Assembly: GCA_040268405.1 (NCBI GenBank) | Contig: JAWRIR010000142.1 | Coordinates: forward strand, 478-64,477 | Direction: 5' to 3' | DNA from: Thermoproteota archaeon | GTDB taxonomy: Archaea; Thermoproteota; Bathyarchaeia; Bathyarchaeales; Bathycorpusculaceae | Length of the DNA: 64,000 nucleotides | Shown: in pieces, positions 1 through 64,000 of the stretch | Layout of the letters: the number at the start of each line of letters is the position of its first letter | How positions within the stretch are numbered: position 1 is the stretch's first letter | Program-made: the position numbers and the translations under genes | The notes under the pieces: generated by a model | Seen by the model: the letters and a program-made list of their open reading frames with translations, nothing else | Databases searched by the model: none | Told to the model about the DNA's origin: nothing

Positions 1-329
1 ATTTGGTTGCATTCTTGGTTGCATAGGCGTTGGCGTGTTTGGGTTTGTGTTCCATCGCAGGTTCCTGCTCCGTTACAGATGTTGTCGCCGTCACATGCTT
101 GTAGGCGTTGTCGGGTTTGTGTGCAGGTTTGGTTTTGCTGGCAGTCAGTGCATTGTGTTCCGTCTTGTGTGCATGAACCGTCGCAGTCTCTTATTTGTTG
201 TTGAGTTTGGTCTTGTGTTTGAAGGATGTCACCGTTTAGGCTTTGTGCTAAAGGTGAAGCTGCAACTAATGGGACAAGAACAACCAGCCCCAGTATCATG
301 CTAACCACGAGGATTGCTTTCTTGTTCAT
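1..329 (-). CDS. Secreted Cys/Gln/Thr-rich low-complexity protein (3' end runs off the window; absent from the ORF track)
   Basis: Manual translation from ATG at 329: MNKKAILVVSMILGLVVLVPLVAASPLAQSLNGDILQTQDQTQQQIRDCDGSCTQDGTQCTDCQQNQTCTQTRQRLQACDGDNICNGAGTCDG...; signal peptide; SD GGAGGTGA at 344-337. Confidence 0.85.
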   Translation of the reverse strand, partial: MNKKAILVVSMILGLVVLVPLVAASPLAQSLNGDILQTQDQTQQQIRDCDGSCTQDGTQCTDCQQNQTCTQTRQRLQACDGDNICNGAGTCDGTQTQTRQRLCNQECNQ

Positions 330-397
330 TCTTTTTTCACCTCCAACTTTTTTCTGCTGAAAAAATACTATGTCGGCTGGTTGGTTTAGGTGTTGGC

Positions 398-454
398 TGA
401 AACGAAACGTTTCAAAAAGTGAAACAGTCTCGAAACAGCTTATAAGTTGTTTCA
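398..454. promoter_or_regulatory. Divergent promoter with GAAAC/GTTTC inverted repeats
   Basis: TGAAACG-AAA-CGTTTCA at 398-414; TGAAACA at 420; near-perfect palindrome GAAACAGCTTATAAGTTGTTTC at 432-453 centred on TTATAA. Confidence 0.7.
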
Positions 455-479
455 AATGTATATTTTGGCAGAAAGAATC

Positions 480-1016
480 ATGCAGAAACCATTATTCGTT
501 CTCGTAATCGCCCTGCTATGTGTAAGTGTTGTAGGGTTACTTCTTTTTTCTTCGACATTTTTAGGTGATAGCACAAACGGTAGAGGTCACATGATGCAAG
601 ACTCCGGCGTTGTATTGGATAGTTCAAACGTTGGGTGGCTGCTTCTCTTTGTTGTGCCTTTGGTTGTCGCGTTAGGCGTGATAGTTTACATGGTTGCGTT
701 CCCCAAAATCAAACAAACCGCCGCCACAGTTGAAGCCCCCCAAAAAGCCACTCAGTTACCTCATAACAAGCAAACCTTAGACGCCGTCCTCAAAGTGCTA
801 AACGAGGATGAACGCAAAGTAGTTGAAACACTTGCTTCAACCAAAGAGGGTAGCATGCTGCAAAAGGAAATCCGTTGGAAAACAAACCTGTCCAGAGTGA
901 AAGTTCACCGAGTAGTCGCACGTCTTGCCGAGCGGGGTATAGTTTTGGTGGAAAAGCAAGATAACACAAACAAGGTTACTCTTGCCGAATGGATAACGAA
1001 GCCCTCGCCTACTTAA
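480..1016 (+). CDS. Membrane-anchored winged-helix regulator (COG2512-like)
   Basis: Two hydrophobic segments, then LNEDERKVVETL...GSMLQKEIRWKTNLSRVKVHRVVARLAERGIV wHTH; ATG 480 preferred over the ORF-track start at 447. Confidence 0.8.
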   Translation: MQKPLFVLVIALLCVSVVGLLLFSSTFLGDSTNGRGHMMQDSGVVLDSSNVGWLLLFVVPLVVALGVIVYMVAFPKIKQTAATVEAPQKATQLPHNKQTLDAVLKVLNEDERKVVETLASTKEGSMLQKEIRWKTNLSRVKVHRVVARLAERGIVLVEKQDNTNKVTLAEWITKPSPT

Positions 1017-1027
1017 TTCATGTTTTA

Positions 1028-1087
1028 CCAACCTATTAGGCTTCTATTAGTGGTTGTATGTTGAAACCTATAGGGGAGGGTATAATG
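1028..1087 (+). repeat. Dispersed intergenic element, copy A
   Basis: CCAACCTATTAGGCTTCTATTAG...TATGTTGAAACCTATAGGGGAGGGTATAATG aligns with copies at 12079, 19609 and 26483(-). Confidence 0.85.
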
Positions 1088-1265
1088 GTTTTTTTCAACC
1101 CAATAATTGTTGTAAAGTTTTAGTTGAATTCGTTGTTTTGTTGGTTTAGCCCTTTCTGCCTCAACATAACAGGTGCTTGTGGCGGTAAAAAGTTTATATT
1201 CTTGTCTGATTTTTGCATTATTCCGAGATAAAGAAACAAAGTTCTATTAAAGTAGGGATTAACAC

Positions 1266-2906
1266 ATGGCATATTTAACTACAACAGGCTCAGGACAACC
1301 AGTCCTTATCCTTAAAGAAGGAACAACCCGAAGCAGAGGAAAAGAAGCCCAAAGAAACAACATTATGGCGGCACGAGTAATCGGTGAAGTCCTAAAAACC
1401 ACGTTAGGACCAAGAGGCATGGACAAAATGCTAATCGACAGCCTCGGCGACATCACAATCACTAACGACGGCGCAACCATCCTAAAAGAAATCGACGTTG
1501 AACACCCAGCAGCAAAAATGATGGTTGAAATCGCAAAAACCCAAGACGACATGGTTGGCGACGGAACAACCAGCGCAGTTGTCCTTGCAAGCGAACTTTT
1601 AAAGAAAGCAGAAGAACTGCTCGAACAAAACATTCACCCAACAATCTTGGTAAGCGGCTACCGAAAAGCAGCCCAAAAAGCAATCGAATCAGTAGGCAAA
1701 ATCGCTGAAACACTCGATATCAACGACCGCAAGACTCTGCTAAAAGTAGCATTAACTTCTACAAGCAGCAAATCAGTCGGCAGCGCAAGAGACCACCTTG
1801 CAGAAATCTCCATTGACGCAGTTAAACAAATCGCTGAAGTACGCGGAGACAAAACAATCGCCGACATAGACAACATCCAAATCATCAAGAAAACAGGCAA
1901 AAGCCTTCTTGAAACACAACTAATCAAAGGCATCATCGTTGACAAAGAAGTAGTCAACCCAGGCATGCCAAAAATGAAAGAAAACGCAAAAATCGCCCTG
2001 CTTGACGTTGCACTCGAAATCGAAAAAACTGAAATCAGCGCAGAAATCAGAATCAAAGACCCAACTCAAATGAAAGCATTCCTTGACCAAGAAACAGACA
2101 TGCTAAAAGAAATGGCTGACAAAATCAAAGCAGTCGGCGCAGACGTCATCTTCTGCCAAAAAGGCATCGACGACATGGTACAACACTTCTTATCCAAAGA
2201 AGGCATCATGGCAGCACGCCGCGTAAAAGAATCAGACCTAGACAAACTTTCACGTGCAACAGGCGCAAGAATCAGCAGTGACCTTGACGACTTAAAGAAA
2301 GAAGACCTTGGTATGGCAGGCTTAGTTGAGGAACGCAAAATCGGCGACGACAAAATGATCTTCGTCGAAAAATGCAAAGACCCACACAGCGTAGCCATCT
2401 TGCTCCGTGCAGGCCTTGAACGCATGGTTGACGAAGCTGAACGTGCAATGATTGATTCACTTTCAGTCGTTTCAGACGTTGTAGAAAACAACAAAATCGT
2501 CCCAGGCGGCGGCGCAGTAGAAATCGAAATTGCAAAAGAACTCCGCAAATACGCAACCAAAGTCGGCGGACGCGAACAACTCGCAGTTGAAGCATTTGCA
2601 GATGCAATCGAAGTCATCCCAAGAACCCTCGCAGAAAATGCAGGTCTTGAACCAATCGACATCCTTGTCCAACTCCGTTCAGCACACGATTCTGCAGACA
2701 GCAAAAACAAAGGAATCAACATTTACGAAGGCAAACTACAAGACAGCATCAAAGAAGGCGTTATCGAACCAATCATGGTTAAAGAGCAAGCAATCAAATC
2801 AGCAGCTGAATCAGCAGCAATGATCTTGCGCATTGACGACGTCATTACCGCCAAAGCACCAAAAGGCGGCGCTCCGGGCGGAATGCCTGGAATGGGCGAA
2901 GAATAA
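1266..2906 (+). CDS. ths: Thermosome subunit (group II chaperonin)
   Basis: [31 protein letters not shown] motifs; GGMPGM tail. Confidence 0.98.
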
Positions 2907-2923
2907 ACTTCCCCACCCTTAAC

Positions 2924-2995
2924 TTTTTAATTTTTATTTTTAGTTTAAACTGATTTTTTTTCCGCTTTTGTTTTTAGTGTTGCTGTTTCTTTTTA
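2924..2995 (+). terminator. Oligo-T tract, archaeal-type terminator
   Basis: Dense T runs directly after the ths stop codon. Confidence 0.5.
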
Positions 2996-3068
2996 CAAGT
3001 TTCTGCTTCTACTTTACGAAAACGTATTTATGTTTAAAGGCTTACCATTCTGCGTTAAATGCAAATGC

Positions 3069-3146
3069 GCTCTGGTAGTATAGTCCGGCCAAGTATAGCG
3101 GCCTCTCGAGTCGCGGACCCGGGTCCGAATCCCGGCCAGAGCACCA
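3069..3146 (+). tRNA. tRNA-Glu (anticodon CTC), CCA encoded
   Basis: Acceptor GCTCTGG/CCAGAGC; anticodon stem GCGGC/GTCGC with loop CT-CTC-GA; T stem CCGGG/CCCGG; ends ACCA; no intron. Confidence 0.95.
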
Positions 3147-3223
3147 AACACTCCTGTTTTGTATGCATTTTAGATTTATACTTGTTAACCCATTTTTGTT
3201 TCTGAAGTAGGCGCTAAAAGTTG

Positions 3224-4138
3224 ATGACCTTCAAGAAACAGCAAACCGTTGCTTGCATATCAGGAGTCAATGTGGGTGGGCAACCAGGTGAAAACCCAAC
3301 CTGCATCATACCCAGCATCTTCTACGATGGCCACAAAATCGTCAGTGACCCAATCAAAGGCGAATTTGACAAGCAGCAAGCAGAAAAGCTACTCAAAAAT
3401 GCTGAAGAATTGTCAGAGAAAACCGGTAACCCATTCTTCGTTGACGTTATGGGAACAACCCCAGAAGCCCTAATCAGATACGTGGACTTTGTCACGGAAA
3501 CTACTTCGGTTCCTTTTCTGGTGGACAGTGTTTCAAGGGAAGCTAAACTCCAAACTGTTAAGCACATTGAAAAAGTTGGGTTAATCGACAAAGTAATCTA
3601 CAATTCCCTTAGCTTTCTATCTGCGCCTCAAGAGTATCAGGTGTTAAAGGAGTTAGGCGTTAAATCTGCGGTAGTGCTGGCTTATGACCCCAAGCAGCCT
3701 CAAGGGGGCAGAGACGTAATCTTGTCAGGGAACAGTAAACAGCCGGGTTTGCTGAATATCGCTCAACAGGCAGCAATAACAAACGTGCTTGTGGACACAG
3801 CGGTGATGAATCTTACAAGCATCGGCGATGCAAGCAAGGCTATCTATTCAATTAAAGAAAAGTTTGGGTTGCCGGCAGGGTGCGCGCCTTCTAATGCCAT
3901 TTCATTATGGAAAAAACTTCAAGAAGGCAAATTTGGACCCGACGCCCTGAAAGTCTGTTTGGGCGCTTCAATGCTTTTCACGCAGACGATGGCTGCAGAC
4001 TTTGTGATTGCAGGTCGAATAGATTACGTTGACGCTGTGTTTCCAGCTTGTGCGATGGCGGATACAATAATTGCTGCTGAAGCCCAGAAACTTGGGGTAA
4101 AAATCTCTGTAAATCATCCATTTTACAGAATAATGTAG
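3224..4138 (+). CDS. mtrH: Tetrahydromethanopterin S-methyltransferase subunit H-like methyltransferase
   Basis: GGQPGENPT..SIFYDGHKIV, FLVDS, VLVDTAV, GCAPSNA motifs typical of MtrH. Confidence 0.88.
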   Translation: MTFKKQQTVACISGVNVGGQPGENPTCIIPSIFYDGHKIVSDPIKGEFDKQQAEKLLKNAEELSEKTGNPFFVDVMGTTPEALIRYVDFVTETTSVPFLVDSVSREAKLQTVKHIEKVGLIDKVIYNSLSFLSAPQEYQVLKELGVKSAVVLAYDPKQPQGGRDVILSGNSKQPGLLNIAQQAAITNVLVDTAVMNLTSIGDASKAIYSIKEKFGLPAGCAPSNAISLWKKLQEGKFGPDALKVCLGASMLFTQTMAADFVIAGRIDYVDAVFPACAMADTIIAAEAQKLGVKISVNHPFYRIM

Positions 4139-4312
4139 CTCCTATGCTGACAAAATTGGGTAAGCCCTTCATTTTTTGAGTTAATTTTTAGTCTACGTTC
4201 TACATTAGTTTAATTTGGTCATTTAACGCTCGGCAAACTTTCTTTTCTTAAAAGAAACTAATTTAAGGCTGATGTAGCCGTATGCATTGAAACAAAGTGT
4301 GTGAAAAGACAA

Positions 4313-7300
4313 GTGGCTAAAAAAGGAGGCTACCAATTTAAGCAAACAAAACTTCGCCGTTCCGGCAAGCCCAGAAGAAGACAGCACGGTAGCGCAGCCT
4401 CCGTTAACCACTGACGAAATACTTGGCAAACCAGTTGAAGAATTATTCACCCGTTTAGACTCGTCAAATAATGGTTTAAGCTCTGAGGAAGCAGAAAGCC
4501 GCCTTGAAGTTTACGGCCTAAACGAACTTGCCAAAAAACACAAACGGTCAATAATTTTCGAGTTCTTGCTACATTTCAAAAGCCCTCTTGTAATCATTTT
4601 AATGATTGCAGGATTAATCTCAGGCATACTTGGCGAACTGCCTAACATGGTTATTATTTTCTCAATAGTTTTCCTTAGTGTCATTTTAGATTTCTATCAG
4701 GAGAACAAGGCTGAAAACGCTGCTGAGATGCTTAAAGAAGCTGTAACCACAACCGCCACCGTAGTTCGTGACGGCGCAAAACAGGAAGTCAAACTTCACG
4801 ACGTTGTACCCGGTGACGTTGTTTACCTTTCAGCCGGCGATGTAACACCTGCGGACGCCCGTGTAATCTCCGCTAAAGACCTTTTCATTAACCAATCTGC
4901 ATTAACAGGCGAATCCTTCCCTGTAGAGAAAACTCCTGCAGTCGTGAAAGTTAAAGACCCCTCCATTACAGAATGGACAAATTACCTTTTCATGGGAACA
5001 TCCATTGTCAGCGGCACCGCAACCGCATTAGTTGTAAAAACCGGCAGTCTAACCGAATACGGCAAAATCGCCAAAAAACTCGTCGAGAAAGCGCCTGACA
5101 CCGAATTTGAAAAGGGAATTAAGAATTTCGGTTTCTTCATAATGCAGATAACCATACTGCTTGTGCTCTTTGTTTTCATGGTTAACGCGTTACTTTACCC
5201 AGACACTGAAGGCATCCTAACGGCACTGCTTTTTGCAGTTGCAATTGCAGTCGGTTTAACTCCTGAACTATTGCCCATGATAATTACTGTTAACATGTCT
5301 CGTGGAGCAATTGCGATGTCAAGGAAAGGCGTCATCGTCAAACGGTTAGCGTCTATTGAAAACTTTGGCAGCATGAACGTGCTTTGTACAGATAAAACCG
5401 GCACGTTAACAGAAAACAAGATTACCCTAGTCTTGCATGTTGACCCCGAGGGAAACGACGATGACAAAGTGCTCCAGTATAGTTACCTTAATAGTTTCTA
5501 CCAAACCGGCCTAAAAAGTCCCATGGATGAAGCAATACTTGTCCACGAAAAAATTGACATTTCAGGTTACCAAAAAATTGACGAAGTTCCCTTCGATTTT
5601 GTACGCAGACGCGTAAGCGTTGTTGTGGAAAGTGACCGCCAAAGATACTTCATAGCAAAAGGCGCCCCAGAAGAAATCCTTAAAGTTTCAAGCTTCTGCG
5701 AAATAGGCGGCTTACCAGTAGACTTAACTGACGAATTAAAAGAAAAGGCAGAACAGAAATATTACGATTTAAGCTCTGAAGGCTTCCGCGTTTTAGGTGT
5801 AGCTTACAAGAAACTCAAAGAAGAAAAGAACGTTTACTCCATCAACGATGAACGCGACATGGTTTTCATGGGTTTCGTAGCGTTCCTTGACCCTCCAAAA
5901 GAAACCGCAAAAGAATCCATCAGACTACTAACCAACGCTGGCATTGAACTAAAAATCTTGACTGGCGATAACGAGCAAGTTGCACGCAAAACCTGTGAGT
6001 CGCTTGGGTTTGAAGTTAAAGGAGTCGCGTTAGGCAACGAAATAAGCCTAATGTCTGATGAAGCCTTAGCCCGCATCGTGGAAGAAGACAACGTTTTTGC
6101 TCGCGTAACTCCTGTCCAAAAAGACCGCATCATTACTTTGCTAAAAGGTAACGGTCACGTGGTTGGCTTTATGGGTGACGGCATTAACGATGCGCCTTCA
6201 CTGAAAACTTGCGATGTAGGCATATCTGTTAACAATGCAGTGGACGTTGCAAAAGAATCTGCTGATATTATCCTGCTTAAAAACGATTTAACAGTGCTTG
6301 CTAAAGGCGTTCTGGAGGGCAGAAAGACATTTGGCAACACCATGAAGTACGTTATGATGAGTGTAAGCAGCAATTTTGGCAACATGTTCAGCGTTGTAGG
6401 CGCCTCATTAATTTTGCCGCTTCTAGGGTTTGCCTTCTTGCCAATGCTTCCCATTCAGATTCTTCTAAACAACCTACTTTACGACGTTTCTCAGTCAGCT
6501 ATAACAACAGACCATGTTGACTCCGAATACGTGGAGAAACCCAAACGTTGGGACATTGGTTACATCAGAAGCTTCATGATTTCACTTGGCCCTGTTAGTT
6601 CACTATTTGACTTCTTAACCTTCTTTATTCTGCTGTACTTCTTCCTGCCATTTGTTGCGCCCGAACAGCAGCAACCACTGTTCCAAACCGCCTGGTTCTT
6701 GGAATCTCTGATTACGCAAACGTTCATCATATTTGCAATTCGAACACGTAAGTCACCGTTCTGGAAGAGCAAACCAGGCAAATACTTGGTCATTAGCAGT
6801 ATTGCAATTATTGCGGTGGCTGTGATTATTCCCTTCACCGCTTTTGGCGAAACTTACTTCAAATTTACCTCGCCACCTCTAGAATTCTTTGCAGTCCTTG
6901 TAGGTCTAGTACTTGCCTACTTGGGGCTTGCTGAAGGCGTTAAACGTTGGTTCTACAAGCGTAACTCTTACCGTGTTGAACAAGCCTTGGTGCCCAAGAA
7001 ACGCGGCTTATACCTAAGCAGACGAGCCCGACTTGTCCAAGACGTAATTGCAGTTATATGCCTGCGAGTTGAAGACGAAATCTCAATTGACTCCCTAATC
7101 GAAGACTTAACCAGAAGCCTCAACTACCCAATCAACCCCGACGAAGTAGCACAAAACCTGCACCACCTGCGCCGCACAGGCTTAATCAGCATCGACTGGC
7201 ACAAACGCACAATCGAACGCCAAAGCACAATACAAGAATACGTTACACACTACGTGGAAACTCAGGCAATCTGGCCAATGGTATACGAAGACTGGGTACG

Positions 7301-7376
7301 AATCAACAAGGCAATCCTTGACCACTACGGCGAAGTCAACGAAGAATACTCCGAGTTACTAACACAACAAAGATAA
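4313..7376 (+). CDS. mgtA: Mg2+-translocating P-type ATPase with a C-terminal extension; the 5' end needs a +1 shift or a non-canonical start
   Basis: TGES, PELLP, DKTGTLT, KGAPEE, TGD, GDGINDAP motifs; frame open from 4305 and includes GLSSEEAESRLEVYGLNEL upstream of the ORF-track TTG at 4566. Confidence 0.9.
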
Positions 7377-7404
7377 AAAAACAAAAATTGCCTAAAAAAG
7401 GCGG

Positions 7405-8508
7405 TTATTGAGCTACGCCCATAGTGTTGCCGACGCCGACAATCACGACAGTGTCCGCTTCATTTGTCCGTTCCAAAATGACTCTTCTAACGGTGATTGC
7501 AACATCGTCTGCAGCTTTCTCAATCGCAGGAGTCATCGGAGCCAAAGCTTCCTTAACTGTCTGTTTCACGACTACAGCGTAAACTGGGACTTTGTATTTA
7601 GCGGCTGCTTCTTCAATCTTGAATTGTTCCAGTCCTGGGCCACCGATTGCTGGGCCAACACCTTCAGATACGCTGCCTGATTCTTCACCTTCTAATTTGA
7701 GGGCTGCATCAACCATGATTACAAGGGCTATTTTGCCTTGATGCATCTCCATCAATTTGGTCAGGCCATCTCCGGTTTTGCCGACTGTTCCACCTGGACC
7801 TTTAGCTTTCATGACTACGACTCGTCTGCCTTCAATGGATGTTTCTGCTCCAACAGTGTCTTGGGCTAAATCAAACTTTTCATGAGGTGCCATAAGTTTC
7901 TGTGCAGTTAGAGGGCCGATGCCGTCACCGATTGGTTTTCCAGTCTTAAATGCCTCAATGAAAGAGCTGTAAGCTTCTGCTTCTTCTAGAATGTTTGGAA
8001 GCTGCATTTCTATTTCAACCATCGAAAACTGTGAAGCACCTTTTTTGCCCATGATGTAGTATTGGCGGACGACTTTGTACATTTTATGAAGTTCTTGAGT
8101 AACTTCAACCATGTTCTGCAGATTTTGTAGTTGTTGTTCGTTGGCTTGAGGTGCGATTGCTTTGATTTCGTCTTTAACCCTTTGGTCAGTGTTATCTAGT
8201 ACATGTTCGAACCGGTGGGTTACGCCTTTGGGATCCATGGTTGATGGTTTAATTGTGAAGAACTGCATGAGTTTGTCTACTCTTGCGGTTGTGGTTTTTT
8301 CGTTCGCGGCATCTTTGGGTAATGCGGAGATTAGTTCCTGTTTGGCTTTGTCTCGCATGCCGCTTATTTTGGTTAAGGCTTTTGAAAGACTGCGTGTTGT
8401 TTGGAATGTTCGGATTCTTGTTGAAAAGAAGAATGAAAAAATGAAGAAGGCGATGTAGCCAACATACATTACAGTGTTTAGGATGTCCGTGGGTGATGAC
8501 AGTGACAT
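7405..8508 (-). CDS. DUF1512-like membrane-anchored protein
   Basis: N-terminal TM; IGDGIGP, AKGPGGTVG, VDAALKLEGE, GVGPAIGGPG, VGVGNTMGVAQ motifs. Confidence 0.75.
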   Translation of the reverse strand: MSLSSPTDILNTVMYVGYIAFFIFSFFFSTRIRTFQTTRSLSKALTKISGMRDKAKQELISALPKDAANEKTTTARVDKLMQFFTIKPSTMDPKGVTHRFEHVLDNTDQRVKDEIKAIAPQANEQQLQNLQNMVEVTQELHKMYKVVRQYYIMGKKGASQFSMVEIEMQLPNILEEAEAYSSFIEAFKTGKPIGDGIGPLTAQKLMAPHEKFDLAQDTVGAETSIEGRRVVVMKAKGPGGTVGKTGDGLTKLMEMHQGKIALVIMVDAALKLEGEESGSVSEGVGPAIGGPGLEQFKIEEAAAKYKVPVYAVVVKQTVKEALAPMTPAIEKAADDVAITVRRVILERTNEADTVVIVGVGNTMGVAQ

Positions 8509-9090
8509 TTAGTTTTCTCCGTGTATTTTTTTGTTCTCTTCTTTCTTTTCCATTTGGGATAGTTGCTTATTAATTTGCGCTAAATCTTCCTGTAATCTTT
8601 TAATTGCATCTTCAATATGGCTGCGTTTGTTTTCAAGCACCTTGATTGTGTCTTCAGGTTTACACCTGCCTTCCTCAAGAAACAAAGCAAAAGGTGTCTT
8701 AGGAAGTTGTGCCTTATTGACTTCAACGTCCAGCACATCTTTCATGTACTCTTTCATTAATTCAACCATCGTGGAAACTAAACGGTTTTCTTTAGCTAAC
8801 GTGTGCTCGAGAACTTTTTTGCCTTCTGGCGTGATGATGTAAATTTTTCTTTTTCTTTTTGTTCCGCAGTCCCATTCTCCCTTGATGTACCCAGAAGTTT
8901 CTAGGTCCTGCAGAATTGGGTAGATTCCGCCTGCTGTTGGCTTCCAAAAGCCGCTTGTTCTTTCATCTACGGCTTTCATCATTTCGTAGCCGTGATGCGG
9001 TTTTTTGTTTAACAGTATTAGCACGGCGATTCTGATGTAGCCTTTTTGTGTTTCTTTTAGCCAACCAGTGGCTTTTTCTTCTGCATGCAT
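8509..9090 (-). CDS. PadR-family transcriptional regulator with C-terminal coiled coil
   Basis: LILLNKKPHHGYEMM...GGIYPILQDLE.SGYI...RKIYIITPEG; ATG 9090 preferred. Confidence 0.92.
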   Translation of the reverse strand: MHAEEKATGWLKETQKGYIRIAVLILLNKKPHHGYEMMKAVDERTSGFWKPTAGGIYPILQDLETSGYIKGEWDCGTKRKRKIYIITPEGKKVLEHTLAKENRLVSTMVELMKEYMKDVLDVEVNKAQLPKTPFALFLEEGRCKPEDTIKVLENKRSHIEDAIKRLQEDLAQINKQLSQMEKKEENKKIHGEN

Positions 9091-9148
9091 TTTCTCTTTC
9101 TCTAATATGTAGCTTGTATAGATACATTGCGGAATATTTATATTTTGA

Positions 9149-9162
9149 CGCAATATATTGCG
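9149..9162. promoter_or_regulatory. Candidate PadR operator
   Basis: Perfect palindrome CGCAATATATTGCG between divergent padR and ABC genes; related half-site ACATTGCGG near 9124. Confidence 0.55.
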
Positions 9163-9195
9163 GTGATTACTATTGAAAAAGGATGGTGTTAACCA

Positions 9196-10218
9196 TTGCA
9201 AAATGACAACAACATAATCGAGGTAAAGAATCTTACTAAAACATTCGGCAAATTCACCGCGGTTGACGGCATCTCTTTCGCTGTTAAAAAAGGCGAAATC
9301 TTCGGTCTACTGGGTCCTAACGGCGCAGGTAAAAGCACAACCTTACGTATGCTTTCCACACTGGCAAGACCAACAGCAGGCGTTGCAGCAATCGGCGGTT
9401 ACGACATAGCCAAAAATGACACTAAAGTTCGCAATCTAATCGGAATTGTATCTGAAAAAATGATTATTTATGAGCGGTTAACCGCAAAAGAGAATCTTTG
9501 GTTTTTTGGTTGTCTTTTTGGGATTCCAAAAGAAAAACTAAACAAACGAATTGATGAACTTTTAGAACTTGTTAACCTGACTCCATATAAGGATAAGCAA
9601 GTAGGCACATTCTCAACGGGCATGAGGCAAAGAATGAACGTTATTCGTGCCCTGCTTAACGAGCCACAAGTGCTATTCCTTGATGAACCCACTTTAGGTT
9701 TAGACCCTCAATCATCAGTTGAAATCCGCGAATTCATTAAAAAACTAAACAAAGAAAACGGAACCACCATAATCATCACTACTCACATGATGCTTGACGC
9801 AGACTTGCTCTGTGACCGTATTGCCATTGTTGACCACGGAAAAATCATTGCCCTAGATACATCCTCAAACCTCAAGAAAGCAACCGTAGGCGCAAACACA
9901 TTGATAATCAAACTTGAAATTGCCAACTTAACCCTTGACATGATAGAAAAAATCAAAACACTGCCATGCGTTGACGCGGTAACTCAAGAAGAACAAACAA
10001 AACTAAGAATAATTGTACACGGCGAAGACGCTTTCGACAACATACTCGACCAAGTACGTGAAATGAAAGGCAAAATCAGTTCAATGGAGAACCTGCAGCC
10101 TTCACTTGAAGACGTTTTCCTACACATGACTGGACGGCACGTTCGAGACAGCGTAGAAACTAAAGTAGTGACCCATTCTTCACATGGAATGCCAAGAGCT
10201 ACACAGAGGGGACGATAA
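9196..10218 (+). CDS. ABC-2 (DrrA-like) exporter ATP-binding subunit
   Basis: GPNGAGKST, FSTGMRQ, LFLDEPT; TTG start. Confidence 0.95.
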   Translation: MQNDNNIIEVKNLTKTFGKFTAVDGISFAVKKGEIFGLLGPNGAGKSTTLRMLSTLARPTAGVAAIGGYDIAKNDTKVRNLIGIVSEKMIIYERLTAKENLWFFGCLFGIPKEKLNKRIDELLELVNLTPYKDKQVGTFSTGMRQRMNVIRALLNEPQVLFLDEPTLGLDPQSSVEIREFIKKLNKENGTTIIITTHMMLDADLLCDRIAIVDHGKIIALDTSSNLKKATVGANTLIIKLEIANLTLDMIEKIKTLPCVDAVTQEEQTKLRIIVHGEDAFDNILDQVREMKGKISSMENLQPSLEDVFLHMTGRHVRDSVETKVVTHSSHGMPRATQRGR

Positions 10219-10220
10219 AC

Positions 10221-11417
10221 ATGGGTGCAACAAGAGTTTTAGAAACAAGTTTCCGAATAGCTTGGAAAGACCTTAAAGAACTTTCAAGAAACAAACTAGG
10301 TTTGCTAATGCTGATTCTTATGCCACTTTTAATGATGGCTATGATCGGCTTCATTTATCCAAGCGGCAGCTCAATCGACATGAGCAACCTCAAAGTCCAA
10401 GTTGTCAACTTAGACACTGGATTTATGGACACAACAGTAAGCAACGCTTTCACTTCAGCAGTAAACCAAATCAACTCTGCATCAGTGAACATGGCCTTTT
10501 CCAACGGAACAACACTGGACGCTTTAACAGACAGCATTCAACGCGGAGACGTAGACGCAGGCATAATCATCCCTGAGAACTTTACCTATTGCGTACTTAC
10601 CAACCAGCAAGCAAACATTACAATCATCAGCGACAATTCTAACCCGCAAGTAAGCCAACAAGTCAGCGGAATATTAAGCAGCATAATCAAAACAATGAGC
10701 ACACAAGTCGCACAATCAAAACTGGCTACAACCTTAAACATCACCTCAACTGAAGCAGCTGCATACATGGCACCTTACGAAGTAAGTGCACAAGGTGTAG
10801 TCGGCGGCAGCACAAGCTACTTCGAATTCATTGCACCAGGAATGATGATGATGACTGTAATGATGAGCGTCATGACCGGTTTACCAGGCGCTATTACTCA
10901 TGAAAGAGAAATGGGCACCTTAGACGGCGTAATGGTTGCACCAATCAACAGACTATCAATCATCCTAGGAAAAACAATCGCGCAACTAACAAGAGGGCTC
11001 ATGCAAGGCTTCATAATTATGATATTAGCCGTAGTCCTGTTCGGGGTTACGATACAAGGTAGCATCCTACTCGTAATCGGCTTGCTCTTGCTCGGAGTCT
11101 TTAGCTTCGTAGGTTTAGGCGTAGCCTTAACGTCACTGGCAAAAGACCAAGAAACAGCTTCAATGATACTGATGGCAATCATGTTCCCGATGATGTTCCT
11201 AAGCGGCATATTCTTCCCTGTAAAGATGATGCCTGGATTTATGCAAACAATCAGCAGCTTCCTGCCGTTAACGTATGCTTCCGATGCAATGCGAAAGGTC
11301 ATGGTGCTAGGCGCAGGCGTACCACAGATAGCAACAAACCTTACAGTGCTGGTAGTGTTCGGTGTCGTGATGCTTGCAATCGCTGTTCCACTGTTCCGCA
11401 GAATGATGACACGCTAA
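10221..11417 (+). CDS. ABC-2 type permease
   Basis: TM1, extracellular loop, then EREMGTL..VMVAP and five TM helices. Confidence 0.93.
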   Translation: MGATRVLETSFRIAWKDLKELSRNKLGLLMLILMPLLMMAMIGFIYPSGSSIDMSNLKVQVVNLDTGFMDTTVSNAFTSAVNQINSASVNMAFSNGTTLDALTDSIQRGDVDAGIIIPENFTYCVLTNQQANITIISDNSNPQVSQQVSGILSSIIKTMSTQVAQSKLATTLNITSTEAAAYMAPYEVSAQGVVGGSTSYFEFIAPGMMMMTVMMSVMTGLPGAITHEREMGTLDGVMVAPINRLSIILGKTIAQLTRGLMQGFIIMILAVVLFGVTIQGSILLVIGLLLLGVFSFVGLGVALTSLAKDQETASMILMAIMFPMMFLSGIFFPVKMMPGFMQTISSFLPLTYASDAMRKVMVLGAGVPQIATNLTVLVVFGVVMLAIAVPLFRRMMTR

Positions 11418-11430
11418 AATCGCCAAAAAC

Positions 11431-11460
11431 GGGGCCAACCGCCCCTTAACCTGTTTTTTT
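11431..11460 (+). terminator. Hairpin plus T-tract after the ABC operon
   Basis: GGGGC-CAACC-GCCCC followed by TGTTTTTTT. Confidence 0.5.
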
Positions 11461-11513
11461 AATCTGAATTTTGCCTTCATCAATCATTAATATGTAAAGT
11501 TCAACTAACGGTT

Positions 11514-11801
11514 ATGACTCAAAAAAGCGTTCGCTTAACCATCCTGCTCGCAATCAACATAGCAGTCATCGCCTTAAGTCTAATCTTACTGTTCTATCCA
11601 ACCTCAACAGTCTCAGCCATGAACAACGCAAGCAGTCAAGCCTTCACTTTAGACGAGCAATCCCTACAAAACACCACAACTGCCTCTTGGGTCATAATGC
11701 AAGACGCAATCTTCCAGCCAATACTAAAAATGCTAACAGTAATCGGGGCAGTAACCTTAAGCTTCATTCTGCTCTCTAAAATATTTGCATCCCACTTCTA
11801 A
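11514..11801 (+). CDS. Small two-TM membrane protein
   Basis: Two hydrophobic helices flanking a polar loop; no family recognised. Confidence 0.6.
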   Translation: MTQKSVRLTILLAINIAVIALSLILLFYPTSTVSAMNNASSQAFTLDEQSLQNTTTASWVIMQDAIFQPILKMLTVIGAVTLSFILLSKIFASHF

Positions 11802-11886
11802 AAACTATTTTAAATTTTGGCTTGAAATGCATATATGCTTCTGCAGGCATGTAGTAGGTAAGACGTTTTAGGGTTGCATATTGTTT

Positions 11887-12072
11887 ATGGATTCAAAAGC
11901 CGTCATAATTGCAAGTTGCTGGCTCTCGTTAGCCATTATCGCTTCTGTTTACATGATAATGTTTGCAGACAAACTTGGCGATATCTTCTTTGGAGTATTT
12001 CTTCCTGTCGGCGCCTTAGTTTTTGTAGGCTTAATCGTAACCTTGATGATTGCTCAAAAACAAGCCACCTAA
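11887..12072 (+). CDS. Small two-TM membrane protein
   Basis: MDSKAVIIASCWLSLAII...; hydrophobic hairpin. Confidence 0.6.
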   Translation: MDSKAVIIASCWLSLAIIASVYMIMFADKLGDIFFGVFLPVGALVFVGLIVTLMIAQKQAT

Positions 12073-12078
12073 AATTTA

Positions 12079-12214
12079 CCAACCTATTTGCAGCCTATTA
12101 GGATCCTAATAGCAGTTATATGTTGAAACCTATAGGGGGTAGGTCAAAACCAGCCTTAGCCTGCAATTCACTAAGAGGCGTAGAGGTGCTATTGACGGAA
12201 AAACAAGCCAAAAG
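12079..12214 (+). repeat. Dispersed intergenic element, copy B (long form)
   Basis: Perfect palindrome CTATTAGGATCCTAATAG at 12095-12112; GAAACCTATAGGGGGTAGGT; second module CACTAAGAGGCGTAGAGGTGCTATTGACGGAAAA from 12169. Confidence 0.88.
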
Positions 12215-12225
12215 GGTATTGAGAT

Positions 12226-12453
12226 TTATTGTTGTGCTTTTGCGGCTTCTTTTTGCATGTTAATCAGTTGACTTGCAATGCTTGCCAGCAAGATGATTGT
12301 AAAGGCTAAAACTGCTATTCCAATCTTCAAAGTTATATCAAAGTCAAAATAGAAAAGAGCAAACATTGAAACAACCATTAACCCTAAAACTAATGCTTCT
12401 TGAACAACACCAAGACTTTTTAATGAATTACCAAAACTCAAACCTGTTTTCAC
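12226..12453 (-). CDS. Small two-TM membrane protein
   Basis: GTG start; two hydrophobic helices; basic tail. Confidence 0.6.
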   Translation of the reverse strand: MKTGLSFGNSLKSLGVVQEALVLGLMVVSMFALFYFDFDITLKIGIAVLAFTIILLASIASQLINMQKEAAKAQQ

Positions 12454-12834
12454 CTTTGGTTGTATCTGTTTGATTTGCTAACCGTACTCGAGTATTTAGG
12501 TGTTTAACTTTTTCTGGTAAAGTTTCAGGCGAAAAACTGGCGCTGCAAACGTTCAAAATTTGCTTTCACTTTTTGATGAGATAAACCCTTCAGCATCTGG
12601 ATGGTTTTGGATTTTTGCAGTTACTTTTTGATGCATTAACTTGGTGACAATTTTTAATTGAGTTGGGTGAACTTCTATTTTTTTTAAAATAATGCTTGTG
12701 TTAGCGCAAAATTTTGTGTTAAACTTGGTTATTAATTGTAAATGTAAAATAGGCGCGGTTAGTATAAGCTTTTATACGTACGATGATGACATGTTAAAGT
12801 AAAAAGCGTTGCCAAGTGAGGATAAAGGACTGAA

Positions 12835-15800
12835 TTGCCGTACATTAAAAGAATCGAATTAAAAGGCTTCAAGTCTTTTGGGCCACAAACAGTAAAAGTA
12901 AACCTTGACAAAGGTTTCACAGCAATCACTGGTCCAAACGGCAGCGGCAAAACAAACATCATGGACGCTCTACTATTCTCACTTGGAGAATTATCTACAA
13001 GAAGAATGAGAGCTGACAACGCTTCCAGACTAATTTTTCACGGTTCAGAAAAAGGCGGCTTAGAAAAATCCAAAATGGCCAAAGTCGTCGTCCAATTTGA
13101 CAACGCAGACGGCTTAATGCCAGTAGACACCTCCACAGTGACCATTTCAAGGGAAGTCTACCGTAACGGCCAAAGCGTTTACCGTCTAAACGGCAGAAGA
13201 ATGAGCCGTACCCACATAATTGAAACCCTTTCAATGGCTGCAATCAGCAGCATGAGCCAAAACATCATTCCTCAGGGTCAAATTACACGTTTAACAGAAA
13301 TTAACCCTCTTGATCGTCGAAAAATCATTGAAGAACTCATTGGTATCGGTCAATATGATTCTGAAAAGGCTGAAGCAGAAGAAAAACTGCGCAGCGCCGA
13401 CATCAGCATCCGCACCGCCATGGGCAGAATTGATGAAGTCCAAAAACGCCTCGACGACTTGGAACGTGAACGTAACCAACTCTCGCGGTACACTTTCATT
13501 CAAGAGGAAACCAAAAAGTTCCAAGCTATCAAAATTTCAAACGAAATAACCCAACTTAATGCGAAGCTTGAGGAGTCCGCGGCTAATACCGAAAAAGTGC
13601 AAGCCCGCGTTGATAAACTAAAAGAGCAACGAGAAATGCGCAGAGGTAAACGTCATGAAATTGAGGGTGAATGGCGTAAACTTAGCGGTGAAACTCTTGA
13701 AGAAGGCGGCAGCCAAGTCTTAAAAGTCCAAATCAACATCGGCGAATTAAAATCGCGCTTAACCGAGTTAACAACCCAAATTAGTTCAGGACAAGCAAGC
13801 CTTGAAAGCCTAAAACGTGTCGCCCAAAACAACCAAACCCACCACGACTCAATCCAAAACGAAATCAAAGACAACCGCCTAAAAATCCGCGCCTTTAGAA
13901 CTGAATACGAAAAACTCAAGGCACAAATTGCCGAAAAAGAAGCTACACATGAGACTTTAGCTAAAGAAACTGCTCAGCTTTGGGAAGGTCTTGGCGATAA
14001 CAACCAGAAAGTTCGTGGCGTAGAAATGCAGATTGAAAGCCATACCAAACGCCTCGCCTACCTGCGTTCAGAATACACTAAAGACAAGTCTGCAATGCGA
14101 ACCTGCGCTGGACGCCTCAAGAACCTCACGGTGAGGAAAGAAAAGTTTCTTGTTAACCTTTCTGAACTGGAAAAGTCTCTTGTTGAACTTGAACAAGTGC
14201 AAAGAGACCAAAAAGCTCAGATAAAGAATCTTGAAAACACAATTAACCGTAAAACAAGCCAAAAAGAGCTTGTGCAAAAAGAAATCGCCGACGCCGAACG
14301 CATTGCACGCTCCGCCAAAGACGCAGTAATAGAGTTTGCAACCCAAAAAGACCTTGCCGCAACCATCGCACAAGAAGAAAAAGCTCTGCGCAGCATAGAA
14401 GAAATGGGCGACGTGGGAGCAATCAACGGCATCCACGGCAGACTCCGCAGCCTAATCAAGATTGACAAAAACTACAAGAAAGCCGTCGAAGCAGCATCCA
14501 CCGGTTGGCTTGACGCGTTGGTAGTTAAAGATGTTGACTCAGCTTTCATGTGTGCTGAAACTTTAAAACGCATGAAACTGGGCAGAATCAAAATCATACC
14601 CCTCACAGGAACAACTCCTCAGAAGACCAAGCCTGCCCCAATCCGTGATGGCGTAGTAGGCTCGCTTGCAGGATTTATTAAGTTTGACAAAAAGTTCGAG
14701 TTTGCAGTAGAATACGTCTTCGGAGACACCATAGTTGTTTCCAGCGACAAAACCGGTTTCGCTCTTTCCAACAACGGTTACCGCTCAGTCACTGTTAACG
14801 GTGACTTGTATGAACCGGGAGCGTTTGAAAGCGGCTTCTACCGGGCACCAATTGATTTCTCAACAATCATTCCCAGTGAGAACGCGCTGAAAAGCCTTGA
14901 TGAAGCAGTTAAGGCACTCCAAACTCACTTAACCCAAAGAGGTTCAGACATAACAGGCATCGACGAAGAAATTGAACGCGCCAAAATCGAAATGACCCGG
15001 CTCACAGAATTCATCACCACTTTGGACCGGGAAATCGTGCGAATTAAACGCAGCGCTAAACGTACACAGCTTAACGTTCGCCACACTGAAAAGTACGGCA
15101 ATAAACTGGAACGTGAAATCGCAGCTTACAAAGGCCGCATGAGCATGTACATGTCCGAACGCAACGCAATCAAGAAGTCACTGCAGAAGAATCATATTGA
15201 ACTTTCCGAGTTACGTCAAAAAACCGATCTTAGCCACATTCAAGACCTTGAAGTGCAAAGAGAAAGAATCGGTGAAGAAGCCAACACGCTTCGTCAAAAC
15301 CTTGGGTCGCTGCAAACTGAAATAAACACGCGGCAATCCCAGTTCGATAACGTGCTTCGTGTAGGTTACCAGAACGTCAAAATCCAGTTGTCTAAGGTTG
15401 AGCAGCAGCAGAAGAAGCTTGAAAAAGAAATCGCTGAAGCCTTGCAGCAACGTGAAAACTTGACCAAGGAGCTTGACGATTTAGAGAAAAGCCGTGTTGA
15501 GCTTTCTAACGCTGTGTTTTCTGCTCGTGAAGAATCTAAAAAGTTTACGACTCAAATTGACGCTATCGACACTGAACTGCGCCTTTTGGACGCTGAGTAT
15601 GAGCAGGCTGACATGCTGCTTAACCAGTTAACCCTAACAATTCAAACCAGCAACCTACGTTATCAGAACCTGCAAAGCCAGCTTAAACAGTACGGGTTTG
15701 AACAGGTGCTTGAAACTAACCAGAAACAGGTTGAAGACGCAGACACAACCATCCGCATGATGCAGTTTGAACTTGAACGCATCGGCGCCGTCAACCAACT

Positions 15801-16404
15801 CGCGCTTAGCCACTACGCCGACCAAATCGCACGTTACCGTGAACTATCCGTGCGCTTAAACGAGTTGGAACGTGAAAAACAGGCAATCGTCGCTTTCATG
15901 GATGAAATTGATGCTAAGAAACGTAAAGTCTTCATGAACGCGTTTGATAAAATCAACACCAGCCTCCAAGGCTACTTTGACAAGCTATCCGGGGGCGGAA
16001 CGGCAACGTTGAAACTGGAAAATCCTGATGACCCCTTCACTGGCGGCATAGACATGATTGTCCAATTCCCAAACAAACCCGCAATCGTCGTCAGCGGCGC
16101 TTCCGGTGGCGAACGTTCATGTTCAGCAGTCGCCTTCATCTTCAGCCTTAAAGAGTTCTCGCCAGCTTCATTCTATATCCTTGACGAAGCTGACGCCCAC
16201 TTAGACGCTTTCCACACAACCAAACTTGCCGAACTATTGCTTCAGGAAGCATCCAGAACCCAATTTATCGTTATTAGTTTGCGTCCTGAAATGGTTAACA
16301 AAGCTCAAAAAGTCTACGGTGTCTACGAACGCAACGGCATTAGCAACGTTGTTACCGCCAAGTTCCCTCCGCCTGAACCAACAAAAGGAGAGTTATCCCG
16401 GTAA
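12835..16404 (+). CDS. smc: Chromosome segregation protein SMC
   Basis: GFKSF, GPNGSGKTN Walker A, long coiled coils, hinge (GIHGRL...GRIKIIPL), SGGERS signature, ILDEADAHLD Walker B. Confidence 0.97.
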   Translation: MPYIKRIELKGFKSFGPQTVKVNLDKGFTAITGPNGSGKTNIMDALLFSLGELSTRRMRADNASRLIFHGSEKGGLEKSKMAKVVVQFDNADGLMPVDTSTVTISREVYRNGQSVYRLNGRRMSRTHIIETLSMAAISSMSQNIIPQGQITRLTEINPLDRRKIIEELIGIGQYDSEKAEAEEKLRSADISIRTAMGRIDEVQKRLDDLERERNQLSRYTFIQEETKKFQAIKISNEITQLNAKLEESAANTEKVQARVDKLKEQREMRRGKRHEIEGEWRKLSGETLEEGGSQVLKVQINIGELKSRLTELTTQISSGQASLESLKRVAQNNQTHHDSIQNEIKDNRLKIRAFRTEYEKLKAQIAEKEATHETLAKETAQLWEGLGDNNQKVRGVEMQIESHTKRLAYLRSEYTKDKSAMRTCAGRLKNLTVRKEKFLVNLSELEKSLVELEQVQRDQKAQIKNLENTINRKTSQKELVQKEIADAERIARSAKDAVIEFATQKDLAATIAQEEKALRSIEEMGDVGAINGIHGRLRSLIKIDKNYKKAVEAASTGWLDALVVKDVDSAFMCAETLKRMKLGRIKIIPLTGTTPQKTKPAPIRDGVVGSLAGFIKFDKKFEFAVEYVFGDTIVVSSDKTGFALSNNGYRSVTVNGDLYEPGAFESGFYRAPIDFSTIIPSENALKSLDEAVKALQTHLTQRGSDITGIDEEIERAKIEMTRLTEFITTLDREIVRIKRSAKRTQLNVRHTEKYGNKLEREIAAYKGRMSMYMSERNAIKKSLQKNHIELSELRQKTDLSHIQDLEVQRERIGEEANTLRQNLGSLQTEINTRQSQFDNVLRVGYQNVKIQLSKVEQQQKKLEKEIAEALQQRENLTKELDDLEKSRVELSNAVFSAREESKKFTTQIDAIDTELRLLDAEYEQADMLLNQLTLTIQTSNLRYQNLQSQLKQYGFEQVLETNQKQVEDADTTIRMMQFELERIGAVNQLALSHYADQIARYRELSVRLNELEREKQAIVAFMDEIDAKKRKVFMNAFDKINTSLQGYFDKLSGGGTATLKLENPDDPFTGGIDMIVQFPNKPAIVVSGASGGERSCSAVAFIFSLKEFSPASFYILDEADAHLDAFHTTKLAELLLQEASRTQFIVISLRPEMVNKAQKVYGVYERNGISNVVTAKFPPPEPTKGELSR

Positions 16405-17135
16405 TGTCGTCCACTACACCGCCAGTTGCACCGCCGACACGTAAACCCTTCTATCTGCGTCCACCATGGAACATCCTTTTTGAATTATCTAAAATAGAAA
16501 AACTTGGAACACCCTGGAACGTCAACATCGCTTACCTCCTGCGCACTTTCCTAACTGAAATGAATCACACAGGTCAAGTTGACTTCCGCGCTTCAGGAGT
16601 CGCCCTTGATTCATCCGCTTTGATTTACCTTATGAAGTCCAAGCTGCTGTTGACGTTGCAGGAGCCGCCTCCACCATCAGCACCACGCCTTCCACCAGAC
16701 TTTGTTCCGCCTCCACTGTTCCTGCCGCTACGTCACGAGTTAACTTCAACCACTATTCAGCATCTACTTGAAGTCTTAGACGAAGTTCTAAAAGGCGAAA
16801 AACTCTCGCGCCTCGACCGAATGGTAGCTCAAACTCCGGTTCTGCCTGCAGTTTCAGACTTGCTTCCACAATTCGACCGCTTCATTGCCGAATTGGAAAG
16901 TCAAGTGGACCAGCTTTACGCTTTACTTGTTGAAAAGGTGCATGGTCAAGGCATAATTGATTTTTCAACGCTCTCTAAAGGGGCAACTCGTATAGAAGCC
17001 TTAAGAATGTTCATTTACCTACTATTCCTTGCGCAAGACGGTTTAGTTAGCTTGTGGCAGAATGAAGAAACAGAAGAATTATACATTGCAGTGGGGAACC
17101 TAAAAGTTGGAAAAGCCGGACCACCAATCAAGTGA
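16404..17135 (+). CDS. scpA: Segregation/condensation protein A (kleisin)
   Basis: PWNVNI...DFRASGVAL...KSKLL; C-terminal wHTH FIYLLFLAQDGLVSLWQ; TAATG overlap with smc. Confidence 0.85.
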   Translation: MSSTTPPVAPPTRKPFYLRPPWNILFELSKIEKLGTPWNVNIAYLLRTFLTEMNHTGQVDFRASGVALDSSALIYLMKSKLLLTLQEPPPPSAPRLPPDFVPPPLFLPLRHELTSTTIQHLLEVLDEVLKGEKLSRLDRMVAQTPVLPAVSDLLPQFDRFIAELESQVDQLYALLVEKVHGQGIIDFSTLSKGATRIEALRMFIYLLFLAQDGLVSLWQNEETEELYIAVGNLKVGKAGPPIK

Positions 17136-17874
17136 CATTCAAACAGAGGCTGTTGAGCAACAGGTAGAGGTTCAACCGACCGCGCCAACGCAAACAGCAC
17201 CCATTGACCAGCCAGCACCAACCGTGCAGCTTGAACAGCCAGTTGAACAGACCGCGACTGAGCAGCCCAAACAAGCCTCCACCGCAGAACAGGATGACGT
17301 TGACGATTCAAAAGGGTTAACCGAAGCCCAAGCAGCAGAAAAACTAAGACGCAACTTAGCGTTAATCGAGGCAGCCCTATACGTTGCAGGACGTCCCTTA
17401 GACCTAAACGAACTCTGCCAAGCAGCAAACAGCCGTTCAAAAAAGAAAGTCAAAAAATACACTGAACTGGTCATGCAAGAATACGCCGCAAGAAACTCGC
17501 CCATGGAAATCTTGGCTTTGAAAGATGAACGTTACGTTTTGCAGGTTAAAGCCGAATTTACTCCACTTGTTAAAAAATTGGTAAATCGTCCACTGTTATC
17601 TTCTGGTCCGCTTAAGACGCTTTCCTACATCGCGTTTAGGCAGCCCATCACCCAGAAACGTGTGGTTGAAGTCCGAGGCCAACACGCATATGGACACGTG
17701 AAACAGCTTAAAGAAATGGGTTTAATCACTTCAGAACGCGTAGGACGCAGCATGGCACTCAAAACCACCGACTACTTCGCTGACTACTTCGGCTTAACAC
17801 AAGACACAACATCAATGAAACGAGAATTAAGACGCATTTTCGGCGACGCATTAAAAGATGACGGACAACCCTAA
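17107..17874 (+). CDS. scpB: Segregation/condensation protein B with acidic Gln/Pro-rich N-terminal extension
   Basis: LIEAALYVAGRPL, LKTLSYIAFRQPITQKRVVEVRG, TTDYFADYFGL. Confidence 0.92.
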   Translation: MEKPDHQSSDIQTEAVEQQVEVQPTAPTQTAPIDQPAPTVQLEQPVEQTATEQPKQASTAEQDDVDDSKGLTEAQAAEKLRRNLALIEAALYVAGRPLDLNELCQAANSRSKKKVKKYTELVMQEYAARNSPMEILALKDERYVLQVKAEFTPLVKKLVNRPLLSSGPLKTLSYIAFRQPITQKRVVEVRGQHAYGHVKQLKEMGLITSERVGRSMALKTTDYFADYFGLTQDTTSMKRELRRIFGDALKDDGQP

Positions 17875-17888
17875 ACTGTACTTGATTG

Positions 17889-18752
17889 TTAGGTTGCGGG
17901 TTTAGGTTTCTGTCTTTTTCGATATGTAAATACGGACACAGAACTGACAATTGTTATTGCCACAATCACAACTATTGTGATTATCAAAGCGATTATTTGC
18001 CAGTCAAAACCAAACAATTGACCTGTCGGCGATATTGATTGAGTTGGGGTTGGTTCAGAGTTTTGTGTTTGTGATGGCTTAACCGTTGCTGCTGGCGATG
18101 ATGTTGTTGAATTGCTGTCGAGATTAAATGTTTTGGTGTTACTCCAATCACTCTCGGAGCCAGTAAAATTGTAGTAATAGGTTGCTCCAAGGGGTATCAT
18201 GTCTCCGGCATAAACCTGATTAGAGTATCCAAAAAGTGCTTTTACTTGAAAGTCAACTTGACCGCCTTGAGAACCCTCAGAAGGCATAGCAATAAAAAAG
18301 TTGTAACCTGTAGACTCTTCATTCCAACTTAGTCCGCCTACAACTACTGTATCAGTTGAACCCCAAGCGTGAACATAATCTCGTGTATTCTCAAGAGTAG
18401 CGGCTACGCCAGCATAATAATTCCAAGAATCTTCAAAGTGTCCTTTCCAACGAATATTATACAATAACGCGATATTGTTACCAGCCAAATTATTATAGGC
18501 GCTGAAGGGTTGGTTATTTATTACAACCTCTATAGACCTATTCTCTATGTGATAACCTTCTTGTGTAGTTACACTCTTTCCTGTGTATGGGTCTATCGTA
18601 GTCACAGGTGGTACATCATATGGATGATGAGCAAGTCTCAAAGTAAACTCTGGAACGGAAGGCTTGGTTATTTCTGAATTAACGGGTTTAATAATTGTGA
18701 GACTTGACAGAATTAATATGGTGACAAGCGTTAAGGTAACATACTTGCGCAT
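17889..18752 (-). CDS. Cell-surface protein with signal peptide and C-terminal TM anchor
   Basis: KPSVPEFTL..PYDVPP..IDPYTG motif; Thr/Ser linker; TM plus YRKRQKPKPAT tail. Confidence 0.8.
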   Translation of the reverse strand: MRKYVTLTLVTILILSSLTIIKPVNSEITKPSVPEFTLRLAHHPYDVPPVTTIDPYTGKSVTTQEGYHIENRSIEVVINNQPFSAYNNLAGNNIALLYNIRWKGHFEDSWNYYAGVAATLENTRDYVHAWGSTDTVVVGGLSWNEESTGYNFFIAMPSEGSQGGQVDFQVKALFGYSNQVYAGDMIPLGATYYYNFTGSESDWSNTKTFNLDSNSTTSSPAATVKPSQTQNSEPTPTQSISPTGQLFGFDWQIIALIITIVVIVAITIVSSVSVFTYRKRQKPKPAT

Positions 18753-18886
18753 ACCTTAATCTTAAAAACGCTCGCAGATAAAAAAATACCTGCAAAGTGC
18801 TGCAATCTTACTGTTAATAGACAACTTGCTTGTTAAACAAGATGTTTTAAAAAGCCTTCTAAATTAATACCCACGATAATTTGCTG

Positions 18887-19498
18887 TTAGGCTGCGGGTT
18901 TCTGTCTTCTTCTGTATGCGTATACGAATGCAGAGCTGACAAGTGTTATTGCCGCAACTGACACAATTATTGGGAGATAGCCCTGCGTTTCTGAGGTATC
19001 ATGTGGCGATTCGTGTTGGCTGTTTATTTCGATATAGGCGTTGGCAATAGTTTCAGTATGGATATTGTAATTTTGACTGGGCGGGTAACCTGGCTCACTA
19101 TAATCAAATACAACTTTCACAGTCAAATTATGCCGCCCTTCAGCGAGGTTATGTAACTGAATAAATCCTTCAAACCAAACATCACTTCCCGGCTGTTCAC
19201 CTATAATCGAATGCGTTATTCTAACCCGTTGAAATTCTCCCTCGTCTAAAGCATATTGGAATTGCCTCGAAGTCTCAAGTGTAGGACCACCATGATAATG
19301 AGTTTTGTAAGTCTCAAACCCAACATCTATGGAAATATTATTCGAACTGTAAGTCGTGTTAACCGGTGATAAAAAGCAGATTTCTGGATTTGCAGGCGCA
19401 GCAACAAAATTTGCCCCAACCCTCGACATAAACATTAGCGACGACAGCGCCAACAAAAGCAGAAACGAAAATGCAACCGCAAACACTTTACTCTGCAT
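18887..19498 (-). CDS. Cell-surface Ig-like protein with C-terminal TM anchor
   Basis: Signal peptide; CFLSPVNTTY...LAEGRHNLTVKV; TM plus YRRRQKPAA tail. Confidence 0.78.
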   Translation of the reverse strand: MQSKVFAVAFSFLLLLALSSLMFMSRVGANFVAAPANPEICFLSPVNTTYSSNNISIDVGFETYKTHYHGGPTLETSRQFQYALDEGEFQRVRITHSIIGEQPGSDVWFEGFIQLHNLAEGRHNLTVKVVFDYSEPGYPPSQNYNIHTETIANAYIEINSQHESPHDTSETQGYLPIIVSVAAITLVSSAFVYAYRRRQKPAA

Positions 19499-19608
19499 AA
19501 TCCCTAACACACTTACAATTCACTCGGACACCTACTTAACCTAAAAGCATTTTCGTCAAGAAACTTTGACTACCAGTAAAACTGCCTTTCAATGCTTTAT
19601 TTTTTAAA

Positions 19609-19680
19609 CCAACCTATTAGGATCCTAATAGAAACTATATGCAGAAACCTATAGGGGGTAGGTGCTAATGGCTGAAAAAC
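19609..19680 (+). repeat. Dispersed intergenic element, copy C
   Basis: CCAACCTATTAGGATCCTAATAGAAACTATATGCAGAAACCTATAGGGGGTAGGT then GCTAATGGCTGAAAA. Confidence 0.9.
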
Positions 19681-19830
19681 GTTTCATTAGCATGTTGAAA
19701 TTCAGTGCTTTTAACCCTTGGAAACCAGTCTGCCCTGAACTGTCGTAAAGTAATCAACAGCCAACAAAACTCGCACCCAAACCCATCTGCTTGCAGAATC
19801 TGCCACAACCAGCCACACAGCACAGAATAG
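19668..19830 (+). pseudogene. Possible frameshifted small Cys4 zinc-ribbon ORF downstream of element C
   Basis: MAEKRFISMLKFSAFNPWKPVCP then, after removing one base near 19738, (D/E)CRKVINSQQNSHPNPSACRICHNQPHSTE*. Confidence 0.3.
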
Positions 19831-20010
19831 CACGAAACCAAAAAAGCAAGTTTCCTCTCAACCTGTTGGTTGTTGTTGTGCATAGCAAATTTTCGGCAAC
19901 AACTTCATACAAAAAACAAACCCAAACACAAAACTGCAGTCTTTAAACGGATACGTTTATATGGAAATTAACAGTTTTACTGGTACGCGAATCTTAAAGG
20001 AATGTAGAAT

Positions 20011-20406
20011 ATGTCTACTCATAGCAGTTTACGCAAAAGAAAACTTACAGGCGGCAAAAAAAGAGTTTACCGTTCTAAAAAGAAGTACGAAGCAGCAGGT
20101 TACCCAGCTGAAACAACACTCGGTGAACCAAAACGCAAAAGCACAAGAGGCTTAGGCGGCAACATTAAAGTTAAAGCTTTAACAGAAAAATTCGCCTCAG
20201 TAACAGACCAAAAAACAGGTCAAACCCAGAAAGTACAAATTACACGTGTAGTCAGAAACGGCGCAAACGTTGACTACAACCGTAGAGGCGTAATCACCAA
20301 GGGCGCAGAAATTGAAACAACTCTTGGCCACGCAAAAGTAACCAGCAGACCAGGCGCAGACGGAATCATTAACGCTGTCTTGATTGCTGGAAAAGAAAAA
20401 CAATAA
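20011..20406 (+). CDS. rps8e: 30S ribosomal protein S8e
   Basis: RKRKLTGGK, RGLGGNIKV, NVDYNRRGVITKGA, VTSRPGADG. Confidence 0.97.
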   Translation: MSTHSSLRKRKLTGGKKRVYRSKKKYEAAGYPAETTLGEPKRKSTRGLGGNIKVKALTEKFASVTDQKTGQTQKVQITRVVRNGANVDYNRRGVITKGAEIETTLGHAKVTSRPGADGIINAVLIAGKEKQ

Positions 20407-20425
20407 AAAAATATTTTTTAATTTT

Positions 20426-20758
20426 TTATCTTCTATGCCCATGTAGCTGCTGTTTTTGCTGCTCCGCTTGCTGTTGAGCCTTAATTTTAGAAAGCTGCGC
20501 TGCAAGTTTTAGAATAATCTGCTCTTTCGGCTCATTCTTTTCAACAGTAAGCATGCCAACTTTTGCCCATGGAGCTTTAGGGTAACCCGCAGTAGGGTTA
20601 ACATCGTTTTGCAGTCCAAGTTTGTCAGCCGCTTCTTTAATTTCCAAAATTTTAGGGCTAACAACAGCCAAGTTTTTGGGAACCCGCCTGCCCTCGCTTT
20701 TGCTTTTGGCTGCGTCAAAGTAGACGGGCCAAATTATTGCGTTATCAGATTTTCGCAT
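20426..20758 (-). CDS. srp19: Signal recognition particle 19 kDa protein
   Basis: IIWPVYFDA..SKSEGRRVPKNLAV..P. Confidence 0.93.
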   Translation of the reverse strand: MRKSDNAIIWPVYFDAAKSKSEGRRVPKNLAVVSPKILEIKEAADKLGLQNDVNPTAGYPKAPWAKVGMLTVEKNEPKEQIILKLAAQLSKIKAQQQAEQQKQQLHGHRR

Positions 20759-20771
20759 TTACTTTTTCTCC

Positions 20772-22571
20772 TTACTTGTGTGCGTAGTAAGCTACCATTT
20801 TCTGGTTAACAGCATCCACGCGGCTAAAGCCGAACCTTTCAAACTGTATAACCATGTCTGGCTTTAATTTTTTGCATTCACTTTCAGCAAAGCCTTCCAT
20901 TCTTTGGGCGTCTTGCAGTACGATTTCACATGGATACTCTGTGCCTTTGGGAATCCATTGGATGAGTTGTGCCTTGATTTTTCGTACGTCTTCGTAAGAT
21001 TCGCTGGAGAATTTAGCTTCAACCGAGATGAGTTTAGGTTCAACAGCGTCGATTGTTGCTTGTTTGTCAACTTTGGTGATTTCGATGTTGAAGAGTTCCA
21101 TAAGCCTAATAATTTTGCCTTGCTCCATACATATCGCGTCTTTTTTAGAAATCCAAAAGCTTGCTGAAGCATCGTCTCCGCTTGGAGTGATTGTGTATTC
21201 TCGGAAACCGCGTTCAGGCTTTTCAGGATGCAGCGGCAGCTTTGAAGTGAACGCTTTGGGCAATCCAGTGACTTTGAGTTCTATGGGTTCTGAAACAAAG
21301 AAGTACCTGTTGCTTGAAGCGTCTAAGATTTTGCGGTTATGTGCGTACAGGTTTTCCCAGCTTAAAGTGACATCGTTAGCTTTTATGCCAACTTCAACAA
21401 TCATTTTCTTGATAGCTTCGGGGGATATTCCGCGTTTACGGAGAGCTGCAAAAGTGCCAAGGCGTGGGTCGTCGTAACCGGCGTAGGTGCCGTCTTTGAT
21501 GCCTGTAACAATTTTGGATTTGCTTAGGAATGCGCCTGTTATTTTTAGTCTGCCGTAATGGATTGCTTCGGGGTATTCCCAGCCAAGCGCGTTGTACATA
21601 TATTTTTGGCGTATCATGTTGGTGTAATGCTCTTTTCCCCGGATGATGTGGGTCATACCCATTAAGTGGTCATCTATTCCTGCTGCCAAATTGTAAAGTG
21701 GCCAAAGAGTGTATTTGCTTCCTGTGCGTGGATGTGGATACTTTTGGGTGTCAATAATGCGTAAGGCTGGCCAATCGCGCACTGCAGGGTTAGGATGGTC
21801 GAGCTCTGTTTTAACGCGCACGACTGCTTGTCCTTCTTTGTAGCCGCCGGCAAGCATTTTGTGCCAACGTTCAAGCTGCTCTGAGGCTGGTATGTCACGG
21901 CAGGGGCAAGCTTGTCTTGAAAGGGCGATTTTGTGGAAAACTTCCTGTTTACATTCACAAACGTAAGCGGCACCAAGCCCAACCAGGTTCTCTACGTGTT
22001 CGTAGTAGATTGGTAGTCTGTCACTTTGGATGTATTCTTCATCAACTTTGACGCCAAGCCACTGCAGGTCTTTTTTGATGCTCTCGTAAAATTCTAAGCT
22101 TGGTTTTTTGATTTTTGGATCAGTGTCTTCAAAGCGTAGAATGAATTTGCCGTTATACATGCGTGCGTACTCATGGCTTAACACGATTGCTCGGGCGCTG
22201 CCAAGGTGCAGTACGCAGTCAGGGTTTGGCGAGAACCTTGTAACGATTTGTTTGTACTTGTTCGCGTTGGGCAGAGCTGGAAGCTTTTTTTCTTCGGGTT
22301 TTTCTTTCTTTTGAGTTTCAGGCCAATTCTGCTCCACAATAGCCTTCTGCTCAGCCAACGATAAACTGTTAACCTCATTAACTACACTGTTGATTACAAC
22401 GGAAAGCTCCTTAACGTTTGACCGCAGGTCTTGTCTTTCTCCGAGAACTTTGCCAACCATTGCGCCTGCCTGCGCTTTACCATCATGAGAAACCGCGTTA
22501 AGCAACGCCGCCTTCCTAATCAACTCTCTTAAAGCATTATCTTGTTCAAGTGCCAAATCAATTACGCTCAC
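20772..22571 (-). CDS. gltX: Glutamyl-tRNA synthetase (archaeal type)
   Basis: TRFSPNPDCVLHLGS (HIGH-like), LRFEDTDP, IIRGKEH, LSKSK, QFERFGF. Confidence 0.96.
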   Translation of the reverse strand: MSVIDLALEQDNALRELIRKAALLNAVSHDGKAQAGAMVGKVLGERQDLRSNVKELSVVINSVVNEVNSLSLAEQKAIVEQNWPETQKKEKPEEKKLPALPNANKYKQIVTRFSPNPDCVLHLGSARAIVLSHEYARMYNGKFILRFEDTDPKIKKPSLEFYESIKKDLQWLGVKVDEEYIQSDRLPIYYEHVENLVGLGAAYVCECKQEVFHKIALSRQACPCRDIPASEQLERWHKMLAGGYKEGQAVVRVKTELDHPNPAVRDWPALRIIDTQKYPHPRTGSKYTLWPLYNLAAGIDDHLMGMTHIIRGKEHYTNMIRQKYMYNALGWEYPEAIHYGRLKITGAFLSKSKIVTGIKDGTYAGYDDPRLGTFAALRKRGISPEAIKKMIVEVGIKANDVTLSWENLYAHNRKILDASSNRYFFVSEPIELKVTGLPKAFTSKLPLHPEKPERGFREYTITPSGDDASASFWISKKDAICMEQGKIIRLMELFNIEITKVDKQATIDAVEPKLISVEAKFSSESYEDVRKIKAQLIQWIPKGTEYPCEIVLQDAQRMEGFAESECKKLKPDMVIQFERFGFSRVDAVNQKMVAYYAHK

Positions 22572-22578
22572 GTAAATG

Positions 22579-23649
22579 TTACATGTTTCTTTTAATCAAG
22601 AATTCGGCGAACGCTTTTAATTTTTCCTTAGCTTCCGGCGTAGGTAACAAGCGGTCAACCTCGTTCCAGCTGTCAACAACGATTTTTTCAGCAGTCTGCC
22701 TTGTGTGCTCGATGGCGTGGTACTTCTGCATTAACGCTATTGCTTCGTCACGCAGGTTCTGGTCACTTGTGTGCATGTTCAAAATTTCAATAAGCCGCTT
22801 CTTGTCAGCTTCGCTGGCGTTTTCAAGTGTGTAAATAACCATTAAGGTTCGTTTGCCTTCGGTGATGTCTTGTCCGACACCGCCTTTCTTTTTGGCGAAT
22901 TCTTGACCAGTTAAATCTAGAATGTCATCTTGCATCTGGAAAGCCACACCAATACTTTCAGCAAACCTGCCCAATTTCTCTACAAGTTGCTTATCTGCGC
23001 CTGCGAGAACAGCCGCCATTTTTGCCGCCATACGCGCTAAAGTGCCTGTTTTGTAAGCGCACATTTGCAGGTAATCATCTTCACCGATTTTGTCAGCGTT
23101 AGCTAAACCTCGGTGCCAAGCGATATCCATGGCTTGACCCATGCTTAAGTTAATCATTTCTTGAACATAAACTTCGTAAACGCCGCAAAGCACCTCTGCG
23201 GGCAAATCAACTTCTTTAGTCATTAAAGCCAACAGGGGCAAATAGTACATGGCGTTGCCGACGTTAACCGAAATGTCTATTCCGTACAGCTTGTAGCTGC
23301 AGGGTTTTCCCCGTCGCAACTCGGAGCTGTCTTCAATATCGTCGATTACGAGGGTTCCGTTGTGGATTACTTCTGGGATGATTGCGAAGTCTGCGCAGTA
23401 ACCTTGTTTTTTGCCCAAAGCCTCGCAGATGAGCAAGAACAGGGCTGGACGCCAACGTTTTCCTCCACGGTCGAGCATGTCCCAAATGGGGTCAGCTATT
23501 CCTTTATCCATAGTTTCCAGGTTGTAACTGTAAGCTGGCGGGGTGACTTGGAAAAGGATTGAGTCTTTAGTGAATTTACGTGGAATATACTTTTCAATAG
23601 CTTTGTCAATTAACGGCGCTTTTTCTTCAAGGAATTTTTCGATGTCCAA
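22579..23649 (-). CDS. idsA: Polyprenyl (geranylgeranyl) diphosphate synthase
   Basis: GGKRWRP, LVIDDIED..LRRG, KTG, FQMQDDILD motifs. Confidence 0.93.
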   Translation of the reverse strand: MDIEKFLEEKAPLIDKAIEKYIPRKFTKDSILFQVTPPAYSYNLETMDKGIADPIWDMLDRGGKRWRPALFLLICEALGKKQGYCADFAIIPEVIHNGTLVIDDIEDSSELRRGKPCSYKLYGIDISVNVGNAMYYLPLLALMTKEVDLPAEVLCGVYEVYVQEMINLSMGQAMDIAWHRGLANADKIGEDDYLQMCAYKTGTLARMAAKMAAVLAGADKQLVEKLGRFAESIGVAFQMQDDILDLTGQEFAKKKGGVGQDITEGKRTLMVIYTLENASEADKKRLIEILNMHTSDQNLRDEAIALMQKYHAIEHTRQTAEKIVVDSWNEVDRLLPTPEAKEKLKAFAEFLIKRNM

Positions 23650-23652
23650 GCG

Positions 23653-24738
23653 TTAACATGCTCCTCTAAGTGCGTACCCTTCTATGTTAAATCCTCTTGT
23701 TTTTAACCACTCCGCAGTTTTGCCGCAGATAACCAAGGGAACCTTAGCTAAACCAGCAACATTTTCTGCGCCAACCAAAAACATAACGTTTCTCAATTCA
23801 TTAAGGTATTCTGAAATAACCTGCTCAACCATATTGCTGCTTTTAGTTGCTGCTTCCAAAACTGGCTGCGCTATTCCTGCTAAACACGAGTCAAGAGCTA
23901 ACGCCTTTGCAACATCTATTCCTGAACGTACACCGCCAGACGCGATTATCGGCATTTTTGTTGCCTGATACACTTCTGTAACGCTTGCCGCGGTTGGAAT
24001 ACCCCAGTCCCAAAACGCTTTACCCAACGCTTTTTCTCCACGATAATATTCTACTGCCGCGAAACTGGTTCCGCCTACGCCGCCGACGTCAATGGCTTTT
24101 ACGCCTGCATTTTTGAGGGCTTTCGCGTCTCCAGCACAGATGCCTGCGCCAGTTTCTTTAACGATAACTGGTTTGTCAAGCTCGTTTGCGATGTCACAGA
24201 TTTTTGCTAAGACGCCTTTGAAGTTGGTTTGTCCTTCAGGTTGAACAGCTTCTTGCAGGGCGTTTAGGTGGATTGCAACTGCGTCTGCATCTATCATTTC
24301 TACGACTTTTCGGACTTCTTTTATGCCGTAGCCGTGGACAAGTTGGACGCCGCCGATGTTTGCGATTAAAAACGCGTTTGGTGCGGCTTTGCGTGCTACC
24401 GCATAGGTTCTTTCAAGATGATTGTTTTCGACGGCTGCTCTTTGGCTTCCCAAACCCATGCCGAGCCCGAGTTTTTCTACGGCAACGGCGATGTTTTGGT
24501 TAATCTCGATGGCCTCTTCTGTACCGCCGGTCATGGCCTCCACAATTAAGGGGGCTGAAAAAGTTTTGTTTAAAAAAGAAGTTGAAAGGTTTATGTCCTT
24601 TCTGTCTACTTCTGGCAAGGCTCGATGAACAAACCTTATGTCCTCAAACCCTGCTGTAACGTTTTTAGCTTGTGCCTTCTCTTCAAGGCAAATTCTGATA
24701 TGTTCTGCTTTTCTTTTTTCAGTTTTCTGGGCAGCCAT
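23653..24738 (-). CDS. fni: Type 2 isopentenyl-diphosphate delta-isomerase
   Basis: RKAEHI, MTGG, GSQR, HLNALQE..QPEG, VKETG.G, WGIPT, ASGGVRSG. Confidence 0.96.
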   Translation of the reverse strand: MAAQKTEKRKAEHIRICLEEKAQAKNVTAGFEDIRFVHRALPEVDRKDINLSTSFLNKTFSAPLIVEAMTGGTEEAIEINQNIAVAVEKLGLGMGLGSQRAAVENNHLERTYAVARKAAPNAFLIANIGGVQLVHGYGIKEVRKVVEMIDADAVAIHLNALQEAVQPEGQTNFKGVLAKICDIANELDKPVIVKETGAGICAGDAKALKNAGVKAIDVGGVGGTSFAAVEYYRGEKALGKAFWDWGIPTAASVTEVYQATKMPIIASGGVRSGIDVAKALALDSCLAGIAQPVLEAATKSSNMVEQVISEYLNELRNVMFLVGAENVAGLAKVPLVICGKTAEWLKTRGFNIEGYALRGAC

Positions 24739-24739
24739 C

Positions 24740-25558
24740 TTACGTCTTCTCTATTACAGTGCCTAACACGCTTTGGTCTGTTAAGGCTCTGTAAATAGAT
24801 AAGCCTTTTGTGGCTCCTGTAACTGTAACTGGAATTCCTGCTTCCACGACTGGAATGAGTTCAGCGATTTTTCCTGCCATTCCGCCTGTAACGTCGGTTC
24901 CTTGTGCTTTTCCAAGCTTGGGTTGCAAGGCTTTGAGTTCTGCAAGGTTTAGGTGCTTGATTGGTTTGGCTTCTGGATTAGTTTTTGGGTCTGCTTCAAA
25001 GATGCCGTCAGTGTCAACGCCGATTACCACTTTTTCAGCATTGTACTTCAATGCTAAGTAGGCTACAAGTTGGTCGCCGCCAAGTATTGTGAAGCCAAGT
25101 TTTTCGTCCATTACTGCGTCGCCGTACATGACTGGTGTGAAAATCATTTTGCTCATGGCTTTAAGGGCGGTTTCATCAAAGGTTTTGACTTTGCCGTTTT
25201 CTGTTATAATGCAGCATGATGGTGCAACGCTAATGGCTGGAATTTCATGCCAAATCATAGCATCCATAACTAAACCGTTTAGAACGGTCATCATGTGGTG
25301 TGTTTCGGCGAAACCAAACTTTTGTGTTGGGTCTTCTTTGTAACCGTCTTTGATGCCGTATTTAGCTGCGGTTGGGTGACCGAAACTGCCGCCTCCGTGA
25401 ACCACAATCAGGTTGTCAAGGTCTGCGCGTTTGATTTCTTCAGCTAAGCGGTTGATTATTTGAGTATTCGGACTTGCCTCCGCGGTTTTGTCGGTGATGG
25501 CTGAACCGCCGAGTTTCAGGATGATGGGTCGTGCATCGTTCATTGTAATCATTACCAT
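24740..25558 (-). CDS. ipk: Isopentenyl phosphate kinase
   Basis: LKLGGSAITDK, VHGGGSFGH, DVTGGMAGK; located in the mevalonate cluster. Confidence 0.92.
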   Translation of the reverse strand: MVMITMNDARPIILKLGGSAITDKTAEASPNTQIINRLAEEIKRADLDNLIVVHGGGSFGHPTAAKYGIKDGYKEDPTQKFGFAETHHMMTVLNGLVMDAMIWHEIPAISVAPSCCIITENGKVKTFDETALKAMSKMIFTPVMYGDAVMDEKLGFTILGGDQLVAYLALKYNAEKVVIGVDTDGIFEADPKTNPEAKPIKHLNLAELKALQPKLGKAQGTDVTGGMAGKIAELIPVVEAGIPVTVTGATKGLSIYRALTDQSVLGTVIEKT

Positions 25559-25715
25559 GATATCTAAATTCAGGACACTTAATTAACTTAATCAATTTTA
25601 CAGTAGCCACCACACGGCTGTAGGCTGTGTTAACTCTTTTCTAATCCAAACTGGCAACCAAAATCAATATTTCGGCTAATCAACGGTTATAAGCCCTCAA
25701 CTGCACCTCAAAAAC

Positions 25716-26303
25716 ATGTTTCAAAGTAACAAGACAAAAGCTGGCTTGATTTTCTTTGTTGGACCAACACAATTTATCCTTGCCGTAATCATTTGTGAGG
25801 CACTTTATCCGGGCTACAATCTTGGTCAACAAGCTATGAGTGACTTAGGCAGTTGGACTTTAGTAGGCAGCGCTGCTGCAATTTTTAACGTATCAACTGT
25901 CCTTCTTGGAATAACGATTGTTGCGGGTGCATTGCTTGTTAGGAAATACTTGAAAGATAGGTTTTTCATTGGATTGTTAATCATTGCTGGTATTGGGAAT
26001 GCGGGTGTAGGTGTAGTTACTGAGGATATTTTTGGTCCAGTGCACCTCATTTTTGCGTTAGCCTTCTTTATTTCATGGGCAGCAGCCGCAATACTTTCCT
26101 TTAAATTTTTGAAATCGCCTTTCTCCTGTGCTTCTGCAGTTTTGGGTGTGTTCTCTCTTGTTGCATTTGTTGTATCGCTTTTAGCGGGAAAACCCGGTTC
26201 TGTTTTCAATATAGGCATAGGGTTTGGGGGAATAGAACGGTTAATAGTTTACCCATTGTTCTTGTGGACAATCGGGTTTGGCGGCTACCTGCTTGCTGAG
26301 TAG
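25716..26303 (+). CDS. DUF998-like membrane protein
   Basis: YPGY...AMSDLG, GVGVVTED..VH, GGIERLIVYP; multi-TM. Confidence 0.75.
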   Translation: MFQSNKTKAGLIFFVGPTQFILAVIICEALYPGYNLGQQAMSDLGSWTLVGSAAAIFNVSTVLLGITIVAGALLVRKYLKDRFFIGLLIIAGIGNAGVGVVTEDIFGPVHLIFALAFFISWAAAAILSFKFLKSPFSCASAVLGVFSLVAFVVSLLAGKPGSVFNIGIGFGGIERLIVYPLFLWTIGFGGYLLAE

Positions 26304-26334
26304 AACAGCAAACATCAATAACACCTTTTTTTAA

Positions 26335-26483
26335 CATACTTTTGGACTGGCTTTCAGCCAATAGGACCTACCCCCCTTAGTGATTTTGGGTTTGCACGGT
26401 GCAGGTAGAGCCTACCCATACTGTTTCTACCTACCCCCTATAGGTTTCAGCATAGATATCCTATTAGGCTCCAAATAGGATTG
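26335..26483 (-). repeat. Dispersed intergenic element, copy D (long form, inverted)
   Basis: Reverse complement CAATCCTATTTGGAGCCTAATAGGATATCTATGCTGAAACCTATAGGGGGTAGGT...CACTAAGGGGGGTAGGTCCTATTGGCTGAAAG. Confidence 0.88.
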
Positions 26484-26534
26484 TAAAGCGAAAGCAAAAA
26501 TAAGCTGCAGGTCACTTTTCATTGGCGATACTTT

Positions 26535-27062
26535 ATGCTTAAAGACTTCAACCTGTTAGCATCCACAGCCCGCGGAAACGAACGCGCCATGGTTAACGAA
26601 ATACTTTTCCTGCTCAAAGACCAGCTTGGCGACCCTGACGCTGCAGCAGTTAAAACCGGCGTACGCGGCATCATTGTTGCAAGAACCAGCCTTGACCCCT
26701 ATGTGGCTGTTGAAAAACTGCGGGAGCTGCTTAGTGAGCGTCCTTACGAATTCCGTTTTGCCTTGCGCATTATTCCAATTGAGCGTGTTGTGCCAACGGA
26801 GCTTGAAGCATTAAAACAGGCGTCACTTGAACTTGCGCAACGTATCGGCGAAAACGAGACATACCGCATCACAATCGAGAAACGCTTCACTACACTTCAT
26901 TCAATGGATATCATTTCGGCTATTGCCAGTGAGATTCAACAAAAAGCAGACATGAAAAACCCAAACAAAATCCTGCTTATCGAAATTATGGGGGCTTTGA
27001 CTGGGCTTTCTTTAGTCAAACCTCATGAAATAATTTCGGTTTTGAAGGAAAAGATGCTTTAA
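26535..27062 (+). CDS. Stand-alone THUMP-domain RNA-binding protein
   Basis: FNLLASTARGNE, RIIPIERVV, YRITIEKR, NPNKILLIEI. Confidence 0.85.
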   Translation: MLKDFNLLASTARGNERAMVNEILFLLKDQLGDPDAAAVKTGVRGIIVARTSLDPYVAVEKLRELLSERPYEFRFALRIIPIERVVPTELEALKQASLELAQRIGENETYRITIEKRFTTLHSMDIISAIASEIQQKADMKNPNKILLIEIMGALTGLSLVKPHEIISVLKEKML

Positions 27063-27622
27063 AGTTCCGTTGCTAACAAGGCAACCTGTTCAACAACTAA
27101 ATCCACAAGAGCACCGCTTTCGTCACGGTTTTTTGCCGTAACTTCAATCATTTTAGGGGTAATGTTGAATGCGCGCACAATTTCTTGGGATTTTTTCGGT
27201 GTCAAATTAAGCACGGCATCGTCTGGTTCGGATTTTAGGTAACCCGATAAGTCTTTGAGGGCAGCCTTAACCAATTCAACATTCTCCCCAATTATTGTTA
27301 CTGCCATCGCGGTCATGCCAGGTTTTATGCCGATTACTTGGATTGCCTTCTGAATTTGGCGTTGCGAAGACGCGTATAGCATGGTTTCCATTGCTAAACT
27401 CTTGGAAAGATTTGTGTGACCTCTAAAAGCTGTCAAAGCATTTAGAACCGCAAAGTAAAGGTGCTCCTGCGTTGCAATTAAGTCTGGGTTAAAGAATTGA
27501 ATCCAAACTTTCTGCTCAGTTTTCCTGTTGGCTTTAAGGTAAGCATCAGCCTGCTCAAAACCCACGTTTCTAAAACCTGTAATTTCAGCGTAGTAGTTGA
27601 ATTCTTCAAAACTGTGCAACAT
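27059..27622 (-). CDS. cgi121: KEOPS complex subunit Cgi121
   Basis: IQFFNPDLIATQEHLYFA...SKSLAMETMLYASSQRQIQKAI...GIK.G. Confidence 0.88.
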   Translation of the reverse strand: MLHSFEEFNYYAEITGFRNVGFEQADAYLKANRKTEQKVWIQFFNPDLIATQEHLYFAVLNALTAFRGHTNLSKSLAMETMLYASSQRQIQKAIQVIGIKPGMTAMAVTIIGENVELVKAALKDLSGYLKSEPDDAVLNLTPKKSQEIVRAFNITPKMIEVTAKNRDESGALVDLVVEQVALLATEL

Positions 27623-28219
27623 CTATGGTTGCTGCTCCTGCAGGGTTTTAAGAATTCTTTCTGTTAACTGTTTGGGTAAGCCAGCTTTTACCAGTTTAGC
27701 AAGTTCCTGGTTTGCGGCGCGTTTGCCTTCTTGTTTTTGAAGGATGTATCGCAGGGTTTCTTTGATTTCCCAAGGAAAAACTATCCAGCGGTCTGCAGTT
27801 TTCTCGTAATAGTCGGGTATGGTTTGGGTTGTTGTTTTAGTGTACAATGTGGCAATTTTTGTTTCTGCGGCGCCTTTTTCGGTGAGGTGCTGTTTTGCAG
27901 TTTTTAAGCTCTGGCCTGAATCGGAGATGTCGTCTACTATTAGGATTTTTTTGCCGGTTACTGGAACATTTAGGGGTTGCTTGAGTAGGGGTTGTATGCT
28001 TGGCTGGGCTATGTCTGCGTAAAATTCGATTCGGATGGTGGCAACTTGTGGGGTTTCAAGTAGGTCAGTTAGGATGCGTGCAGGAATTAATCCGCCTCTG
28101 GCTATGCCAACGATTATGTCGGGTTGGTAGCGGCTTTTGCGGATTTTTTCGGATTGTTCTATTAGCATTTCGTAGATTTGGTTCCATGTTGGGACTTCGT
28201 ATTCTATGGTGGCTGCCAC
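27623..28219 (-). CDS. Purine phosphoribosyltransferase (type I PRT)
   Basis: IVGIARGGLIPA, ILIVDDISDSGQSL, WIVFPWE. Confidence 0.9.
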   Translation of the reverse strand: MAATIEYEVPTWNQIYEMLIEQSEKIRKSRYQPDIIVGIARGGLIPARILTDLLETPQVATIRIEFYADIAQPSIQPLLKQPLNVPVTGKKILIVDDISDSGQSLKTAKQHLTEKGAAETKIATLYTKTTTQTIPDYYEKTADRWIVFPWEIKETLRYILQKQEGKRAANQELAKLVKAGLPKQLTERILKTLQEQQP

Positions 28220-28490
28220 GGGATTGCCTCATATTTGGATGGCGGGGCTGATTATAAAAGGATGTCTTGCTAACACGTTAACCAAAATTTATCACTTCAT
28301 TCACTATTTTTTTTATTAGTCAAAAAAATGGCTTATTCCGTATTTTGTTTGTATGTTTATAAAGGTGAAGGTTATATTTCATTGTCTGGATGAAGGCGTC
28401 TCCAGATATGTGTCGTAAATCGTAATATAGCCTTATATTGGCTAAGGAGATAGCATATAGTAATCAACAAAACAGGTAGTGAATTAAGAC

Positions 28491-28826
28491 ATGAAAAAGA
28501 ATGGAGAAGAGGAGAAGGTAACGCGTGTCCTAACAGACCCCAAGCTTTCAGCAATCAAAGCTATGCTTGAAAAGGATCACGCCATCGATTGTCTGTTACT
28601 GCTTTACATGGACAAGGGTAAATGGAAAGATGCTAAAGACTTTATGAAGTTAAACAAGCTTACGTTAAGCGACGGCACCTTTAGAGCCCGAATGATCGAA
28701 ATTGAAGATTTGGGCTTAGCTAAAAGCGAACGTATTGACCCTTTAAAGAAGTACTACATTAAGACTGAATTAGGCGAGAAAGTCGCGAAGCTTCTGCTCA
28801 AATTCTTTGATGATGTAGAAGCCTAA
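28491..28826 (+). CDS. Winged-helix DNA-binding protein (HxlR/ArsR-like)
   Basis: SDGTFRARMIEIEDLGLAK...YYIKTELGEKVA. Confidence 0.7.
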   Translation: MKKNGEEEKVTRVLTDPKLSAIKAMLEKDHAIDCLLLLYMDKGKWKDAKDFMKLNKLTLSDGTFRARMIEIEDLGLAKSERIDPLKKYYIKTELGEKVAKLLLKFFDDVEA

Positions 28827-29026
28827 TTTCTTTTTATTGTTTTTCCGCTCTACTGTTCAACAGTTTCCTTTTTTGTTCATGGTTTTTTGTTTTTTTGTGT
28901 TTTTTTGATGGGCTTTTTGTAGATGTGTTCTACATACATATAATATGGTGTATTAAGTCATAATATTTAAATCACTGGAGAAGGAACACTAACTTAAAAC
29001 AGAAATTAAGGAGGATAAAAAAACAA

Positions 29027-29503
29027 ATGAACTTTATAAGAAAAATGAGAAAACTCCAACACAACGCAAAAGCCCTCAGCCCAGTGGTAGCCTCAATCAT
29101 CCTAATCGCAGTTACCGTAGCAGTAAGCCTCGCAGTAGCCGTATGGATGGGCGGTTTAACAACCGGATTCATGCAAACCGAACAACTTCAGATAACAAGT
29201 GTGACCATTGATGCGGTTACAGATACTGCAGTGATTTCTGTCTCAAATACTGGAACATCAGCTGTTACAATTAACCAAGTTTTCGTAGGAAGCGCTCAAA
29301 TAACTACAGGTCTGACTTATGCAAACGTAACTGGAAGAACCGGCATGTCTGACACAGGTACTTTATCAGCAAACTCACAAGGATACATTAACATTGGTGC
29401 TTCAGCTGCCCAAGGATTTGTCGCAGGCAACAACTATATGATCAAAGCAATCACTTCAAAAGGAACTACCGTTCAATACTCTGCAGTCGCAGGTCCAACA
29501 TAA
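29027..29503 (+). CDS. Archaellin/type IV pilin-like protein
   Basis: Class III signal peptide KA|LSPVVASIILIAVTVAVSLAVAVW; beta-rich globular domain; A-rich SD region upstream. Confidence 0.9.
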   Translation: MNFIRKMRKLQHNAKALSPVVASIILIAVTVAVSLAVAVWMGGLTTGFMQTEQLQITSVTIDAVTDTAVISVSNTGTSAVTINQVFVGSAQITTGLTYANVTGRTGMSDTGTLSANSQGYINIGASAAQGFVAGNNYMIKAITSKGTTVQYSAVAGPT

Positions 29504-29608
29504 GCTTCCCTATTGTTTAACTTTAGAAAGTTAGGTTAGAACCAGAGTGCAAAAGCACTCTTCATTTTCCCTTTCTCTGTTTCCTCAATTTGGAGGTGCA
29601 ACAAAAAC

Positions 29609-30034
29609 ATGGTAGTCGAAATAAAAGAATACAATTCAGCACAAGAAATAGCAGATACACTCGATAAAGAAATCGCCGACACCAAAAGCACATTAGGCGA
29701 GTACCTGCGTAGGCTAGACGAAATCCGTTCTTTGGCCGAGAAGTCAAAGAAACTTCACGAAGTCGTCCTAAAGCTTGCAGGCAAAAAAACTAACAATGAA
29801 ACTCAAGGCGAAATCGCATTAGGCACAATAAACGTTGTCTTGGATGCTAACCCTTTTCATGAGTTAACCGCCATAGAGTCTGTGGTTCGTAGCCATCAAG
29901 AGCGTCTTTTGGTTTTACAGAAGGCGCGTGAAGCGTTAAAATGGCTTGACCAGTTAGGCGACACTGATGGATTAAAGTATCTGGTAGTTGAAACCGAGGG
30001 TATCCCCGAACGTATACTGTTCAAAATTTACTAA
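29609..30034 (+). CDS. Coiled-coil hypothetical protein
   Basis: Strong SD GGAGGTG; helical, charged sequence. Confidence 0.75.
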   Translation: MVVEIKEYNSAQEIADTLDKEIADTKSTLGEYLRRLDEIRSLAEKSKKLHEVVLKLAGKKTNNETQGEIALGTINVVLDANPFHELTAIESVVRSHQERLLVLQKAREALKWLDQLGDTDGLKYLVVETEGIPERILFKIY

Positions 30035-30050
30035 TCATTTTTTCACTTGA

Positions 30051-30857
30051 ATGGAGAACACAAAGTTGACCCTTTATTCCCTTGCATTAAAAACCGCTAT
30101 AGATGAAATACGAAACGTAACCCCTGAAGTATCCTGCGCATTTGTTTTCAAGCAAGACGGCGAAGTTATAGCTCAAGATGACGACGCCAAACCGAAAACC
30201 ATACAGGAAGCTATACAGTTCTTCAACGAAATGACCTCACGCATGGGCACTGTCGGAGGCTTTGAGAACCTGTCAATCAGAGGTCGCAGTGGTCAAGTTA
30301 CCTTTACTGAATGTGTGGACGGGTTTTATTTGGGCACTGTTTCTTCAAAAATGGTTGACGAAAAAACATTGTTTGTCTTAAACCACATTGTAGTCCCAGT
30401 AATCATTAAAGTTATTCAGCAAATGCCCCAGAACAGCATAGTTCCTGCAGTAGTTGCAAGTGAAGCAAAACTTGAAGAGCCAAAACAGGAACAGCTGATC
30501 GAAGAAGCAAAATCTGAAAATGCTCCAGTTGTGCAACCGGAAAAGATTGAGGAGGAGGTTCTGCCTAAAGCGCCTGTTCACCAGTTTATGGTTGAAAAAA
30601 TCAGCGGGTTGCTTGTCGCATCAGATACTGTTCGTATTGATGGCGATGTTATTGCAAGTTGGGATCAACTTTACGAGGGCAGATTTATTGATCAAGTAAC
30701 TGTTGAATCTTTGAAAATGAAAAAGATTACGTGCAAGTTCAAGCCTATTAAAGAAACCAGAAACACTGCTAAAGGCATAGTTCAGGTTCCTGAAAGAATC
30801 TTGCAAACGCTTGAAGTTTCAAAAGGCGAGTTAGTTATGATTACACCGGTGATTTAA
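30051..30857 (+). CDS. Roadblock/LC7-like domain protein with C-terminal beta-barrel-like domain
   Basis: AIDEIRNVTPEVSCAFVFKQDGEVIA N-terminus; Glu/Pro linker; GIVQVPERILQTLEVSKGELVMI C-terminus. Confidence 0.6.
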   Translation: MENTKLTLYSLALKTAIDEIRNVTPEVSCAFVFKQDGEVIAQDDDAKPKTIQEAIQFFNEMTSRMGTVGGFENLSIRGRSGQVTFTECVDGFYLGTVSSKMVDEKTLFVLNHIVVPVIIKVIQQMPQNSIVPAVVASEAKLEEPKQEQLIEEAKSENAPVVQPEKIEEEVLPKAPVHQFMVEKISGLLVASDTVRIDGDVIASWDQLYEGRFIDQVTVESLKMKKITCKFKPIKETRNTAKGIVQVPERILQTLEVSKGELVMITPVI

Positions 30858-30870
30858 AGAGGCGAAAAAG

Positions 30871-31305
30871 ATGGGTAAAAACCAAAGCATTACTGAAAAC
30901 TCAACTACTGTGTTTGTTGAAGACGCAACGGTTAAACCGGTTGAGGAAGAAAACTTTGAATACACAAGCCTAAACGACGCGTTAGTAGAAATAAGGAAAA
31001 CATCTGGCGTGACAGGTTACATTCTTAAAAGCCAAACATCAGCCACCATAGACTTAAACGATACAAACAAGCTTGTTGACTATTCATTGTTAACTTCTGC
31101 AGTTATGGATTCAAGCCTCGCAGCGCAGAAACTTTTTGGCATTGGAAAAGTTGAAAGCATCACTGTGGAAGGCAAAACTGTCAAAGCACTCTGTATAGTT
31201 AAAGGTGAGAACAGGGCAAGCATTTTTATGGAAAAGACAGTTGACGACGCTGATGTGTTGGCAAAAATTGAAAACAAGTTGTCAACACCTAAAACGGCGC
31301 CGTAA
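30871..31305 (+). CDS. Roadblock/LC7-like domain protein
   Basis: LNDALVEIRKTSGVTGYIL...GIGKVESITVEGKTVKALCIVKGENRASIFM. Confidence 0.65.
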   Translation: MGKNQSITENSTTVFVEDATVKPVEEENFEYTSLNDALVEIRKTSGVTGYILKSQTSATIDLNDTNKLVDYSLLTSAVMDSSLAAQKLFGIGKVESITVEGKTVKALCIVKGENRASIFMEKTVDDADVLAKIENKLSTPKTAP

Positions 31306-31313
31306 ACCCTTTT

Positions 31314-31523
31314 TTAGCTTGTTTGTGGTACGAGTTTTCTAAAGTCAGAATTTAGTTTTACTTTTAACCCTTCAGGGTCAAGAACTACAAGTTCATAATC
31401 CGAAAGAAAGGTCACCAGTTCGTTTATCTCGAAATCGCTAAAGTCAATGTTTCGGCGAAGTGAATCTATTGAGTGCCAGTGTCCGTCGTCAAGAAGGTCT
31501 AAAGCCCATTCAATCTTTGTCAT
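31314..31523 (-). CDS. Small winged-helix protein
   Basis: LDLLDDGHWHSIDSL...EINELVTFLSDYELV. Confidence 0.6.
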   Translation of the reverse strand: MTKIEWALDLLDDGHWHSIDSLRRNIDFSDFEINELVTFLSDYELVVLDPEGLKVKLNSDFRKLVPQTS

Positions 31524-31756
31524 TTTCTTTTTCTCCTTTCTGTTAATCTCCCATTTTCGGTTTTAAAAGAGTTTTGAGCTTTAGTTTTAGAATTAAACTA
31601 TAGAAAAAACTCTAAATCATCTGTTTCAACCCAAAAACCAGAGCCAAGCAAAAAATAAAGCTTCAAAAACTTTTAGCGACACAAGTTTTGTCATTAAAAG
31701 TAGCATAAAACCTTATATTTTCAGTCTGAGCCCTACTTGCTTTAGAGGAACTTTAC

Positions 31757-32836
31757 ATGCACAAGAAACTTCTAATTCCTGGACCAACAGAAGTTAGTAA
31801 AGAAATTCTAGATGAACAAACCCGTTATCTTATAGGCCACCGAGAAAAAGAATTCTCAACATTATACGGAGGAATCACTGACAAATTAACCAGTTTCTTC
31901 CAGTTAACACCCGACATCAAACCCACAGTCACCACCGGATCAGGCACACTGTGGTTTGACATCGTCGCAAGAAGCGTAGTAAAACAAAAAGCACTAGCAT
32001 GCGTAAATGGCGCTTTCTCCAAAAGAGCAGCAACAACACTTCAAGCATGCGGCAAAGAAACTGACATACTTGAAGTGGAAATGGGCAAAGCAATCAAGCC
32101 AGACATGGTTGCAGAGAAACTTGAAAACGGCGGATACGACACCGTTACAGTTTGCCACAACGAAACCTCCACTGGTGTTCGTAGCCCAATAAAAGAAATT
32201 GCTCAAATGATACGCAAAGACTACCCAGACGTCATCTTAGCTGTTGACGCTGTATCTTCAATTGCAGGTGACAAACTAATCCCGTCAGAAATCGGATGCG
32301 ACATCATCTTTGGCTCAACCCAGAAATGCTTCGCGTTGCCGCCAGGTTTAGCAGTTGCACTTGTTAATGACCGTGCTGTTGAGCGTGCAAAAACAGTGCC
32401 TAACCGAGGTTCATACACTGACATGGTTGAAATCTTCGAGTTCGAGAAGAAACATCAAACACCATTCACTCCAAACATTAGCCTGTTGTACGCACTTGAC
32501 AAACGCATGGACCTGCTGCTTGCTGAAACCTACGACAAAGTCTACCAACGTCACCTTGACATGGCAAACTACACTCAAGAGTGGGCCAAGAAGAACTTTG
32601 CAATGTTCCCAGAACCAGGATACGAGTCAATCACTGTTAGCTGCATAAGTAACACTCAGAACAAAGACGTCAAAGCATTAAACCAGCAACTTGGCGAAAG
32701 AGGCTACATGATTTCCGGCGGCTACGGCAAAATGGCAGATAAAACCTTCCGCATTGGCCACATGGGTGAATGGAACCTTGATGGCATCAAGCAGGTTATC
32801 AGCCTAATTGACGAGCTCTGGGGACTTGGTAAGTGA
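31757..32836 (+). CDS. Class V PLP aminotransferase (probable phosphoserine aminotransferase)
   Basis: LIPGPT, HNETSTGV, VDAVSS, STQK(PLP), FRIGHMG; upstream of serA. Confidence 0.9.
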   Translation: MHKKLLIPGPTEVSKEILDEQTRYLIGHREKEFSTLYGGITDKLTSFFQLTPDIKPTVTTGSGTLWFDIVARSVVKQKALACVNGAFSKRAATTLQACGKETDILEVEMGKAIKPDMVAEKLENGGYDTVTVCHNETSTGVRSPIKEIAQMIRKDYPDVILAVDAVSSIAGDKLIPSEIGCDIIFGSTQKCFALPPGLAVALVNDRAVERAKTVPNRGSYTDMVEIFEFEKKHQTPFTPNISLLYALDKRMDLLLAETYDKVYQRHLDMANYTQEWAKKNFAMFPEPGYESITVSCISNTQNKDVKALNQQLGERGYMISGGYGKMADKTFRIGHMGEWNLDGIKQVISLIDELWGLGK

Positions 32837-33729
32837 CCATTAAAATCCTCATCAGCGACAAAATCTCAGATGACGGAATAAAAATACTGCAAGAAAAAGG
32901 CTACCAAGTCACCACGGCTTGGGACATGCCTAAAATTGACCTCCCAAAAATAATCGTTGACTATGACGTTTTAATTGTCAGGTCAGCAACCAAAGTCAAA
33001 GGCGAACTTTTAGCTAACGCAAAAAAACTCAAAATAATCGCCCGCGCAGGCGAAGGCTTAGACAATGTTGACTTCCAAAAAGCAAACGAACTTGGCATAA
33101 AAGTCGTCAACACCCCGCACGTTAGCTACATGAGCGTTGCCGAACTCGCTTTAGGATACATTATTGCTCTTGCAAGAAACATTGTACAGGGCACCATTAG
33201 TATGCGTGAAGGCAAATGGGAAAAAGAACGTCTCATGGGTACTGAAATTAACGGAAAAACCCTTGGCGTGATTGGCTGCGGATACATTGGCAGAACGGTG
33301 GAACGTTTCGCTATCCAGATGGGCATGAAAGTTGTAGCGGTTGAAGAATGCGTATATGACCGTTTTGTGCCCTTGGACGATATGCTGCCTAAAGCTGACT
33401 TCATCACAATTCATGTGCCGCTTAGCCCCTTGACTAAACATATGATTTCAACTAAAGAATTTGAAAAAATGAAAACTGGCGTCATGATAGTTGACTGCTC
33501 CCGCGGTGGAGTAATTGACCAAGAAGCATTGTATCAAGCGTTGGTTTCAGGCAAAGTTAAAGCCGCAGCTTTAGATGTTTTCGAAGAAGAACCGCCAAAA
33601 AACAGTAAGCTGCTGACATTGCCTAATGTTATAGCTACTCCACATATGGGTGCTCAAACTGAAGAGGCACAGTTAAAGGCTAGTGTGCAGATAGCTAACC
33701 GAGTTATTGAAGTCTTAGAAAAACAGTGA
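32833..33729 (+). CDS. serA: D-3-phosphoglycerate dehydrogenase (short type, no ACT domain)
   Basis: IVRSATKV, RAGEGLDNVD, GVIGCGYIG, ITIHVPL, DVFEEEPP, TPHMGAQT. Confidence 0.85.
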   Translation: MTIKILISDKISDDGIKILQEKGYQVTTAWDMPKIDLPKIIVDYDVLIVRSATKVKGELLANAKKLKIIARAGEGLDNVDFQKANELGIKVVNTPHVSYMSVAELALGYIIALARNIVQGTISMREGKWEKERLMGTEINGKTLGVIGCGYIGRTVERFAIQMGMKVVAVEECVYDRFVPLDDMLPKADFITIHVPLSPLTKHMISTKEFEKMKTGVMIVDCSRGGVIDQEALYQALVSGKVKAAALDVFEEEPPKNSKLLTLPNVIATPHMGAQTEEAQLKASVQIANRVIEVLEKQ

Positions 33730-33740
33730 GCGGATGACGT

Positions 33741-35018
33741 TTGGTTGACATAAGACCCTTTAGAGCAATAAAGTACACTCCTAAAGCGGGCAACCCCGAA
33801 GATTTGGTTACCCAGCCTTACGACAAAATTTCTCCTGAAATGCAAAAAGAATACTATGAAAAGTCACCCTACAATTACTGCCGCTTAATCCTGCCCGTTG
33901 AAGCTGACAAATATAATGTTGCGGCGCAGCGCATTCAGCAATGGCTAAAAGATGATGTAATGGAACGCACTCCGCAACCGGCAATTTTTGTTTCACGCCA
34001 AGAATACAGTATCCACGGCAAAAAACTTGCCCGCACCGGTTTGATTGCTGCACTGCGTTTGTATCCTTACAGCGAAAACATGGTTTTTCCACACGAGTTT
34101 ACTCATTCAGCACCCAAAGCAGACCGTTTAAACATGCTGCGAACAGTGCAGAAAGACCTTGAACAAGTTTTCCTAATGTACCCAGACTCGGAAAACAAGA
34201 CGATAGATTTCTTTAAAGAAATAGCCAAAACCGCCCCGTTAGCCCAAGTCACCGACCCAGATGGCGTAGAACATACTGTCTGGCAAGTTACCGACCCCGA
34301 AAAAATCAGTTTCATTCAGCAAGTGCTCAGCGAAAAGAAAATGGTCATCAACGATGGTCACCACCGTTACGAAAGCGCCATTGCTTACCGCGATGAAATG
34401 CGTGCCAAAGGTGACTGGTCTGAAGATTCAGCGTTTAACTTTCACATGTGCTACATGGTTCCCGTGCAGGACGAGGGCTTAGTGGTGCGACCAACACACC
34501 GTCTGCTTAAAGACGCAAAGATTACACCAGCGGTTATGGAAGAATTCAAACGTTACTTCACCGTCACTGGTATCGCTCCAACTGTTGAGGCTATTGACAA
34601 CTATCTTGCAAGTCACATAAACGAGCACGCCTTCTGTGTTTACGATGGCAAAACCGCTTACGGCTTAACCATGAAACACGAAGAAAGCGTTTACCAATAC
34701 GTTTCTGCCCACACCTCAAAAGAAACTAAAATCTTTGACGTAGTTATTCTGCGCGATATTGTCTTTAAGGTTATTCTGAAAACTGGCGAGCTCAAAATTG
34801 ACGAAGGTATCCTTTACGAACGTTGGGCAAAAGATGCATTAACAAAAGTTGACCAAGGCAAAGCCAGCGTTGCGTTTCTCGTAAACCCAATCAGCGCAAA
34901 AGCCGTGGCAGAACTGGCCCTGCAACATGAACGTTTGCCGGAGAAAAGCACGGATTTCTATCCGAAGCCATTGTCCGGTTTTATTATGATGGACATTTCG
35001 GCGTCTGAAAAACTTTAA
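33741..35018 (+). CDS. DUF1015-family protein
   Basis: IRPFRAIKY, QPYD, PHEFT, DGHHRYE, PEKSTDFYPKPLSG. Confidence 0.88.
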   Translation: MVDIRPFRAIKYTPKAGNPEDLVTQPYDKISPEMQKEYYEKSPYNYCRLILPVEADKYNVAAQRIQQWLKDDVMERTPQPAIFVSRQEYSIHGKKLARTGLIAALRLYPYSENMVFPHEFTHSAPKADRLNMLRTVQKDLEQVFLMYPDSENKTIDFFKEIAKTAPLAQVTDPDGVEHTVWQVTDPEKISFIQQVLSEKKMVINDGHHRYESAIAYRDEMRAKGDWSEDSAFNFHMCYMVPVQDEGLVVRPTHRLLKDAKITPAVMEEFKRYFTVTGIAPTVEAIDNYLASHINEHAFCVYDGKTAYGLTMKHEESVYQYVSAHTSKETKIFDVVILRDIVFKVILKTGELKIDEGILYERWAKDALTKVDQGKASVAFLVNPISAKAVAELALQHERLPEKSTDFYPKPLSGFIMMDISASEKL

Positions 35019-35111
35019 ATTTTTATTCATTTTTTTATTTTGTTTTTTTAATTGATAGAAATGGTTATTAGCTTCTTAACGCTTGAAAATTGTTAAGGAG
35101 CATCCTTTTTT

Positions 35112-35813
35112 ATGGCTGAAGTCAAACCGCCTAATGTTAAAGCCTCAAAAAAATACGTTGCAGAATTTGTTGGGACTTTGGTTCTTGTTTTGTCGGGTTG
35201 CGGTAGCGCTGTTATTGCAGGCAATTATATTGGGAATCTGGGTGTGTCTTTTGCTTTTGGTCTTTCTGTGTTAGTGATGGTTTATGCTATTGGTAGTGTT
35301 TCAGGTTGTCACATTAACCCTGCCATTTCTATAGCTATGTTGGCGGCTGGAAAATTAAGTGTTAAAGACACTATCTTTTATGTTCTATTCCAATGTGTAG
35401 GTGCAATAATCGGTGCAGGTATACTCTATTCGATTGCTATTGGAGTCCCATCATTCAATATTGCCATAAACGGTTTAGCTCAAAACGGTTATGGAATTGC
35501 CTCGCCAGCTGGCTACTCGCTTACTGCTGCAATAATTTCTGAAATAGTATTCTCTTTCATTTTCATTCTTGTTGTTTTTGGTTCATTAAGCGAAAAAGCA
35601 CCCAAAGGATTCGCTGGAATAGCAATTGGACTCGCCCTGTTATTAGCACACCTAGTTTTAATACCGATAACCAACGCCAGTGTTAACCCAGCTAGAAGTT
35701 TAGGTCCAGCTGTGTTTGTGGGTGGCTTAGCATTAGAACAACTTTGGCTGTTTTGGGTTGCACCAATAATAGGTGGACTTTTAGCTGCCTTAGTATGGAA
35801 AATCATGAAATAA
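35112..35813 (+). CDS. aqpZ: Aquaporin (MIP family)
   Basis: SGCHINPA and SVNPARS NPA boxes; six TM helices. Confidence 0.93.
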   Translation: MAEVKPPNVKASKKYVAEFVGTLVLVLSGCGSAVIAGNYIGNLGVSFAFGLSVLVMVYAIGSVSGCHINPAISIAMLAAGKLSVKDTIFYVLFQCVGAIIGAGILYSIAIGVPSFNIAINGLAQNGYGIASPAGYSLTAAIISEIVFSFIFILVVFGSLSEKAPKGFAGIAIGLALLLAHLVLIPITNASVNPARSLGPAVFVGGLALEQLWLFWVAPIIGGLLAALVWKIMK

Positions 35814-35865
35814 AAACTAAAAAATTAGTGAGCGCCCAAACTCTCCCTTTTATGGGCTTCAAAAA

Positions 35866-36012
35866 TTATTTTGTATATTTTATTGGTTGGCGTTTAAATT
35901 TTTTCTTGCAGATGATGCTGCAGAAATGGTAAGTTTCGCCTTCGTAAGTAATCTTGAACTTGGCTGTGTTCTCGTCTAGAACCATGCCGCAAACTGGGTC
36001 TCTAAATGACAT
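35866..36012 (-). CDS. YHS-domain small protein (below the ORF-track cut-off)
   Basis: Manual translation MSFRDPVCGMVLDENTAKFKITYEGETYHFCSIICKKKFKRQPIKYTK*. Confidence 0.85.
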   Translation of the reverse strand: MSFRDPVCGMVLDENTAKFKITYEGETYHFCSIICKKKFKRQPIKYTK

Positions 36013-36179
36013 TCTCTGGGTTAAACCTCAGTGAAGATTATACTTGCCATCATTTATGGTTAGTGGTAAAACAATAACAAAGCCTCAAGATGCAAATGGT
36101 CCTTTTAGCATTGTTTTCTGTTATTCTCTGCTGTTAGTAACATATTTATTTGTGGTGAACAACCATTTGTAAGCCATCA

Positions 36180-36785
36180 ATGGCTGACATGAGTGGCTTA
36201 AAAGCAATGAAAAATATAATCAAAAAACTATTCCAATGGTGTCCTCAACCGCCTCAAACAGTTAACAACAAGTCAGTCCTAACGGCAGCCCTAAAATTCT
36301 CACCAAAAATATTGGCCGCTCTTATTGTGTTAGAGATTTTTGTGTTGCTGGTTGCACCTATAACATATTTGGCCCTTTTAGGCCCAACAGTTGTTTACAC
36401 GGAAGGAAAAATAATGCCCTTAACAGAAGAACAAATCAAAACCTCATGGCCAAACCTTCCCACAGGTGACGAAATAAAAAGCAGTGGTGTTCAGTACAAT
36501 TTCTTCAATAGTTACTCTAACATCGAAAACTGTGCAAGAATTAACATGTTCGCCAATATGGGTATTATGCATCTTCCTATAAGATACTCTGTTTACGTGC
36601 CAGATAGTTCAGGTTGCTGGATAGAAGTACCAGACCAATTTCTTGCCACCGAAAATCCCCCGGTAATTCAGCCAGACGGGTTCATGGGCACTTATTTGCC
36701 ATTAAGCTATGGTGTTATAGTGTCAATAATTATAGGGTTAACAATTGGAATAGGTGTTCTTCTGATTTTACGAAATAGGCGTTAA
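36180..36785 (+). CDS. Two-TM membrane protein with extracellular loop
   Basis: KKLFQWCPQP N-terminus; TM, loop, TM, basic tail; start may be ATG 36207. Confidence 0.7.
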   Translation: MADMSGLKAMKNIIKKLFQWCPQPPQTVNNKSVLTAALKFSPKILAALIVLEIFVLLVAPITYLALLGPTVVYTEGKIMPLTEEQIKTSWPNLPTGDEIKSSGVQYNFFNSYSNIENCARINMFANMGIMHLPIRYSVYVPDSSGCWIEVPDQFLATENPPVIQPDGFMGTYLPLSYGVIVSIIIGLTIGIGVLLILRNRR

Positions 36786-36888
36786 AAAAGGGTAGTTGCT
36801 ATTACAATTGCCCTGTTAACAGTGCTCAAAATGGGAAAGTAAGCGGCTTTTTAAAAAACATAAAAGGAAAAAAGGTTAATTATTAGTT

Positions 36889-37842
36889 ATGAAGAAGCTG
36901 GTGGTTTTTGCCCTTCTCGTTTTAGGGCTTTTAACTTCTTCCTCAGTGTTGGGATTAATTAGCTTGGCTCAAGCAAACCCTGGTCCAGCAACCCAGATTC
37001 CACCAGTTGTTAACGTACCCAACATGCAAATCAAAGCCCAAATACTCAGAACCGAAAAAGAAGCACTGGCGACAGTTGATGTAACTTACACAATGAAAAC
37101 ACGTTACGGCTATGGGGACAGTTTTCTCTCTGAAAACTGGGGAATGAACATGATGGTTGACCCTTCACAATACGTCGAAGTTACAGTGGTCTATGATAAC
37201 CTAGACGCCTACTACCCAATTCCCCCTAACGCCACAAATGTATCCTTCAAAATTAACAATGATAACCTTAACTGGACCCAAAAACACATACACAACTACC
37301 ACCTTTTTGACACTTATTTAACCGAAGTTACGTGGAGAATAAACAAGGTTTTAGACAGTTTCCAGATAACCGCCCATTACGAGGTTCCTTTAGAGAAAAC
37401 ACCAGAAATCTACAGTTATCTGGGCGAGTATGCTTTGATAATTCCGCTTGGCGCACAATTTGGACTTAAAGAAGCAGCCTCAAACTACAATTCTTACCAC
37501 TGGTTCGATAATTCGTCGGCAGATTTTTCTATCCAAACTGACGAAAGCTTTGGAGACATAGTAGCCTACTCAATAGATGGCTTAGGCACATTAGAACAGC
37601 TTGACTCTACCCTTACAGGGCAAGACAAAACATCCCAGACTGACTTTACTGTATCAGTGCCTGACCTTTCAAACTCCGCAACCAAGTCTATACATGGAGC
37701 AGTTGTAATACTGAATAATCAAAAACAAGACGTAACTGAGCAAAATACACAAACAGTCCCCCTCATAGCAGCGGCAACAATAGCGATCATTTTAGTAATA
37801 GTCATCACCGTGCTAATTTACCTAAAGAAGCGGCGACAATAA
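36889..37842 (+). CDS. Cell-surface protein with C-terminal TM anchor
   Basis: Signal peptide; beta-rich body; TM plus YLKKRRQ tail. Confidence 0.8.
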   Translation: MKKLVVFALLVLGLLTSSSVLGLISLAQANPGPATQIPPVVNVPNMQIKAQILRTEKEALATVDVTYTMKTRYGYGDSFLSENWGMNMMVDPSQYVEVTVVYDNLDAYYPIPPNATNVSFKINNDNLNWTQKHIHNYHLFDTYLTEVTWRINKVLDSFQITAHYEVPLEKTPEIYSYLGEYALIIPLGAQFGLKEAASNYNSYHWFDNSSADFSIQTDESFGDIVAYSIDGLGTLEQLDSTLTGQDKTSQTDFTVSVPDLSNSATKSIHGAVVILNNQKQDVTEQNTQTVPLIAAATIAIILVIVITVLIYLKKRRQ

Positions 37843-37926
37843 AAAACAAGTCTTTGAGAATTAGGGGAAAGCGTGTATTTGATAACAGCAAATTAACAAT
37901 TGTAAATAAAAGAAAAGGTTGCTTCT

Positions 37927-39120
37927 TTAGTAGAAGCTTTGGATTCCTGAGTCTTCTTGCTCAGTTTTGGCTTTTGCAGAAACGATTTCTTCAATTCTGG
38001 TTTTGGTTAGGGCTTTGATGTTGTGGAAGTTGCTTAATTCGCCGTAGCTGACAAGTGTGATGGCTGTTCCTTCGGTGCCTTTGCGTGCGGTTCTGCCGAT
38101 GCGGTGGAAATAGACTGGTGGGTCGTTTGGTACGTCGTAGTTGATGATGTGTGTGATGCCTTGAATGTCTAAGCCTCTTGCGGCGACGTCAGTTGCTACG
38201 AGCAGGCTTAATCTGCCGGAGCGGAAGTCGTTGATTGCGCGGTCTCTTTGTGCTTGTGTGAAGCCAGCGTGTAGTGCTTGGACGCGGAAGCCTTTGCGGT
38301 GCATTTGTTCTGAAACTTTGCTGGTGTCTCGGCGGGTTCTGCAGAAGATTATGGCTTTTTCTACATCGTCTTGGTGTAGAATGCTGCAGAGGGCTTCGAA
38401 TTTGCCGCTTTGGTTGACAACAGTGTATAACTGTTTCATTTGGGTGACTGCGATTTCGTCTTTGCTTACAAGGATTTGTTCTGGGTTTTTCATGTACTTG
38501 TTGCAGACACGCATTACTTGTTTGTCAATGGTTGCACTGAAAAGGCTTGTTTGTCTTTCGTGTGGTGTTCTGGAAAGAATGTATTCCACGTCTTCCATAA
38601 AGCCCATGTCGAGCATGCGGTCCGCTTCATCCAAAACAACAATTTTGACTGAAGCCAAGTTAAGTACACGACGTTCCATTAAGTCGATTACTCGTCCGGG
38701 TGTACCAACAACGATGTGAACTGTGCCGTTTAAAGCGTGAATCTGCTTGTTGATGGATTCTCCACCATAAACTGCTAAAACGCGGATTTTTGCGTATTTG
38801 CCGAATTTTGCAATGTTTTCGGCTACTTGGACGGCTAATTCACGTGTTGGAACCAAGATTAAACCTTGTACGCCTTTAACGTGGGCGTCTAACCGTTGAA
38901 CCATTGGTACACCGAAAGCGGCAGTTTTGCCTGTTCCGGTTTGTGCTTGCCCAATAACGTCTTTGCCTTCAAGCAAGGGTGTTATTGCTTGGGCTTGAAT
39001 CGGAAAAAGAGCATCAAACCCTATTTCTTTTAAACTTTTCAAAACTTCCCCACTTAAGGGTAAGTCTTTAAATGATTGTACTTGCAAATCTATTTTTTCT
39101 CCTGCCACAGAAAAGTTCAT
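37927..39120 (-). CDS. DEAD-box RNA helicase
   Basis: Q motif, AQTGTGKT, PTRELA, DEAD, SAT, ARGLD, HRIGRTAR; start may be TTG 39087 after GGAG. Confidence 0.96.
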   Translation of the reverse strand: MNFSVAGEKIDLQVQSFKDLPLSGEVLKSLKEIGFDALFPIQAQAITPLLEGKDVIGQAQTGTGKTAAFGVPMVQRLDAHVKGVQGLILVPTRELAVQVAENIAKFGKYAKIRVLAVYGGESINKQIHALNGTVHIVVGTPGRVIDLMERRVLNLASVKIVVLDEADRMLDMGFMEDVEYILSRTPHERQTSLFSATIDKQVMRVCNKYMKNPEQILVSKDEIAVTQMKQLYTVVNQSGKFEALCSILHQDDVEKAIIFCRTRRDTSKVSEQMHRKGFRVQALHAGFTQAQRDRAINDFRSGRLSLLVATDVAARGLDIQGITHIINYDVPNDPPVYFHRIGRTARKGTEGTAITLVSYGELSNFHNIKALTKTRIEEIVSAKAKTEQEDSGIQSFY

Positions 39121-39413
39121 GCCATTTTGTTCGAAAGCTCAGGAGCTTAGGTTATACATGAGTTAATGTGACACTTCCATTCATTCTGTAGGGCGCATAT
39201 AAAAAGATTTGTAAGTCCAAAATTGGAACAGAACGTGAAATAACCAATATTTCGGGTTTAATTGCCTAATAAAACCGCTAAATTGCCCATTATCCAAACA
39301 ATGCCTATGAGTTGTGGTTGTTAAGGTACAGTCACAAATCTAAATGTAGTTTAGTTTTCTCAGAAGATAAGCAATCAGTTGGTTCCACACAACAAAACGG
39401 ATGGAAAAAACAA

Positions 39414-39686
39414 ATGGGAAAAGCTAGACGAAAAGTGCCGCCACCATACTTTTACAGTGGCGAACATGAAGCAAAAACCGAAGAGGAAAATGAAACATCA
39501 GACGCTTATGATACTGCACAAAGAGAACAAATGCTTGATGACGACGAAATAACCGCTGCCGAAGCGGGATTCATGCGGGGCAGAGAACAAGAACCTCCAA
39601 GCAAAAAGGTCACAAGACGCAACGCAATAAGTCATGCTGATTCAACCTCGGTCGAGCTTGCTAAAGCAGAAAGCGAAGAAGACTAG
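39414..39686 (+). CDS. Small acidic hypothetical protein
   Basis: MGKARRK...DDDEITAAEAGFMRG...; ATG 39414 preferred. Confidence 0.7.
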   Translation: MGKARRKVPPPYFYSGEHEAKTEEENETSDAYDTAQREQMLDDDEITAAEAGFMRGREQEPPSKKVTRRNAISHADSTSVELAKAESEED

Positions 39687-39777
39687 CTGCTCAACTAAAA
39701 TTGAACCTGCGTTTACCTATTTTTTTAGCGTTAAGCTTGAAAATTAGAAACCCATAAAAACGCACTTACTCACTGTT

Positions 39778-40728
39778 TTGTTTATGTTCGAGGTCAAAGG
39801 AACCATCGGCAATACATTGCAACGCATAATCAGGTTTGCAAACAAAAGCACGATAAAAAACCTGCTAATTATTACCTTATGTGTGGCAATGTTTTTTGTG
39901 CAGATTTTCTTTCCCTATAACTATTACGCCTCAGCTGACAGAAGCGGAAACTCTCAGTTTCAAGTTGGCGTTCACTACGTTTACGAACAAGACGAGTTAA
40001 ACGAAATTTACAGTCAAATTTATAGAATCAAAAACCTCGGCATCAGTGTAATCCGCATAACATTAGAATGTAACCCCAACGACCTTTACGGTAACGACCC
40101 TACAAACCAGAAAACTAACGCGTTGTTTGCTGCAACTGACCAGTTGGATTTGGATGTTGCACTTGTTATTCCTAACCATGAAGACCTTCAAAACGTGAAC
40201 TATTACCTTAACCGTTGGGGTAGCCATCTTGAGTATATTCAGGTGCTTAATGAGCCAGAGTTGTCAGCGTCTTGGGATGCAGGCGCCCTTTTCACTGACG
40301 ATGAAATTGTAAGCAAGTTTGAACGTGTCTATCAAGTTGTAGATTCCTATAATTTGCCCGCCAAACTATACACCAACTTTGGTGCAGGCTACATACTTCG
40401 AAGTAACGTGCCAATGGAGTTAAGCAAGCACCTTGACTTCGTCGGTTTAGACGTTTACATGGATGCATTTCTTGTGTTGTCACCTCATTTCGTAGGAAAC
40501 CTTCGCAGCATGACTGACAAAGACATTGTAATCACGGAGTTCGGTATGTCTACAAGCAACAGTCTTGCCCAAAGCGACTTTATCATCAGGGGACTTAGCC
40601 TGTTCAAAAGTATGGGGTTGAAAGGTTGCTGGATAGCTTACTGGAACAGCGACTACGACTATTACGGAATCCGTGGCAGGCCAGCAGAAATTGCAATAGG
40701 AGAATGGATTGCAGAAAATGTTAACTAA
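39778..40728 (+). CDS. Membrane-anchored clan GH-A-like glycoside hydrolase
   Basis: N-terminal TM; IQVLNEP (acid/base) and IVITEFG (nucleophile) motifs. Confidence 0.7.
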   Translation: MFMFEVKGTIGNTLQRIIRFANKSTIKNLLIITLCVAMFFVQIFFPYNYYASADRSGNSQFQVGVHYVYEQDELNEIYSQIYRIKNLGISVIRITLECNPNDLYGNDPTNQKTNALFAATDQLDLDVALVIPNHEDLQNVNYYLNRWGSHLEYIQVLNEPELSASWDAGALFTDDEIVSKFERVYQVVDSYNLPAKLYTNFGAGYILRSNVPMELSKHLDFVGLDVYMDAFLVLSPHFVGNLRSMTDKDIVITEFGMSTSNSLAQSDFIIRGLSLFKSMGLKGCWIAYWNSDYDYYGIRGRPAEIAIGEWIAENVN

Positions 40729-41155
40729 AATAACTAAAACTGAACAATTTAACAGGCTAATGCGTCTGATAATTCACGGACTCTTAATCGTCTGCAGCTT
40801 AATTATACTTCAAACCGTGCTGGACAGCGCCAAAGACGGCTTCATGATGTTTCTGCCTCCACTGGGCTTCGCGTTCTTCTACATAACCACCTACCTTGTA
40901 GGACCCTTAATCATAGGCGCCGTAAACATAATAATAATTCACAGGCTAAACAAGTTGAAGGGTTGGCAAGTCGGATTCTGGCTCAACGGACTCTTTCTAA
41001 TGCTGGTGTTCTCCACAACCAACTTGGTACTGCAAACTATGCTGAATTTGCCGTTTGCACCATACATTGCGTTGATTGACCTTTTCCTGCTTTCGTTGCC
41101 TTTTGGAATCGTTGCGCGATACAGCAATGGCGGATGGAAAAAACCAATCGACTAA
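40718..41155 (+). CDS. Four-TM membrane protein
   Basis: Hydrophobic throughout; overlaps the GH stop codon. Confidence 0.7.
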   Translation: MLTKITKTEQFNRLMRLIIHGLLIVCSLIILQTVLDSAKDGFMMFLPPLGFAFFYITTYLVGPLIIGAVNIIIIHRLNKLKGWQVGFWLNGLFLMLVFSTTNLVLQTMLNLPFAPYIALIDLFLLSLPFGIVARYSNGGWKKPID

Positions 41156-41239
41156 ACCCTGCAACTAATTGGTTGCAATAAACCATTTTTACTTCCAAAA
41201 TACTTCATTATTTAGAAGTCAACTGTTGAGGGTCAACTG

Positions 41240-42445
41240 TTGAAGAAGACTTTTGCGGCTCTTGTTTCGATGGTTTTAATTGTGATTCTTGTTGTGGCAG
41301 CTACAGTTTACTTTCTAAACGTGTACAGCCCTGTGAAAGGTGCGCGGGATTTTTACCTCGCCGTTTCATTCAACGGCGGCACCACCGCTGAAGCTAAACT
41401 GCTTATTGACAAGGTTAAACCTTATACGAACCTGTTTGTGGTTCAATCAGGACCCGTAAGCATCAACGAGACAGCCATGAATGAAATCGTTGACTACGCC
41501 GTCACGTCGGGTTTGGATGTGATTGTCTATTTCGGGTTTTTTAACCCTAATTATCCTTGGCAGTTACCGTGGCTTGACTACGCAAAACAGCAGTGGGGCA
41601 ACCATTTCTTAGGAGTTTACCTAAATGATGAACCCGGCGGGTACATTGTTGACCTTAACTGGACAGGCTACTTTACCCAACTAAGAATTCGAAACGAAAC
41701 GGACTATTATTTGCATTCTCCAGCGGTTGACCTTGCCCTTAACGATTCCTTGCCGCCTGATTATGGCCAAGCAGCCGCACATTTTAACGATGAAGTATGG
41801 TTCAGCCTTGGCGTAAATGAGCTGAAAAATCGTTCAATCACCGCTTTCACCTCGGATTATGCTCTTTACTGGTTTGATTACCTTGGTGGTTACGACGTAG
41901 TCTTTACCGAGTTTGGTTCAAACAGTAGCTTAACTCAAAACGTGGCTTTAGACCGTGGCGCAGCTCGAATGCAGAACAAAACTTGGGGCGCTATCATTAC
42001 TTGGACCTATGACCAGCCGCCTTATCTTGCCGACGGCAGCGCTGTATATGAGCAAATGCTTGACGCCTACCTTGCAGGCGCAAAATACATAGTAATTTTT
42101 GATTACCCACAGCTACCCGGAAACCCCTACGGTGTCTTAACTGAAGCACACTTTGCGGCGTTGCAACAGCTTTGGGCAGTTACAGAATTGGTTAAGCCTG
42201 ATGATAATCAGCATGATGATGCTGTGTTGGTGTTGCCTCAAAATTATGGTTGGGGCATGCGGCTTGAGGATGACCGTATTTGGGGCGTTTGGGGTCCAGA
42301 CGAAAAATCTCCGCAGATTTGGAACATTAGCCGTGAGCTGCTTACAAAATTTGATTTCAGGTTGGACATGGTGTATGATGATCCACGTTTCCCAGTGGAC
42401 GGTCTGTATGAGAAAGTTTACTTTTGGAATCAAACCGTGTATTGA
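41240..42445 (+). CDS. Secreted/anchored TIM-barrel-like protein, possible glycoside hydrolase
   Basis: N-terminal TM; GVYLNDEPGG; aromatic-rich. Confidence 0.6.
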   Translation: MKKTFAALVSMVLIVILVVAATVYFLNVYSPVKGARDFYLAVSFNGGTTAEAKLLIDKVKPYTNLFVVQSGPVSINETAMNEIVDYAVTSGLDVIVYFGFFNPNYPWQLPWLDYAKQQWGNHFLGVYLNDEPGGYIVDLNWTGYFTQLRIRNETDYYLHSPAVDLALNDSLPPDYGQAAAHFNDEVWFSLGVNELKNRSITAFTSDYALYWFDYLGGYDVVFTEFGSNSSLTQNVALDRGAARMQNKTWGAIITWTYDQPPYLADGSAVYEQMLDAYLAGAKYIVIFDYPQLPGNPYGVLTEAHFAALQQLWAVTELVKPDDNQHDDAVLVLPQNYGWGMRLEDDRIWGVWGPDEKSPQIWNISRELLTKFDFRLDMVYDDPRFPVDGLYEKVYFWNQTVY

Positions 42446-42561
42446 CCCTAAAGATAGGTTTGGTGAGTCTGTTCCTACCAAGACGGCAATTGAATGCTTT
42501 ATCTAAACATATAGCATATCCACTAAAGCTGAAAATAAAAAAGAAAAAAGGGTGGTTTTAG

Positions 42562-43419
42562 TTAAACGACTTCTTTCTGCATTCTTTTGGCTAACCCATA
42601 AACAATCGGTATCAAAATGATTGCAAGTGCAATAGCAAACGCCCATGCCACAGTACTGATTATTCCAGTAACTCCCGAGAAGGTTGAGAAGATTGCGCCA
42701 GTACCAATTAGCAAGAATATGCTGTAGAGAACAAATTTGGCGTACCCTGCGATTCCAGCAAACTCGCTGTGTTCCTCTGTAATGGATTTTATCAGGCCGT
42801 CAGTTAGGATTATGCCTACGCCGATTATTACAAACCCGATAATCAATGAGTAAACTAGGCTGCCTGCAGTGAACAGCAGCAAATCAAAGGCAATGTTAAG
42901 AATGATTGCAACTAAACCGATAAAGAGCAGGTTCTTTAGCATATCAGCGATTTCTGTTTTGGTCTTAAACATGGGACGGATAACGTTTCCAACCAGCATT
43001 GCTAAGTAATCAACAAGTACAGTTCCTAAAACTATGACAAGTATGCCGCCTAAAAGCCGTGGTAGATATGCAGCTATTTGAGCAATTAACGCGCCAGCTT
43101 CCCCTGGAACGTTTAGCATTGAAACAGCTACTACTATTGCAACAATTGCTATGAAAGCGTATATGATGCCGCCTACGAAATTGGATAAGTCAAAACCGCT
43201 GTTACGGAAGATTTTGCCGATTTCACTTTTATCAAAACTTTTCTCTACTGTACGGTCAACTACTCGGTTAACGATTTTTCCTACAAACCAGCCGACTACT
43301 AAACCGATGATAATTACGATTATGGCGCCGATTATTCCGGGTAACGCTGAGGTAGTGTCAGTGACAAAATTGTTAAAGGCTTCCTCCAAAGTTAGCAGTG
43401 CTACTAAAAGAAAAAGCAT
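42562..43419 (-). CDS. CmpX/MscS-associated TM-helix repeat protein
   Basis: Two LP.IIGAIIVIIIG / LPRLLGGILVIVLG repeats; no MscS cytoplasmic domain. Confidence 0.7.
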   Translation of the reverse strand: MLFLLVALLTLEEAFNNFVTDTTSALPGIIGAIIVIIIGLVVGWFVGKIVNRVVDRTVEKSFDKSEIGKIFRNSGFDLSNFVGGIIYAFIAIVAIVVAVSMLNVPGEAGALIAQIAAYLPRLLGGILVIVLGTVLVDYLAMLVGNVIRPMFKTKTEIADMLKNLLFIGLVAIILNIAFDLLLFTAGSLVYSLIIGFVIIGVGIILTDGLIKSITEEHSEFAGIAGYAKFVLYSIFLLIGTGAIFSTFSGVTGIISTVAWAFAIALAIILIPIVYGLAKRMQKEVV

Positions 43420-43551
43420 GAAAAAGCACCAAACATTTTATGGTTTAACTCACTTTAAAAGGTTTTTATGTAAAAACTGCAAAAAAGTTAGCCATAACTT
43501 GTATCATATTTAAGGAATTTGTTACAGTAAAAAGGGTTGAAAAAGTGGAAA

Positions 43552-46500
43552 TTAAGAAGACGCGCCTTTTCTCGCACGTTTTCTTACAACTAACACTGCC
43601 GCAAAGACAACAAGCAGAACAACCGCCAATGCAGCCATCAAAGCCCATTGCGGAATTTCTTCTCCGGTTGCGGTTGTGTTTGCATTGAACTCGATGTCCA
43701 CTGTATGCGTGCTAAAGTGTGTAGTATAGTAGACATAGTAGTTGTTTGCGTCTTCAGTGTAGCCTTGATTCAGGCACAGTTCGCCGTCAATGTAAACCTG
43801 TGGCGTTGCACCAGCGGGAATTGAAGTTTTGGGAATTGTCACGTTACCGAAGCCTGCTGTTCCGCTTTGTCCTGTTAGGTTGAAGGAAACAGTTACTTTG
43901 CCAGTTGACTGGTCCACTGATAAGGTTGCATTTGTTATTTGGCTGCTGCTTATGTTGCCGCTTATTGCCAGATTGATTACTGCGCCGCTATCCTGTGTGG
44001 CTGGTATAGATGAGGGTGTTGGGCTTGTTGAAGGGGCAGCTGTAGGCGTTGTTGTTGGGGTTGGGGTGGGTGTTGGTTCAGGTGTGGCTGTTGGAGGCGG
44101 AGGAGGTGTTTTAACGGTAACAGTAACGGTTGTTGTAGCGTTGTTTCCAGCAGCGTCTTGAACAGTCAAAGTCACAGTGTAAACTCCCGTTGAAGCATAC
44201 GTGTGGCTGACTGTCTTGCCTGAGCCAGAAGCGCCATCTCCAAAATCCCAAAGGTAACTTACAATTCCAGATTCATCAGTGCTCAAGTTTGCATCGAAAC
44301 TGGCTGATTCGCCTTCATTTACGGTTTGGTTTTGACCAGCATTAGCTGTTGGCGCAGTGGAATCAAGAGTAATCTGAGCCAAGTAGGTCGAAATTAAACC
44401 TGAGGCATCCTTGTACTGGACGTACACAGTTTTTGCGTCGTCCCCGCCTTCAAGTGTCCAAACCTTAGATGTTGTATAGTCTTCCCAAGTTGTCCATGAA
44501 GCGTTGTCGTTGGAGAAACGCATCTGAATCATGCTTGAGGCCTCATCAGTTGCTGAAAGCGTCAAATTCACTGTTGCCTCTCTTGTGTAGGCTGACCCAT
44601 TGTTTATGCTGATTGCCCCCACTGGAGGTGCAGTGTCCAAAATGATTGAGGTAGAGCATTCGCCTATTTTTCCAACGTTATCTTGGATTTGGCAATAAAC
44701 GGTTTTTGCGCCGTCGCCTGCGGTTAGGTTCCAAGTTTTGGTGCTTGCCATTGGCTCCCAAGCTATTGTAGCCCAGTCGCCATCGTTGCTGAAGCGAATT
44801 CTACTTACGCCTGAACCAGCGTCAAACGCCGTCAAAGCAAGGGTAACTTGAGTTGAATTAGTAAATTCTGCGCCATCGTTTATCTTGATTGAACCTATCG
44901 GACCCATTGTGTCCAGCATAATTCCAGATATAACATTATGAGTTTCAGCGTTATTTGCGATGTCGACACTCCAATACTCAAGCGTGTTTACGACGCCTTC
45001 AGTTGTAATGAATGGTTGCCCGTCTCTGGCCACGGTTTTGAGGGCGCCGCCGTTTATTCGGTAATATGTTTCGTTAACGCCAAAGTAATCCGTAGCTGAG
45101 AGAGTGATAACAAAATTAGCAGTATGCCAACCGCCTGCATAAGCCGCAGTTGTTTCTGGCGCTGTTGTGTCTACAAACCAAATCAGCAAGTTTTCCAGCA
45201 TAGCTTTGCAGTCTTGGTTTGTTGCCCAATCGCTTGTGCCATGACCGTTCCAGTAAACGACCTTTCCCGGAAGGTTTTCTGTTACAAGAATTTTTGCGCA
45301 CCCATTAGCTACCGTTGCTATCGCAGATGCTCCGCGACTGGTGTCCGCTGTAGCGTTGTCGGTATCGCTGTATAAGCCTGAAATGTGGTAGTTTTCTGGA
45401 TAAACTCCGTAGGGGCCTTTCATTATGGGGTGGGTCGCGTTGGAAACGTACAGGTCTGGTTGTCCGGTGTTGTCTCCTGTAGTGGTTGAACGAACGACAT
45501 TGGCTAGTAAGTCATTTGTGACATACAGTGAGTCATACCCGGTGACTAAGAGGTTACCGCCTGAAGCTAAGTAATTGTTCAATGAAGTTTCTTCGTTGCT
45601 TGCGAGTGACCGTGAATACTTGTAAAAGATAACTGTCGAATAATTTTGTAACAGACTGCCGCTTGTAGTGTATAAGTGGGTTATGCTTTGGGCTGGGTTG
45701 AAGTTGTTATTATAAATGTCATAGTTAATCATCATTGAATCTAAAATGAAGACGATTTGTTCAAGCTGGTTAACATCTGATATTAAGGCGATTCTGTCGT
45801 TGACTGTAACTATGCTGGCGTGTTCGTTGTCAAAAGTGTACTGTTCCCCTTCGACCTCCGTTACAGAGGCTTGAACATTGTAAACCGCATCTTTTGTTGG
45901 CGTCCAACTATAACTTGCAGTGAAATTTACCCCCGCAGCCAATTCAGGTATGCTATCAGCTATCTGGGATTCACCGTCGATTAGCAACTCGTAAGCCACC
46001 GTTGTTTCATTGTTTAACCCGTAATTGTAAACTGTAAGGTTAAGCATTGCAGTTTCACCTGCCTCCAAGCCTTTAGGCGCCTGCAATGTAATGGCTAACT
46101 CGTGAGCGTCTTTGCTTGAAATAAACGGTAAATAAGCTGTATCCGGTAGCCAATCCCAATTTGAGAAGCTATCTACAACAGAAAAGTCAAATGAACCATT
46201 TGACTGAATAGTGCTTGAGTTAACAGCTACAACAAACGTGTCTGTGCTGTTGGGAGCGTCAAGGTAAGCTATTGAGTTGTCAACGTAGAAGCCGCAGATG
46301 GTTTCGTTCCAAGTCCAAAGTGTGCAGCCTTGATAGCCCACGATAATCATGTAATCTACGCCAAGATTATCATTTTGACCTGAAAAGTATTGGTCGCGCA
46401 GGCCGGTTCGCTGGTTTCTGTCAGTATCAATCATTATTACAGTGTTTATGTCGCTTGAGCAGCAGTTCCATGGTCTATAGAATTCTGCTTTAAAGAATAG

Positions 46501-48250
46501 TAGGCCCAGTTGGGATTGAGTTGAAACCGTTTTTAGGTTGCATCCTGCATCTTCGTCGGGGTCGGTGGCAAGCTGGGTCCAGTTAGATTCAGATGGTTGA
46601 ATAACATTGAACTCTTTTGTGATTACGTTGTTTTCAGTTATAGTTTCACCTAGCACTGGCGTTACGATTGTGGTTAAGTTGTATTCGTCTTCAGTGGCGG
46701 GTGTCCAAGTTAGAACTGGATAAGCGTAAGCGCCTATTGGAAGAGAGTCAATAACTGCACTATCAACTGCCGAACCATTGACTAACAATTGTACTTGCAC
46801 GTTAGTTTCGTTTGTGTAGCCTCTGTTAAGAACTGAAACCGTAAAGCTTGAAGAAGCGTTAACTTTTACGTACTCAAAGGGCGTTTGCCAATCGTCAATG
46901 ACAAGGTCGTGCGTAGGCAAGGCCTCTTCTACAGCGTTTTTGGCATTTATTCGTCCGTTACCGTACCAAATGTCAAAGCCTGGCTCGCCTAAGTCGTCGC
47001 TGGTTCTTTCGAGTTGATACCTGACCAAGTTAGCCGTCATGTCTGGGTATTGACTCCAGATGAGTGCTGCAACACCTGCTGCATGGGGGCAAGCCATTGA
47101 GGTGCCGTTCATGTATGAATAATTCATTGTGTAATTGTAGAGGGTGTTCAATGTTACTTCGTAGGTTGGCATGGTTGAGTAGATGCGCCAGCCTGGAGCG
47201 GCGACGTCAACCCAGTTGCCATAATTAGTGAAAGAGGTGGGTTGATCGAGATTGTTGGTTGCTGTGACGGCGATTACGTTTTCGTAACTTGCCGGGTAAG
47301 TTAATGCGTCACTGGCTTCGTTTCCAGCGGCTACCACTACTAGTACTCCATGAGCAACCGCATAAGCAATTGCGTCACGAAGAACACTATCGTCTGAGCC
47401 GCCGCCCCAACTGTTGCTTAAAATGTCTGCGCCTGCGTCAACAGCGTGAATAATGCATTTTGCTAAATTAGAGTTATACCCCTGCCCAGAGACGTCAAGT
47501 CCTTTTTCAGCCATAATTTTTACTTGTGCAACTCCAGCGATGCCTAATGTGTTGTTGGTTGTGGCGGCGATTGTTCCAGCGCAGTGTGTGCCGTGACCAA
47601 AATCATCTATGGGGTCGGTGTCGTTGTTAACAAAATCATAGCCCAACGCGACATAGTTTGCGGCTAAGTCAGGGTGCGTATAGTCTACTCCTGTATCTAT
47701 GACGGCTACAAGCAAATCATCACTGCCAATGGTTGTGTTCCAAGCGTAATCAGCCTGTATTGCTTTAGGTCCCCATTGAATATCCCAGTAGGGGTCGTCT
47801 GGAATTGAATCAACATGGCTTTCTCCGTCTAACTCAACATAACGTGAGAACCCTGAATTTGTAACCTGCTCAGCTAAGCCTAAAGCCGCTGTTGCACGTA
47901 CGTTCACAATAACTGCTTGGGTTGAATCCATCGAAAGGGTATCTGTTATTATGCCGCCGTTTTTGCCCACAATTTCTGTCAAGTTAGAATAACTGCATGT
48001 TTCATTGCCGACTCCGATTATGATGTCCACGGAACCGTCGCTTTTGATGTGATTGTCGATGTCTTGTAGAGTGATTATTTTTTGTTGCAGTAGCCTTGAA
48101 TCTGTTGCAGAGTCACCGGTTGGTGAGTCGTTGCTGTTTGTGAGGGCTTGTGCAGGTGAATTGGTGATGGCAAAATTGCCTGTTAAGACTAATGCGGAAA
48201 TTAAGAGTAAAACGAATGATTTTGTTATTTGTTGTTTGATTTTTGTTCAA
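43552..48250 (-). CDS. Large multidomain cell-anchored S8 (subtilisin-like) peptidase; the 5' end needs a +1 shift or a non-canonical start
   Basis: Triad VIDTG / HGTHCAG / GTSMACP; CARDB-like, Ig-like and PKD (SYLWDFGDG) domains; Thr/Pro linker; C-terminal TM; in-frame signal peptide lies upstream of the ORF-track start at 48030. Confidence 0.92.
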
Positions 48251-48271
48251 CCCCTTGCGGGGTAAAAGGGG
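48250..48271 (-). promoter_or_regulatory. GNRA hairpin covering the SD and first base of the protease start codon
   Basis: Minus strand CCCCTTTT-ACCCC-GCAA-GGGGT(TG); alternative pairing CCCCTT/AAGGGG. Confidence 0.4.
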
Positions 48272-48334
48272 CGAGAAAACGATTATTAAATGTTATGAAT
48301 CATGATACAATATTGAGTGCTCCCAAAATAGGGC

Positions 48335-49501
48335 TTACTCAGTAATCGAATGATACCAACTAATAATGTACTCAGGCAAATTCAAGCCACGTTCTGCAAG
48401 CCGCTCTGCAAGCTTAACCGGCAAAGGACTCAAAACATAAGCTGCCCGAGTGTAGAATCGTCTGGGGACGCCTACTCTTTGGTCTTCGGGGATAACAATC
48501 TGTAAATCCGACTTTCTAGCCAAAGTTGAATCTTTACATCCCGTAATTGCAAGCACAGAGCCATTATATTTTTTGAGGGCATCACACCAAAGCAAGACTG
48601 GTTTTGCTTCGCCAGTGTATGAGATTAGGATTTCTACGTCGCCAGCTCGTGGTCTTGGAGTGTTCACGCCTCGCGCCATAAACACGTTGTCGCCTAGAAA
48701 GCTTTTGATGTGAAAGAGGCGTATGCCTGTCATTTTGGCGATTTCTTTAGCTGTTCCTTTTCCACCCAAGAACACGTTGGTACCTTTTTCAAGCATGTCA
48801 ACTAGTTGAGTGTATGTTTCTGAACTAACGTTACTGTCGATTAGGTTGCCAATAATTTCGAACTCTTCTTCACACAATTTGAAAACGTCCTCGACGCCTA
48901 AGCCGCGGGATATGGATTCAATCATCATGTTCAAAAGTTCCAAAGTGCCTAACTCAAAGATGTCGCCCATCATTCCAGTATCGCTGTACACGCTTGCAGG
49001 TGTAGCTTGTCCTCTGCCTTCAATCTGAACTGCGCTTCCGTATTTGCTTGCAATTTCTGCCAAAGGCGACTTCACATTAGAAGTTAACAAGCCCATGCTG
49101 AATTTGTCAGACTTTTTTTCCTCAATGTACCGTGCCAAGTCTTGGGCCATGAGCAGGGGGTCGTTGGATTGTCCGCTGCCTGAATTCATGAGCAGAAGGG
49201 TTTTTTTGTAGCGTTTTTCAAAAAATGGGGCTGCATAATGCATGCTTCTGCCGGGAAAACCGGGGTCATCAGGTGTGTAAACTGCTTTGTTGCCCCATTC
49301 GGCTTCGTTCAGCGCCATTAGACTCATGGCGGCATTAAGGGAATATAGTGAACGACCTGACCCACTGCAGATTATGCAGTCAGCAGTTTTTAGGTCTTCA
49401 TACAACGGACTGAGACTGTTTTTGCTTATTGAGAGGATGTTGTCTCGGATTTTGTTTGCGAATCCTACGTTGCAGATTTTGCTTTTCACAGCCAAATACA
49501 C
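48335..49501 (-). CDS. Tandem-SIS sugar-phosphate isomerase (HxlB/Phi-like, double length)
   Basis: Two SIS units: IICSGSGRS...LLMNSGSGQS and VFLGGKG...ILISYTGE...VLAITG. Confidence 0.7.
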   Translation of the reverse strand: MYLAVKSKICNVGFANKIRDNILSISKNSLSPLYEDLKTADCIICSGSGRSLYSLNAAMSLMALNEAEWGNKAVYTPDDPGFPGRSMHYAAPFFEKRYKKTLLLMNSGSGQSNDPLLMAQDLARYIEEKKSDKFSMGLLTSNVKSPLAEIASKYGSAVQIEGRGQATPASVYSDTGMMGDIFELGTLELLNMMIESISRGLGVEDVFKLCEEEFEIIGNLIDSNVSSETYTQLVDMLEKGTNVFLGGKGTAKEIAKMTGIRLFHIKSFLGDNVFMARGVNTPRPRAGDVEILISYTGEAKPVLLWCDALKKYNGSVLAITGCKDSTLARKSDLQIVIPEDQRVGVPRRFYTRAAYVLSPLPVKLAERLAERGLNLPEYIISWYHSITE

Positions 49502-49599
49502 CCTTGAATGCGTTTATGTTTCTGTCAAGCAACAGAGCAAAAACGGCATATAAGGATTTGTAAAACAAAAAAATACTAAAAAGAGAAAAACCAAAGGGT

Positions 49600-50967
49600 T
49601 TAGTTGGCTGAGTACCTGCGCAGCTCCTCGATTTTGTGAATTTCTATCGAGTTGCTGGCGTGACTCACAACTGTGCGTTCACCCAACGTAAACAAAGCCG
49701 TGTCCTTGTCTGTCAGCAAGTGCATGTCATATAATTTGTTTGCAACAGCCGATATCTTGTCTTTTTCTTCAAGGTAGTCTATGTGGACAGGTTGAACTCC
49801 AAAGGCAAGTTCCAGCTTCTTTTTCACCTTCAAATCTGGCGTAACCGCAATAATCGGTTGCCCTATCTTGAAGCGTGCAATCATCCTTGCAGTGTAACCG
49901 GTTTTGGTTAAAGTTATGACTTTGTCAAGGGGCATGCTTTGGCAGATTCGGTAAATTGCTCTGCTGACTGTGTCGGAAATGTTCACAAACTGTGTGTCTT
50001 CAACCTTGCTTTTAACTGCCTTTTCAGCTTCGTGAGCAATACGGGTCATCATTTCCACTGCATCCACGGGATATTGACCAATAGCGGTTTCGCCTGAAAG
50101 CATAACTGCGTCTGAACCGTCTAAAATTGCGTTTGCTACGTCGCTTACTTCAGCTCGGGTAGGTTGGGGCTGGTGAACCATGGATTCCAACATTTCAGTT
50201 GCCGTTACAACCAGTTTGCCCCGTTGGTTGCAACGTTTAATAATTGATTTTTGAACAAGTGGGACCTTTTCCGGTTCAATTTCAACGCCTAAGTCGCCTC
50301 TTGCAACCATTATTCCGTTGGCTGCTTCGAGAATTGAGTCAACGTTTTGTACGCCTTCAAAGTTTTCGATTTTGGCTATTATTCCGCCTTTGTAAATCTT
50401 GGCGAGGTCTTCAACGTCGCAGGTGTTTCGGGTAAATGAGAGGGCGATGTATTCGACGTCGAATTTTTTGGCGAAGTCAATAATTTCTAAATCGTAATCT
50501 GTTAGTGTGGAAACTGTTAGACGCTTATTTGGTAAGTTAACGCCTTTGCCATCCTCTATGGTGCCTCCAGTGATGACGAGTAGGCGCAGTTTTTCGTCAG
50601 ATTTCTCAGTGACGATGGTTCGCATTTTACCGTTATCGATAAGGATGATGTCGCCTACTCCTATGTTGTCGTAGAAGTTGTGGTTAAAACTTACTTCTTC
50701 TCCGTTGAAGCCGACTTCTAATATTTCGCCCTTGTTCAGAGTCTTTTTTTGTGCGGCTTTAAGTCTGACCTCAGGGCCTTTGAGGTCAATGATTATCGGG
50801 ATTTCTGCTATTTTTCGTACGGTTTCAATTACGGATTGGTACTGGGCGGTGTTTCCGTAGGCAGTGTTAATTCTTGCACCGTTCATTCCTGCGTGTACCA
50901 TGCGTTTGATTGTTTCTTTTGTGTTGCTGGCTGGACCGATTGTGGCAATGATTTTCGTCTTCTTCAT
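49600..50967 (-). CDS. pyk: Pyruvate kinase
   Basis: TKIIATIGPAS, DLKGPEVR, IAKIEN, GIMVARGDLGVE, ATEMLESM, DAVMLSGETA; ATG 50967. Confidence 0.96.
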   Translation of the reverse strand: MKKTKIIATIGPASNTKETIKRMVHAGMNGARINTAYGNTAQYQSVIETVRKIAEIPIIIDLKGPEVRLKAAQKKTLNKGEILEVGFNGEEVSFNHNFYDNIGVGDIILIDNGKMRTIVTEKSDEKLRLLVITGGTIEDGKGVNLPNKRLTVSTLTDYDLEIIDFAKKFDVEYIALSFTRNTCDVEDLAKIYKGGIIAKIENFEGVQNVDSILEAANGIMVARGDLGVEIEPEKVPLVQKSIIKRCNQRGKLVVTATEMLESMVHQPQPTRAEVSDVANAILDGSDAVMLSGETAIGQYPVDAVEMMTRIAHEAEKAVKSKVEDTQFVNISDTVSRAIYRICQSMPLDKVITLTKTGYTARMIARFKIGQPIIAVTPDLKVKKKLELAFGVQPVHIDYLEEKDKISAVANKLYDMHLLTDKDTALFTLGERTVVSHASNSIEIHKIEELRRYSAN

Positions 50968-51105
50968 AAGCATCTGCCATATTGAGACGTAATTCAAAAT
51001 TAAAGCATGACGGTGCAAGTATCCATATTACTAAAGTACCTAAATAGAAAACGCCCATTAAACAAGAGGTACCGGTTCGAAAAAGCGGCGTTGGTGCTGC
51101 CGGTT

Positions 51106-51486
51106 TTAAGTTTGTAGGTGCTTTTTTAGGTCTGTTTCGAAGCGGTCAATTAGGGTGTTTAGGCTGTCGGTGATTTCTTTTACGCGGGCTTTTGCGTGTT
51201 CTTTGATTAGGTCTGGTTCAACCATGCTGTATGCGTGGTAGTATCCGCCGCCTTTGAGGGTTTTTGACTGTTTTACAACGAGGTTTGCTGTTATGAGTTT
51301 GGCGAGGCAGCGGTGTACGGAGCTTCGGTCGCGTTGTACGGTGGTTGCGATTTGGTCTAGGGTGGCTTGGGGGTTTTTTGCGACGGCTTGGAGGGTTTCG
51401 AGGTCTATTGGTTTTAGGTTGTAGAGGCAGGTTAGGAGGTCTTGGCATGTGGCGCCTTTTTTTGATAGTAGTTGTATGCTGTCCAT
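51106..51486 (-). CDS. TrmB-like/COG3355 winged-helix regulator
   Basis: TLDQIATTVQRDRSSVHRCLAKLITANLV...GGYYHAY. Confidence 0.85.
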   Translation of the reverse strand: MDSIQLLSKKGATCQDLLTCLYNLKPIDLETLQAVAKNPQATLDQIATTVQRDRSSVHRCLAKLITANLVVKQSKTLKGGGYYHAYSMVEPDLIKEHAKARVKEITDSLNTLIDRFETDLKKHLQT

Positions 51487-51521
51487 GGTTGTATATGTGT
51501 GTGTTCAAGTATTTAAGTCTT

Positions 51522-51558
51522 GCACGGTTTTGACAATACCGTAAAATATATACCGTGC
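51522..51558. promoter_or_regulatory. Candidate operator in a divergent promoter
   Basis: GCACGGT(51522)...ACCGTGC(51552) inverted pair; inner ACGGT-N9-ACCGT; TACCGT direct repeat 14 bp apart. Confidence 0.45.
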
Positions 51559-51597
51559 GGACACCATTACATAAGTATAAAGGAAGTGCAAACAAAC

Positions 51598-51702
51598 ATG
51601 CAAAACCTTGAATGCCCATACGGCATACCCGACGACCAATGTTGCCAACGAGACACCTGCAAAACATACGTATTAAGAAAAAAAGCTCAAAAACAAGCTT
51701 AA
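51598..51702 (+). CDS. 34-aa Cys4 micro-protein
   Basis: MQNLECPYGIPDDQCCQRDTCKTYVLRKKAQKQA*; SD-like GGAAGTG upstream. Confidence 0.5.
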   Translation: MQNLECPYGIPDDQCCQRDTCKTYVLRKKAQKQA

Positions 51703-51715
51703 ACAGGTAATACGC

Positions 51716-52183
51716 TTGACAACATACGAAAAAGTCCAAGCATCCAAACCCCAACTTTTAAGCGGAAACCTGCTCGCCTTAGCATGGATTCTACTGGGAA
51801 CCTTTGGCTGCTGGCTAATTAACCCCCTTTACGGTTGGCTCTTTCTAGGATTCTCAGCATTTGTAACCTACGGCATCCTCCGAAGAATGACCTGCAGCTC
51901 ATGCTACTACTGTAAATCATGTACCAAAGGAATGGCCAAACTTTCTCTGCTGTTTCTTGGAGCAAACCACATCCCAGGAATGAGAAAAGGCACAATCCTC
52001 GCAATGGACACCACAATCTACGTCGTGTTAACGTTGATTCCAGGTTGGCTACTTACATCATCGTTGCTTGCAGAGTATGACTTACTAAAACTCGTAGTGC
52101 TAGGCGGCTTAGCGGGGGTTTCCATAATTGCCTTAATAGGTTTAGTGTACCACCTTACGGTAAAACCGAAAACTAAAGTGTAA
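51716..52183 (+). CDS. Four-TM membrane protein with CxxCxxCxxC motif
   Basis: RRMTCSSCYYCKSCTKG between TM pairs. Confidence 0.75.
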   Translation: MTTYEKVQASKPQLLSGNLLALAWILLGTFGCWLINPLYGWLFLGFSAFVTYGILRRMTCSSCYYCKSCTKGMAKLSLLFLGANHIPGMRKGTILAMDTTIYVVLTLIPGWLLTSSLLAEYDLLKLVVLGGLAGVSIIALIGLVYHLTVKPKTKV

Positions 52184-52188
52184 AAATA

Positions 52189-52386
52189 ATGCACAAAGCC
52201 TACATTGAACCCGACAAATGCATACGTTGTCCAATCTGTGGTGCAGCAAGAGCCTGCCCGCCCAAAGCCATTTTCCGCATAGACACTGACGACCCAAACT
52301 TTGTAGAGCCCGACCTTTGCCATGGTTGCGGCGATTGTATGTCTAAATGTCCTGGCAAAGCAATCGTTTTAAAAACTGAAACTTAA
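52189..52386 (+). CDS. 2x[4Fe-4S] dicluster ferredoxin
   Basis: CIRCPICGAARACP and CHGCGDCMSKCP. Confidence 0.92.
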   Translation: MHKAYIEPDKCIRCPICGAARACPPKAIFRIDTDDPNFVEPDLCHGCGDCMSKCPGKAIVLKTET

Positions 52387-52492
52387 CATTTTTATCTCTT
52401 TTATTTTGGCTTATCTGTGGTACAACTATCTTTTACCTTTTTTGAAAAGCAAAAATTATTATGGATTCAAAAGTATTTTCTATAGAAAAATA

Positions 52493-53395
52493 ATGTTAAC
52501 GTGTAAGGGAACAGTTGTCACCATGCTTCTCGTGATAGCTATAGCGCTATTTGCTGTTGGCAACAGTGTAGCTGCCGTATCTGAGTTTCAGGTAGCTTCA
52601 ACCAGTTTACACGTTTTCAGAGACGGTTTAATACATGTTAGTCAAACGATAACTGTTGATGAATTAGCATCCTCGGTAACATTGGAGCTTTTGACTGATT
52701 CAGTTGAAAACGTGTTGATTCTTGATAATGACAAGTTACCTGTTGATTTCACTATTGAAGGTTCAAACATAACGATACTTTCCTTGGGAGAGCAACAAGT
52801 TAGCATTGAATATGATACAATGGCGCTGACGAATAAAGATGCACAAACATGGACTCTGTTGACTAAAAGTTCTTGCGAGTTGATGGTTTCTTTGCCTCCG
52901 AATGCTACACTGTTTTATTTGAGCCAAATGCCTTCAGCCATAAACATTGTTGACAGCGAAATCAGGTTAACTCTTCCTCCGGGCAACTGGGAAGTAAGCT
53001 ACACCTTGCCTTTGGTCACGCAGGAAAGCGAAAACCACCAAGACACCAGCGGAACAACCGGCACCACAGCATCCTTTGACCCACTTATCATTCTTTCAAT
53101 AATAGCTGTTGCCATTGCAGTGGCGGGTGTTTCGGCATTAATGTTTGTTAAACGTACCAAAAAACCGAATATGAAAAAAGTGCTCAAGACCAATCCGCAA
53201 CTTGCTCCAGATGACCAAAAAATCATCGAGTTTTTAATTGAAAAAGGCGGAACCGCTTTCGAGGCAGAGATTCGTGAAAGATTCCCCGATATGCCCCGAA
53301 CAAGTTTGTGGCGACTTGTAAGAAGACTTGAAAGATTAGACCTCGTAGAAATAACCAAGATCGGTTTAGAAAATCAAGTAAAACTTAAAAAATAA
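52493..53395 (+). CDS. Membrane-spanning regulator: extracellular beta domain, TM, cytoplasmic wHTH (COG2512-like)
   Basis: Signal/TM; beta-rich ectodomain; TM; LAPDDQKIIEFLIEKGGTAFEAEIRERF...SLWRLVRRLERLDLVEI. Confidence 0.85.
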   Translation: MLTCKGTVVTMLLVIAIALFAVGNSVAAVSEFQVASTSLHVFRDGLIHVSQTITVDELASSVTLELLTDSVENVLILDNDKLPVDFTIEGSNITILSLGEQQVSIEYDTMALTNKDAQTWTLLTKSSCELMVSLPPNATLFYLSQMPSAINIVDSEIRLTLPPGNWEVSYTLPLVTQESENHQDTSGTTGTTASFDPLIILSIIAVAIAVAGVSALMFVKRTKKPNMKKVLKTNPQLAPDDQKIIEFLIEKGGTAFEAEIRERFPDMPRTSLWRLVRRLERLDLVEITKIGLENQVKLKK

Positions 53396-53400
53396 AAAAG

Positions 53401-54492
53401 TTATTTGCCGCCTTTTGTACTGTTGCCGTTATCTTGGCCTGACCCTGAATCTGAACCGCCGTTGCTGTTGTTGCCGCCAGTTGGTGCAGGCGAAGCTGAT
53501 GATGACGGGCTTGGACTGTTTGAACCACTGCCGCCGGTTGCTTCAGGCGCGTGGGTTGTTGTTCCTCCTTGATGGATTATTTCTTGGTTTAGTGCTTGGT
53601 CGGTGTTTTGTATCAAACTGTTCAAATCGTTAAGGTTGGCAAGTTTATTTTGGAAGTCTCCGGGTTGATTGATGGCTTCTTGGATTCGGTGTTGTAGTTC
53701 TGCAATGTAGGCTGACTCGTTTTTGTAACCCATTGACTGCAAGAAACCGTCAACATCTACTCCTTGAGAGTGTCCATACTGGAATCTTTCCTGAACCATC
53801 GCCATCAGGTTATTGCAGTAATTGTTAAGTCTCCAAGAATCCAACGCTTCACCTTGCATCTTCAGGTTCTGATACGCCTGAGATAGCAAAGCGTTTCCTT
53901 GCTCCATATTGGCAAGTGCTTGTGTGATTTGTTCTTGTGTAGCTAACTGATTTAATGAGTTAATGTTGAAGCAGTTTTCTGCCTGGTTAAGCAGTTCAAG
54001 AGTGCTGGTTTCGTTGCTGGCGACAACTGTTTTTAACCAACTGATTCTTTCTCGTGCACGAACGTTTGCTTCAAGCAACCCTTGAGCATCCGCTTCGTTA
54101 GCAGGTTGAGGGTTACAAATGCCTAAAATTGAATTCATTGACTTATTTACCGTCTTGAAAGTGCTTAGTGCTTGTATCAAACTTGATTGTGCACCTTTGT
54201 AGTCGCCTGAAGCAAATTGGGTTTCTGCATGGGTCAAGTTTTCAGAACCATTCGTATATAATGAAACATTGCCTTCAAACGAGATAAGCAACCCGTAATT
54301 TTCCATTTTTTGGAGAGTTGTTTCGTTTGCTGAAATCTGGTTGATTAAGTCCTCAAGTTGGTTTCTGGTTTGCTTTGTTAGTGTGAGCAGGGTTTGGGTT
54401 GAATCTTGGTTTTGTGCTTGGGCAAAAAAGTTTGCACTAACCATTACGACCATGATGGTTATGAGGGCAAGTGCAAACAGTTTGCGTTTCAT
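53401..54492 (-). CDS. Secreted alpha-helical protein with Gly/Ser/Asn-rich tail
   Basis: Signal peptide MKRKLFALALITIMVVMVSANFFAQA; helical Q/L/E-rich body; no TM anchor. Confidence 0.8.
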   Translation of the reverse strand: MKRKLFALALITIMVVMVSANFFAQAQNQDSTQTLLTLTKQTRNQLEDLINQISANETTLQKMENYGLLISFEGNVSLYTNGSENLTHAETQFASGDYKGAQSSLIQALSTFKTVNKSMNSILGICNPQPANEADAQGLLEANVRARERISWLKTVVASNETSTLELLNQAENCFNINSLNQLATQEQITQALANMEQGNALLSQAYQNLKMQGEALDSWRLNNYCNNLMAMVQERFQYGHSQGVDVDGFLQSMGYKNESAYIAELQHRIQEAINQPGDFQNKLANLNDLNSLIQNTDQALNQEIIHQGGTTTHAPEATGGSGSNSPSPSSSASPAPTGGNNSNGGSDSGSGQDNGNSTKGGK

Positions 54493-54528
54493 AGTAGGAA
54501 CCTTACTGTACAATAGGTGTGGTTGCAG

Positions 54529-54657
54529 TTAAGGAACACTGCTGAAACGAGCGTTTCAACACAAAAACAGGCGCCAAAACAACTTGTACCCAACTTAAAA
54601 TGGTTCGTGAAAAAAGCGTTCCTAAAAATGAAACGATTTTTGCAAAGTGTCCCTTAA
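54529..54657. promoter_or_regulatory. Divergent promoter with three TGAAACG-N2-CGTTTCA boxes
   Basis: Perfect box 54543-54558; degenerate boxes at 54608 and 54629; TGTTCCTTAA (minus, 54538) and TGTCCCTTAA (54648). Confidence 0.75.
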
Positions 54658-54694
54658 CTCACTTGAATGCTACGTCTTTTTTGAGGTAAAACAA

Positions 54695-54910
54695 ATGAAC
54701 ACAAAAACAAAAAGCATCATATTGCTAAGCGTCGTCTTAGTTGCTGCCTGTGCAATGATACTTACAGCCCCAGTTGCAGCTGCAGACTGCACCAAAGATC
54801 AAGTCAAAGACCAGACAAAAGATCAGTTAAAAGACCAAACCTGCACGCCTGACTGCATCCAAGACCAAACTAAACTCCAAACAAAACTTCAACTCAAAGA
54901 TTGCCTTTAA
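54695..54910 (+). CDS. Small secreted Cys/Asp/Gln-rich protein with KDQx repeats
   Basis: Signal peptide, then DCT-KDQV-KDQT-KDQL-KDQT-CTPDCIQDQTKLQTKLQLKDCL; SD GAGGT. Confidence 0.8.
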   Translation: MNTKTKSIILLSVVLVAACAMILTAPVAAADCTKDQVKDQTKDQLKDQTCTPDCIQDQTKLQTKLQLKDCL

Positions 54911-54950
54911 CGGAAACCTTCTCTCAACCCCTTTTTCCTTTTTTTCTCTT

Positions 54951-55000
54951 TGAAACGACCGTTTCACCCTTTGAACTGGTTTTCTCATAATGTCCCTTAA
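54951..55000 (+). promoter_or_regulatory. Second copy of the box-box-TGTCCCTTAA promoter
   Basis: TGAAACGACCGTTTCA at 54951; degenerate TGAACTGGTTTTCTCA at 54972 (+21); TGTCCCTTAA at 54991 (+40). Confidence 0.75.
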
Positions 55001-55037
55001 TTCAGAGAGTCGCATGTATTACGATAGTGATTTAATC

Positions 55038-55979
55038 ATGAATAACCAAAATTGGAAAAAAATTTCAGCAATCCTTGTAGCTGTTTTAGTCTTTGCATCT
55101 TTAACCGCATTTACTAATGCAGCTATTGCCCAAAATAATGGAAACAGCCCAACGCCCTCGGGAGGCAACGGGTCACCTGAACCCTCACAAACACAAACTA
55201 ACAATAGCCAAGGCAACAACTCAACTACACCTTCAACTAATCAAAATTCAAATTCTACAAGCACTCAAAACAGTACACAAACAAGCACTTCAAACAGTAC
55301 ATCAAGTGGTTCGATTCAATCTGGTCCTATGATGCCTGGCGGTTTGTCAGCAAACGCAGAAATGCGTAACAAAACCGATGTGACACCAAAAGCAGACATG
55401 GAACAGGTACGAGCCGGCGAACCAATGTTGCTGCGCTACAGAAACATGACAATGCTGATGAACTGCACAGCTAACTGCAGCGTAGTAGTAACAGCAGATG
55501 AGAAGGTTACACCCAAAATTCTTGGTCTATCAATAGATGGTCAGGAGAACCTTACGGTTGCAATGAACATGTATGGGTCACCTCTTCAGGGTGAAATGGT
55601 TATGGAACGCACCTTGAACTTCTACTTAGGTATTGAACCTAACAATCAGGAACAACTGCGAGGTCAAATTCGCTTGTACATTAACCAGACAGGACTTCAA
55701 CAAGAACTTAACCGGGAAGTTAACGCTTCACGATTAACTTGGATGTTCTGGAACACAACCTCTGCACAATGGCAAGCAGTTCCAAGCTTCATCGACGCAG
55801 ACGGATACTTAGTATGCAACACAGATCACTTCTCAACATGGACCGTTTCAGAAATAGAACAAACAACAGTGCCAGCTGAAAACCTGTTTGACGCTAACAT
55901 GACATACATTGCTGTAGGCGTAGTTGTTGCAGTCATAGCCCTCGTAGCAGTAGTAACTGTTCTTAAAAAGAAAAAATAA
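55038..55979 (+). CDS. Cell-surface protein with Ser/Thr/Asn/Gln-rich N-region and C-terminal TM anchor
   Basis: Signal peptide; low-complexity region; CNTDHFSTW; TM plus KKKK tail. Confidence 0.82.
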   Translation: MNNQNWKKISAILVAVLVFASLTAFTNAAIAQNNGNSPTPSGGNGSPEPSQTQTNNSQGNNSTTPSTNQNSNSTSTQNSTQTSTSNSTSSGSIQSGPMMPGGLSANAEMRNKTDVTPKADMEQVRAGEPMLLRYRNMTMLMNCTANCSVVVTADEKVTPKILGLSIDGQENLTVAMNMYGSPLQGEMVMERTLNFYLGIEPNNQEQLRGQIRLYINQTGLQQELNREVNASRLTWMFWNTTSAQWQAVPSFIDADGYLVCNTDHFSTWTVSEIEQTTVPAENLFDANMTYIAVGVVVAVIALVAVVTVLKKKK

Positions 55980-56000
55980 AAACACTTTTTCTTTTTTTGT

Positions 56001-57836
56001 TTATTCGTTTTTGATTGTTAATTTTTTTAAGCCAAAAGCTAAAGCATCTGCTCCAACCGCTGTGAAAAGCCTAAAGGTGTTCCATAATTTTTTGGCACTT
56101 AAATTCTGTGAGAACGCCAAGGCCACTCTTGTTAGAATGTGTGTATTGGCTGGTTCACTTAACCATTTCAGGTCAACTTCCAGAGTAATGGTTGAATCTG
56201 CTTGTTTTCCCTTAATGACCCGTATGTATTCGACACTGGTTTTGTTGGTTTTGAAGATGAAACTGGTTGTTGTGTCTTCCAGTTTTAGGGTGCACTGGAT
56301 TGTTTGTGGACCTAATAATCGTAGGAAACGTCTCATTTCCAGTATGTTGTGTACTCCAACTTCTCGTGTGTATGCTTCGACTCGTGGGTCCGCGTAGGCT
56401 TCAAGAAATGTTGCTATGTGCTTCTCAAAATTGTCTTTCTGCAGGGTTGTGCCGTTGTTAGTCATGAATCCAAGGTTGATTACTCTTTCTTGAGCGAAAT
56501 CTATCAGGGTCTTTTTTTGTTTGGTTCTCGATTGAACGACTGTTTCGTGGTCAAAGAAGGTGTCGATGTTCCAGAATTTAGCCATACAGTAGGTTGCCAT
56601 TTCTTCAATTCGTTCTTTTGTCAAATACTTTGTTGTGTAAACTGAGTGCATTTCATCAAAATTGTCCCAGTTAGTCTCAAAAATCAGTCCCTGCGCATCC
56701 ATGTCTTTGTAAAAGTCTGTAGCTGGAAAAGGTGTGGCAATGCCAAAGGCGGCTCCTGTTAAACCAATCTCTTTAGCGTAGACTGGGAAAGTTTTGATTT
56801 CTTCTTCGGTTTGATCTGGCAAACCAATGACGAATGTTCCGCCTGCTCTGCCGCCGTTTTCACGAATGTTCTTGACTGCTTGACCGTGAACTTTGCTGGT
56901 TATGCCTTTCTTTGTTGCCTGTAAATCCTTGGCGTTTGGACTTTCGATACCCATCTCAAACCGGCGTATGCCAACTTTGCACATCTTCTTCACGATTTCT
57001 GGATTAGCTGCCATGGCGTCTGCCCTAACGAGCGCACAAAACTCCATGTTCAAGTCGTGTTCCATCATTAAGTCGCAGAGACGGCTAACCTGTTTAGGGT
57101 TGCCCATAAAGTGCGGGTCGGCGAACATGACGTTTACTGGTTTTCTGTTGTGATACTCTGACATTTCCAGAAGTTCTTTCATGACGTTTTCTGGTGTTCG
57201 TGTTCGTAGGCAGCCTTGACTCATGCTTGGTTCGCAGCAGAAACTGCATAAGCCATTGCAGCCTCTGTACATTGTTATTACGTCGCAATCTGTTACTCGG
57301 TCTTGACTCTTGTAAGGATAAAGTCTCAAGTTTCGGGCGGGAAAGGGCAGAGCATCCAAGTCTGCAATTGGTTTTCTGTCCTGATTGTGAATTATTTTCC
57401 CGTTTCGTTGATAAGAGACGCCTAAAACATCTTCGAAGGTGCCTTTTTCAATAATCTCTTTCATGGTTGCCTCGCCTTCTCCGCGGACTACTGCGTCGAT
57501 TTGAGGGTGAGAAAGCATCATATCGGGAAGGGCTGTTGGGTGATATCCGCCGACTATTGTGGGTAAATTGTTTTGTTTGGCAATTTTTGCAAGTCGTAAT
57601 CCTTGGTTGTGTTCGGTGGCGGAAAGGCTGAAGCCGACGAGGTCGGGTTTGTAACTGTTAATTATGTTTTGGAATGTTCTGTTGTCAAGTTCAAGGTCAA
57701 CAATGTTGACTTGGTCAACTGCATCTTTTATGTAAGCTGCAATGTATTCTAAACCGATAGGTATCAAATCGAAGGAGAAACTCAAGCCTTTTCTTCCAGC
57801 TGGTTTCACCAGTAAGATTCTTTTGAACGGCAACAT
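56001..57836 (-). CDS. Cobalamin-binding radical SAM protein with C-terminal extension
   Basis: B12-binding N-domain (GLEYIAA, VGGYHPT, VVRGEGE); CNGLCSFC; FVIGLP. Confidence 0.92.
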   Translation of the reverse strand: MLPFKRILLVKPAGRKGLSFSFDLIPIGLEYIAAYIKDAVDQVNIVDLELDNRTFQNIINSYKPDLVGFSLSATEHNQGLRLAKIAKQNNLPTIVGGYHPTALPDMMLSHPQIDAVVRGEGEATMKEIIEKGTFEDVLGVSYQRNGKIIHNQDRKPIADLDALPFPARNLRLYPYKSQDRVTDCDVITMYRGCNGLCSFCCEPSMSQGCLRTRTPENVMKELLEMSEYHNRKPVNVMFADPHFMGNPKQVSRLCDLMMEHDLNMEFCALVRADAMAANPEIVKKMCKVGIRRFEMGIESPNAKDLQATKKGITSKVHGQAVKNIRENGGRAGGTFVIGLPDQTEEEIKTFPVYAKEIGLTGAAFGIATPFPATDFYKDMDAQGLIFETNWDNFDEMHSVYTTKYLTKERIEEMATYCMAKFWNIDTFFDHETVVQSRTKQKKTLIDFAQERVINLGFMTNNGTTLQKDNFEKHIATFLEAYADPRVEAYTREVGVHNILEMRRFLRLLGPQTIQCTLKLEDTTTSFIFKTNKTSVEYIRVIKGKQADSTITLEVDLKWLSEPANTHILTRVALAFSQNLSAKKLWNTFRLFTAVGADALAFGLKKLTIKNE

Positions 57837-58023
57837 GAAACACCAAAGAATATCTCCCCGTCAACGTCAACAATACATAAAAATCAATCGTGACCATGAC
57901 GCTTTTTAGTGATGGAGAATATGCCCACTTGAAAGATTTTTATGATTCCGAAAAAACCAAGAAAGATTGCTTGCGGACTATTTGGGTACAGATTAAATAT
58001 CTAAAGCGCGTTACGTTTTGTTT

Positions 58024-58884
58024 ATGGGGTACCAGCCTCGAAGGACGCCTAAACGGGCGATTCACGAATACAAAAAATCTTTTCGTGAAAAAATCAAAAC
58101 AACCAAACGTCAAAACAGACGTTCCGCCGAGCAAATCCAAGAAGAAAAACCTGCCCCAACCGAGCAACAAATTTTTGAAGCAACAATTAAACGCCTGCAC
58201 ACGTTAGGAACCCAAAAGTTTGGGTCTTCCCCGTTTAGTGACCATTTCGACCGTTGGCTACTCACAGTGGAAACTGTTCTTGATGAGTTTGAAGCTTACC
58301 CAGACATGAACGTGGATGAACAGTTCGCAAGGGAACGCGGTCAAGCACTTGCGACTGTGAAGTTGCAGCTTGAAAACCGTCGACGCAGAGAAGCACGGCT
58401 TGAAGAACAAATAAACAGCCTCTCAAACGCCAAAAGCCGTCTCCAACAAGTAAACAACGAATACTTAACCAAACTAACCGCCCTTAAAGGTCAAAAAGCC
58501 GCTGCAATCAAACGGTTAAACAAAGAAATAGTTGCCCTAAAAAAAGAGCAAGACCGAATAATCAAACTTAAAACCGGTTTCTTTAGAGGCCTTTCCAAGA
58601 AGGTGCGGGAACAGAAAGAAATTGAGGCTGTTCAGCAGTTAAGTGATAAACAGCAAGAGCTGGAAGTTATTGTTCTTAATTTTCGTGAACTGCAGAAGCA
58701 GCTACGGGAAGAGTTTGAACGCAAACGTGAACCCGTGTTCGACGAGGTCAAGGTTTTCCAGAAACGCGTAAAAGAAATGGACGAAGATGCATCGCTGGAG
58801 GAGAGGTGGTTTGCCTGTGAAGCCTTGATTGATGCAGTGAACGGCTTTTTGCAGAGAAAAGTCACCAAACCGCTTAACCCTTAA
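58024..58884 (+). CDS. Coiled-coil hypothetical protein
   Basis: Long heptad, charged region; ORF length supports coding. Confidence 0.7.
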   Translation: MGYQPRRTPKRAIHEYKKSFREKIKTTKRQNRRSAEQIQEEKPAPTEQQIFEATIKRLHTLGTQKFGSSPFSDHFDRWLLTVETVLDEFEAYPDMNVDEQFARERGQALATVKLQLENRRRREARLEEQINSLSNAKSRLQQVNNEYLTKLTALKGQKAAAIKRLNKEIVALKKEQDRIIKLKTGFFRGLSKKVREQKEIEAVQQLSDKQQELEVIVLNFRELQKQLREEFERKREPVFDEVKVFQKRVKEMDEDASLEERWFACEALIDAVNGFLQRKVTKPLNP

Positions 58885-58891
58885 AGACAGG

Positions 58892-59092
58892 TTAGGTTTC
58901 GTCGTCAAAAATGAATAGGTCATCAAGTGTGGTGTGGAGGGCTTTTGCTATGTCGTGTGCGAGTTTGATTGAGGGGTTGTATTCGCCTTTTTCTATGAAG
59001 AGGATTGTTTCTCTTCTGACGCCGACTTGTCGAGCTAGGTCTTCTTGTGTTAGGTCGTAGCGTGCCCTGAGTTCTTTGATTTTAGTTTTCAA
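58892..59092 (-). CDS. XRE-family HTH regulator (COG1476-like)
   Basis: [40 protein letters not shown]. Confidence 0.93.
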
Positions 59093-59496
59093 GCTGTTCT
59101 CTTCCGCGACAAGTAAATGTAGGATAATGCAAATACTAAGCCACTGATAAGTACAACTGCGCCGGAAACGTAGTCTGTCGGCATTTCATAGTCAAAGATT
59201 ATTGCTGTGAAGAGGGGGGCAAAGACTGCGCTCCAGATGGCGACGATGAATGCGTAGTAGCCTGCTTGGTAGGTTATGTTTTTTGTTCTTTCGTCGCCTA
59301 TTGGGAGTCCTTTTGAGGCGTTTCTTCTCATGTCGCTTAGTATGTAGAGGGCGAAGACTACGAGGATTATTATGACGATAAGTGAGGCGATTTCTCCGTA
59401 GAGTATTGTGCTTGAGAATAGACTGTAGGTTGCTGTGGTTATGAGGACTAATGCGACAACCAAGAATCCGAGGGCTATTAGGAGTTTTGATTTCAT
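59089..59496 (-). CDS. DUF2178-like membrane protein
   Basis: Four TM helices with DERTKNI..QAG motif; coupled to the XRE gene. Confidence 0.8.
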
Positions 59497-59534
59497 GTTT
59501 TTGTCTCCTCAAATGGAGTTATTTTTATCACACA

Positions 59535-59553
59535 TTATGTTAGATAAACATAA
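59535..59553. promoter_or_regulatory. Candidate XRE operator
   Basis: TTATGTT-AGATA-AACATAA inverted repeat upstream of the DUF2178/XRE pair. Confidence 0.5.
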
Positions 59554-59687
59554 CATTTTATTTAAGCTTTACCAACAACCAACCAAACACTCTGCAAAGA
59601 TTTGAGAGAGATTTGGGTATAATCCTGTAAAATCTATTTAATCTATATAGCAACAAATTTTTTCAAAAAGCAAAAGGTTGATTCAGA

Positions 59688-60350
59688 ATGGATTTACAGC
59701 AGATAATCACCGATTTCCTAACCCCTTCAAGCACATACGCATCTTTAACGGTTGACCGCGTCGTCATAGCATTAGTAATGTCTTTCGCAATAAACATGCT
59801 AATCTTTTACATTTACCGTAAAACCTTCAAAGGAGTAATCTACAACCGACAATTCAACATCGGCTTAGTCCTAACAGGCTTAGTAGTTACCCTTGTAGTG
59901 CTGCCAATAAGCTCCAACGTCGCATTATCCTTGGGCATGGTAGGCGCGTTAAGTATCATACGGTTCCGAACCGCTATCAAAGACCCAAAAGACATAGTCT
60001 TCACTTTCTGGACAATAGCCGTAGGCATCATCTGCGGCGCAGGTCTATACATGATAGCATTAGTTGGCGTACCAATAATCGCAGTAATGCTTGTAGTGCT
60101 GGAACACACACGCCTACGTGGACCAGAACCCTACCTACTGGTAGTTCACTACAAAAATGAAGCCGACGCCGCCGTCCAAGCTGCCCTGCCAAAACACAAA
60201 ATCCGCTCAAGAACCGTAAACGCCGACGGCGTAGAACTCATGGGCGAAGTCAGAATGAACCCCAAAGATGTGCCAAACGTGGATGCCCTACTGAAAATTG
60301 ACGGCGTTAAAGACGCTTCAATCGTCAGTTACACCTCTGACTCGACCTAA
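59688..60350 (+). CDS. DUF4956-family membrane protein
   Basis: SSNVALSLGMVGALSIIRFRTAIKDPKD. Confidence 0.9.
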   Translation: MDLQQIITDFLTPSSTYASLTVDRVVIALVMSFAINMLIFYIYRKTFKGVIYNRQFNIGLVLTGLVVTLVVLPISSNVALSLGMVGALSIIRFRTAIKDPKDIVFTFWTIAVGIICGAGLYMIALVGVPIIAVMLVVLEHTRLRGPEPYLLVVHYKNEADAAVQAALPKHKIRSRTVNADGVELMGEVRMNPKDVPNVDALLKIDGVKDASIVSYTSDST

Positions 60351-60375
60351 CCATCTTTTTTTGGAGAAAAACAAC

Positions 60376-61077
60376 ATGTCAGTAAGAAGGCGGGAATTAA
60401 AATATCAAATCGACCCGTTAGAGTATCATGTTTTAAAGAAAAAAGTCTCTTCGGTTCTTAAGCCTGACCCGCACATGAAAACAGCCAGCAGCTACCTGAT
60501 TAGAAACTTGTATTTTGACGATTACAAAGACTCTGCATATTGGGAAAAAGAAGCCGGAACCTATCAAAGAAAAAAATACCGTCTACGCATGTACAACAAC
60601 GATGATTCCGTAATCAAGTTTGAATGCAAAAGTAAAACAGGGTGCTACGTGTTCAAGCAAACAACTTTAATAACACGCCAGCAAGCAGAACAACTCATAG
60701 CTGGGGACTTTAGTTTTCTCGAAGGCACCAGTGACAAGCTGCTTAGCGATTTTTATTTGGAAACACGTTGCGCATTGATAAAACCTGTAGTTATTGTTGA
60801 ATACACCCGTGAAGCGTACGTTCAGCCTATCGGCAATGTCCGAGTAACTTTTGACAGCAACCTAAAAACCAGCAGCGGCACACCCGACTTCTTTGACAAT
60901 AACGCCTGTATGGTGCGCGCTATAGACCAGTTGGGAATGGTTTTAGAAGTAAAATACACTGACTTTTTACCTGTTTATGTTAAAGGGTTATTCCCTGCAA
61001 CTATAAAGCCTCAAGAAGCCATCGGCAAGTTTTCTATCTGCAGAAGCCAACAGATGCTTCAAACAGGCGTACAATAA
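60376..61077 (+). CDS. VTC-domain polyphosphate polymerase-like protein
   Basis: RRELKY, IRNLYFD, RKKYRLRMY, FECKSK, Y.REAY, RVTFDSNL, VLEVKY; ATG 60376. Confidence 0.9.
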   Translation: MSVRRRELKYQIDPLEYHVLKKKVSSVLKPDPHMKTASSYLIRNLYFDDYKDSAYWEKEAGTYQRKKYRLRMYNNDDSVIKFECKSKTGCYVFKQTTLITRQQAEQLIAGDFSFLEGTSDKLLSDFYLETRCALIKPVVIVEYTREAYVQPIGNVRVTFDSNLKTSSGTPDFFDNNACMVRAIDQLGMVLEVKYTDFLPVYVKGLFPATIKPQEAIGKFSICRSQQMLQTGVQ

Positions 61078-61164
61078 CAAAGTTTTAAGATTATCATTTT
61101 TTACTTTCAGAAACAAGTTAGGACTAAGTTTTTGATAAAAAAAGAAAAGAAAAGGGTTGAAGGG

Positions 61165-63027
61165 TTAACGGACTGTAGTTACTACAGTACTGGTTGTGAA
61201 GCTTGTGTATTTTGTGCCTGCAGTGTATGTTCCGCCAGTGTAGACGCCGTCTTGAAGTGTTCCTGTTGAGCTGCCGCCAACGTAAACATTGTATGTTGTG
61301 CCCTGCTGTAGCGATGCTGAGCATACTACTATGGACTGGAATTGTTTGGATGCTTGGAAAGTTACTACGTTGCTGCCCGTGCTACTTTCAATATGGATTA
61401 AGGTTCCTGCTTGATAGGCGCTTCTAAAGTTGACGAGCACTGAGTACTGGGTTGATGTTGTGCTTAGTGACTGCGCCATTCCTGAACTGCCTACTGCAAT
61501 TAAGTAGCCGCCAGTCATCTTGTAAGTGCTAAAGTCTAAGGCTCCGTTACCGTTGTCTGTTGGACCGTTAACGATGATTGTTCCAGCTGTTTGTGTTATG
61601 GCACCGTTGATGTCTATGCCGTCTCCGCCAGTGTTAACAACGATGTAGCCGCCGTTAACGTAAAATGCACAGTTACCACTGTTCATGAAGTTGTCTTGAC
61701 CTGGACCGCCGCCACCCCATCCTGGACCAGGATTCATGCCTGACGCGTCATTGCCGCCTGCACCGTTGATTCCGTCGTCGCTGGCTACTAAGTTGATGTC
61801 TCCGCCGTTGATTGTGATTGTTACGCTTTCAATGCCTTCGTAGGATTTGGCTATGTCTATTGTTCCGCCGTTTATGGTGATTGATGTGTCTGCGTGTATG
61901 CCGTCGTCGCCTGATTGGATTGCAAATGTTCCTGAGTTTATGGTGATTGTGCCGTTTGAGTGGATTGCGTCGTCGGCTGAGTTTAAGGTGAAGGTTCCGC
62001 TTGTGATGGTGACTGTTGAGAGTCCTTTGAGTGCTTTTGCTGATGTTGATGTGCTGCCAGTTGCACCGCCTGCTGTTGTTGCAGTGATTTTTCCTCCTGT
62101 TACTGTTAGGTCTGTTTTTGCTGAGATTGCGTCGCCGTTTGAGGTTACTGTTATGGTGCCTGCTTGGATTGTTATGTAGCCTCTTGTTGTGTCTTCTGCG
62201 TTGTCGGATAGTAAGCCGTTTTCGCCTGCTGTTACTGTTATTTGGCCGCCTTTTACGATTAGGTAGTCTTTGCCTCTTATGCCATCGTCGCCTGCGTCAA
62301 CTGTGATTGTGCCGCTTTTGATGATTAAGCCGTCTTTGCTGGTTATGCCGTCGTTGTTTCCGTCAACAGAGAGGGTGCCTGTTCCGTAGAGGGTTAGGTC
62401 GCTTGTGCTGTAAACTACTGCGTTAACGTCTTCAAGGGTGGTTGTTCGTGTGTCTTTTAGCGTGTTGGTTGTGCCGTCTTCAAGGATGATTACGACTTTT
62501 TTTGCGTCTAAAACGTAGATTGGCGAGTCGCTGGAGCAGGTGATGTCTGCGTTGCTTAGTATTAGCTGGACTGTGCCGTCGTCTGGGCTGTTTACGATTA
62601 CTTGTCCATCTGTGAGTGTGCCTGTGATTCTGTAAGCGCCTGATTCTGTGAGGGTTATTGTGTTGCCGTCAACTGTTGCCGTGGCTGAATCAGTTGTTAT
62701 AGAATTTGAAGTCAATGTTACGTTGGCTACTTGGCTTTCGTCAACTACGTAGTCTGATGCGTCTTCGTGGTCATCTTCATGGGTGGTTTGGTCGTTTGTT
62801 GTTGGCGTGGTTGTTGGGGTTGCTGTTGGTGTGCTGGTTGCTGAGGGGCTGTTACTTGTGGTGCTGGTTGGTGTTGGAGTTTGATTCTGGTTGCCATCGG
62901 TGGTGTCATCGTTGCCTGCTTGGTTGTCATTGGCAATTAAGGTGACTACTTCATAAACTGCTAATGATAGTACTAAGCATGTGCATATGGCAACCAGTAT
63001 CAATCGTGTTCTGTTCATTTGACTCAT
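61165..63027 (-). CDS. Cthe_2159-type carbohydrate-binding/beta-helix surface protein
   Basis: N-terminal TM; Thr/Pro linker; ITESGAYRITGTLTDGQVIV; repeated DGI/DAIH turns (DDGIRGKD, DDAIHSNG, DGIDING). Confidence 0.85.
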   Translation of the reverse strand: MSQMNRTRLILVAICTCLVLSLAVYEVVTLIANDNQAGNDDTTDGNQNQTPTPTSTTSNSPSATSTPTATPTTTPTTNDQTTHEDDHEDASDYVVDESQVANVTLTSNSITTDSATATVDGNTITLTESGAYRITGTLTDGQVIVNSPDDGTVQLILSNADITCSSDSPIYVLDAKKVVIILEDGTTNTLKDTRTTTLEDVNAVVYSTSDLTLYGTGTLSVDGNNDGITSKDGLIIKSGTITVDAGDDGIRGKDYLIVKGGQITVTAGENGLLSDNAEDTTRGYITIQAGTITVTSNGDAISAKTDLTVTGGKITATTAGGATGSTSTSAKALKGLSTVTITSGTFTLNSADDAIHSNGTITINSGTFAIQSGDDGIHADTSITINGGTIDIAKSYEGIESVTITINGGDINLVASDDGINGAGGNDASGMNPGPGWGGGGPGQDNFMNSGNCAFYVNGGYIVVNTGGDGIDINGAITQTAGTIIVNGPTDNGNGALDFSTYKMTGGYLIAVGSSGMAQSLSTTSTQYSVLVNFRSAYQAGTLIHIESSTGSNVVTFQASKQFQSIVVCSASLQQGTTYNVYVGGSSTGTLQDGVYTGGTYTAGTKYTSFTTSTVVTTVR

Positions 63028-63113
63028 CTATATAGGCGGTTTGTAAAAATATATTAAAGGATTTTACAGGATTATACCCTAATCTGTACAGGATTAAAAC
63101 TTAGTGTTCAGGC

Positions 63114-63584
63114 TTAGAAGTCGTCTTTGCCTATTCGATACAAGAGCCACTCCAACTGTTCTGCCCCATTTGCCCTGTAGAACTCTTGCGCTGGCGTATT
63201 CCATTTTAAAACATTAAACTCGATTCTGCCGCAACCGTCTCGTTTAGCCTCCTCTTTAATAAAGCCAAACAACGCTTTGCCTACCCCTCCCCGGCGATAC
63301 TCCTCCAAAACAAATATGTCCTCCAAAAACAGCGTTGGCAAAGCAAGAAACGTCGAATAAGTAAAAAAGTAAACGATGTACCCGGCAGGTTTGCTGTCGA
63401 CGGTGGCGATGTAAGCCCTAAATTTTGGGTTAACAGCTAAGCAGTCGCTGCGCAGTCGTGCTTTAGCTTCTGGGGCAGGTAACGGCAAATGCTCATACTC
63501 GGCAAGTTTGTCAATTAAACCCAAAAACTGTTCAATGTTCTGCTGGTCAACAGGCTCAATCGTTACAGGGTTTTCTTTGTGCAT
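63114..63584 (-). CDS. GNAT N-acetyltransferase (diamine acetyltransferase-like)
   Basis: YSTFLA..LFLEDIFV.EEYRRGGVGKAL; VLKWNTPAQEFY. Confidence 0.88.
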   Translation of the reverse strand: MHKENPVTIEPVDQQNIEQFLGLIDKLAEYEHLPLPAPEAKARLRSDCLAVNPKFRAYIATVDSKPAGYIVYFFTYSTFLALPTLFLEDIFVLEEYRRGGVGKALFGFIKEEAKRDGCGRIEFNVLKWNTPAQEFYRANGAEQLEWLLYRIGKDDF

Positions 63585-63642
63585 GTGAAGTATTGATTGT
63601 TTTATAAAAATAAAAATTTGTTGAAAGACTAAACGGTGAATG

Positions 63643-64000
63643 TTAGTCTAAGGGTTGTTGTAAGGAGTAAACGTTTTGTGAAAAGCTTGTCGTGAGCGCA
63701 TCAATGTCAGAGATGCCCAGTATCACGTATTCGCCGTTGGTCAATTCGATGATTAGGCTGGTATTGTTGTTAGTTAGCACGTGTGCTGTGTGTCCGTTTC
63801 CAAGCGTAAAAAGGCCTACGCAGACATCGCCTGAGGCTGTGCCAAAGGTTCTTGACATTGTCAGTTCGCCTTGACCCAATTGGCCGATGTACGCGTTTGC
63901 GATTTGGTCTGAAGGGATGGTCATGCTTCCTGCACCCAAAAAGCTTGACTGGTAACTTATGTACTGGTCGCCTACAGTGATTGTTGATGGCAGGGCGTTA
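63643..64000 (-). CDS. 3' part of a protein, possibly a bacterial-type PH domain (starts outside the window)
   Basis: Frame open to the window edge: ...SMTIPSDQI..AY...RTFGTASGDVCVGLFTL...ELTNGEYVIL. Confidence 0.55.
   Translation of the reverse strand, partial: NALPSTITVGDQYISYQSSFLGAGSMTIPSDQIANAYIGQLGQGELTMSRTFGTASGDVCVGLFTLGNGHTAHVLTNNNTSLIIELTNGEYVILGISDIDALTTSFSQNVYSLQQPLD

Follow-up and report, generated by a model that had tools for sequence, protein, structure and literature searches.

Among membrane-bound transcription factors of archaea, ArnR is, to our knowledge, the only system studied experimentally, the work on ArnR and ArnR1 being reportedly that of Lassak et al. (2013) and Bischof et al. 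(2019, PMC6396743), as cited in PMC13286277, and we know of almost nothing about gene regulation in Bathyarchaeia, an abundant uncultured lineage of sediments. A literature search on Bathyarchaeial promoters yielded nothing specific. Most archaeal genomes encode transmembrane transcription regulators (TTRs), an established class whose members combine in one polypeptide a DNA-binding domain and one or more transmembrane (TM) regions, both predicted (PMC10269533). ArnR and ArnR1 of Sulfolobus acidocaldarius are described as membrane-bound one-component regulators of the archaellum and as the studied archaeal cases (PMC13286277). In bacteria the class is represented by ToxR/ToxS, TcpP/TcpH and CadC (Demey et al. 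2023, PMC10269533), which signal from the membrane as one-component systems through a cytoplasmic DNA-binding domain attached to a TM anchor. A small extracytoplasmic protein often accompanies them, and the half-sites bound by ToxR are direct repeats. Finally, soluble repressors of the MarR/ArsR/TrmB type use short inverted repeats overlapping BRE/TATA or the start, and commonly autoregulate.

The window, i.e. the whole analyzed stretch of 64,000 nt (C142:478-64477), comes from an assembly of 2.74 Mb in 167 contigs with 42.6% GC. At its beginning a gene encoding a membrane-anchored winged-helix (wHTH) regulator lies divergently from a gene encoding a small secreted protein, as had been noticed earlier from the sequence, and the two are separated by a spacer of 150 bp that contains short repeats in a strict helical register (Table 1). 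A copy of a dispersed intergenic repeat is found just 3' of the regulator gene, at about 1030-1090.

Table 1. Positions in the window of the features of the divergent locus and of the second DUF7343 regulator.
Feature	Position	Strand	Comment
Small secreted protein gene, codons 1-109	1..329	-	5' part; full ORF on the contig, C142:405-806
Shine-Dalgarno GGAGGTG	338..344	-	8 nt ahead of the small-gene ATG
GGTTTAG(A/G)TG box	383..392		53 nt from the small-gene ATG
Hexamer 1, TGAAAC	398..403		left arm of the 17-bp palindrome 398-414
Hexamer 2, GTTTCA	409..414		11 bp past hexamer 1
Hexamer 3, TGAAAC	420..425		11 bp past hexamer 2; 22 bp past hexamer 1
11-bp tandem duplication, GAAACAGTCTC / GAAACAGCTTA	421..442		adds a fourth in-phase hexamer, CGAAAC, 431-436
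CTTATAAG	439..446	+	34 nt before the regulator ATG; holds TTATAA 440-445
GTTTCA	449..454		just 3' of the TATA box; right arm of the 22-bp palindrome
Transmembrane transcription regulator gene	480..1016	+	178 aa: TM1, Gly/Met/His loop, TM2, flexible linker, DUF7343 winged helix
Membrane hairpin	483..698	+	TM1 residues 2-31, loop 32-47, TM2 48-73 (AlphaFold2)
Winged-helix DNA-binding domain	765..998	+	residues 96-173, pLDDT 82-90 (AlphaFold2)
Recognition helix RVKVHRVVARLAER	894-935	+	residues 139-152 of the regulator
Other DUF7343 regulator	52493-53395		300 aa, large ectodomain, DUF7343 25.9 bits

The elements that the earlier note had described in the spacer (398-414, 420-425, 432-453 and TTATAA) are all found at these positions. 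The arms of the palindrome TGAAACG-AAA-CGTTTCA at 398-414, 7 nt each, are perfect; in the 22-bp palindrome at 432-453 (GAAACAGCTTA/TAAGTTGTTTC), which encloses TTATAA, 10 of 11 arm positions are complementary, with one mismatch. Absent from that description is the register of the hexamers, whose starts at 398, 409, 420 and 431 follow each other at exactly 11 bp. The spacer contains six GAAAC/GTTTC pentamers within 55 bp, while the joint frequency of GAAAC and GTTTC, 0.0033 per base, gives 0.19 expected in 56 bp, and this is the only 56-bp stretch with at least five pentamers in the 2.74-Mb genome (expected count 0.002).

Boxes of the type TGAAACG-N0-6-CGTTTCA occur four times genome-wide, once in the spacer, twice at 54.5-55.0 kb, and once on contig C123, and GTTTCA-N5-TGAAAC occurs once (0.72 expected per fixed spacing). 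Relaxed searches of the genome for hexamer pairs yielded counts near the background and no wider regulon; since there is essentially one operator per genome, a regulon-level statistic is not available. The box at C123:13434, the only other one with N5 spacing, was considered as a regulon member and rejected, the region being absent from 30 relatives. GAAAC was also rejected as the generic BRE of this genome: only 5 out of 304 promoter-like TATA sites have it upstream, and what generally precedes such sites is an A-rich signal. A scan of positions 1-1300 against Rfam matched no family.

The conservation of the spacer was analyzed in 28 orthologous loci from GTDB species genomes (43-89% protein identity), making 29 with the window. 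The core GGTTTAGaTG-N5-TG(T/A)AAC-N5-GTTTCA-N5-TGAAAC-N2-CTTATAAG is common to the 29 loci, with identity down to 43%, the intergenic consensus being GGTTTAGaTGTT.G.TG(T/A)AAC-N5-GTTTCA-N5-TGAAACA.CTTATAAg. Orthologous loci without GAAAC/GTTTC repeats, which the earlier note had named as the observation that would speak against it, were not encountered, as every one of the 29 has the repeats. The sequence of hexamer 3 is TGAAAC throughout and that of hexamer 2 is GTTTCA in all loci but one (28/29), while the most frequent variant of hexamer 1 is TGTAAC (22 loci), followed by TGAAAC (6) and CGTAAC (1). All 29 loci have 5 nt separating hexamer 2 from hexamer 3; hexamers 1 and 2 are 5 nt apart in 26 loci and 4 nt apart in the other three.

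The three conserved hexamers take up the interval of about 47 bp that separates two TATA-like boxes of opposite direction. The candidate TATA box for the regulator's own promoter, CTTATAAG, is retained in 27 of the 29 loci, with hexamer 3 ending 2 nt ahead in 26; as it is located 34-42 nt from the regulator ATG, a very short leader is implied. The GGTTTAG(A/G)TG box, a candidate TATA element of the leftward small-protein promoter, is present in all 29 loci at about 43-54 nt from the small-gene start, and this distance fits a TATA element and, behind it, a leader of about 27 nt with the Shine-Dalgarno motif inside. At every locus the small-gene start is preceded by GGAGGTG or by a version differing at one position; 29/29 loci have the divergent gene for the small secreted protein, or at least its start behind a Shine-Dalgarno sequence, and this type of partner was confirmed in most. 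Given that the repeats are conserved at set places in all loci, they likely form the core of a compact bidirectional promoter, in which the promoter roles are putative.

The palindrome around the TATA box, to which the earlier note had assigned autorepression, is present in the window with its one mismatch, but its conservation is limited. GTTTC 3' of the TATA box, the downstream arm, is found in 12 of 29 loci at variable spacing (GAAAC/GTAAC is there in four more), and the upstream arm results from the local 11-bp duplication, which is observed only in the window and its closest relative, L006. As judged from this alignment, the TATA-wrapping palindrome is a recurrent accessory and not a conserved element.

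The regulator itself, having both a predicted DNA-binding domain and predicted TM regions in one polypeptide, falls within the TTR class as defined in PMC10269533. The alternative in-frame ATG at 456 is not retained in its orthologs. The Pfam domain DUF7343 (PF24034), for which a literature search gave no paper mentioning it, matches residues 109-168 with 33.0 bits (E = 5.4e-8, cut-off 27.6), the score being 35 bits in a six-frame search of the genome. In the AlphaFold2 model, built from a 23-sequence alignment, the two TM helices are connected by a 16-residue extracytoplasmic loop of low confidence (32-47), which contains GRGHMM (G34-M39), consistent with the earlier suggestion that the protein has almost no ectodomain; the linker between the membrane hairpin and the wHTH (residues 74-95, about 22 residues) is disordered. 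The best PDB fold matches to the wHTH are MarR/ArsR-type proteins, and a sequence search of solved structures produced only weak matches to RPC6/MarR winged helices and no close relative. Invariant in the family alignment are G36, P60 (within TM2) and F74-P75, as well as R139, V140, H143, R144, R148, L149 and R152 of the recognition helix.

The amino acid composition was compared in 208 family members. The inter-TM loops contain 20.8% Gly, 8.4% Met and 0.2% Lys, and the cytoplasmic C-terminal part 5.7% Gly, 1.4% Met and 10% Lys. As the loop is nearly free of Lys and the C-terminal part is rich in Lys/Arg, the predicted topology (N-terminus in, loop out, wHTH in) fits the positive-inside rule, and the comparison shows the Gly/Met(/His)-rich loop as the sole part of the regulator predicted to be exposed.

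Some of these features resemble those of ArnR and ArnR1, which likewise combine an archaeal HTH domain with two TM helices in a single chain, act on a promoter for a product that is secreted or located at the surface, and occur as paralogous pairs. The order of the domains is opposite, with HTH N-terminal and TM helices C-terminal in ArnR/ArnR1, and TM1-TM2-linker-wHTH here; moreover, the boxes from which ArnR activates lie upstream of the arlB promoter, and the lineage, operator and target differ. In ToxR, TcpP and CadC the wHTH is N-terminal and of the OmpR type, there is one TM helix, and the sensor is a folded periplasmic domain, whereas our regulator has a two-TM hairpin, no folded ectodomain and archaeal TBP/TFB promoters, and Trans_reg_C is absent among its 13 Pfam matches at E ≤ 1. 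Soluble MarR/ArsR/TrmB-type repressors have the same fold, but the regulator is membrane-anchored and lacks dimerisation helices flanking the wHTH. Its scores are below the cut-offs of MarR_2 (17 bits, cut-off 27), TrmB (20.1 bits, cut-off 25.6) and HTH_27, the likeness to the MarR family being at the level of the fold only.

More than 240 homologs of about 170 aa were found, all from Bathyarchaeia where named, and the named homologs and related contigs are throughout Candidatus Bathyarchaeia/Bathyarchaeota MAGs. The family comprises 266 clusters (50% identity, E ≤ 1e-10); of 301 genomes sampled from the class, 62 have it, and of 107 genera, 20. Forty further, more distant members were fetched, and at least three G(A/T)AAC sites within 45 bp were identified in 18 of the 40 upstream regions, compared with 8 of 359 control tiles; several of the misses stem from wrongly chosen start codons. 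In several clades (L049, L055-L057, L082-L085) the sites are arranged as GTAAC-N4-GTT(T/A)C-N5-7-G(A/T)AAC beside a TTTAGAT box, while the subfamily of L058-L060, L072 and L073 carries TGAAAC as a direct repeat, in three or four copies spaced by 11-13 bp, next to a GGTTTGGATGTTGACTGAAAC box; the GGTTTAG(A/G)TG-type box is seen in distant subfamilies as well. As the sites alternate in some clades and are direct repeats in one subfamily, orientation is not tied to the family; the half-site and the helical phasing appear to travel with the protein, and the orientation does not.

A second module of this type is located 54 kb away in the same window. Its regulator (Table 1) also has a DUF7343 wHTH behind a TM helix and is associated with TGAAAC inverted repeats and small secreted Q/T/D/C-rich targets, but the boxes are TGAAACG-N2-CGTTTCA, i.e. 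with hexamers one base closer, the promoter context is TGTCCCTTAAGT, and the ectodomain is large. The two regulators have 26% identity over TM2 and wHTH, and the small secreted proteins of the two modules have 31% (E = 3e-6). Together with gaps of 5 and 4 nt between the hexamers, this indicates that the modules are, as far as sequences can tell, distant paralogs with the same half-site at a different spacing. Thus the earlier notion of a paralogous copy holds for the proteins, with DUF7343 shared; the layout of the 54-kb module, on the other hand, is convergent, its regulator facing a gene of 363 aa, with the boxes at more than 1.1 kb past the regulator's 3' end. The further proposal that the spacer separates the specificities of the two regulators gains comparative support, the gap between hexamers 1 and 2 being 5 nt in 26 of 29 loci of the first type and 4 nt in all boxes beside the other regulator and its orthologs of 46-48% identity. 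In two of three relatives the 4-nt box adjoins such an ortholog, in a directly divergent spacer, followed by TGTCCCTTAAGT. The other regulator was detected in only 9 of 31 relatives. When the recognition helices were aligned, as the earlier note had proposed, they were found to differ (SRVKVHRVVARL and PRTSLWRLVRRL, respectively). A third DUF7343 gene (C127:48757-49686) has no GAAAC boxes.

On balance, these data favor, with some reserve and by sequence comparison, a transmembrane one-component regulator that would bind the phased hexamers and co-control its own promoter and that of the secreted partner. The N-terminal helical hairpin would be inserted in the membrane with both termini inside the cell and only the 16-residue Gly/Met/His loop facing outside, while the winged helix would be held in the cytoplasm on the disordered linker of about 22 residues. 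There it would read the G(A/T)AAC hexamers, three (four in the window) spaced by 11 bp and hence expected on one face of DNA, and occupancy of these sites would control both divergent promoters together. Two observations stand against this reading: half-sites that alternate or run in the same direction are not what a symmetric wHTH dimer usually binds, and hexamer 1 is degenerate (TGTAAC) in most loci. The preserved phasing combined with free orientation would fit flexibly linked domains of an oligomer embedded in the membrane better than a dimer that is rigid and symmetric; DNA-binding domains tethered in this way could read helically phased half-sites in any orientation.

The sign of regulation is assigned tentatively. 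The promoter-proximal hexamer (in the window, the duplicate of hexamer 3) would abut the TATA box where TFB normally binds, and the window-specific extra GTTTCA would sit past the TATA box, ahead of the expected transcription start. Archaeal repressors are known that act at or downstream of BRE/TATA, and with a hexamer at the TFB position and an additional site 3' of the TATA box, repression by the regulator of its own promoter would be expected. However, archaeal activators can also bind adjacent to BRE, and hence autorepression, although the likelier sign, is put forward as possible rather than probable.

Several other explanations of the same data have been considered. The membrane form could be inactive, with signal-triggered intramembrane or juxtamembrane proteolysis releasing a soluble wHTH that binds the hexamers; TM2 contains the invariant helix-breaking P60 and is followed by F74-P75 and a disordered, variable linker, and site-2-protease substrates typically have such features. 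Yet no protease gene is conserved beside the module in the neighborhoods of orthologous loci, the 22-residue linker is sufficient to reach DNA, and ArnR, ToxR and other characterized transmembrane regulators work from the membrane (PMC10269533), which makes the release of a soluble form rather unlikely. A different cytoplasmic factor might also use the hexamers as its operator, leaving protein-protein contacts or tethering to the membrane wHTH. We find this quite improbable, as the sites accompany the regulator family over subfamilies and genera and are missing elsewhere in the genome, basic residues in the recognition helix are invariant, and no other regulator gene is a constant neighbor, even though the link between protein and sites is itself drawn from sequence and the other DUF7343 regulator, with its different recognition helix, also goes with TGAAAC half-sites.

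That the repeats reflect chance, non-functional low complexity or a copy of a mosaic intergenic repeat could be suggested by the dispersed repeat copy nearby, but the sequence of the cluster is unrelated to that repeat, the cluster is unique in the genome (0.002 expected, see above), and the distances to both start codons are fixed; base-for-base conservation in 29 loci effectively refutes this reading, to which we assign almost no probability. Returning to the favored reading, in which the membrane-bound regulator binds the hexamers, the module would supply a compact protein of 178 aa and an operator delimited to about 47 bp, in which the three phased hexamers allow clear predictions for mutants. 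Variants of spacing and orientation are provided by evolution, and a paralog in the same genome differs by one base of spacing. The module would therefore be a tractable model of how a membrane-tethered factor reads DNA and tells related sites apart on archaeal TBP/TFB promoters.

The only constant neighbor of the regulator is a small gene with a signal peptide, low complexity and a strong Shine-Dalgarno sequence. In the genome studied here, the part of this gene beyond the window edge, left to be retrieved by the earlier note, was read from the contig, and the complete product has 133 aa with a Sec-type signal peptide. The mature protein has 12 Cys and about 58% Q/T/D/R/N and is rich in Cys, Gln, Thr and Asp, which agrees with its earlier characterization as secreted and Cys/Gln-rich; residues 25-133 are predicted to be disordered (AlphaFold2 pLDDT below 50). 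Pfam and NCBIfam searches with the protein gave no match, and its 15 homologs are all Bathyarchaeial and carry no annotation. The sharing of tripeptides between loop and partner is no better than in shuffled pairs (n=9; the observed value was reached in 268 of 2000 permutations). In one subfamily, GMMGG-type motifs are common to the loop and the partner.

Since the regulator has no folded sensor domain, its signal input would come from the secreted partner, and the small disordered protein could be an extracellular co-sensor or a ligand feeding the signal to the regulator, although we hold this to be a speculative assignment with a low probability. In one version, the loop and the Cys-/Met-rich partner may bind a soft metal, e.g. 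Cu(I), the partner acting as an inducible extracellular metal buffer; in another, regulator and partner may form a peptide-based autoinduction loop. Either version would amount to a novel type of extracytoplasmic signalling circuit in archaea. If the secreted partner indeed is the signal or co-sensor, this would be a new route of extracytoplasmic sensing in archaea.

The other neighbors vary by clade and include a P3A H+-ATPase, VIT1, ArsR with ACR3, ZupT with Dps and Fur/PerR, and a Ca/Na antiporter. Assigning a function from neighborhood enrichment was abandoned, as the neighbors are too inconsistent among clades; together with the Met/His-rich loop and the Cys-rich partner, they provide a hint, not a decisive one, at sensing or homeostasis of cations or soft metals. 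The contig begins inside a P-type ATPase gene, located on the same strand downstream of the small secreted gene. Co-transcription of these two genes is uncertain, as a T-rich stretch and AT-rich sequence lie between them and the ATPase neighbor is restricted to the four closest loci. In one of the relatives, L006, with 89% identity, the ATPase is a full equivalog match to TIGR01647, the plasma-membrane proton-efflux (type IIIA) ATPase (737 bits, cut-off 615.5).

The regulator, a 178-aa transmembrane winged-helix protein of the DUF7343 family, could in principle begin at an in-frame ATG at window 456, which would prepend MYILAERI (window 456-479), and gene callers chose this codon for the 186-aa record. 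Among the orthologues, this ATG is present only in the closest locus, L006, and is missing from all others; the start that is conserved lies at window 480.

The extracytoplasmic loop contains 8.4% Met family-wide, versus 1.4% in the cytoplasmic part of the regulator; GRGHGM and GMMGGMMG are examples of its motifs. A GMMGG-type motif is common, within one subfamily, to the regulator loop and the secreted partner, the product of the divergent gene; motif sharing between loop and partner was not significant in a permutation test (9 pairs).

Downstream of the small secreted gene lies a gene for a type IIIA plasma-membrane H+-ATPase, within which the contig begins (C142:1-290, ahead of the window start); its counterpart in the close relative (L006:899-3328) is a TIGR01647 equivalog. 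This arrangement is limited to the four closest genomes. In other clades, metal and cation genes adjoin the module (loci L015, L017, L018, L021, L031; L023; L009). In some of these loci the regulator is directly followed by VIT1, then by ArsR and ACR3. Further loci have a Ca/Na antiporter beside the module, or else ZupT together with Dps and a regulator of the Fur/PerR type.

Features of the regulator and other elements of the genome
Feature	Location	Remarks
Extracytoplasmic loop of regulator	residues 32-47, window 573-620	Gly/Met-rich family-wide
Dispersed intergenic repeat	window 1030-1090	directly 3' of regulator stop codon
Dispersed intergenic repeat, further copies	window about 12110 (+), 26460 (-)	
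Fourth perfect box of genome, TGAAACGAGACGTTTCA	C123:13434-13450	
Third DUF7343 membrane regulator	C127:48757-49686	309 aa; ectodomain, TM, wHTH; 61.9 bits

The fourth perfect box has 5 nt between hexamers, equal to the operator of the regulator, and is followed at about 120 nt by a membrane-anchored transglutaminase-like gene; a counterpart of this region was found in 0 of 30 relatives. This box follows, at a distance of 60 nt, a copy of the dispersed repeat (ccaaCCTATTTGGagCCTATTAGGatCCTAATAGtGGTTCTATGyrGAAACCTATAGGGGgtaggt..., about 85 copies genome-wide). No GAAAC-type boxes were found near the third DUF7343 gene.

One more box, TGAAACAAGCGTTTCA (C62:11637-11652), has the 4-nt spacing of the boxes of the other regulator, the distant paralogue at window 52493-53395, and is located about 50 nt upstream of the gene for a small Pro/Gly-rich signal-peptide protein (MKKLINTLAIVAILALAVLSVSAVVKA...); it may represent a further member of that paralogue's regulon.

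Follow-up and report, generated by a model that had tools for sequence, protein, structure and literature searches.

The window, by which we mean the whole 64,000-nt stretch that was analysed, contains four copies (A to D) of a short element lying between genes (Table 1). The small accessory surface genes that the initial annotation had seen beside them are only part of the neighbourhood, which also includes the thermosome gene beside copy A, smc beside B, the gene for ribosomal protein S8e beside C, and genes for DUF998 and THUMP proteins beside D. Copy A starts 11 to 12 nt past the stop codon of the wHTH/TrmB-like ORF, and copy B starts 7 nt past that of a 63-aa ORF without a Pfam match, in agreement with the distances of 12 and 7 bp first given for them.

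All four copies were found where they had been reported, and a MAFFT alignment of them contained ~55 nearly invariant columns. Their core, GAAACCTATAGGGG, was present exactly in each copy, and four core matches were reached in none of 100 shuffles. The 18-bp palindrome CTATTAGGATCCTAATAG was indeed perfect in copies B and C, and a second box (CTAAGRGG..GTAG.GT) was carried by copies B and D as described. The module coordinates were taken from profile searches.

Table 1. Copies of the repeat in the window, their modules and the neighbouring genes
Feature	Position (nt)	Strand	Description
Copy A	1027-1125	+	M1, then a degenerate tail, GGGAGGGTATAATGG..TTGTTGTAAAG; exact core at 1063(+)
Copy A, head module M1	1027-1076	+	Palindrome box, spacer, G-box
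wHTH/TrmB-like gene	447-1016		Neighbour of copy A
Thermosome gene	1266-2906		Neighbour of copy A
Copy B	12079-12222	+	Upstream of smc; exact core at 12125(+)
Copy B, extra unit	12079-12090	+	11-bp palindrome-box unit
Copy B, M1	12091-12145	+	Followed by a 25-nt linker
Copy B, M23	12171-12222	+	Second G-box plus tail
smc	12835-16404		Downstream of copy B
Copy C	19590-19700	+	Exact core at 19644(+)
Copy C, MU	19590-19608	+	T-rich upstream module (GCTTTATTTTTTAAA)
Copy C, M1	19609-19664	+
Copy C, tail	19649-19700	+	Fused directly to the M1 G-box
Unknown surface ORF	18887-19510	-	Divergent neighbour of copy C
rpS8e gene	20011-20406		Neighbour of copy C
Copy D	26328-26483	-	Exact core at 26448(-)
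Copy D, M1	26429-26483	-
Copy D, MX	26385-26420	-	Optional module (GGGTAGGCTCTACCTG...)
Copy D, second G-box plus tail	26328-26380	-
DUF998 gene	25716-26303	+	Flanks copy D
THUMP gene	26535-27062	+	Flanks copy D

Composition and distribution of the repeat family

Further copies, which the initial annotation had envisaged, were abundant. Profile scans of the 2.74-Mb genome that holds the window (G000) detected the 58-nt head module M1 144 times, on 92 contigs, and the tail module 114 times. The core 14-mer had 91 exact occurrences, and 126 when up to one mismatch was allowed. Almost all M1 copies (141 of 144, 98%) were intergenic when judged by a crude ORF map, which spans 86% of the genome; all gene maps used here are such crude ORF calls. 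The four stretches in the window are members of a short, modular, non-coding intergenic repeat family of ~150 copies.

The palindrome box consists of one to three 11-bp CCTAWTWGG units, and the 5-nt spacer occurs as discrete alleles. The other modules are the G-box (GCAGAAACCTATAGGGGGTAGGT), optional linkers, a second G-box and the tail, GCTAWTGGC-N8-GCCAWWAGCATGTTGAAAA. Head and tail were fused in 44 copies and joined by a linker in 48 (8 to 63 nt in 47 of them, 280 nt in one), while 22 copies were tail-only and 50 were head-only. The optional modules MX and MU were present in 17 and 32 copies, respectively.

As a modular mosaic of short motifs that is intergenic, present in high copy number and devoid of a gene of its own, the family belongs to the BIME/BOX type, which denotes a functional class here and not a homology family. 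The BIMEs of E. coli and the BOX elements of Streptococcus pneumoniae are likewise ~60 to 160 bp long, non-coding, strictly intergenic and present in more than 100 copies, and they are also composed of a few modules in variable order and number with no gene of their own. However, they have bacterial hosts and unrelated sequences, whereas the present family is archaeal, and BIMEs are assembled from REP palindromes associated with a RAYT, for which there is no counterpart here. BOX and BIME elements reportedly function in part as RNA hairpins; in contrast, the present family showed no pairing constraint, and an association with breakpoints was measured for it.

The copies were dispersed on both strands with a median spacing of ~18 kb (about 18 to 25 kb) and occupied all four types of intergenic region. 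Five M1 pairs lay within 600 nt of each other, all of them direct. Contig ends were enriched 2 to 3 times near copies; the repeat breaks short-read assemblies.

The exact core 20-mer was found with the same architecture in at least 17 assemblies of Bathy-6 (GTDB UBA233) Bathyarchaeia, and it was identical between species whose genes are ~30% diverged. The family was abundant, patchily, in ~8 of 70 sampled genera, and within this genus it was present in 3 of ~29 sampled species. Such patchiness within a genus is compatible both with the horizontal spread of a truly mobile element and with repeated loss.

Orthologous sites and gene-content breakpoints

An empty orthologous site, another feature sought since the initial annotation, was found for copy A: the corresponding site in the close relative G008 was ~65 bp shorter and had no element. 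This was one clean presence/absence case, in which the ends of the element are not definable because the flanks have diverged between the two genomes. The copy B site in G008 contained an element with a rewritten interior (M1 identity of 65%, compared to 83 to 84% for the flanks), and the copy D site contained one with 85 to 98% identity depending on the module. Copy C lies at the edge of a ~2-kb segment (window ~17864-19940), which was only ~220 bp long in the congener G001 and was apparently similarly reduced in the other four ~72%-identity congeners searched.

At 13 shared orthologous sites, the identity was 95% in CDS, 90% in other intergenic sequence and 82% in M1 (73% counting gaps). The changes in the copies were indels of 11-bp units, swaps of spacer alleles and loss of G-box modules. 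Copy interiors change by block swaps, gain or loss of units and module deletion faster than the flanks change by point mutation. Purifying selection on orthologous copies was rejected, since they diverge more than their flanks. Four of the seven colinear sites that are filled in other species were empty in G000, and some copies have kept their positions since the split of species that are ~30% diverged. The initial annotation had regarded a lack of further copies together with conserved positions as the mark of a plain transcription-factor site; the pattern found was mostly that of a repeat family, with positional conservation across species restricted to some copies.

Between close relatives, gene-content breakpoints were observed at 62% of element-bearing intergenic regions and at 15% of the others (OR 9.2, p = 7e-12). 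When compared with intergenic regions of at least 150 nt, the values were 62% and 29% (p = 1.6e-4). Colinearity across species was retained at 12% of the element sites, as opposed to 55% otherwise (p = 6e-8). Copies of the repeat coincide with gene-content breakpoints. This link is a correlation, and copies might merely accumulate in flexible regions.

At some breakpoints, one chimeric copy replaced two direct copies bracketing 1.5 to 1.8 kb of genes. The single-copy allele was such a chimera at C45, C50 and C109, which matched both junction copies over 20 to 55 bp of element sequence, and the switch occurred in the G-box (...CCTATAGGGGGT^AGGT) at C45 and C50 and at the 5' edge at C109. Of the 16 gene-scale indels found at element sites, only three had this clean two-copies-to-one signature, and a fourth possibly had it; recombination between copies thus does not account for most of the junctions. 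The remaining indels were complex replacements beside a resident copy, and 9 of the 16 added no site.

The copies are largely confined to intergenic DNA, show no orientation bias and no transposon end marks, and reside in genomes without a detectable matching transposase or IS. With moderate confidence, we interpret the family as a lineage-specific, non-coding, BIME/BOX-like mosaic intergenic repeat of Bathy-6 archaea that is maintained by conversion and recombination between copies and provides portable homology for gene-scale indels, and not as a transposase-driven MITE. The family would persist by vertical inheritance, with the copies also undergoing ectopic gene conversion and recombining with one another, and it may be because of these exchanges that the core is identical across species. 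The copies would then serve as dispersed, portable homology for deleting, inserting and exchanging gene-scale segments.

Bathyarchaeia belong to the most abundant archaea of anoxic sediments and soils. Lateral transfer is the presumed route by which their accessory genes spread, for which, to our knowledge, no vehicles have been described. The family reaches at least 100 copies per genome in genomes that are otherwise free of insertion sequences, with the aforementioned 62% of its sites being breakpoints when close relatives are compared. Provided that the copies cause these events, the repeat would be one of the main drivers of plasticity in the genomes of this lineage and an archaeal counterpart of the bacterial REP, BIME and BOX repeats, the origin and spread of which are still debated. 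The repeat could also be used as a strain-typing marker. Neither repeats nor mobile elements are mentioned in the paper on these MAGs.

Alternative readings

A truly mobile non-autonomous element, served in trans by an enzyme of an unrecognised class or one encoded on an unassembled or extrachromosomal replicon, is an unlikely alternative that nevertheless accounts for several of the observations: the high copy number with a near-identical core, the absence of copy A from the G008 site and the four colinear sites empty in G000, the patchiness within genera, and insertion that is neutral to orientation and intergenic type. CGTC-type REPs in bacteria likewise have no known transposase (PMC3733652). 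The non-autonomous mobile unit of the initial annotation stands as far as a dispersed, intergenic, patchily distributed repeat family is concerned, but the MITE, REP, PATE and attC labels do not. The edge consensus sequences of 87 full elements (left ..acCAaCCTATTA, right gcATGTTGAAAA.caGT) were not reverse complements, and terminal inverted repeats of ~10 bp or more were not found in these elements. The search for target-site duplications, at offsets of +/-8 nt and k = 4 to 8, gave best counts of 7, 3, 1 and 1, which did not exceed the shuffled-pair maxima of 9, 4, 2 and 1. No merged repeat region (14-mers present at least 8 times) was longer than 200 bp, no segment of at least 300 bp in G000 had more than one partner, and even 1.02 Mb of the long-read assembly of G008 contained no repeat of at least 250 bp. 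The carrier genomes are essentially IS-free, where DDE transposases are excluded only indirectly, via the absence of IS-sized repeats. Prokaryotic MITEs (Correia/NEMIS, Sulfolobus and haloarchaeal) are similarly small, non-autonomous, multi-copy and intergenic and show lineage-specific bursts; however, a classical (DDE-type) MITE was rejected, as the present family has no terminal inverted repeats, target-site duplication or parent IS.

The known enzymes of related systems were also missing. PF01797 (Y1) had no match in G000, G008 and G005, whereas control genomes and some repeat-free congeners did match, and PF07282 (TnpB), PF01548 (IS110) and PF00239 (serine recombinase) were absent from G000 and G008. 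An IS200/IS605 PATE or a TnpB omega-RNA remnant was rejected, given the absence of PF01797 and PF07282 and of a replication-strand bias (41 runs observed along the G008 contigs compared to 41.7 expected). The family resembles the GTAG- and CGTC-tagged REP/REPIN-RAYT systems in being a high-copy extragenic palindromic repeat whose abundance varies strongly between related strains; furthermore, CGTC REPs lack a dedicated transposase, and the G-box contains GTAG. However, this class was also rejected, because neither Y1/RAYT nor inverted dimers were found (the five close pairs are on the same strand) and the GTAG of the G-box is positioned where loop and stem meet, not at an end. A further difference is that the frequency of copies between divergent genes equals that in other intergenic settings. 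REPs were reported only in bacterial phyla in the survey by Di Nocera et al. 2013 (PMC3733652). Two IMG/VR matches were syntenic with chromosomal regions, and thus no viral carrier was found. The positions held by some copies since the ~30%-diverged species split also argue against mobility.

The initial annotation saw no transposase or integrase in the window, and the five tyrosine recombinases of the genome indeed all lie on other contigs. This class is present in all carriers but is equally frequent in repeat-free congeners. The C39 enzyme, the integrase nearest a copy, was rejected as a partner because it has orthologues in the repeat-free G013 and G010 and is missing from several carriers.

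It is rather unlikely that the repeat is the cis-acting site of an unrecognised archaeal gene-exchange system, operating via an undiscovered enzyme that leaves no TIR/TSD or via a host recombinase on the G-box. If so, its copies would be dispersed landing pads through which IS-free Bathyarchaeia could acquire, lose and exchange promoter-less cargo genes such as those for transporters and surface proteins. As at integron attC sites, promoter-less cargo without mobility functions is gained and lost beside a short, imperfectly palindromic site; however, the copies form no unidirectional tandem arrays, most indels add no site, and an integron integrase context was not apparent. The attC-like hairpins of the initial annotation were not supported, as the copies lie ~18 to 25 kb apart on both strands and not in cassette arrays.

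We consider it quite improbable that the repeat is an att-like site, at which a tyrosine recombinase acting on the G-box or palindrome box integrates and excises gene cassettes beside resident copies. Gene-scale segments without a mobility gene have been gained and lost exactly at copies, where breakpoints are strongly enriched; two junction switches fall within the G-box, in which 5-bp inverted arms (ACCTA/TAGGT) surround a 7-nt TAGGGGG; and tyrosine recombinases are the one recombinase class in all carriers. However, the switch point is not fixed, most junctions have no second copy, and homologous exchange would also be expected at the most conserved stretch. In addition, the copies are not arrayed, the one recombinase tested does not track the repeat, and arms of 5 bp would be unusually short in a Xer- or Int-type core site.

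A host-selected dsDNA-binding array, recognised by a regulatory, chromatin or nucleoid protein or acting as an ORB-like Orc1/Cdc6 site, and kept under purifying selection, is very unlikely. It would agree with the conservation of primary sequence and not of pairing, with the 11-bp period of the CCTAWTWGG units (approximately one helical turn) and with the identical core 20-mer in species with ~30%-diverged genes. The element also loosely resembles archaeal ORB and mini-ORB boxes (GAAAC-N-GGGGGT, a GAAAC-type motif followed by a G-string), but this likeness, noted in the initial annotation, turned out to be superficial beside the real ORBs of the genome, which flank an AT-rich region next to orc1 (contig C98, ~75.13-75.36 kb). 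These read TCCAGTGGAAAT-TTT-GGGGTGTG, with a TCCA..TGGA dyad, GGAAA and a 3-nt gap, as opposed to A/TGAAAC, a 5-nt gap and no dyad in the ~150 dispersed copies of the element. Nearly all genomes have two Orc1/Cdc6 genes regardless of the repeat, and carriers have no extra ones. Furthermore, orthologous copies change faster than neutral-looking flanks, and copies in general were linked neither to the orientation of genes nor to a gene family. Most congeners, and most genera of the family, lack the repeat, which therefore cannot have a general chromosome function.

The repeat is highly unlikely to be a portable promoter/operator/RBS cassette, to encode a small peptide or to be the gene of a structured small RNA; the first two readings have largely been refuted. 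A GGGGGTAGGTG box indeed lies at a fixed place, 4 to 5 nt before an ATG or TTG, with a second ATG in frame in 69 of 78 copies, and the AT-rich, TATA-like MU module stands upstream of 32 copies. However, the downstream gene was on the same strand as the copy in 57 cases and on the opposite strand in 72 (n = 129; 44% co-directional), with its start at a median of 187 nt from the copy, and copy D is antisense to both neighbours. The upstream gene was on the same strand in 64 cases and on the opposite strand in 66. MU showed no orientation link either (15 vs 13, p = 0.83) and was rejected as a promoter of the upstream gene. ORFs opened by the internal start had a median of 22 codons, and 4.8% of them reached at least 60 codons, compared to 4.4% for any intergenic ATG/TTG; the encoded 'peptide' alternates between AEKQ and AFFQ through a swap of an A-run and a T-run. 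The TA-(A/T)TG starts and MAEK..MLK readings of the initial annotation are present, but, judged by these patterns, the SD-like motif, start codon and peptide are conserved element sequence and not gene starts.

A structured RNA family was rejected as well, with no covariation and no credible Rfam match for the element. RNAalifold on 113 distinct copies gave an empty consensus structure for both strands, pairing in the candidate hairpins H1, H1b and H3 was not above that of shuffled partners, and H2 was invariant. The G-box stem variants CCTA/TAGG, TATAG/CTATA and GTAGA/TCTAC around a G-rich loop resemble compensatory change, but were not relied on because the G-box is invariant in the aligned set and none of the other hairpins passes the comparison with shuffled partners. 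A terminator role was rejected, since an A-run (88 copies) or T-run (17 copies) in the tail loop was unrelated to neighbour orientation (p = 1.0 and 0.28). No link to a paralogous gene family was found among ~50 families (best uncorrected p = 0.017), and signal-peptide-like neighbours were not in excess genome-wide (15% compared to 14% elsewhere). The internal SD-plus-ATG look-alike may lead annotation pipelines to call spurious small ORFs.

Copy number, module architecture and distribution

The four look-alike copies (A to D) recognized in the initial annotation were upheld by formal alignment with ~55 nearly invariant columns, and their common stretch could be read at all four places as CCAACCTATT.GG..CCTA.TAG-N6-TATG..GAAACCTATAGGGGGTAGGT. 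Within the window, a 14-nt core matched exactly at copies A to D alone, and four matches were reached in 0 of 100 shuffles. Across the source genome (G000; 2.74 Mb in 167 contigs, of which C142 is the one with the window), the core had 91 exact matches and 126 at one mismatch or less. A profile search with the 58-nt head module (M1; a palindrome box of 11-bp CCTAWTWGG units, a 5-nt spacer and a G-box) found 144 copies on 92 contigs, so the family extends far beyond the four. A k-mer census showed this family to be the single abundant repeat of G000, with no repeats longer than ~200 bp.

In the G000 copies anchored on the core, the left edge was sharp at (A)CCAACC, and conservation spanned the G-box, extending in many copies to GCTAWTGGC-N8-GCCAWWAGCATGTTGAAAA. 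Profile searches of the same genome found 114 copies of a second G-box plus tail (M23), 17 of an optional linker module (MX) and 32 of a T-rich upstream module (MU). These modules combine freely: 44 tails were fused to the M1 G-box, 48 followed a linker (8 to 63 nt in 47 and 280 nt in one), 22 had no head, and 50 heads had no tail. Full elements measured 90 to 160 nt.

Coordinates of the window copies, assigned by profile modules, and of neighboring or related features
Feature	Location	Strand	Composition or context
Copy A	window 1027-1125	+	head and degenerate tail
Copy B	window 12079-12222	+	head with extra palindrome unit, linker and tail
Copy C	window 19590-19700	+	MU, head and tail fused
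Copy D	window 26328-26483	-	head, MX and tail
tRNA gene	window 3069-3143	+	Rfam RF00005, 52 bits; between thermosome gene and ORF 3221-4138
Segment with copy C	window 17864-19940		~2 kb, with two surface-type ORFs
Surface-type ORF	window 17889-18752	-	no Pfam match
Surface-type ORF	window 18887-19510	-	no Pfam match
Copy abutting tRNA gene	G000 C73 ~10600-10700	-	full copy at 3' end of convergent tRNA gene (...CCAAAAAATGTTGG|TGCGGTTGCCGGGATTTGAACCC...)
Likely replication origin	G000 C98:75004-75487		outside the window; AT-rich stretch (ATGTATATTATATATTAATTATAATTATATAC) beside orc1/cdc6
ORB box	G000 C98 ~75130-75165	-	TCCAGTGGAAATTTTGGGGTGTG
ORB box, inverted to the former	G000 C98 ~75335-75362		GAGCGGAAACCAAGGGGTGTG

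The family, best read as a BIME/BOX-like mosaic repeat, has so far been seen in Bathy-6 archaea only. Two others among 24 congeners carry it, with 84 and 32 core matches; all remaining congeners were at background, and so were 16 genomes representing other families in the order. Among 151 genomes of the Bathy-6 family (GTDB UBA233), ~8 of 70 genera had loads of at least 10, with a patchy distribution within genera; strand counts were balanced, and the highest load was that of G000. When genomes of all species were scanned, the exact 20-nt G-box turned up in Bathyarchaeia MAGs only. The matching assemblies, at least 17 from peat, fen, palsa, soil and pulp-mill digesters and including the complete Bathy6-F90 genome (CP170178.1), share the same module architecture. 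Neither repeats nor MITEs, transposons or integrons come up in the paper on these MAGs. Only bacterial phyla are listed in a survey of REP families, according to which CGTC REPs are without a dedicated transposase (PMC3733652). Two sequences filed as viral, L258 (IMGVR_UViG_3300032046_006027) and L259 (IMGVR_UViG_3300021603_001028), were syntenic over 2 to 7 kb with ordinary chromosomal regions of G000 (contigs C60 and C118) at ~70% identity; both probably derive from chromosomes of related Bathyarchaeia.

Turnover of orthologous copies and gene-content change

In the best-supported reading, which we hold with about even confidence, exchange among copies would keep this BIME/BOX-like mosaic repeat uniform, and the copies would serve as dispersed stretches of homology where gene loss, gain or swapping takes place. 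Sites were compared one by one with those of a close relative, G008 (Bathy6-F112; 90 to 95% identical and syntenic), over ~1.8 Mb stitched together. Orthologous sites were mostly filled in both genomes. An empty site of the kind sought in the initial annotation was found for copy A, which is lacking in G008, where the intergenic region is ~65 bp shorter and the flanks are too diverged for exact ends. At 13 shared sites, identity was 82% for M1 (73% with gaps) and 82% for the tail, compared to 90% for other intergenic DNA and 95% for coding DNA. The flanks were nearly identical right up to the element edges. The low conservation of the elements results from changes inside them, namely the gain or loss of whole 11-bp palindrome units, the swapping of the 5-nt spacer among discrete alleles known from other copies, and the loss of G-box modules between direct G-box repeats. 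Over long times, the pattern is reversed: a species with only ~70% identity in its genes retains a recognizable copy at the equivalent position of the C60 locus. Conversion among many copies would be expected to yield both the rapid turnover of blocks and a core identical across species, and we infer that conversion is the homogenizing force; selection may also act on the core. At one orthologous junction, G000 C60:13051 has a head only and G008 C9:232262 a tail only; the upstream gene is nearly identical there, and the downstream gene is homologous and strongly diverged.

Colinearity with G008 was broken at 28 of the 45 copy-bearing intergenic regions (62%) versus 114 of 753 others (15%; odds ratio of 9.2, p=7e-12), and the enrichment persisted among intergenic regions of at least 150 nt (62% versus 29%, p=1.6e-4). 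Furthermore, element sites of other species were colinear with G000 in 12% of cases versus 55% for random sites at the same loci (p=6e-8), a lenient control because the random sites include positions inside genes. Sixteen gene-scale indels of 0.9 to 12 kb between G000 and G008 lay at element sites. The inspected ones carried an MFS-type transporter, an ABC-2 permease with an ATPase and a TrmB-like regulator, and several secreted beta-helix-like proteins, and they contained no recombinase genes. In three of the 16, the short allele was one chimeric copy sharing 20 to 55 bp with the two direct copies that bracket the long-allele segment. A fourth had a copy at each end, and the remaining indels were complex replacements beside a resident copy. 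The three chimeras therefore demonstrate recombination between copies for some of these events, not for all. On this reading, the copies would cause the breakpoints that they mark.

In the window, the ~2-kb segment with copy C corresponds to only ~220 bp in the repeat-free congener G001 (~72% identity), and, judging by hit coordinates, the gap is apparently about as short in the four other congeners searched, which are likewise ~72% identical. At copies B and D, too, synteny with these genomes is lost.

Mobile-element, att-like and host-binding explanations

That the family is a truly mobile element with an unrecognized enzyme ranks first among the alternatives, and we consider it unlikely. 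The MITE/REP/PATE-like label of the initial annotation did not hold: target-site duplications did not exceed chance in full elements, whose left and right ends are not inverted repeats of each other. No HUH-Y1 transposase (IS200/RAYT) was found in G000 and two other carriers of the genus, nor TnpB in the carriers searched, nor IS110-type and serine recombinases in G000, G008 and most carriers. In addition, neither G000 nor 1 Mb of the long-read G008 contained an IS-sized multi-copy segment. Copies along long contigs did not fall into strand runs.

An att-like recombination site appears less likely still. Tyrosine recombinases are present in carriers, but equally in repeat-free congeners, and the one encoded 337 bp from a copy shows no co-occurrence with the family. 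The switch point was not constant among the three chimeric junctions, falling twice in the G-box and once at the 5' edge, and this speaks against a single site-specific crossover.

A host DNA-binding array, in which the copies would be binding sites for a host protein, is somewhat more doubtful again. The partial likeness to archaeal origin boxes proved superficial. The real ORBs beside orc1, TCCAGTGGAAAT-TTT-GGGGTGTG and GAGCGGAAAC-CAA-GGGGTGTG, flank an AT-rich stretch and are unlike the element in their half-site, spacing and dyad. Two Orc1/Cdc6 genes occur in nearly all genomes, with or without the repeat.

Genomic placement, coding and RNA readings, and assembly structure

Promoter, peptide and small-RNA readings are the least probable, and very unlikely given random orientation, null-like ORF lengths and the lack of a consensus fold. 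According to a map of crude ORF calls covering 86% of G000, 141 of 144 heads were intergenic, and copies lay between co-directional, convergent and divergent gene pairs. Orientation relative to the neighboring genes is random (57 co-directional and 72 opposed downstream; 64 and 66 upstream), and copy D is antisense to both of its neighbors, contrary to the proposed portable operator-promoter-RBS cassette. The SD-like motif, start codon and MAEK..SMLK reading belong to the tail module. ORFs opened at the tail start codon had a median of 22 codons and reached at least 60 codons in 4.8% of copies versus 4.4% for any intergenic ATG/TTG. The "peptide" switches between AEKQ and AFFQ because the tail loop is either an A-run (88 copies) or a T-run (17 copies). 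With 113 distinct copies drawn from several species, RNAalifold predicted no consensus fold for either strand, and Watson-Crick pairing and double changes in three candidate hairpins were no higher than with shuffled partners. An Rfam scan found no credible match on the copies, and elsewhere in the window only a tRNA.

Contig ends of G000 were enriched 2 to 3 times near copies: 13 of the 334 ends lay no more than 150 bp away, versus ~5 expected. In the long-read G008, C6:374991-375836 at a contig end and C7:1-846 at a contig start match perfectly (846 bp, 100% identity) where copy C has its locus, and the two contigs probably join there. G000 also contains nineteen pairwise overlaps of 0.3 to 1.4 kb with 85 to 97% identity, many at contig ends (e.g., C41:1-1414 with C110:1104-2517 and C5:7581-8586 with C161:2401-3406), which suggests co-assembled strain variants in the MAG.

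What the first reader, a model, noticed from the sequence alone, without database searches (positions are those of the whole stretch)
52493..55979. Candidate one-component membrane signalling regulon: ectodomain-TM-wHTH regulator plus three secreted genes with a shared promoter architecture
Seen: perfect boxes TGAAACGAGCGTTTCA (54543) and TGAAACGACCGTTTCA (54951). The genes at 54695 and 55038 share one layout: box at 0, second box at +21, TGTCCCTTAA at +40 (54608/54629/54648 and 54951/54972/54991). The divergent gene 54492(-) has TGTTCCTTAA 20 bp from its box. All three targets carry signal peptides, and the adjacent gene is a membrane-spanning wHTH protein with a large ectodomain. Established: upstream-bound archaeal activators such as Ptr2 recruit TBP to weak TATA boxes, and ToxR/CadC are membrane one-component regulators in bacteria. 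Inference: an envelope or extracytoplasmic stress regulon whose operator I do not recognise as described.
Basis: partly seen in the sequence, partly recalled or inferred. Interest (0 to 1): 0.8.

Follow-up and report, generated by a model that had tools for sequence, protein, structure and literature searches.

The report
Membrane-anchored regulator with conserved operator regulon
An uncultured archaeon (Bathyarchaeia) has a membrane-spanning DNA-binding protein sitting next to several secreted-protein genes that all carry the same unusual promoter, and this gene-plus-promoter package recurs in dozens of related genomes, making it a well-supported but untested sensor-to-gene switch.

Summary
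Both perfect 16-bp palindromes are the only two in the 2.74-Mb genome. All three TGTYCCTTAA elements lie 46-47 nt before a start codon.

The regulator (REG, 52493-53395) has a signal peptide, a beta-sandwich ectodomain, one TM helix and a C-terminal wHTH. Its neighbours T1 and T3 are syntenic with it across Bathyarchaeia.

Fifty-three distinct orthologous promoters share only TTT-TGAAACGCTTGTTTCA-nAGTGTC-CCTTAA, often with a second box 21 bp upstream. The flanking sequence is not conserved.

A gapped PWM finds 103 sites in 59 REG loci (328 kb) and none in the reversed control. In the whole own genome it finds four: T1, T2, T3 and a distant small secreted 'GPAPNSGDG' repeat gene. The motif tracks REG phyletically (p = 1e-10).

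CCTTAA occupies the position where this genome's ordinary TATA boxes lie.

Best reading: a type-I-topology transmembrane transcription regulator binds the palindromes just upstream of a non-canonical core promoter and activates a small regulon of secreted proteins. DNA binding, the direction of regulation, the signal and an 'envelope stress' role are all untested.

The kind is known (ToxR, CadC, ArnR). This family, its operator and its promoter core are undescribed.

The parts
52493..53395 (+). REG: a 300-aa type-I membrane protein. Signal peptide/TM 5-24, beta-sandwich ectodomain 32-171, disordered linker 176-196, TM 197-217 followed by KRTKK, C-terminal wHTH 227-298.
   Evidence: AF2 model, mean pLDDT 80, with ectodomain and wHTH above 90. 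Pfam DUF7343 at residues 239-298, E=1e-4, below the cut-off. 825 homologs, every source name Bathyarchaeia or another archaeal label (one 'Crenarchaeota archaeon'); wHTH nearly invariant.
53401..54492 (-). T1: a 363-aa secreted, mostly helical protein with a G/S/N-rich tail. It is convergent with REG. Predicted regulon member.
   Evidence: Syntenic with REG in more than 20 loci. Composite site scores 47.0 bits. No family or PDB match.
54529..54538 (-). T1 core-promoter element TGTTCCTTAA. CCTTAA sits at the TATA position, and the element starts 46 nt before the ATG at 54492.
54543..54558 (.). Perfect palindromic box TGAAACGAGCGTTTCA, the proximal operator of T1.
54608..54623 (+). Degenerate distal box of T2, TGAAAAAAGCGTTCCT (4 mismatches), 21 bp upstream of the proximal box.
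   Evidence: A distal box or half-site at -21 recurs in orthologous promoters.
54629..54644 (+). Proximal box of T2, TGAAACGATTTTTGCA.
   Evidence: 37.5 bits with the core.
54648..54657 (+). T2 core-promoter element TGTCCCTTAA, 47 nt before the ATG at 54695.
54695..54910 (+). T2: a 71-aa secreted protein with four Cys and KDQ repeats.
   Evidence: Orthologs in L020 and L054 carry the same composite promoter.
54951..54966 (+). Perfect palindromic box TGAAACGACCGTTTCA, the distal operator of T3.
54972..54987 (+). Degenerate proximal box of T3, TGAACTGGTTTTCTCA.
   Evidence: 36.5 bits with the core.
54991..55000 (+). T3 core-promoter element TGTCCCTTAA, 47 nt before the ATG at 55038.
55038..55979 (+). 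T3: a 313-aa surface protein with a signal peptide, an S/T/N/Q-rich stalk, a conserved beta domain of about 150 aa, and a C-terminal TM anchor ending in KKKK. In most genomes it is divergent from REG.
   Evidence: 701 homologs; the conserved domain is about 55-75% identical to the query among the listed homologs. Synteny. The AF2 model is poor, pLDDT 58, with no fold match.
398..414 (.). 17-bp palindrome TGAAACGAAACGTTTCA. On the minus strand it has a distal GTTTCA half-site and CCTAAA 7 nt downstream. It lies upstream of the Cys/QTQ-repeat secreted gene, a T2 paralog. This is a probable weaker regulon site.
   Evidence: It is below the PWM threshold.
1..329 (-). Secreted Cys-rich QTQ-repeat protein, a T2 paralog whose 3' end runs off the window start. 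Possible regulon member.
   Evidence: tblastn to the T2 orthologs in L020 and L054 gives E of about 3e-5.

Best explanation
REG is a single-pass, type-I-topology transmembrane transcription regulator: the sensor beta-sandwich is outside the cell and the wHTH is inside.

Proposed mechanism:
- REG dimers bind the 16-bp palindrome TGAAACGCTTGTTTCA.
- The palindrome ends 7 bp upstream of an invariant CCTTAA, which takes the place of the TATA box. The nAGTGTC or AAATAKY between them sits at the BRE position.
- A second box, often only a half-site, lies exactly 21 bp (two helical turns) further upstream. Two dimers would therefore sit on one face of the DNA.
- From that position REG most likely recruits or stabilises TBP/TFB on an otherwise poor core promoter and activates the downstream gene.

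Predicted targets are a small accessory regulon of exported proteins: helical T1; membrane-anchored T3; the small Cys/KDQ-repeat T2 and probably its paralog at window 1-329; and a distant 73-aa 'GPAPNSGDGxxDGSGF' repeat protein (contig C62).

Shown here: the anatomy, synteny, motif conservation, genome-wide specificity, phyletic co-occurrence and the TATA-position argument.

Inferred only: REG is the factor that binds; it binds as a dimer; it activates; it works from the membrane. The signal is unknown.
For: (1) Specificity. The perfect palindrome occurs only at these two places in the genome. A gapped PWM gives 4 sites in 2.74 Mb (T1 47.0, T2 37.5, T3 36.5, the C62 gene 34.9 bits) and 0 in the reversed control.

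(2) Synteny. T3, REG and T1 are linked in more than 20 loci from many genera of the family. T2 and GPAPN genes join the cluster in some genomes.

(3) Footprint. In 53 distinct promoters aligned on CCTTAA, information content is confined to TTT-TGAAACGCTTGTTTCA-nAGTGTC-CCTTAA-nT plus a weak box at -21.

(4) Linkage. 59 REG loci from species-representative genomes (328 kb, all Bathyarchaeia) hold 103 sites at 18 bits or more, with 0 in the control. 52 of 59 loci have at least one site. Positions are stereotyped: about 100-170 bp upstream of REG pointing away, and at the far end of the convergent gene.

(5) Phyletic pattern.
- Exact GTTTCANAGTGTCCCTTAA: 6 of 13 REG+ genomes against 0 of 48 REG- genomes, p=3e-5.
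- In a 401-genome class sample: 17 of 62 against 6 of 339, p=1e-10, with 0 hits for the reversed pattern.

(6) Off-locus targets keep the element. GPAPN orthologs in G030, G007, G052 and G331 carry it. GPAPN homologs were found only in REG+ genomes, 4 of 4.

(7) The recognition helix PRTSLWRLVRRLE is invariant in 45 of the 71 REG loci examined, while the ectodomain is only about 50% identical, which parallels the invariant box.

(8) CCTTAA lies 43 nt before the ATG. This genome's TATA-like hexamers (TTATAT, TTTATA, TAAATA) peak 55-40 nt before the ATG, and SD-like motifs lie at -15 to -9.

(9) In L044 and L112 one palindrome is flanked by outward-facing cores on both sides. That fits a symmetric factor site plus a directional promoter element.

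(10) REG is the only protein with a DNA-binding domain that is consistently in the cluster.

(11) Topology. AF2 gives a hydrophobic helix 197-217 followed by KRTKK, then a canonical alpha1-beta1-alpha2-alpha3-beta2-beta3 wHTH.
Against: - There is no experimental or expression evidence of any kind.
- The wHTH matches Pfam DUF7343 only below the cut-off (22.5 against 27.6 bits) and has no sequence relative in the PDB.
- The TM-to-wHTH linker is only about 10-20 residues, so target DNA would have to come very close to the membrane, or the domain would have to be released.
- Seven of 59 REG loci have no site within 2.5 kb.
- One REG- genome, G202, has a good orphan site.
- Covariation between helix and box is weak: with the commonest helix, box position 3 is A in 65 sites and G in 24.
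- The invariance of AGTGTCCCTTAA is more than a merely weak TATA box would need, so something else may read it.
- The PWM was trained partly on loci that overlap the 59 tested.
- Activation versus repression rests only on analogy with position rules from other archaeal regulators.
Confidence: 0.7

Rival explanations
1. REG binds the palindromes but acts as a repressor. It would occlude the BRE and TFB, or loop the two boxes, and the extracellular signal would relieve repression.
For: - The proximal box ends only 7 bp from CCTTAA, so a bound dimer could clash with TFB on the BRE.
- Two boxes 21 bp apart are also typical of cooperative repressors.
- Nothing tested here tells the sign of regulation.
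Against: - The box never overlaps CCTTAA or the expected TSS in 53 promoters.
- By established position rules for archaeal regulators, sites upstream of the BRE/TATA usually activate, as with Ptr2, EarA and SurR at activated promoters, and ArnR at pflaB (PMC6396743).
- The core is a poor match to this genome's own TATA consensus, as expected for an activator-dependent promoter.
Confidence: 0.15
2. A different, unlinked soluble transcription factor binds the box. REG would be just one more co-regulated or co-inherited envelope protein, with its wHTH serving another role.
For: - No binding data exist.
- REG's own promoter in the window (52387-52492) has no box.
- The C62 target is not adjacent to REG.
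- One REG- genome keeps a site.
- The wHTH falls below the Pfam cut-off.
Against: - No other DNA-binding gene is conserved in the cluster. The cytosolic wHTH at 51106-51486 is shared only with the same-species genome.
- The motif and REG share the same patchy distribution.
- The recognition helix is invariant where the box is invariant. Lineages with helix variants PRTSM-W or PKTS-WRR/H have 17-bp or TGGAAC...GTTCCA boxes.
Confidence: 0.1
3. The invariant AGTGTCCCTTAA is read by a dedicated TBP/TFB paralog acting as an alternative general factor, in the way a sigma factor defines a regulon. The palindrome would play only a secondary part.
For: - The genome has 2 TBP genes and 3 TFB genes, one of them on the same contig.
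- The core is far more conserved than ordinary TATA boxes.
Against: - TBP copy number does not follow REG.
- REG+ genomes G024 and G054 (the latter 100% complete) each have a single TBP gene. G024 keeps the exact TGTCCCTTAA core; the only G054 site found has the variant core GTGTCCCTTAT, upstream of a T1 homolog.
- The TFB distribution was not tested.
Confidence: 0.05

Closest known systems
ArnR / ArnR1 of Sulfolobus acidocaldarius, membrane-bound one-component activators of the archaellum and pili promoters (PMC6396743)
   Same: Both are archaeal, membrane-anchored, HTH-containing one-component regulators. Both act at sites upstream of the core promoter of genes for surface structures, and ArnR forms oligomers.
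   Different: - In ArnR the HTH is N-terminal and the TM segments are C-terminal. There is no large ectodomain, and it is controlled by phosphorylation.
- REG has the reverse order (ectodomain, TM, then C-terminal wHTH).
- The operator is different, and no sequence relationship was detected.
ToxR, TcpP and CadC, bacterial transmembrane transcription regulators (TTRs; surveyed in PMC10269533)
   Same: Each is a single-pass membrane protein joining an extracytoplasmic sensor directly to a winged-helix DNA-binding domain. Each binds repeated sites upstream of its target promoters while in the membrane. ToxR works with a small membrane partner, ToxS; T3 could play such a part here.
   Different: - Those proteins have an OmpR-type wHTH at the N-terminus (type II topology) and act on bacterial sigma-70 promoters.
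- REG has type I topology and a MarR/TrmB-like DUF7343-type wHTH.
- REG acts on an archaeal TBP/TFB promoter.
Pfam DUF7345-TM-DUF7343 proteins, the COG2512-type archaeal membrane wHTH proteins. A paralog lies in this genome at C127:48757-49686.
   Same: The overall architecture is the same: signal peptide, ectodomain, TM, C-terminal wHTH. These proteins are also adjacent to secreted-protein genes.
   Different: - REG's ectodomain is not detectably DUF7345; hhalign aligns only the TM and wHTH.
- Its wHTH scores below the DUF7343 cut-off.
- No paper in the held library mentions DUF7343 or DUF7345, so no function or operator appears to be described for the family.
Ptr2 of Methanocaldococcus jannaschii, an Lrp-family activator (from my own knowledge)
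   Same: The promoter logic matches: two palindromic upstream sites abut a weak TATA box, and activation is by TBP recruitment.
   Different: Ptr2 is a soluble Lrp/AsnC protein. There is no homology, so this is an analogy in mechanism only.

Membership tests
Transmembrane transcription regulators (membrane-bound one-component systems, as defined in PMC10269533) | A predicted DNA-binding domain | tested here: met
   The AF2 wHTH has alpha1-beta1-alpha2-alpha3-beta2-beta3 topology with pLDDT above 90. All 36 aligned members hit Pfam DUF7343, best E=1.7e-5, although below the gathering cut-off.
Transmembrane transcription regulators (membrane-bound one-component systems, as defined in PMC10269533) | At least one transmembrane segment in the same polypeptide | tested here: met
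   A hydrophobic helix at 197-217 is followed by KRTKK, and there is an N-terminal signal-like helix at 5-24.
Transmembrane transcription regulators (membrane-bound one-component systems, as defined in PMC10269533) | Binds specific DNA and controls transcription while membrane-anchored | not testable with these tools
   Only indirect evidence: a conserved operator linked to the gene.
ToxR/CadC family | N-terminal cytoplasmic OmpR-type wHTH (Trans_reg_C) followed by a TM and a C-terminal periplasmic sensor | tested here: not met
   The domain order is reversed. There is no Trans_reg_C hit in Pfam.
ArnR/ArnR1 | N-terminal HTH with C-terminal TM helices; sequence homology to ArnR | tested here: not met
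   The wHTH is C-terminal. All named homologs are Bathyarchaeia hypothetical or membrane proteins. No direct comparison with the ArnR sequence was run.
Pfam DUF7343 / DUF7345 architecture (COG2512-like) | wHTH scoring above the DUF7343 gathering cut-off | tested here: not met
   22.5 bits against a cut-off of 27.6. 25.9 bits in the genome scan. The two paralogs in the genome pass.
Pfam DUF7343 / DUF7345 architecture (COG2512-like) | DUF7345 ectodomain | tested here: not met
   None of the 36 members hits DUF7345. hhalign against the DUF7345-bearing paralog aligns only the TM and wHTH. Foldseek instead finds the Ost1/ribophorin-I luminal domain and the N-domain of M1 aminopeptidases, with TM-scores of about 0.3.

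The most novel reading that the evidence does not exclude
The module could be a self-contained extracellular peptide-sensing (autoinduction or quorum-like) circuit in Bathyarchaeia. REG's ectodomain, perhaps with the co-conserved membrane protein T3 as co-receptor, would sense one of the small secreted repeat proteins that it itself induces (T2, or the GPAPNSGDG peptide). That would give positive feedback. The invariant AGTGTCCCTTAA would be a REG-dependent core promoter that bypasses a canonical TATA/BRE. Because every target is co-translationally exported, the target loci would be held at the membrane where the tethered factor sits.
Probability: 0.1. Interest if true: 0.85.

Novelty: new variant of a known kind. 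Interest (0 to 1): 0.6.

Why it matters
Bathyarchaeia are abundant, uncultured sediment archaea, and I am not aware of an experimentally studied transcription factor or operator in them (own knowledge; only the Pfam DUF and COG terms were searched in the literature). This locus offers a complete and unusually clean hypothesis:

- a named regulator;
- an exact operator, TGAAACGCTTGTTTCA, with 21-bp phasing;
- an invariant non-canonical core promoter;
- a defined small regulon.

All of it is supported by more than 50 independent orthologous promoters, and it can be tested directly with a 75-residue domain and synthetic DNA.

It would be the first operator assigned to the widespread ectodomain-TM-wHTH (COG2512/DUF7343-type) archaeal proteins. 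It would also be a second, architecturally reversed example, after ArnR, of transcription control from the archaeal membrane.

The invariant CCTTAA core raises a question about how TBP/TFB are recruited to a G/C-containing TATA substitute.

The biological role of the secreted targets remains unknown, which limits the immediate impact.

Tried and rejected
- **Family searches for T1, T2, T3 and the GPAPN and Cys/QTQ proteins** (Pfam, NCBIfam). Only sub-threshold noise.
- **PDB sequence searches for T1, T3 and the wHTH.** Nothing meaningful.
- **AF2 model of T3.** Low confidence (pLDDT 58), and Foldseek gave no match with E below 0.07, so no fold is assigned.
- **Ungapped PWM.** It missed the T1 and C62 sites because of 1-nt spacing differences. 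A gapped version replaced it.
- **'The three promoters are just local duplicates.'** Rejected. Their flanks are unrelated, and the same element stands before orthologs in other genera.
- **'TGTYCCTTAA is a common genomic word.'** Rejected. The 12 other copies lack a box, and most lie in apparently coding sequence.
- **Dedicated TBP paralog.** Not supported.
- **Helix/box covariation.** Only suggestive.
- **Literature search for DUF7343, DUF7345 and COG2512.** Nothing relevant.
- **The 17-bp palindrome at C123:13434.** It lies in a 600-nt stretch with no convincing ORF or CCTTAA element. Left unexplained.

Full report
**Observation.**
- T1 promoter: TGAAACGAGCGTTTCA at 54543-54558; TGTTCCTTAA on the minus strand at 54529-54538.
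- T2 promoter: degenerate distal box at 54608-54623, proximal box at 54629-54644, TGTCCCTTAA at 54648-54657.
- T3 promoter: TGAAACGACCGTTTCA at 54951-54966, proximal box at 54972-54987, TGTCCCTTAA at 54991-55000.

Each TGTYCCTTAA starts 46-47 nt before an ATG (54492 on the minus strand, 54695, 55038).

In the window's own assembly (2.74 Mb, 167 contigs; window = C142:478-64477) the perfect palindrome occurs only at these two places. TGAAAC-N4-GTTTCA occurs 4 times against about 0.7 expected. The other 12 TGTYCCTTAA copies lack a box, and most lie in apparently coding sequence.

**The proteins.** REG (52493-53395) has no Pfam match above threshold. Its C-terminus hits DUF7343 at E=1e-4.

AlphaFold2 on a 36-sequence alignment (mean pLDDT 80) gives:
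- a signal-like helix at 5-24;
- a confident beta-sandwich at 32-171;
- a disordered linker;
- a TM helix at 197-217 followed by KRTKK;
- a canonical wHTH at 227-298.

Foldseek relates the ectodomain only loosely (TM-scores of about 0.3) to the luminal domain of Ost1/ribophorin I and the N-domain of M1 aminopeptidases.

There are 825 homologs, and every source name is Bathyarchaeia or another archaeal label (one is 'Crenarchaeota archaeon'). The ectodomain is about 50% identical across them, while the wHTH is nearly invariant (GxAFEAEIRERFPDMPRTSLWRLVRRLERL).

The three neighbours:
- T1 (363 aa) is helical and secreted.
- T2 (71 aa) has four Cys and KDQ repeats.
- T3 (313 aa) has an S/T/N-rich stalk, a conserved beta domain and a C-terminal TM anchor.

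All three have signal-peptide-like N-termini, and none matches a known family or solved structure.

**Synteny.** REG is present in only 9 of 37 genomes of the same genus and in 62 of 401 genomes sampled across the class. Where it occurs, T3 is usually divergent from it and T1 convergent with it. T2-like and small 'GPAPNSGDGIPDGSGF' repeat genes sometimes join the cluster. The window shows a derived arrangement, shared with two close relatives, in which T3 has moved behind T1 and T2.

**The cis-element.** Upstream of T1, T2, T3 and GPAPN orthologs in other species, genera and families, the same composite element recurs. It is TTGAAACGCTYGTTYCA, then 3 nt, then 4 nt, then CCTTAA. The T3 type reads ...CAnAGTGTCCCTTAAGT. 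The T1 type reads ...CAAAATAKYCCTTAACTAC.

I aligned 53 distinct sites on CCTTAA without gaps. Information content is confined to about 35 nt (TTT-box-nAGTGTC-CCTTAA-nT), plus a weaker second box or half-site exactly 21 bp upstream. The flanks are random. More distant families use TGGAACGGYCGTTCCA...CCTTAT or a 17-bp box, TGAAACGCGGCGTTTCA.

**Specificity and linkage.**
- A gapped PWM finds four sites in the whole own genome and none in the reversed-sequence control: T1 47.0, T2 37.5, T3 36.5 and a gene on contig C62 at 34.9 bits.
- The C62 gene encodes a 73-aa secreted GPAPN-repeat protein. Its orthologs in G030, G007, G052 and G331 carry the same element.
- In 59 REG loci from species-representative genomes (328 kb; all Bathyarchaeia, including Bathy-6/MCG-6 and Ca. 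Bathyarchaeum), the PWM finds 103 sites at 18 bits or more, with 0 in the control. 52 of 59 loci have a site.
- Positions are stereotyped: 100-170 bp upstream of REG pointing away, and beyond the convergent gene.
- That is roughly 800 times the density found elsewhere in the own genome. The PWM was partly trained on overlapping loci, so the number is indicative only.
- The exact T3-type word occurs in 6 of 13 REG+ and 0 of 48 REG- relatives (p=3e-5).
- With at most 1 mismatch it occurs in 17 of 62 REG+ against 6 of 339 REG- genomes of the class sample (p=1e-10). The reversed pattern gives no hit.
- Of the six exceptions, one is at a contig edge and one (G202) looks like a genuine orphan site. 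Three of the other four have three or four mismatches to the box, and for the fourth (G065) no composite site turned up in the scan.
- GPAPN homologs were found only in REG+ genomes.

**What CCTTAA is.** In about 1,600 upstream regions of this genome the enriched hexamers are ordinary TATA boxes (TTATAT, TTTATA, TAAATA). They peak 55-40 nt before the ATG, and SD-like motifs lie at -15 to -9. CCTTAA starts 43 nt before the ATG, which is the TATA position, but it is a poor match to the consensus.

The proximal box therefore abuts the BRE position. In L044 and L112 a single palindrome is flanked on both sides by outward-facing cores. That is what a symmetric factor site with a directional core-promoter element would look like.

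A dedicated TBP paralog is unlikely. The genome has 2 TBP and 3 TFB genes, but TBP copy number does not follow REG, and REG+ genomes G024 and G054 each have one TBP.

**Mechanism proposed.** REG dimers on one or two in-phase palindromes immediately upstream of a weak, non-canonical core promoter recruit TBP/TFB and activate a small set of exported-protein genes in response to an unknown extracellular cue.

This rests on three things: linkage, the parallel invariance of recognition helix and box, and position rules known from other archaeal regulators. Binding, dimerisation, the sign of regulation and action from the membrane are all inferred.

The short TM-wHTH linker means that DNA must approach the membrane. 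Co-translational export of all the targets could help with that, but this is speculation.

**Comparison with what is known.** Transmembrane transcription regulators are well known in bacteria (ToxR, CadC). They are catalogued as widespread in archaea (PMC10269533) and characterised there only for ArnR/ArnR1 (PMC6396743).

REG differs from all of these in domain order: ectodomain first, wHTH last. It also differs in its sensor fold and its operator. It resembles the uncharacterised DUF7345-TM-DUF7343 architecture, of which this genome has two clearer members (C127:48757-49686 and window 480-1013). It fails both Pfam thresholds for that architecture. No paper in the held library mentions these DUFs.

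**Verdict.** The regulon interpretation is supported by strong comparative evidence but is experimentally untested. It is a new variant of a known kind of system.

Noticed in passing
window 398-414 and 480-1013: A 17-bp palindrome, TGAAACGAAACGTTTCA, lies between the Cys/QTQ-repeat secreted gene (1-329, minus strand) and a second, shorter TM-TM-wHTH gene. That gene is 178 aa and hits DUF7343 at 33 bits, above the cut-off. More TGAAAC/GAAAC half-sites follow towards the second gene. It is unclear whether REG, this second regulator, or both use the site.
   Followed up: partly
own genome, contig C123:13434-13450 (outside the window): A second 17-bp palindrome, TGAAACGAGACGTTTCA, lies in a roughly 600-nt stretch with no convincing ORF and no CCTTAA element. 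An extra GTTGAAAC lies 50 nt upstream. Unexplained.
   Followed up: partly
window 54990-55037: Public records annotate the T3 ortholog as 329 aa (P0121), starting at the ATG equivalent to 54990. That ATG lies inside the conserved TGTCCCTTAA core. Orthologs and the signal peptide point to 55038 as the true start, so the database models appear to be over-extended by 16 codons.
   Followed up: partly
own genome, contig C127:48757-50334 (outside the window): A third ectodomain-TM-wHTH protein (309 aa; DUF7345 plus DUF7343 plus MarR hits) is followed directly by a secreted protein with a C-terminal anchor. No TGAAAC boxes are present, so it is presumably a paralogous system with a different operator.
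   Followed up: partly
L044 4836-4851 (G331:C112) and L112 about 4850 (Ca. Bathyarchaeum CP070820.1): A single palindromic box is flanked on both sides by outward-facing TGTCCCTTAW cores, an apparent bidirectional promoter sharing one operator.
   Followed up: no
L038 5051 (G202:C8:209051): A good composite site of GPAPN-promoter type (TGGAACGGTTGGTTCAAAGTGTCCCTTAAATCAAC) in a 99%-complete genome with no detectable REG, T1, T3 or GPAPN gene. It may be a relic of a lost module.
   Followed up: no
own genome, contigs C1, C6, C58, C138 and C142:67915-68466: The genome has two TBP genes and three TFB genes. One TFB lies about 12 kb downstream of this cluster on the same contig. TBP copy number varies from 1 to 4 genes within the genus.
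   Followed up: partly
window 51106-51486 (-), 51716-52183 (+), 52189-52386 (+): Just upstream of REG lie a cytosolic 126-aa wHTH protein, a 155-aa Cys-rich membrane protein and a 65-aa 2x[4Fe-4S]-ferredoxin-like gene. They are shared only with the same-species genome, so they are not part of the conserved module.
   Followed up: partly
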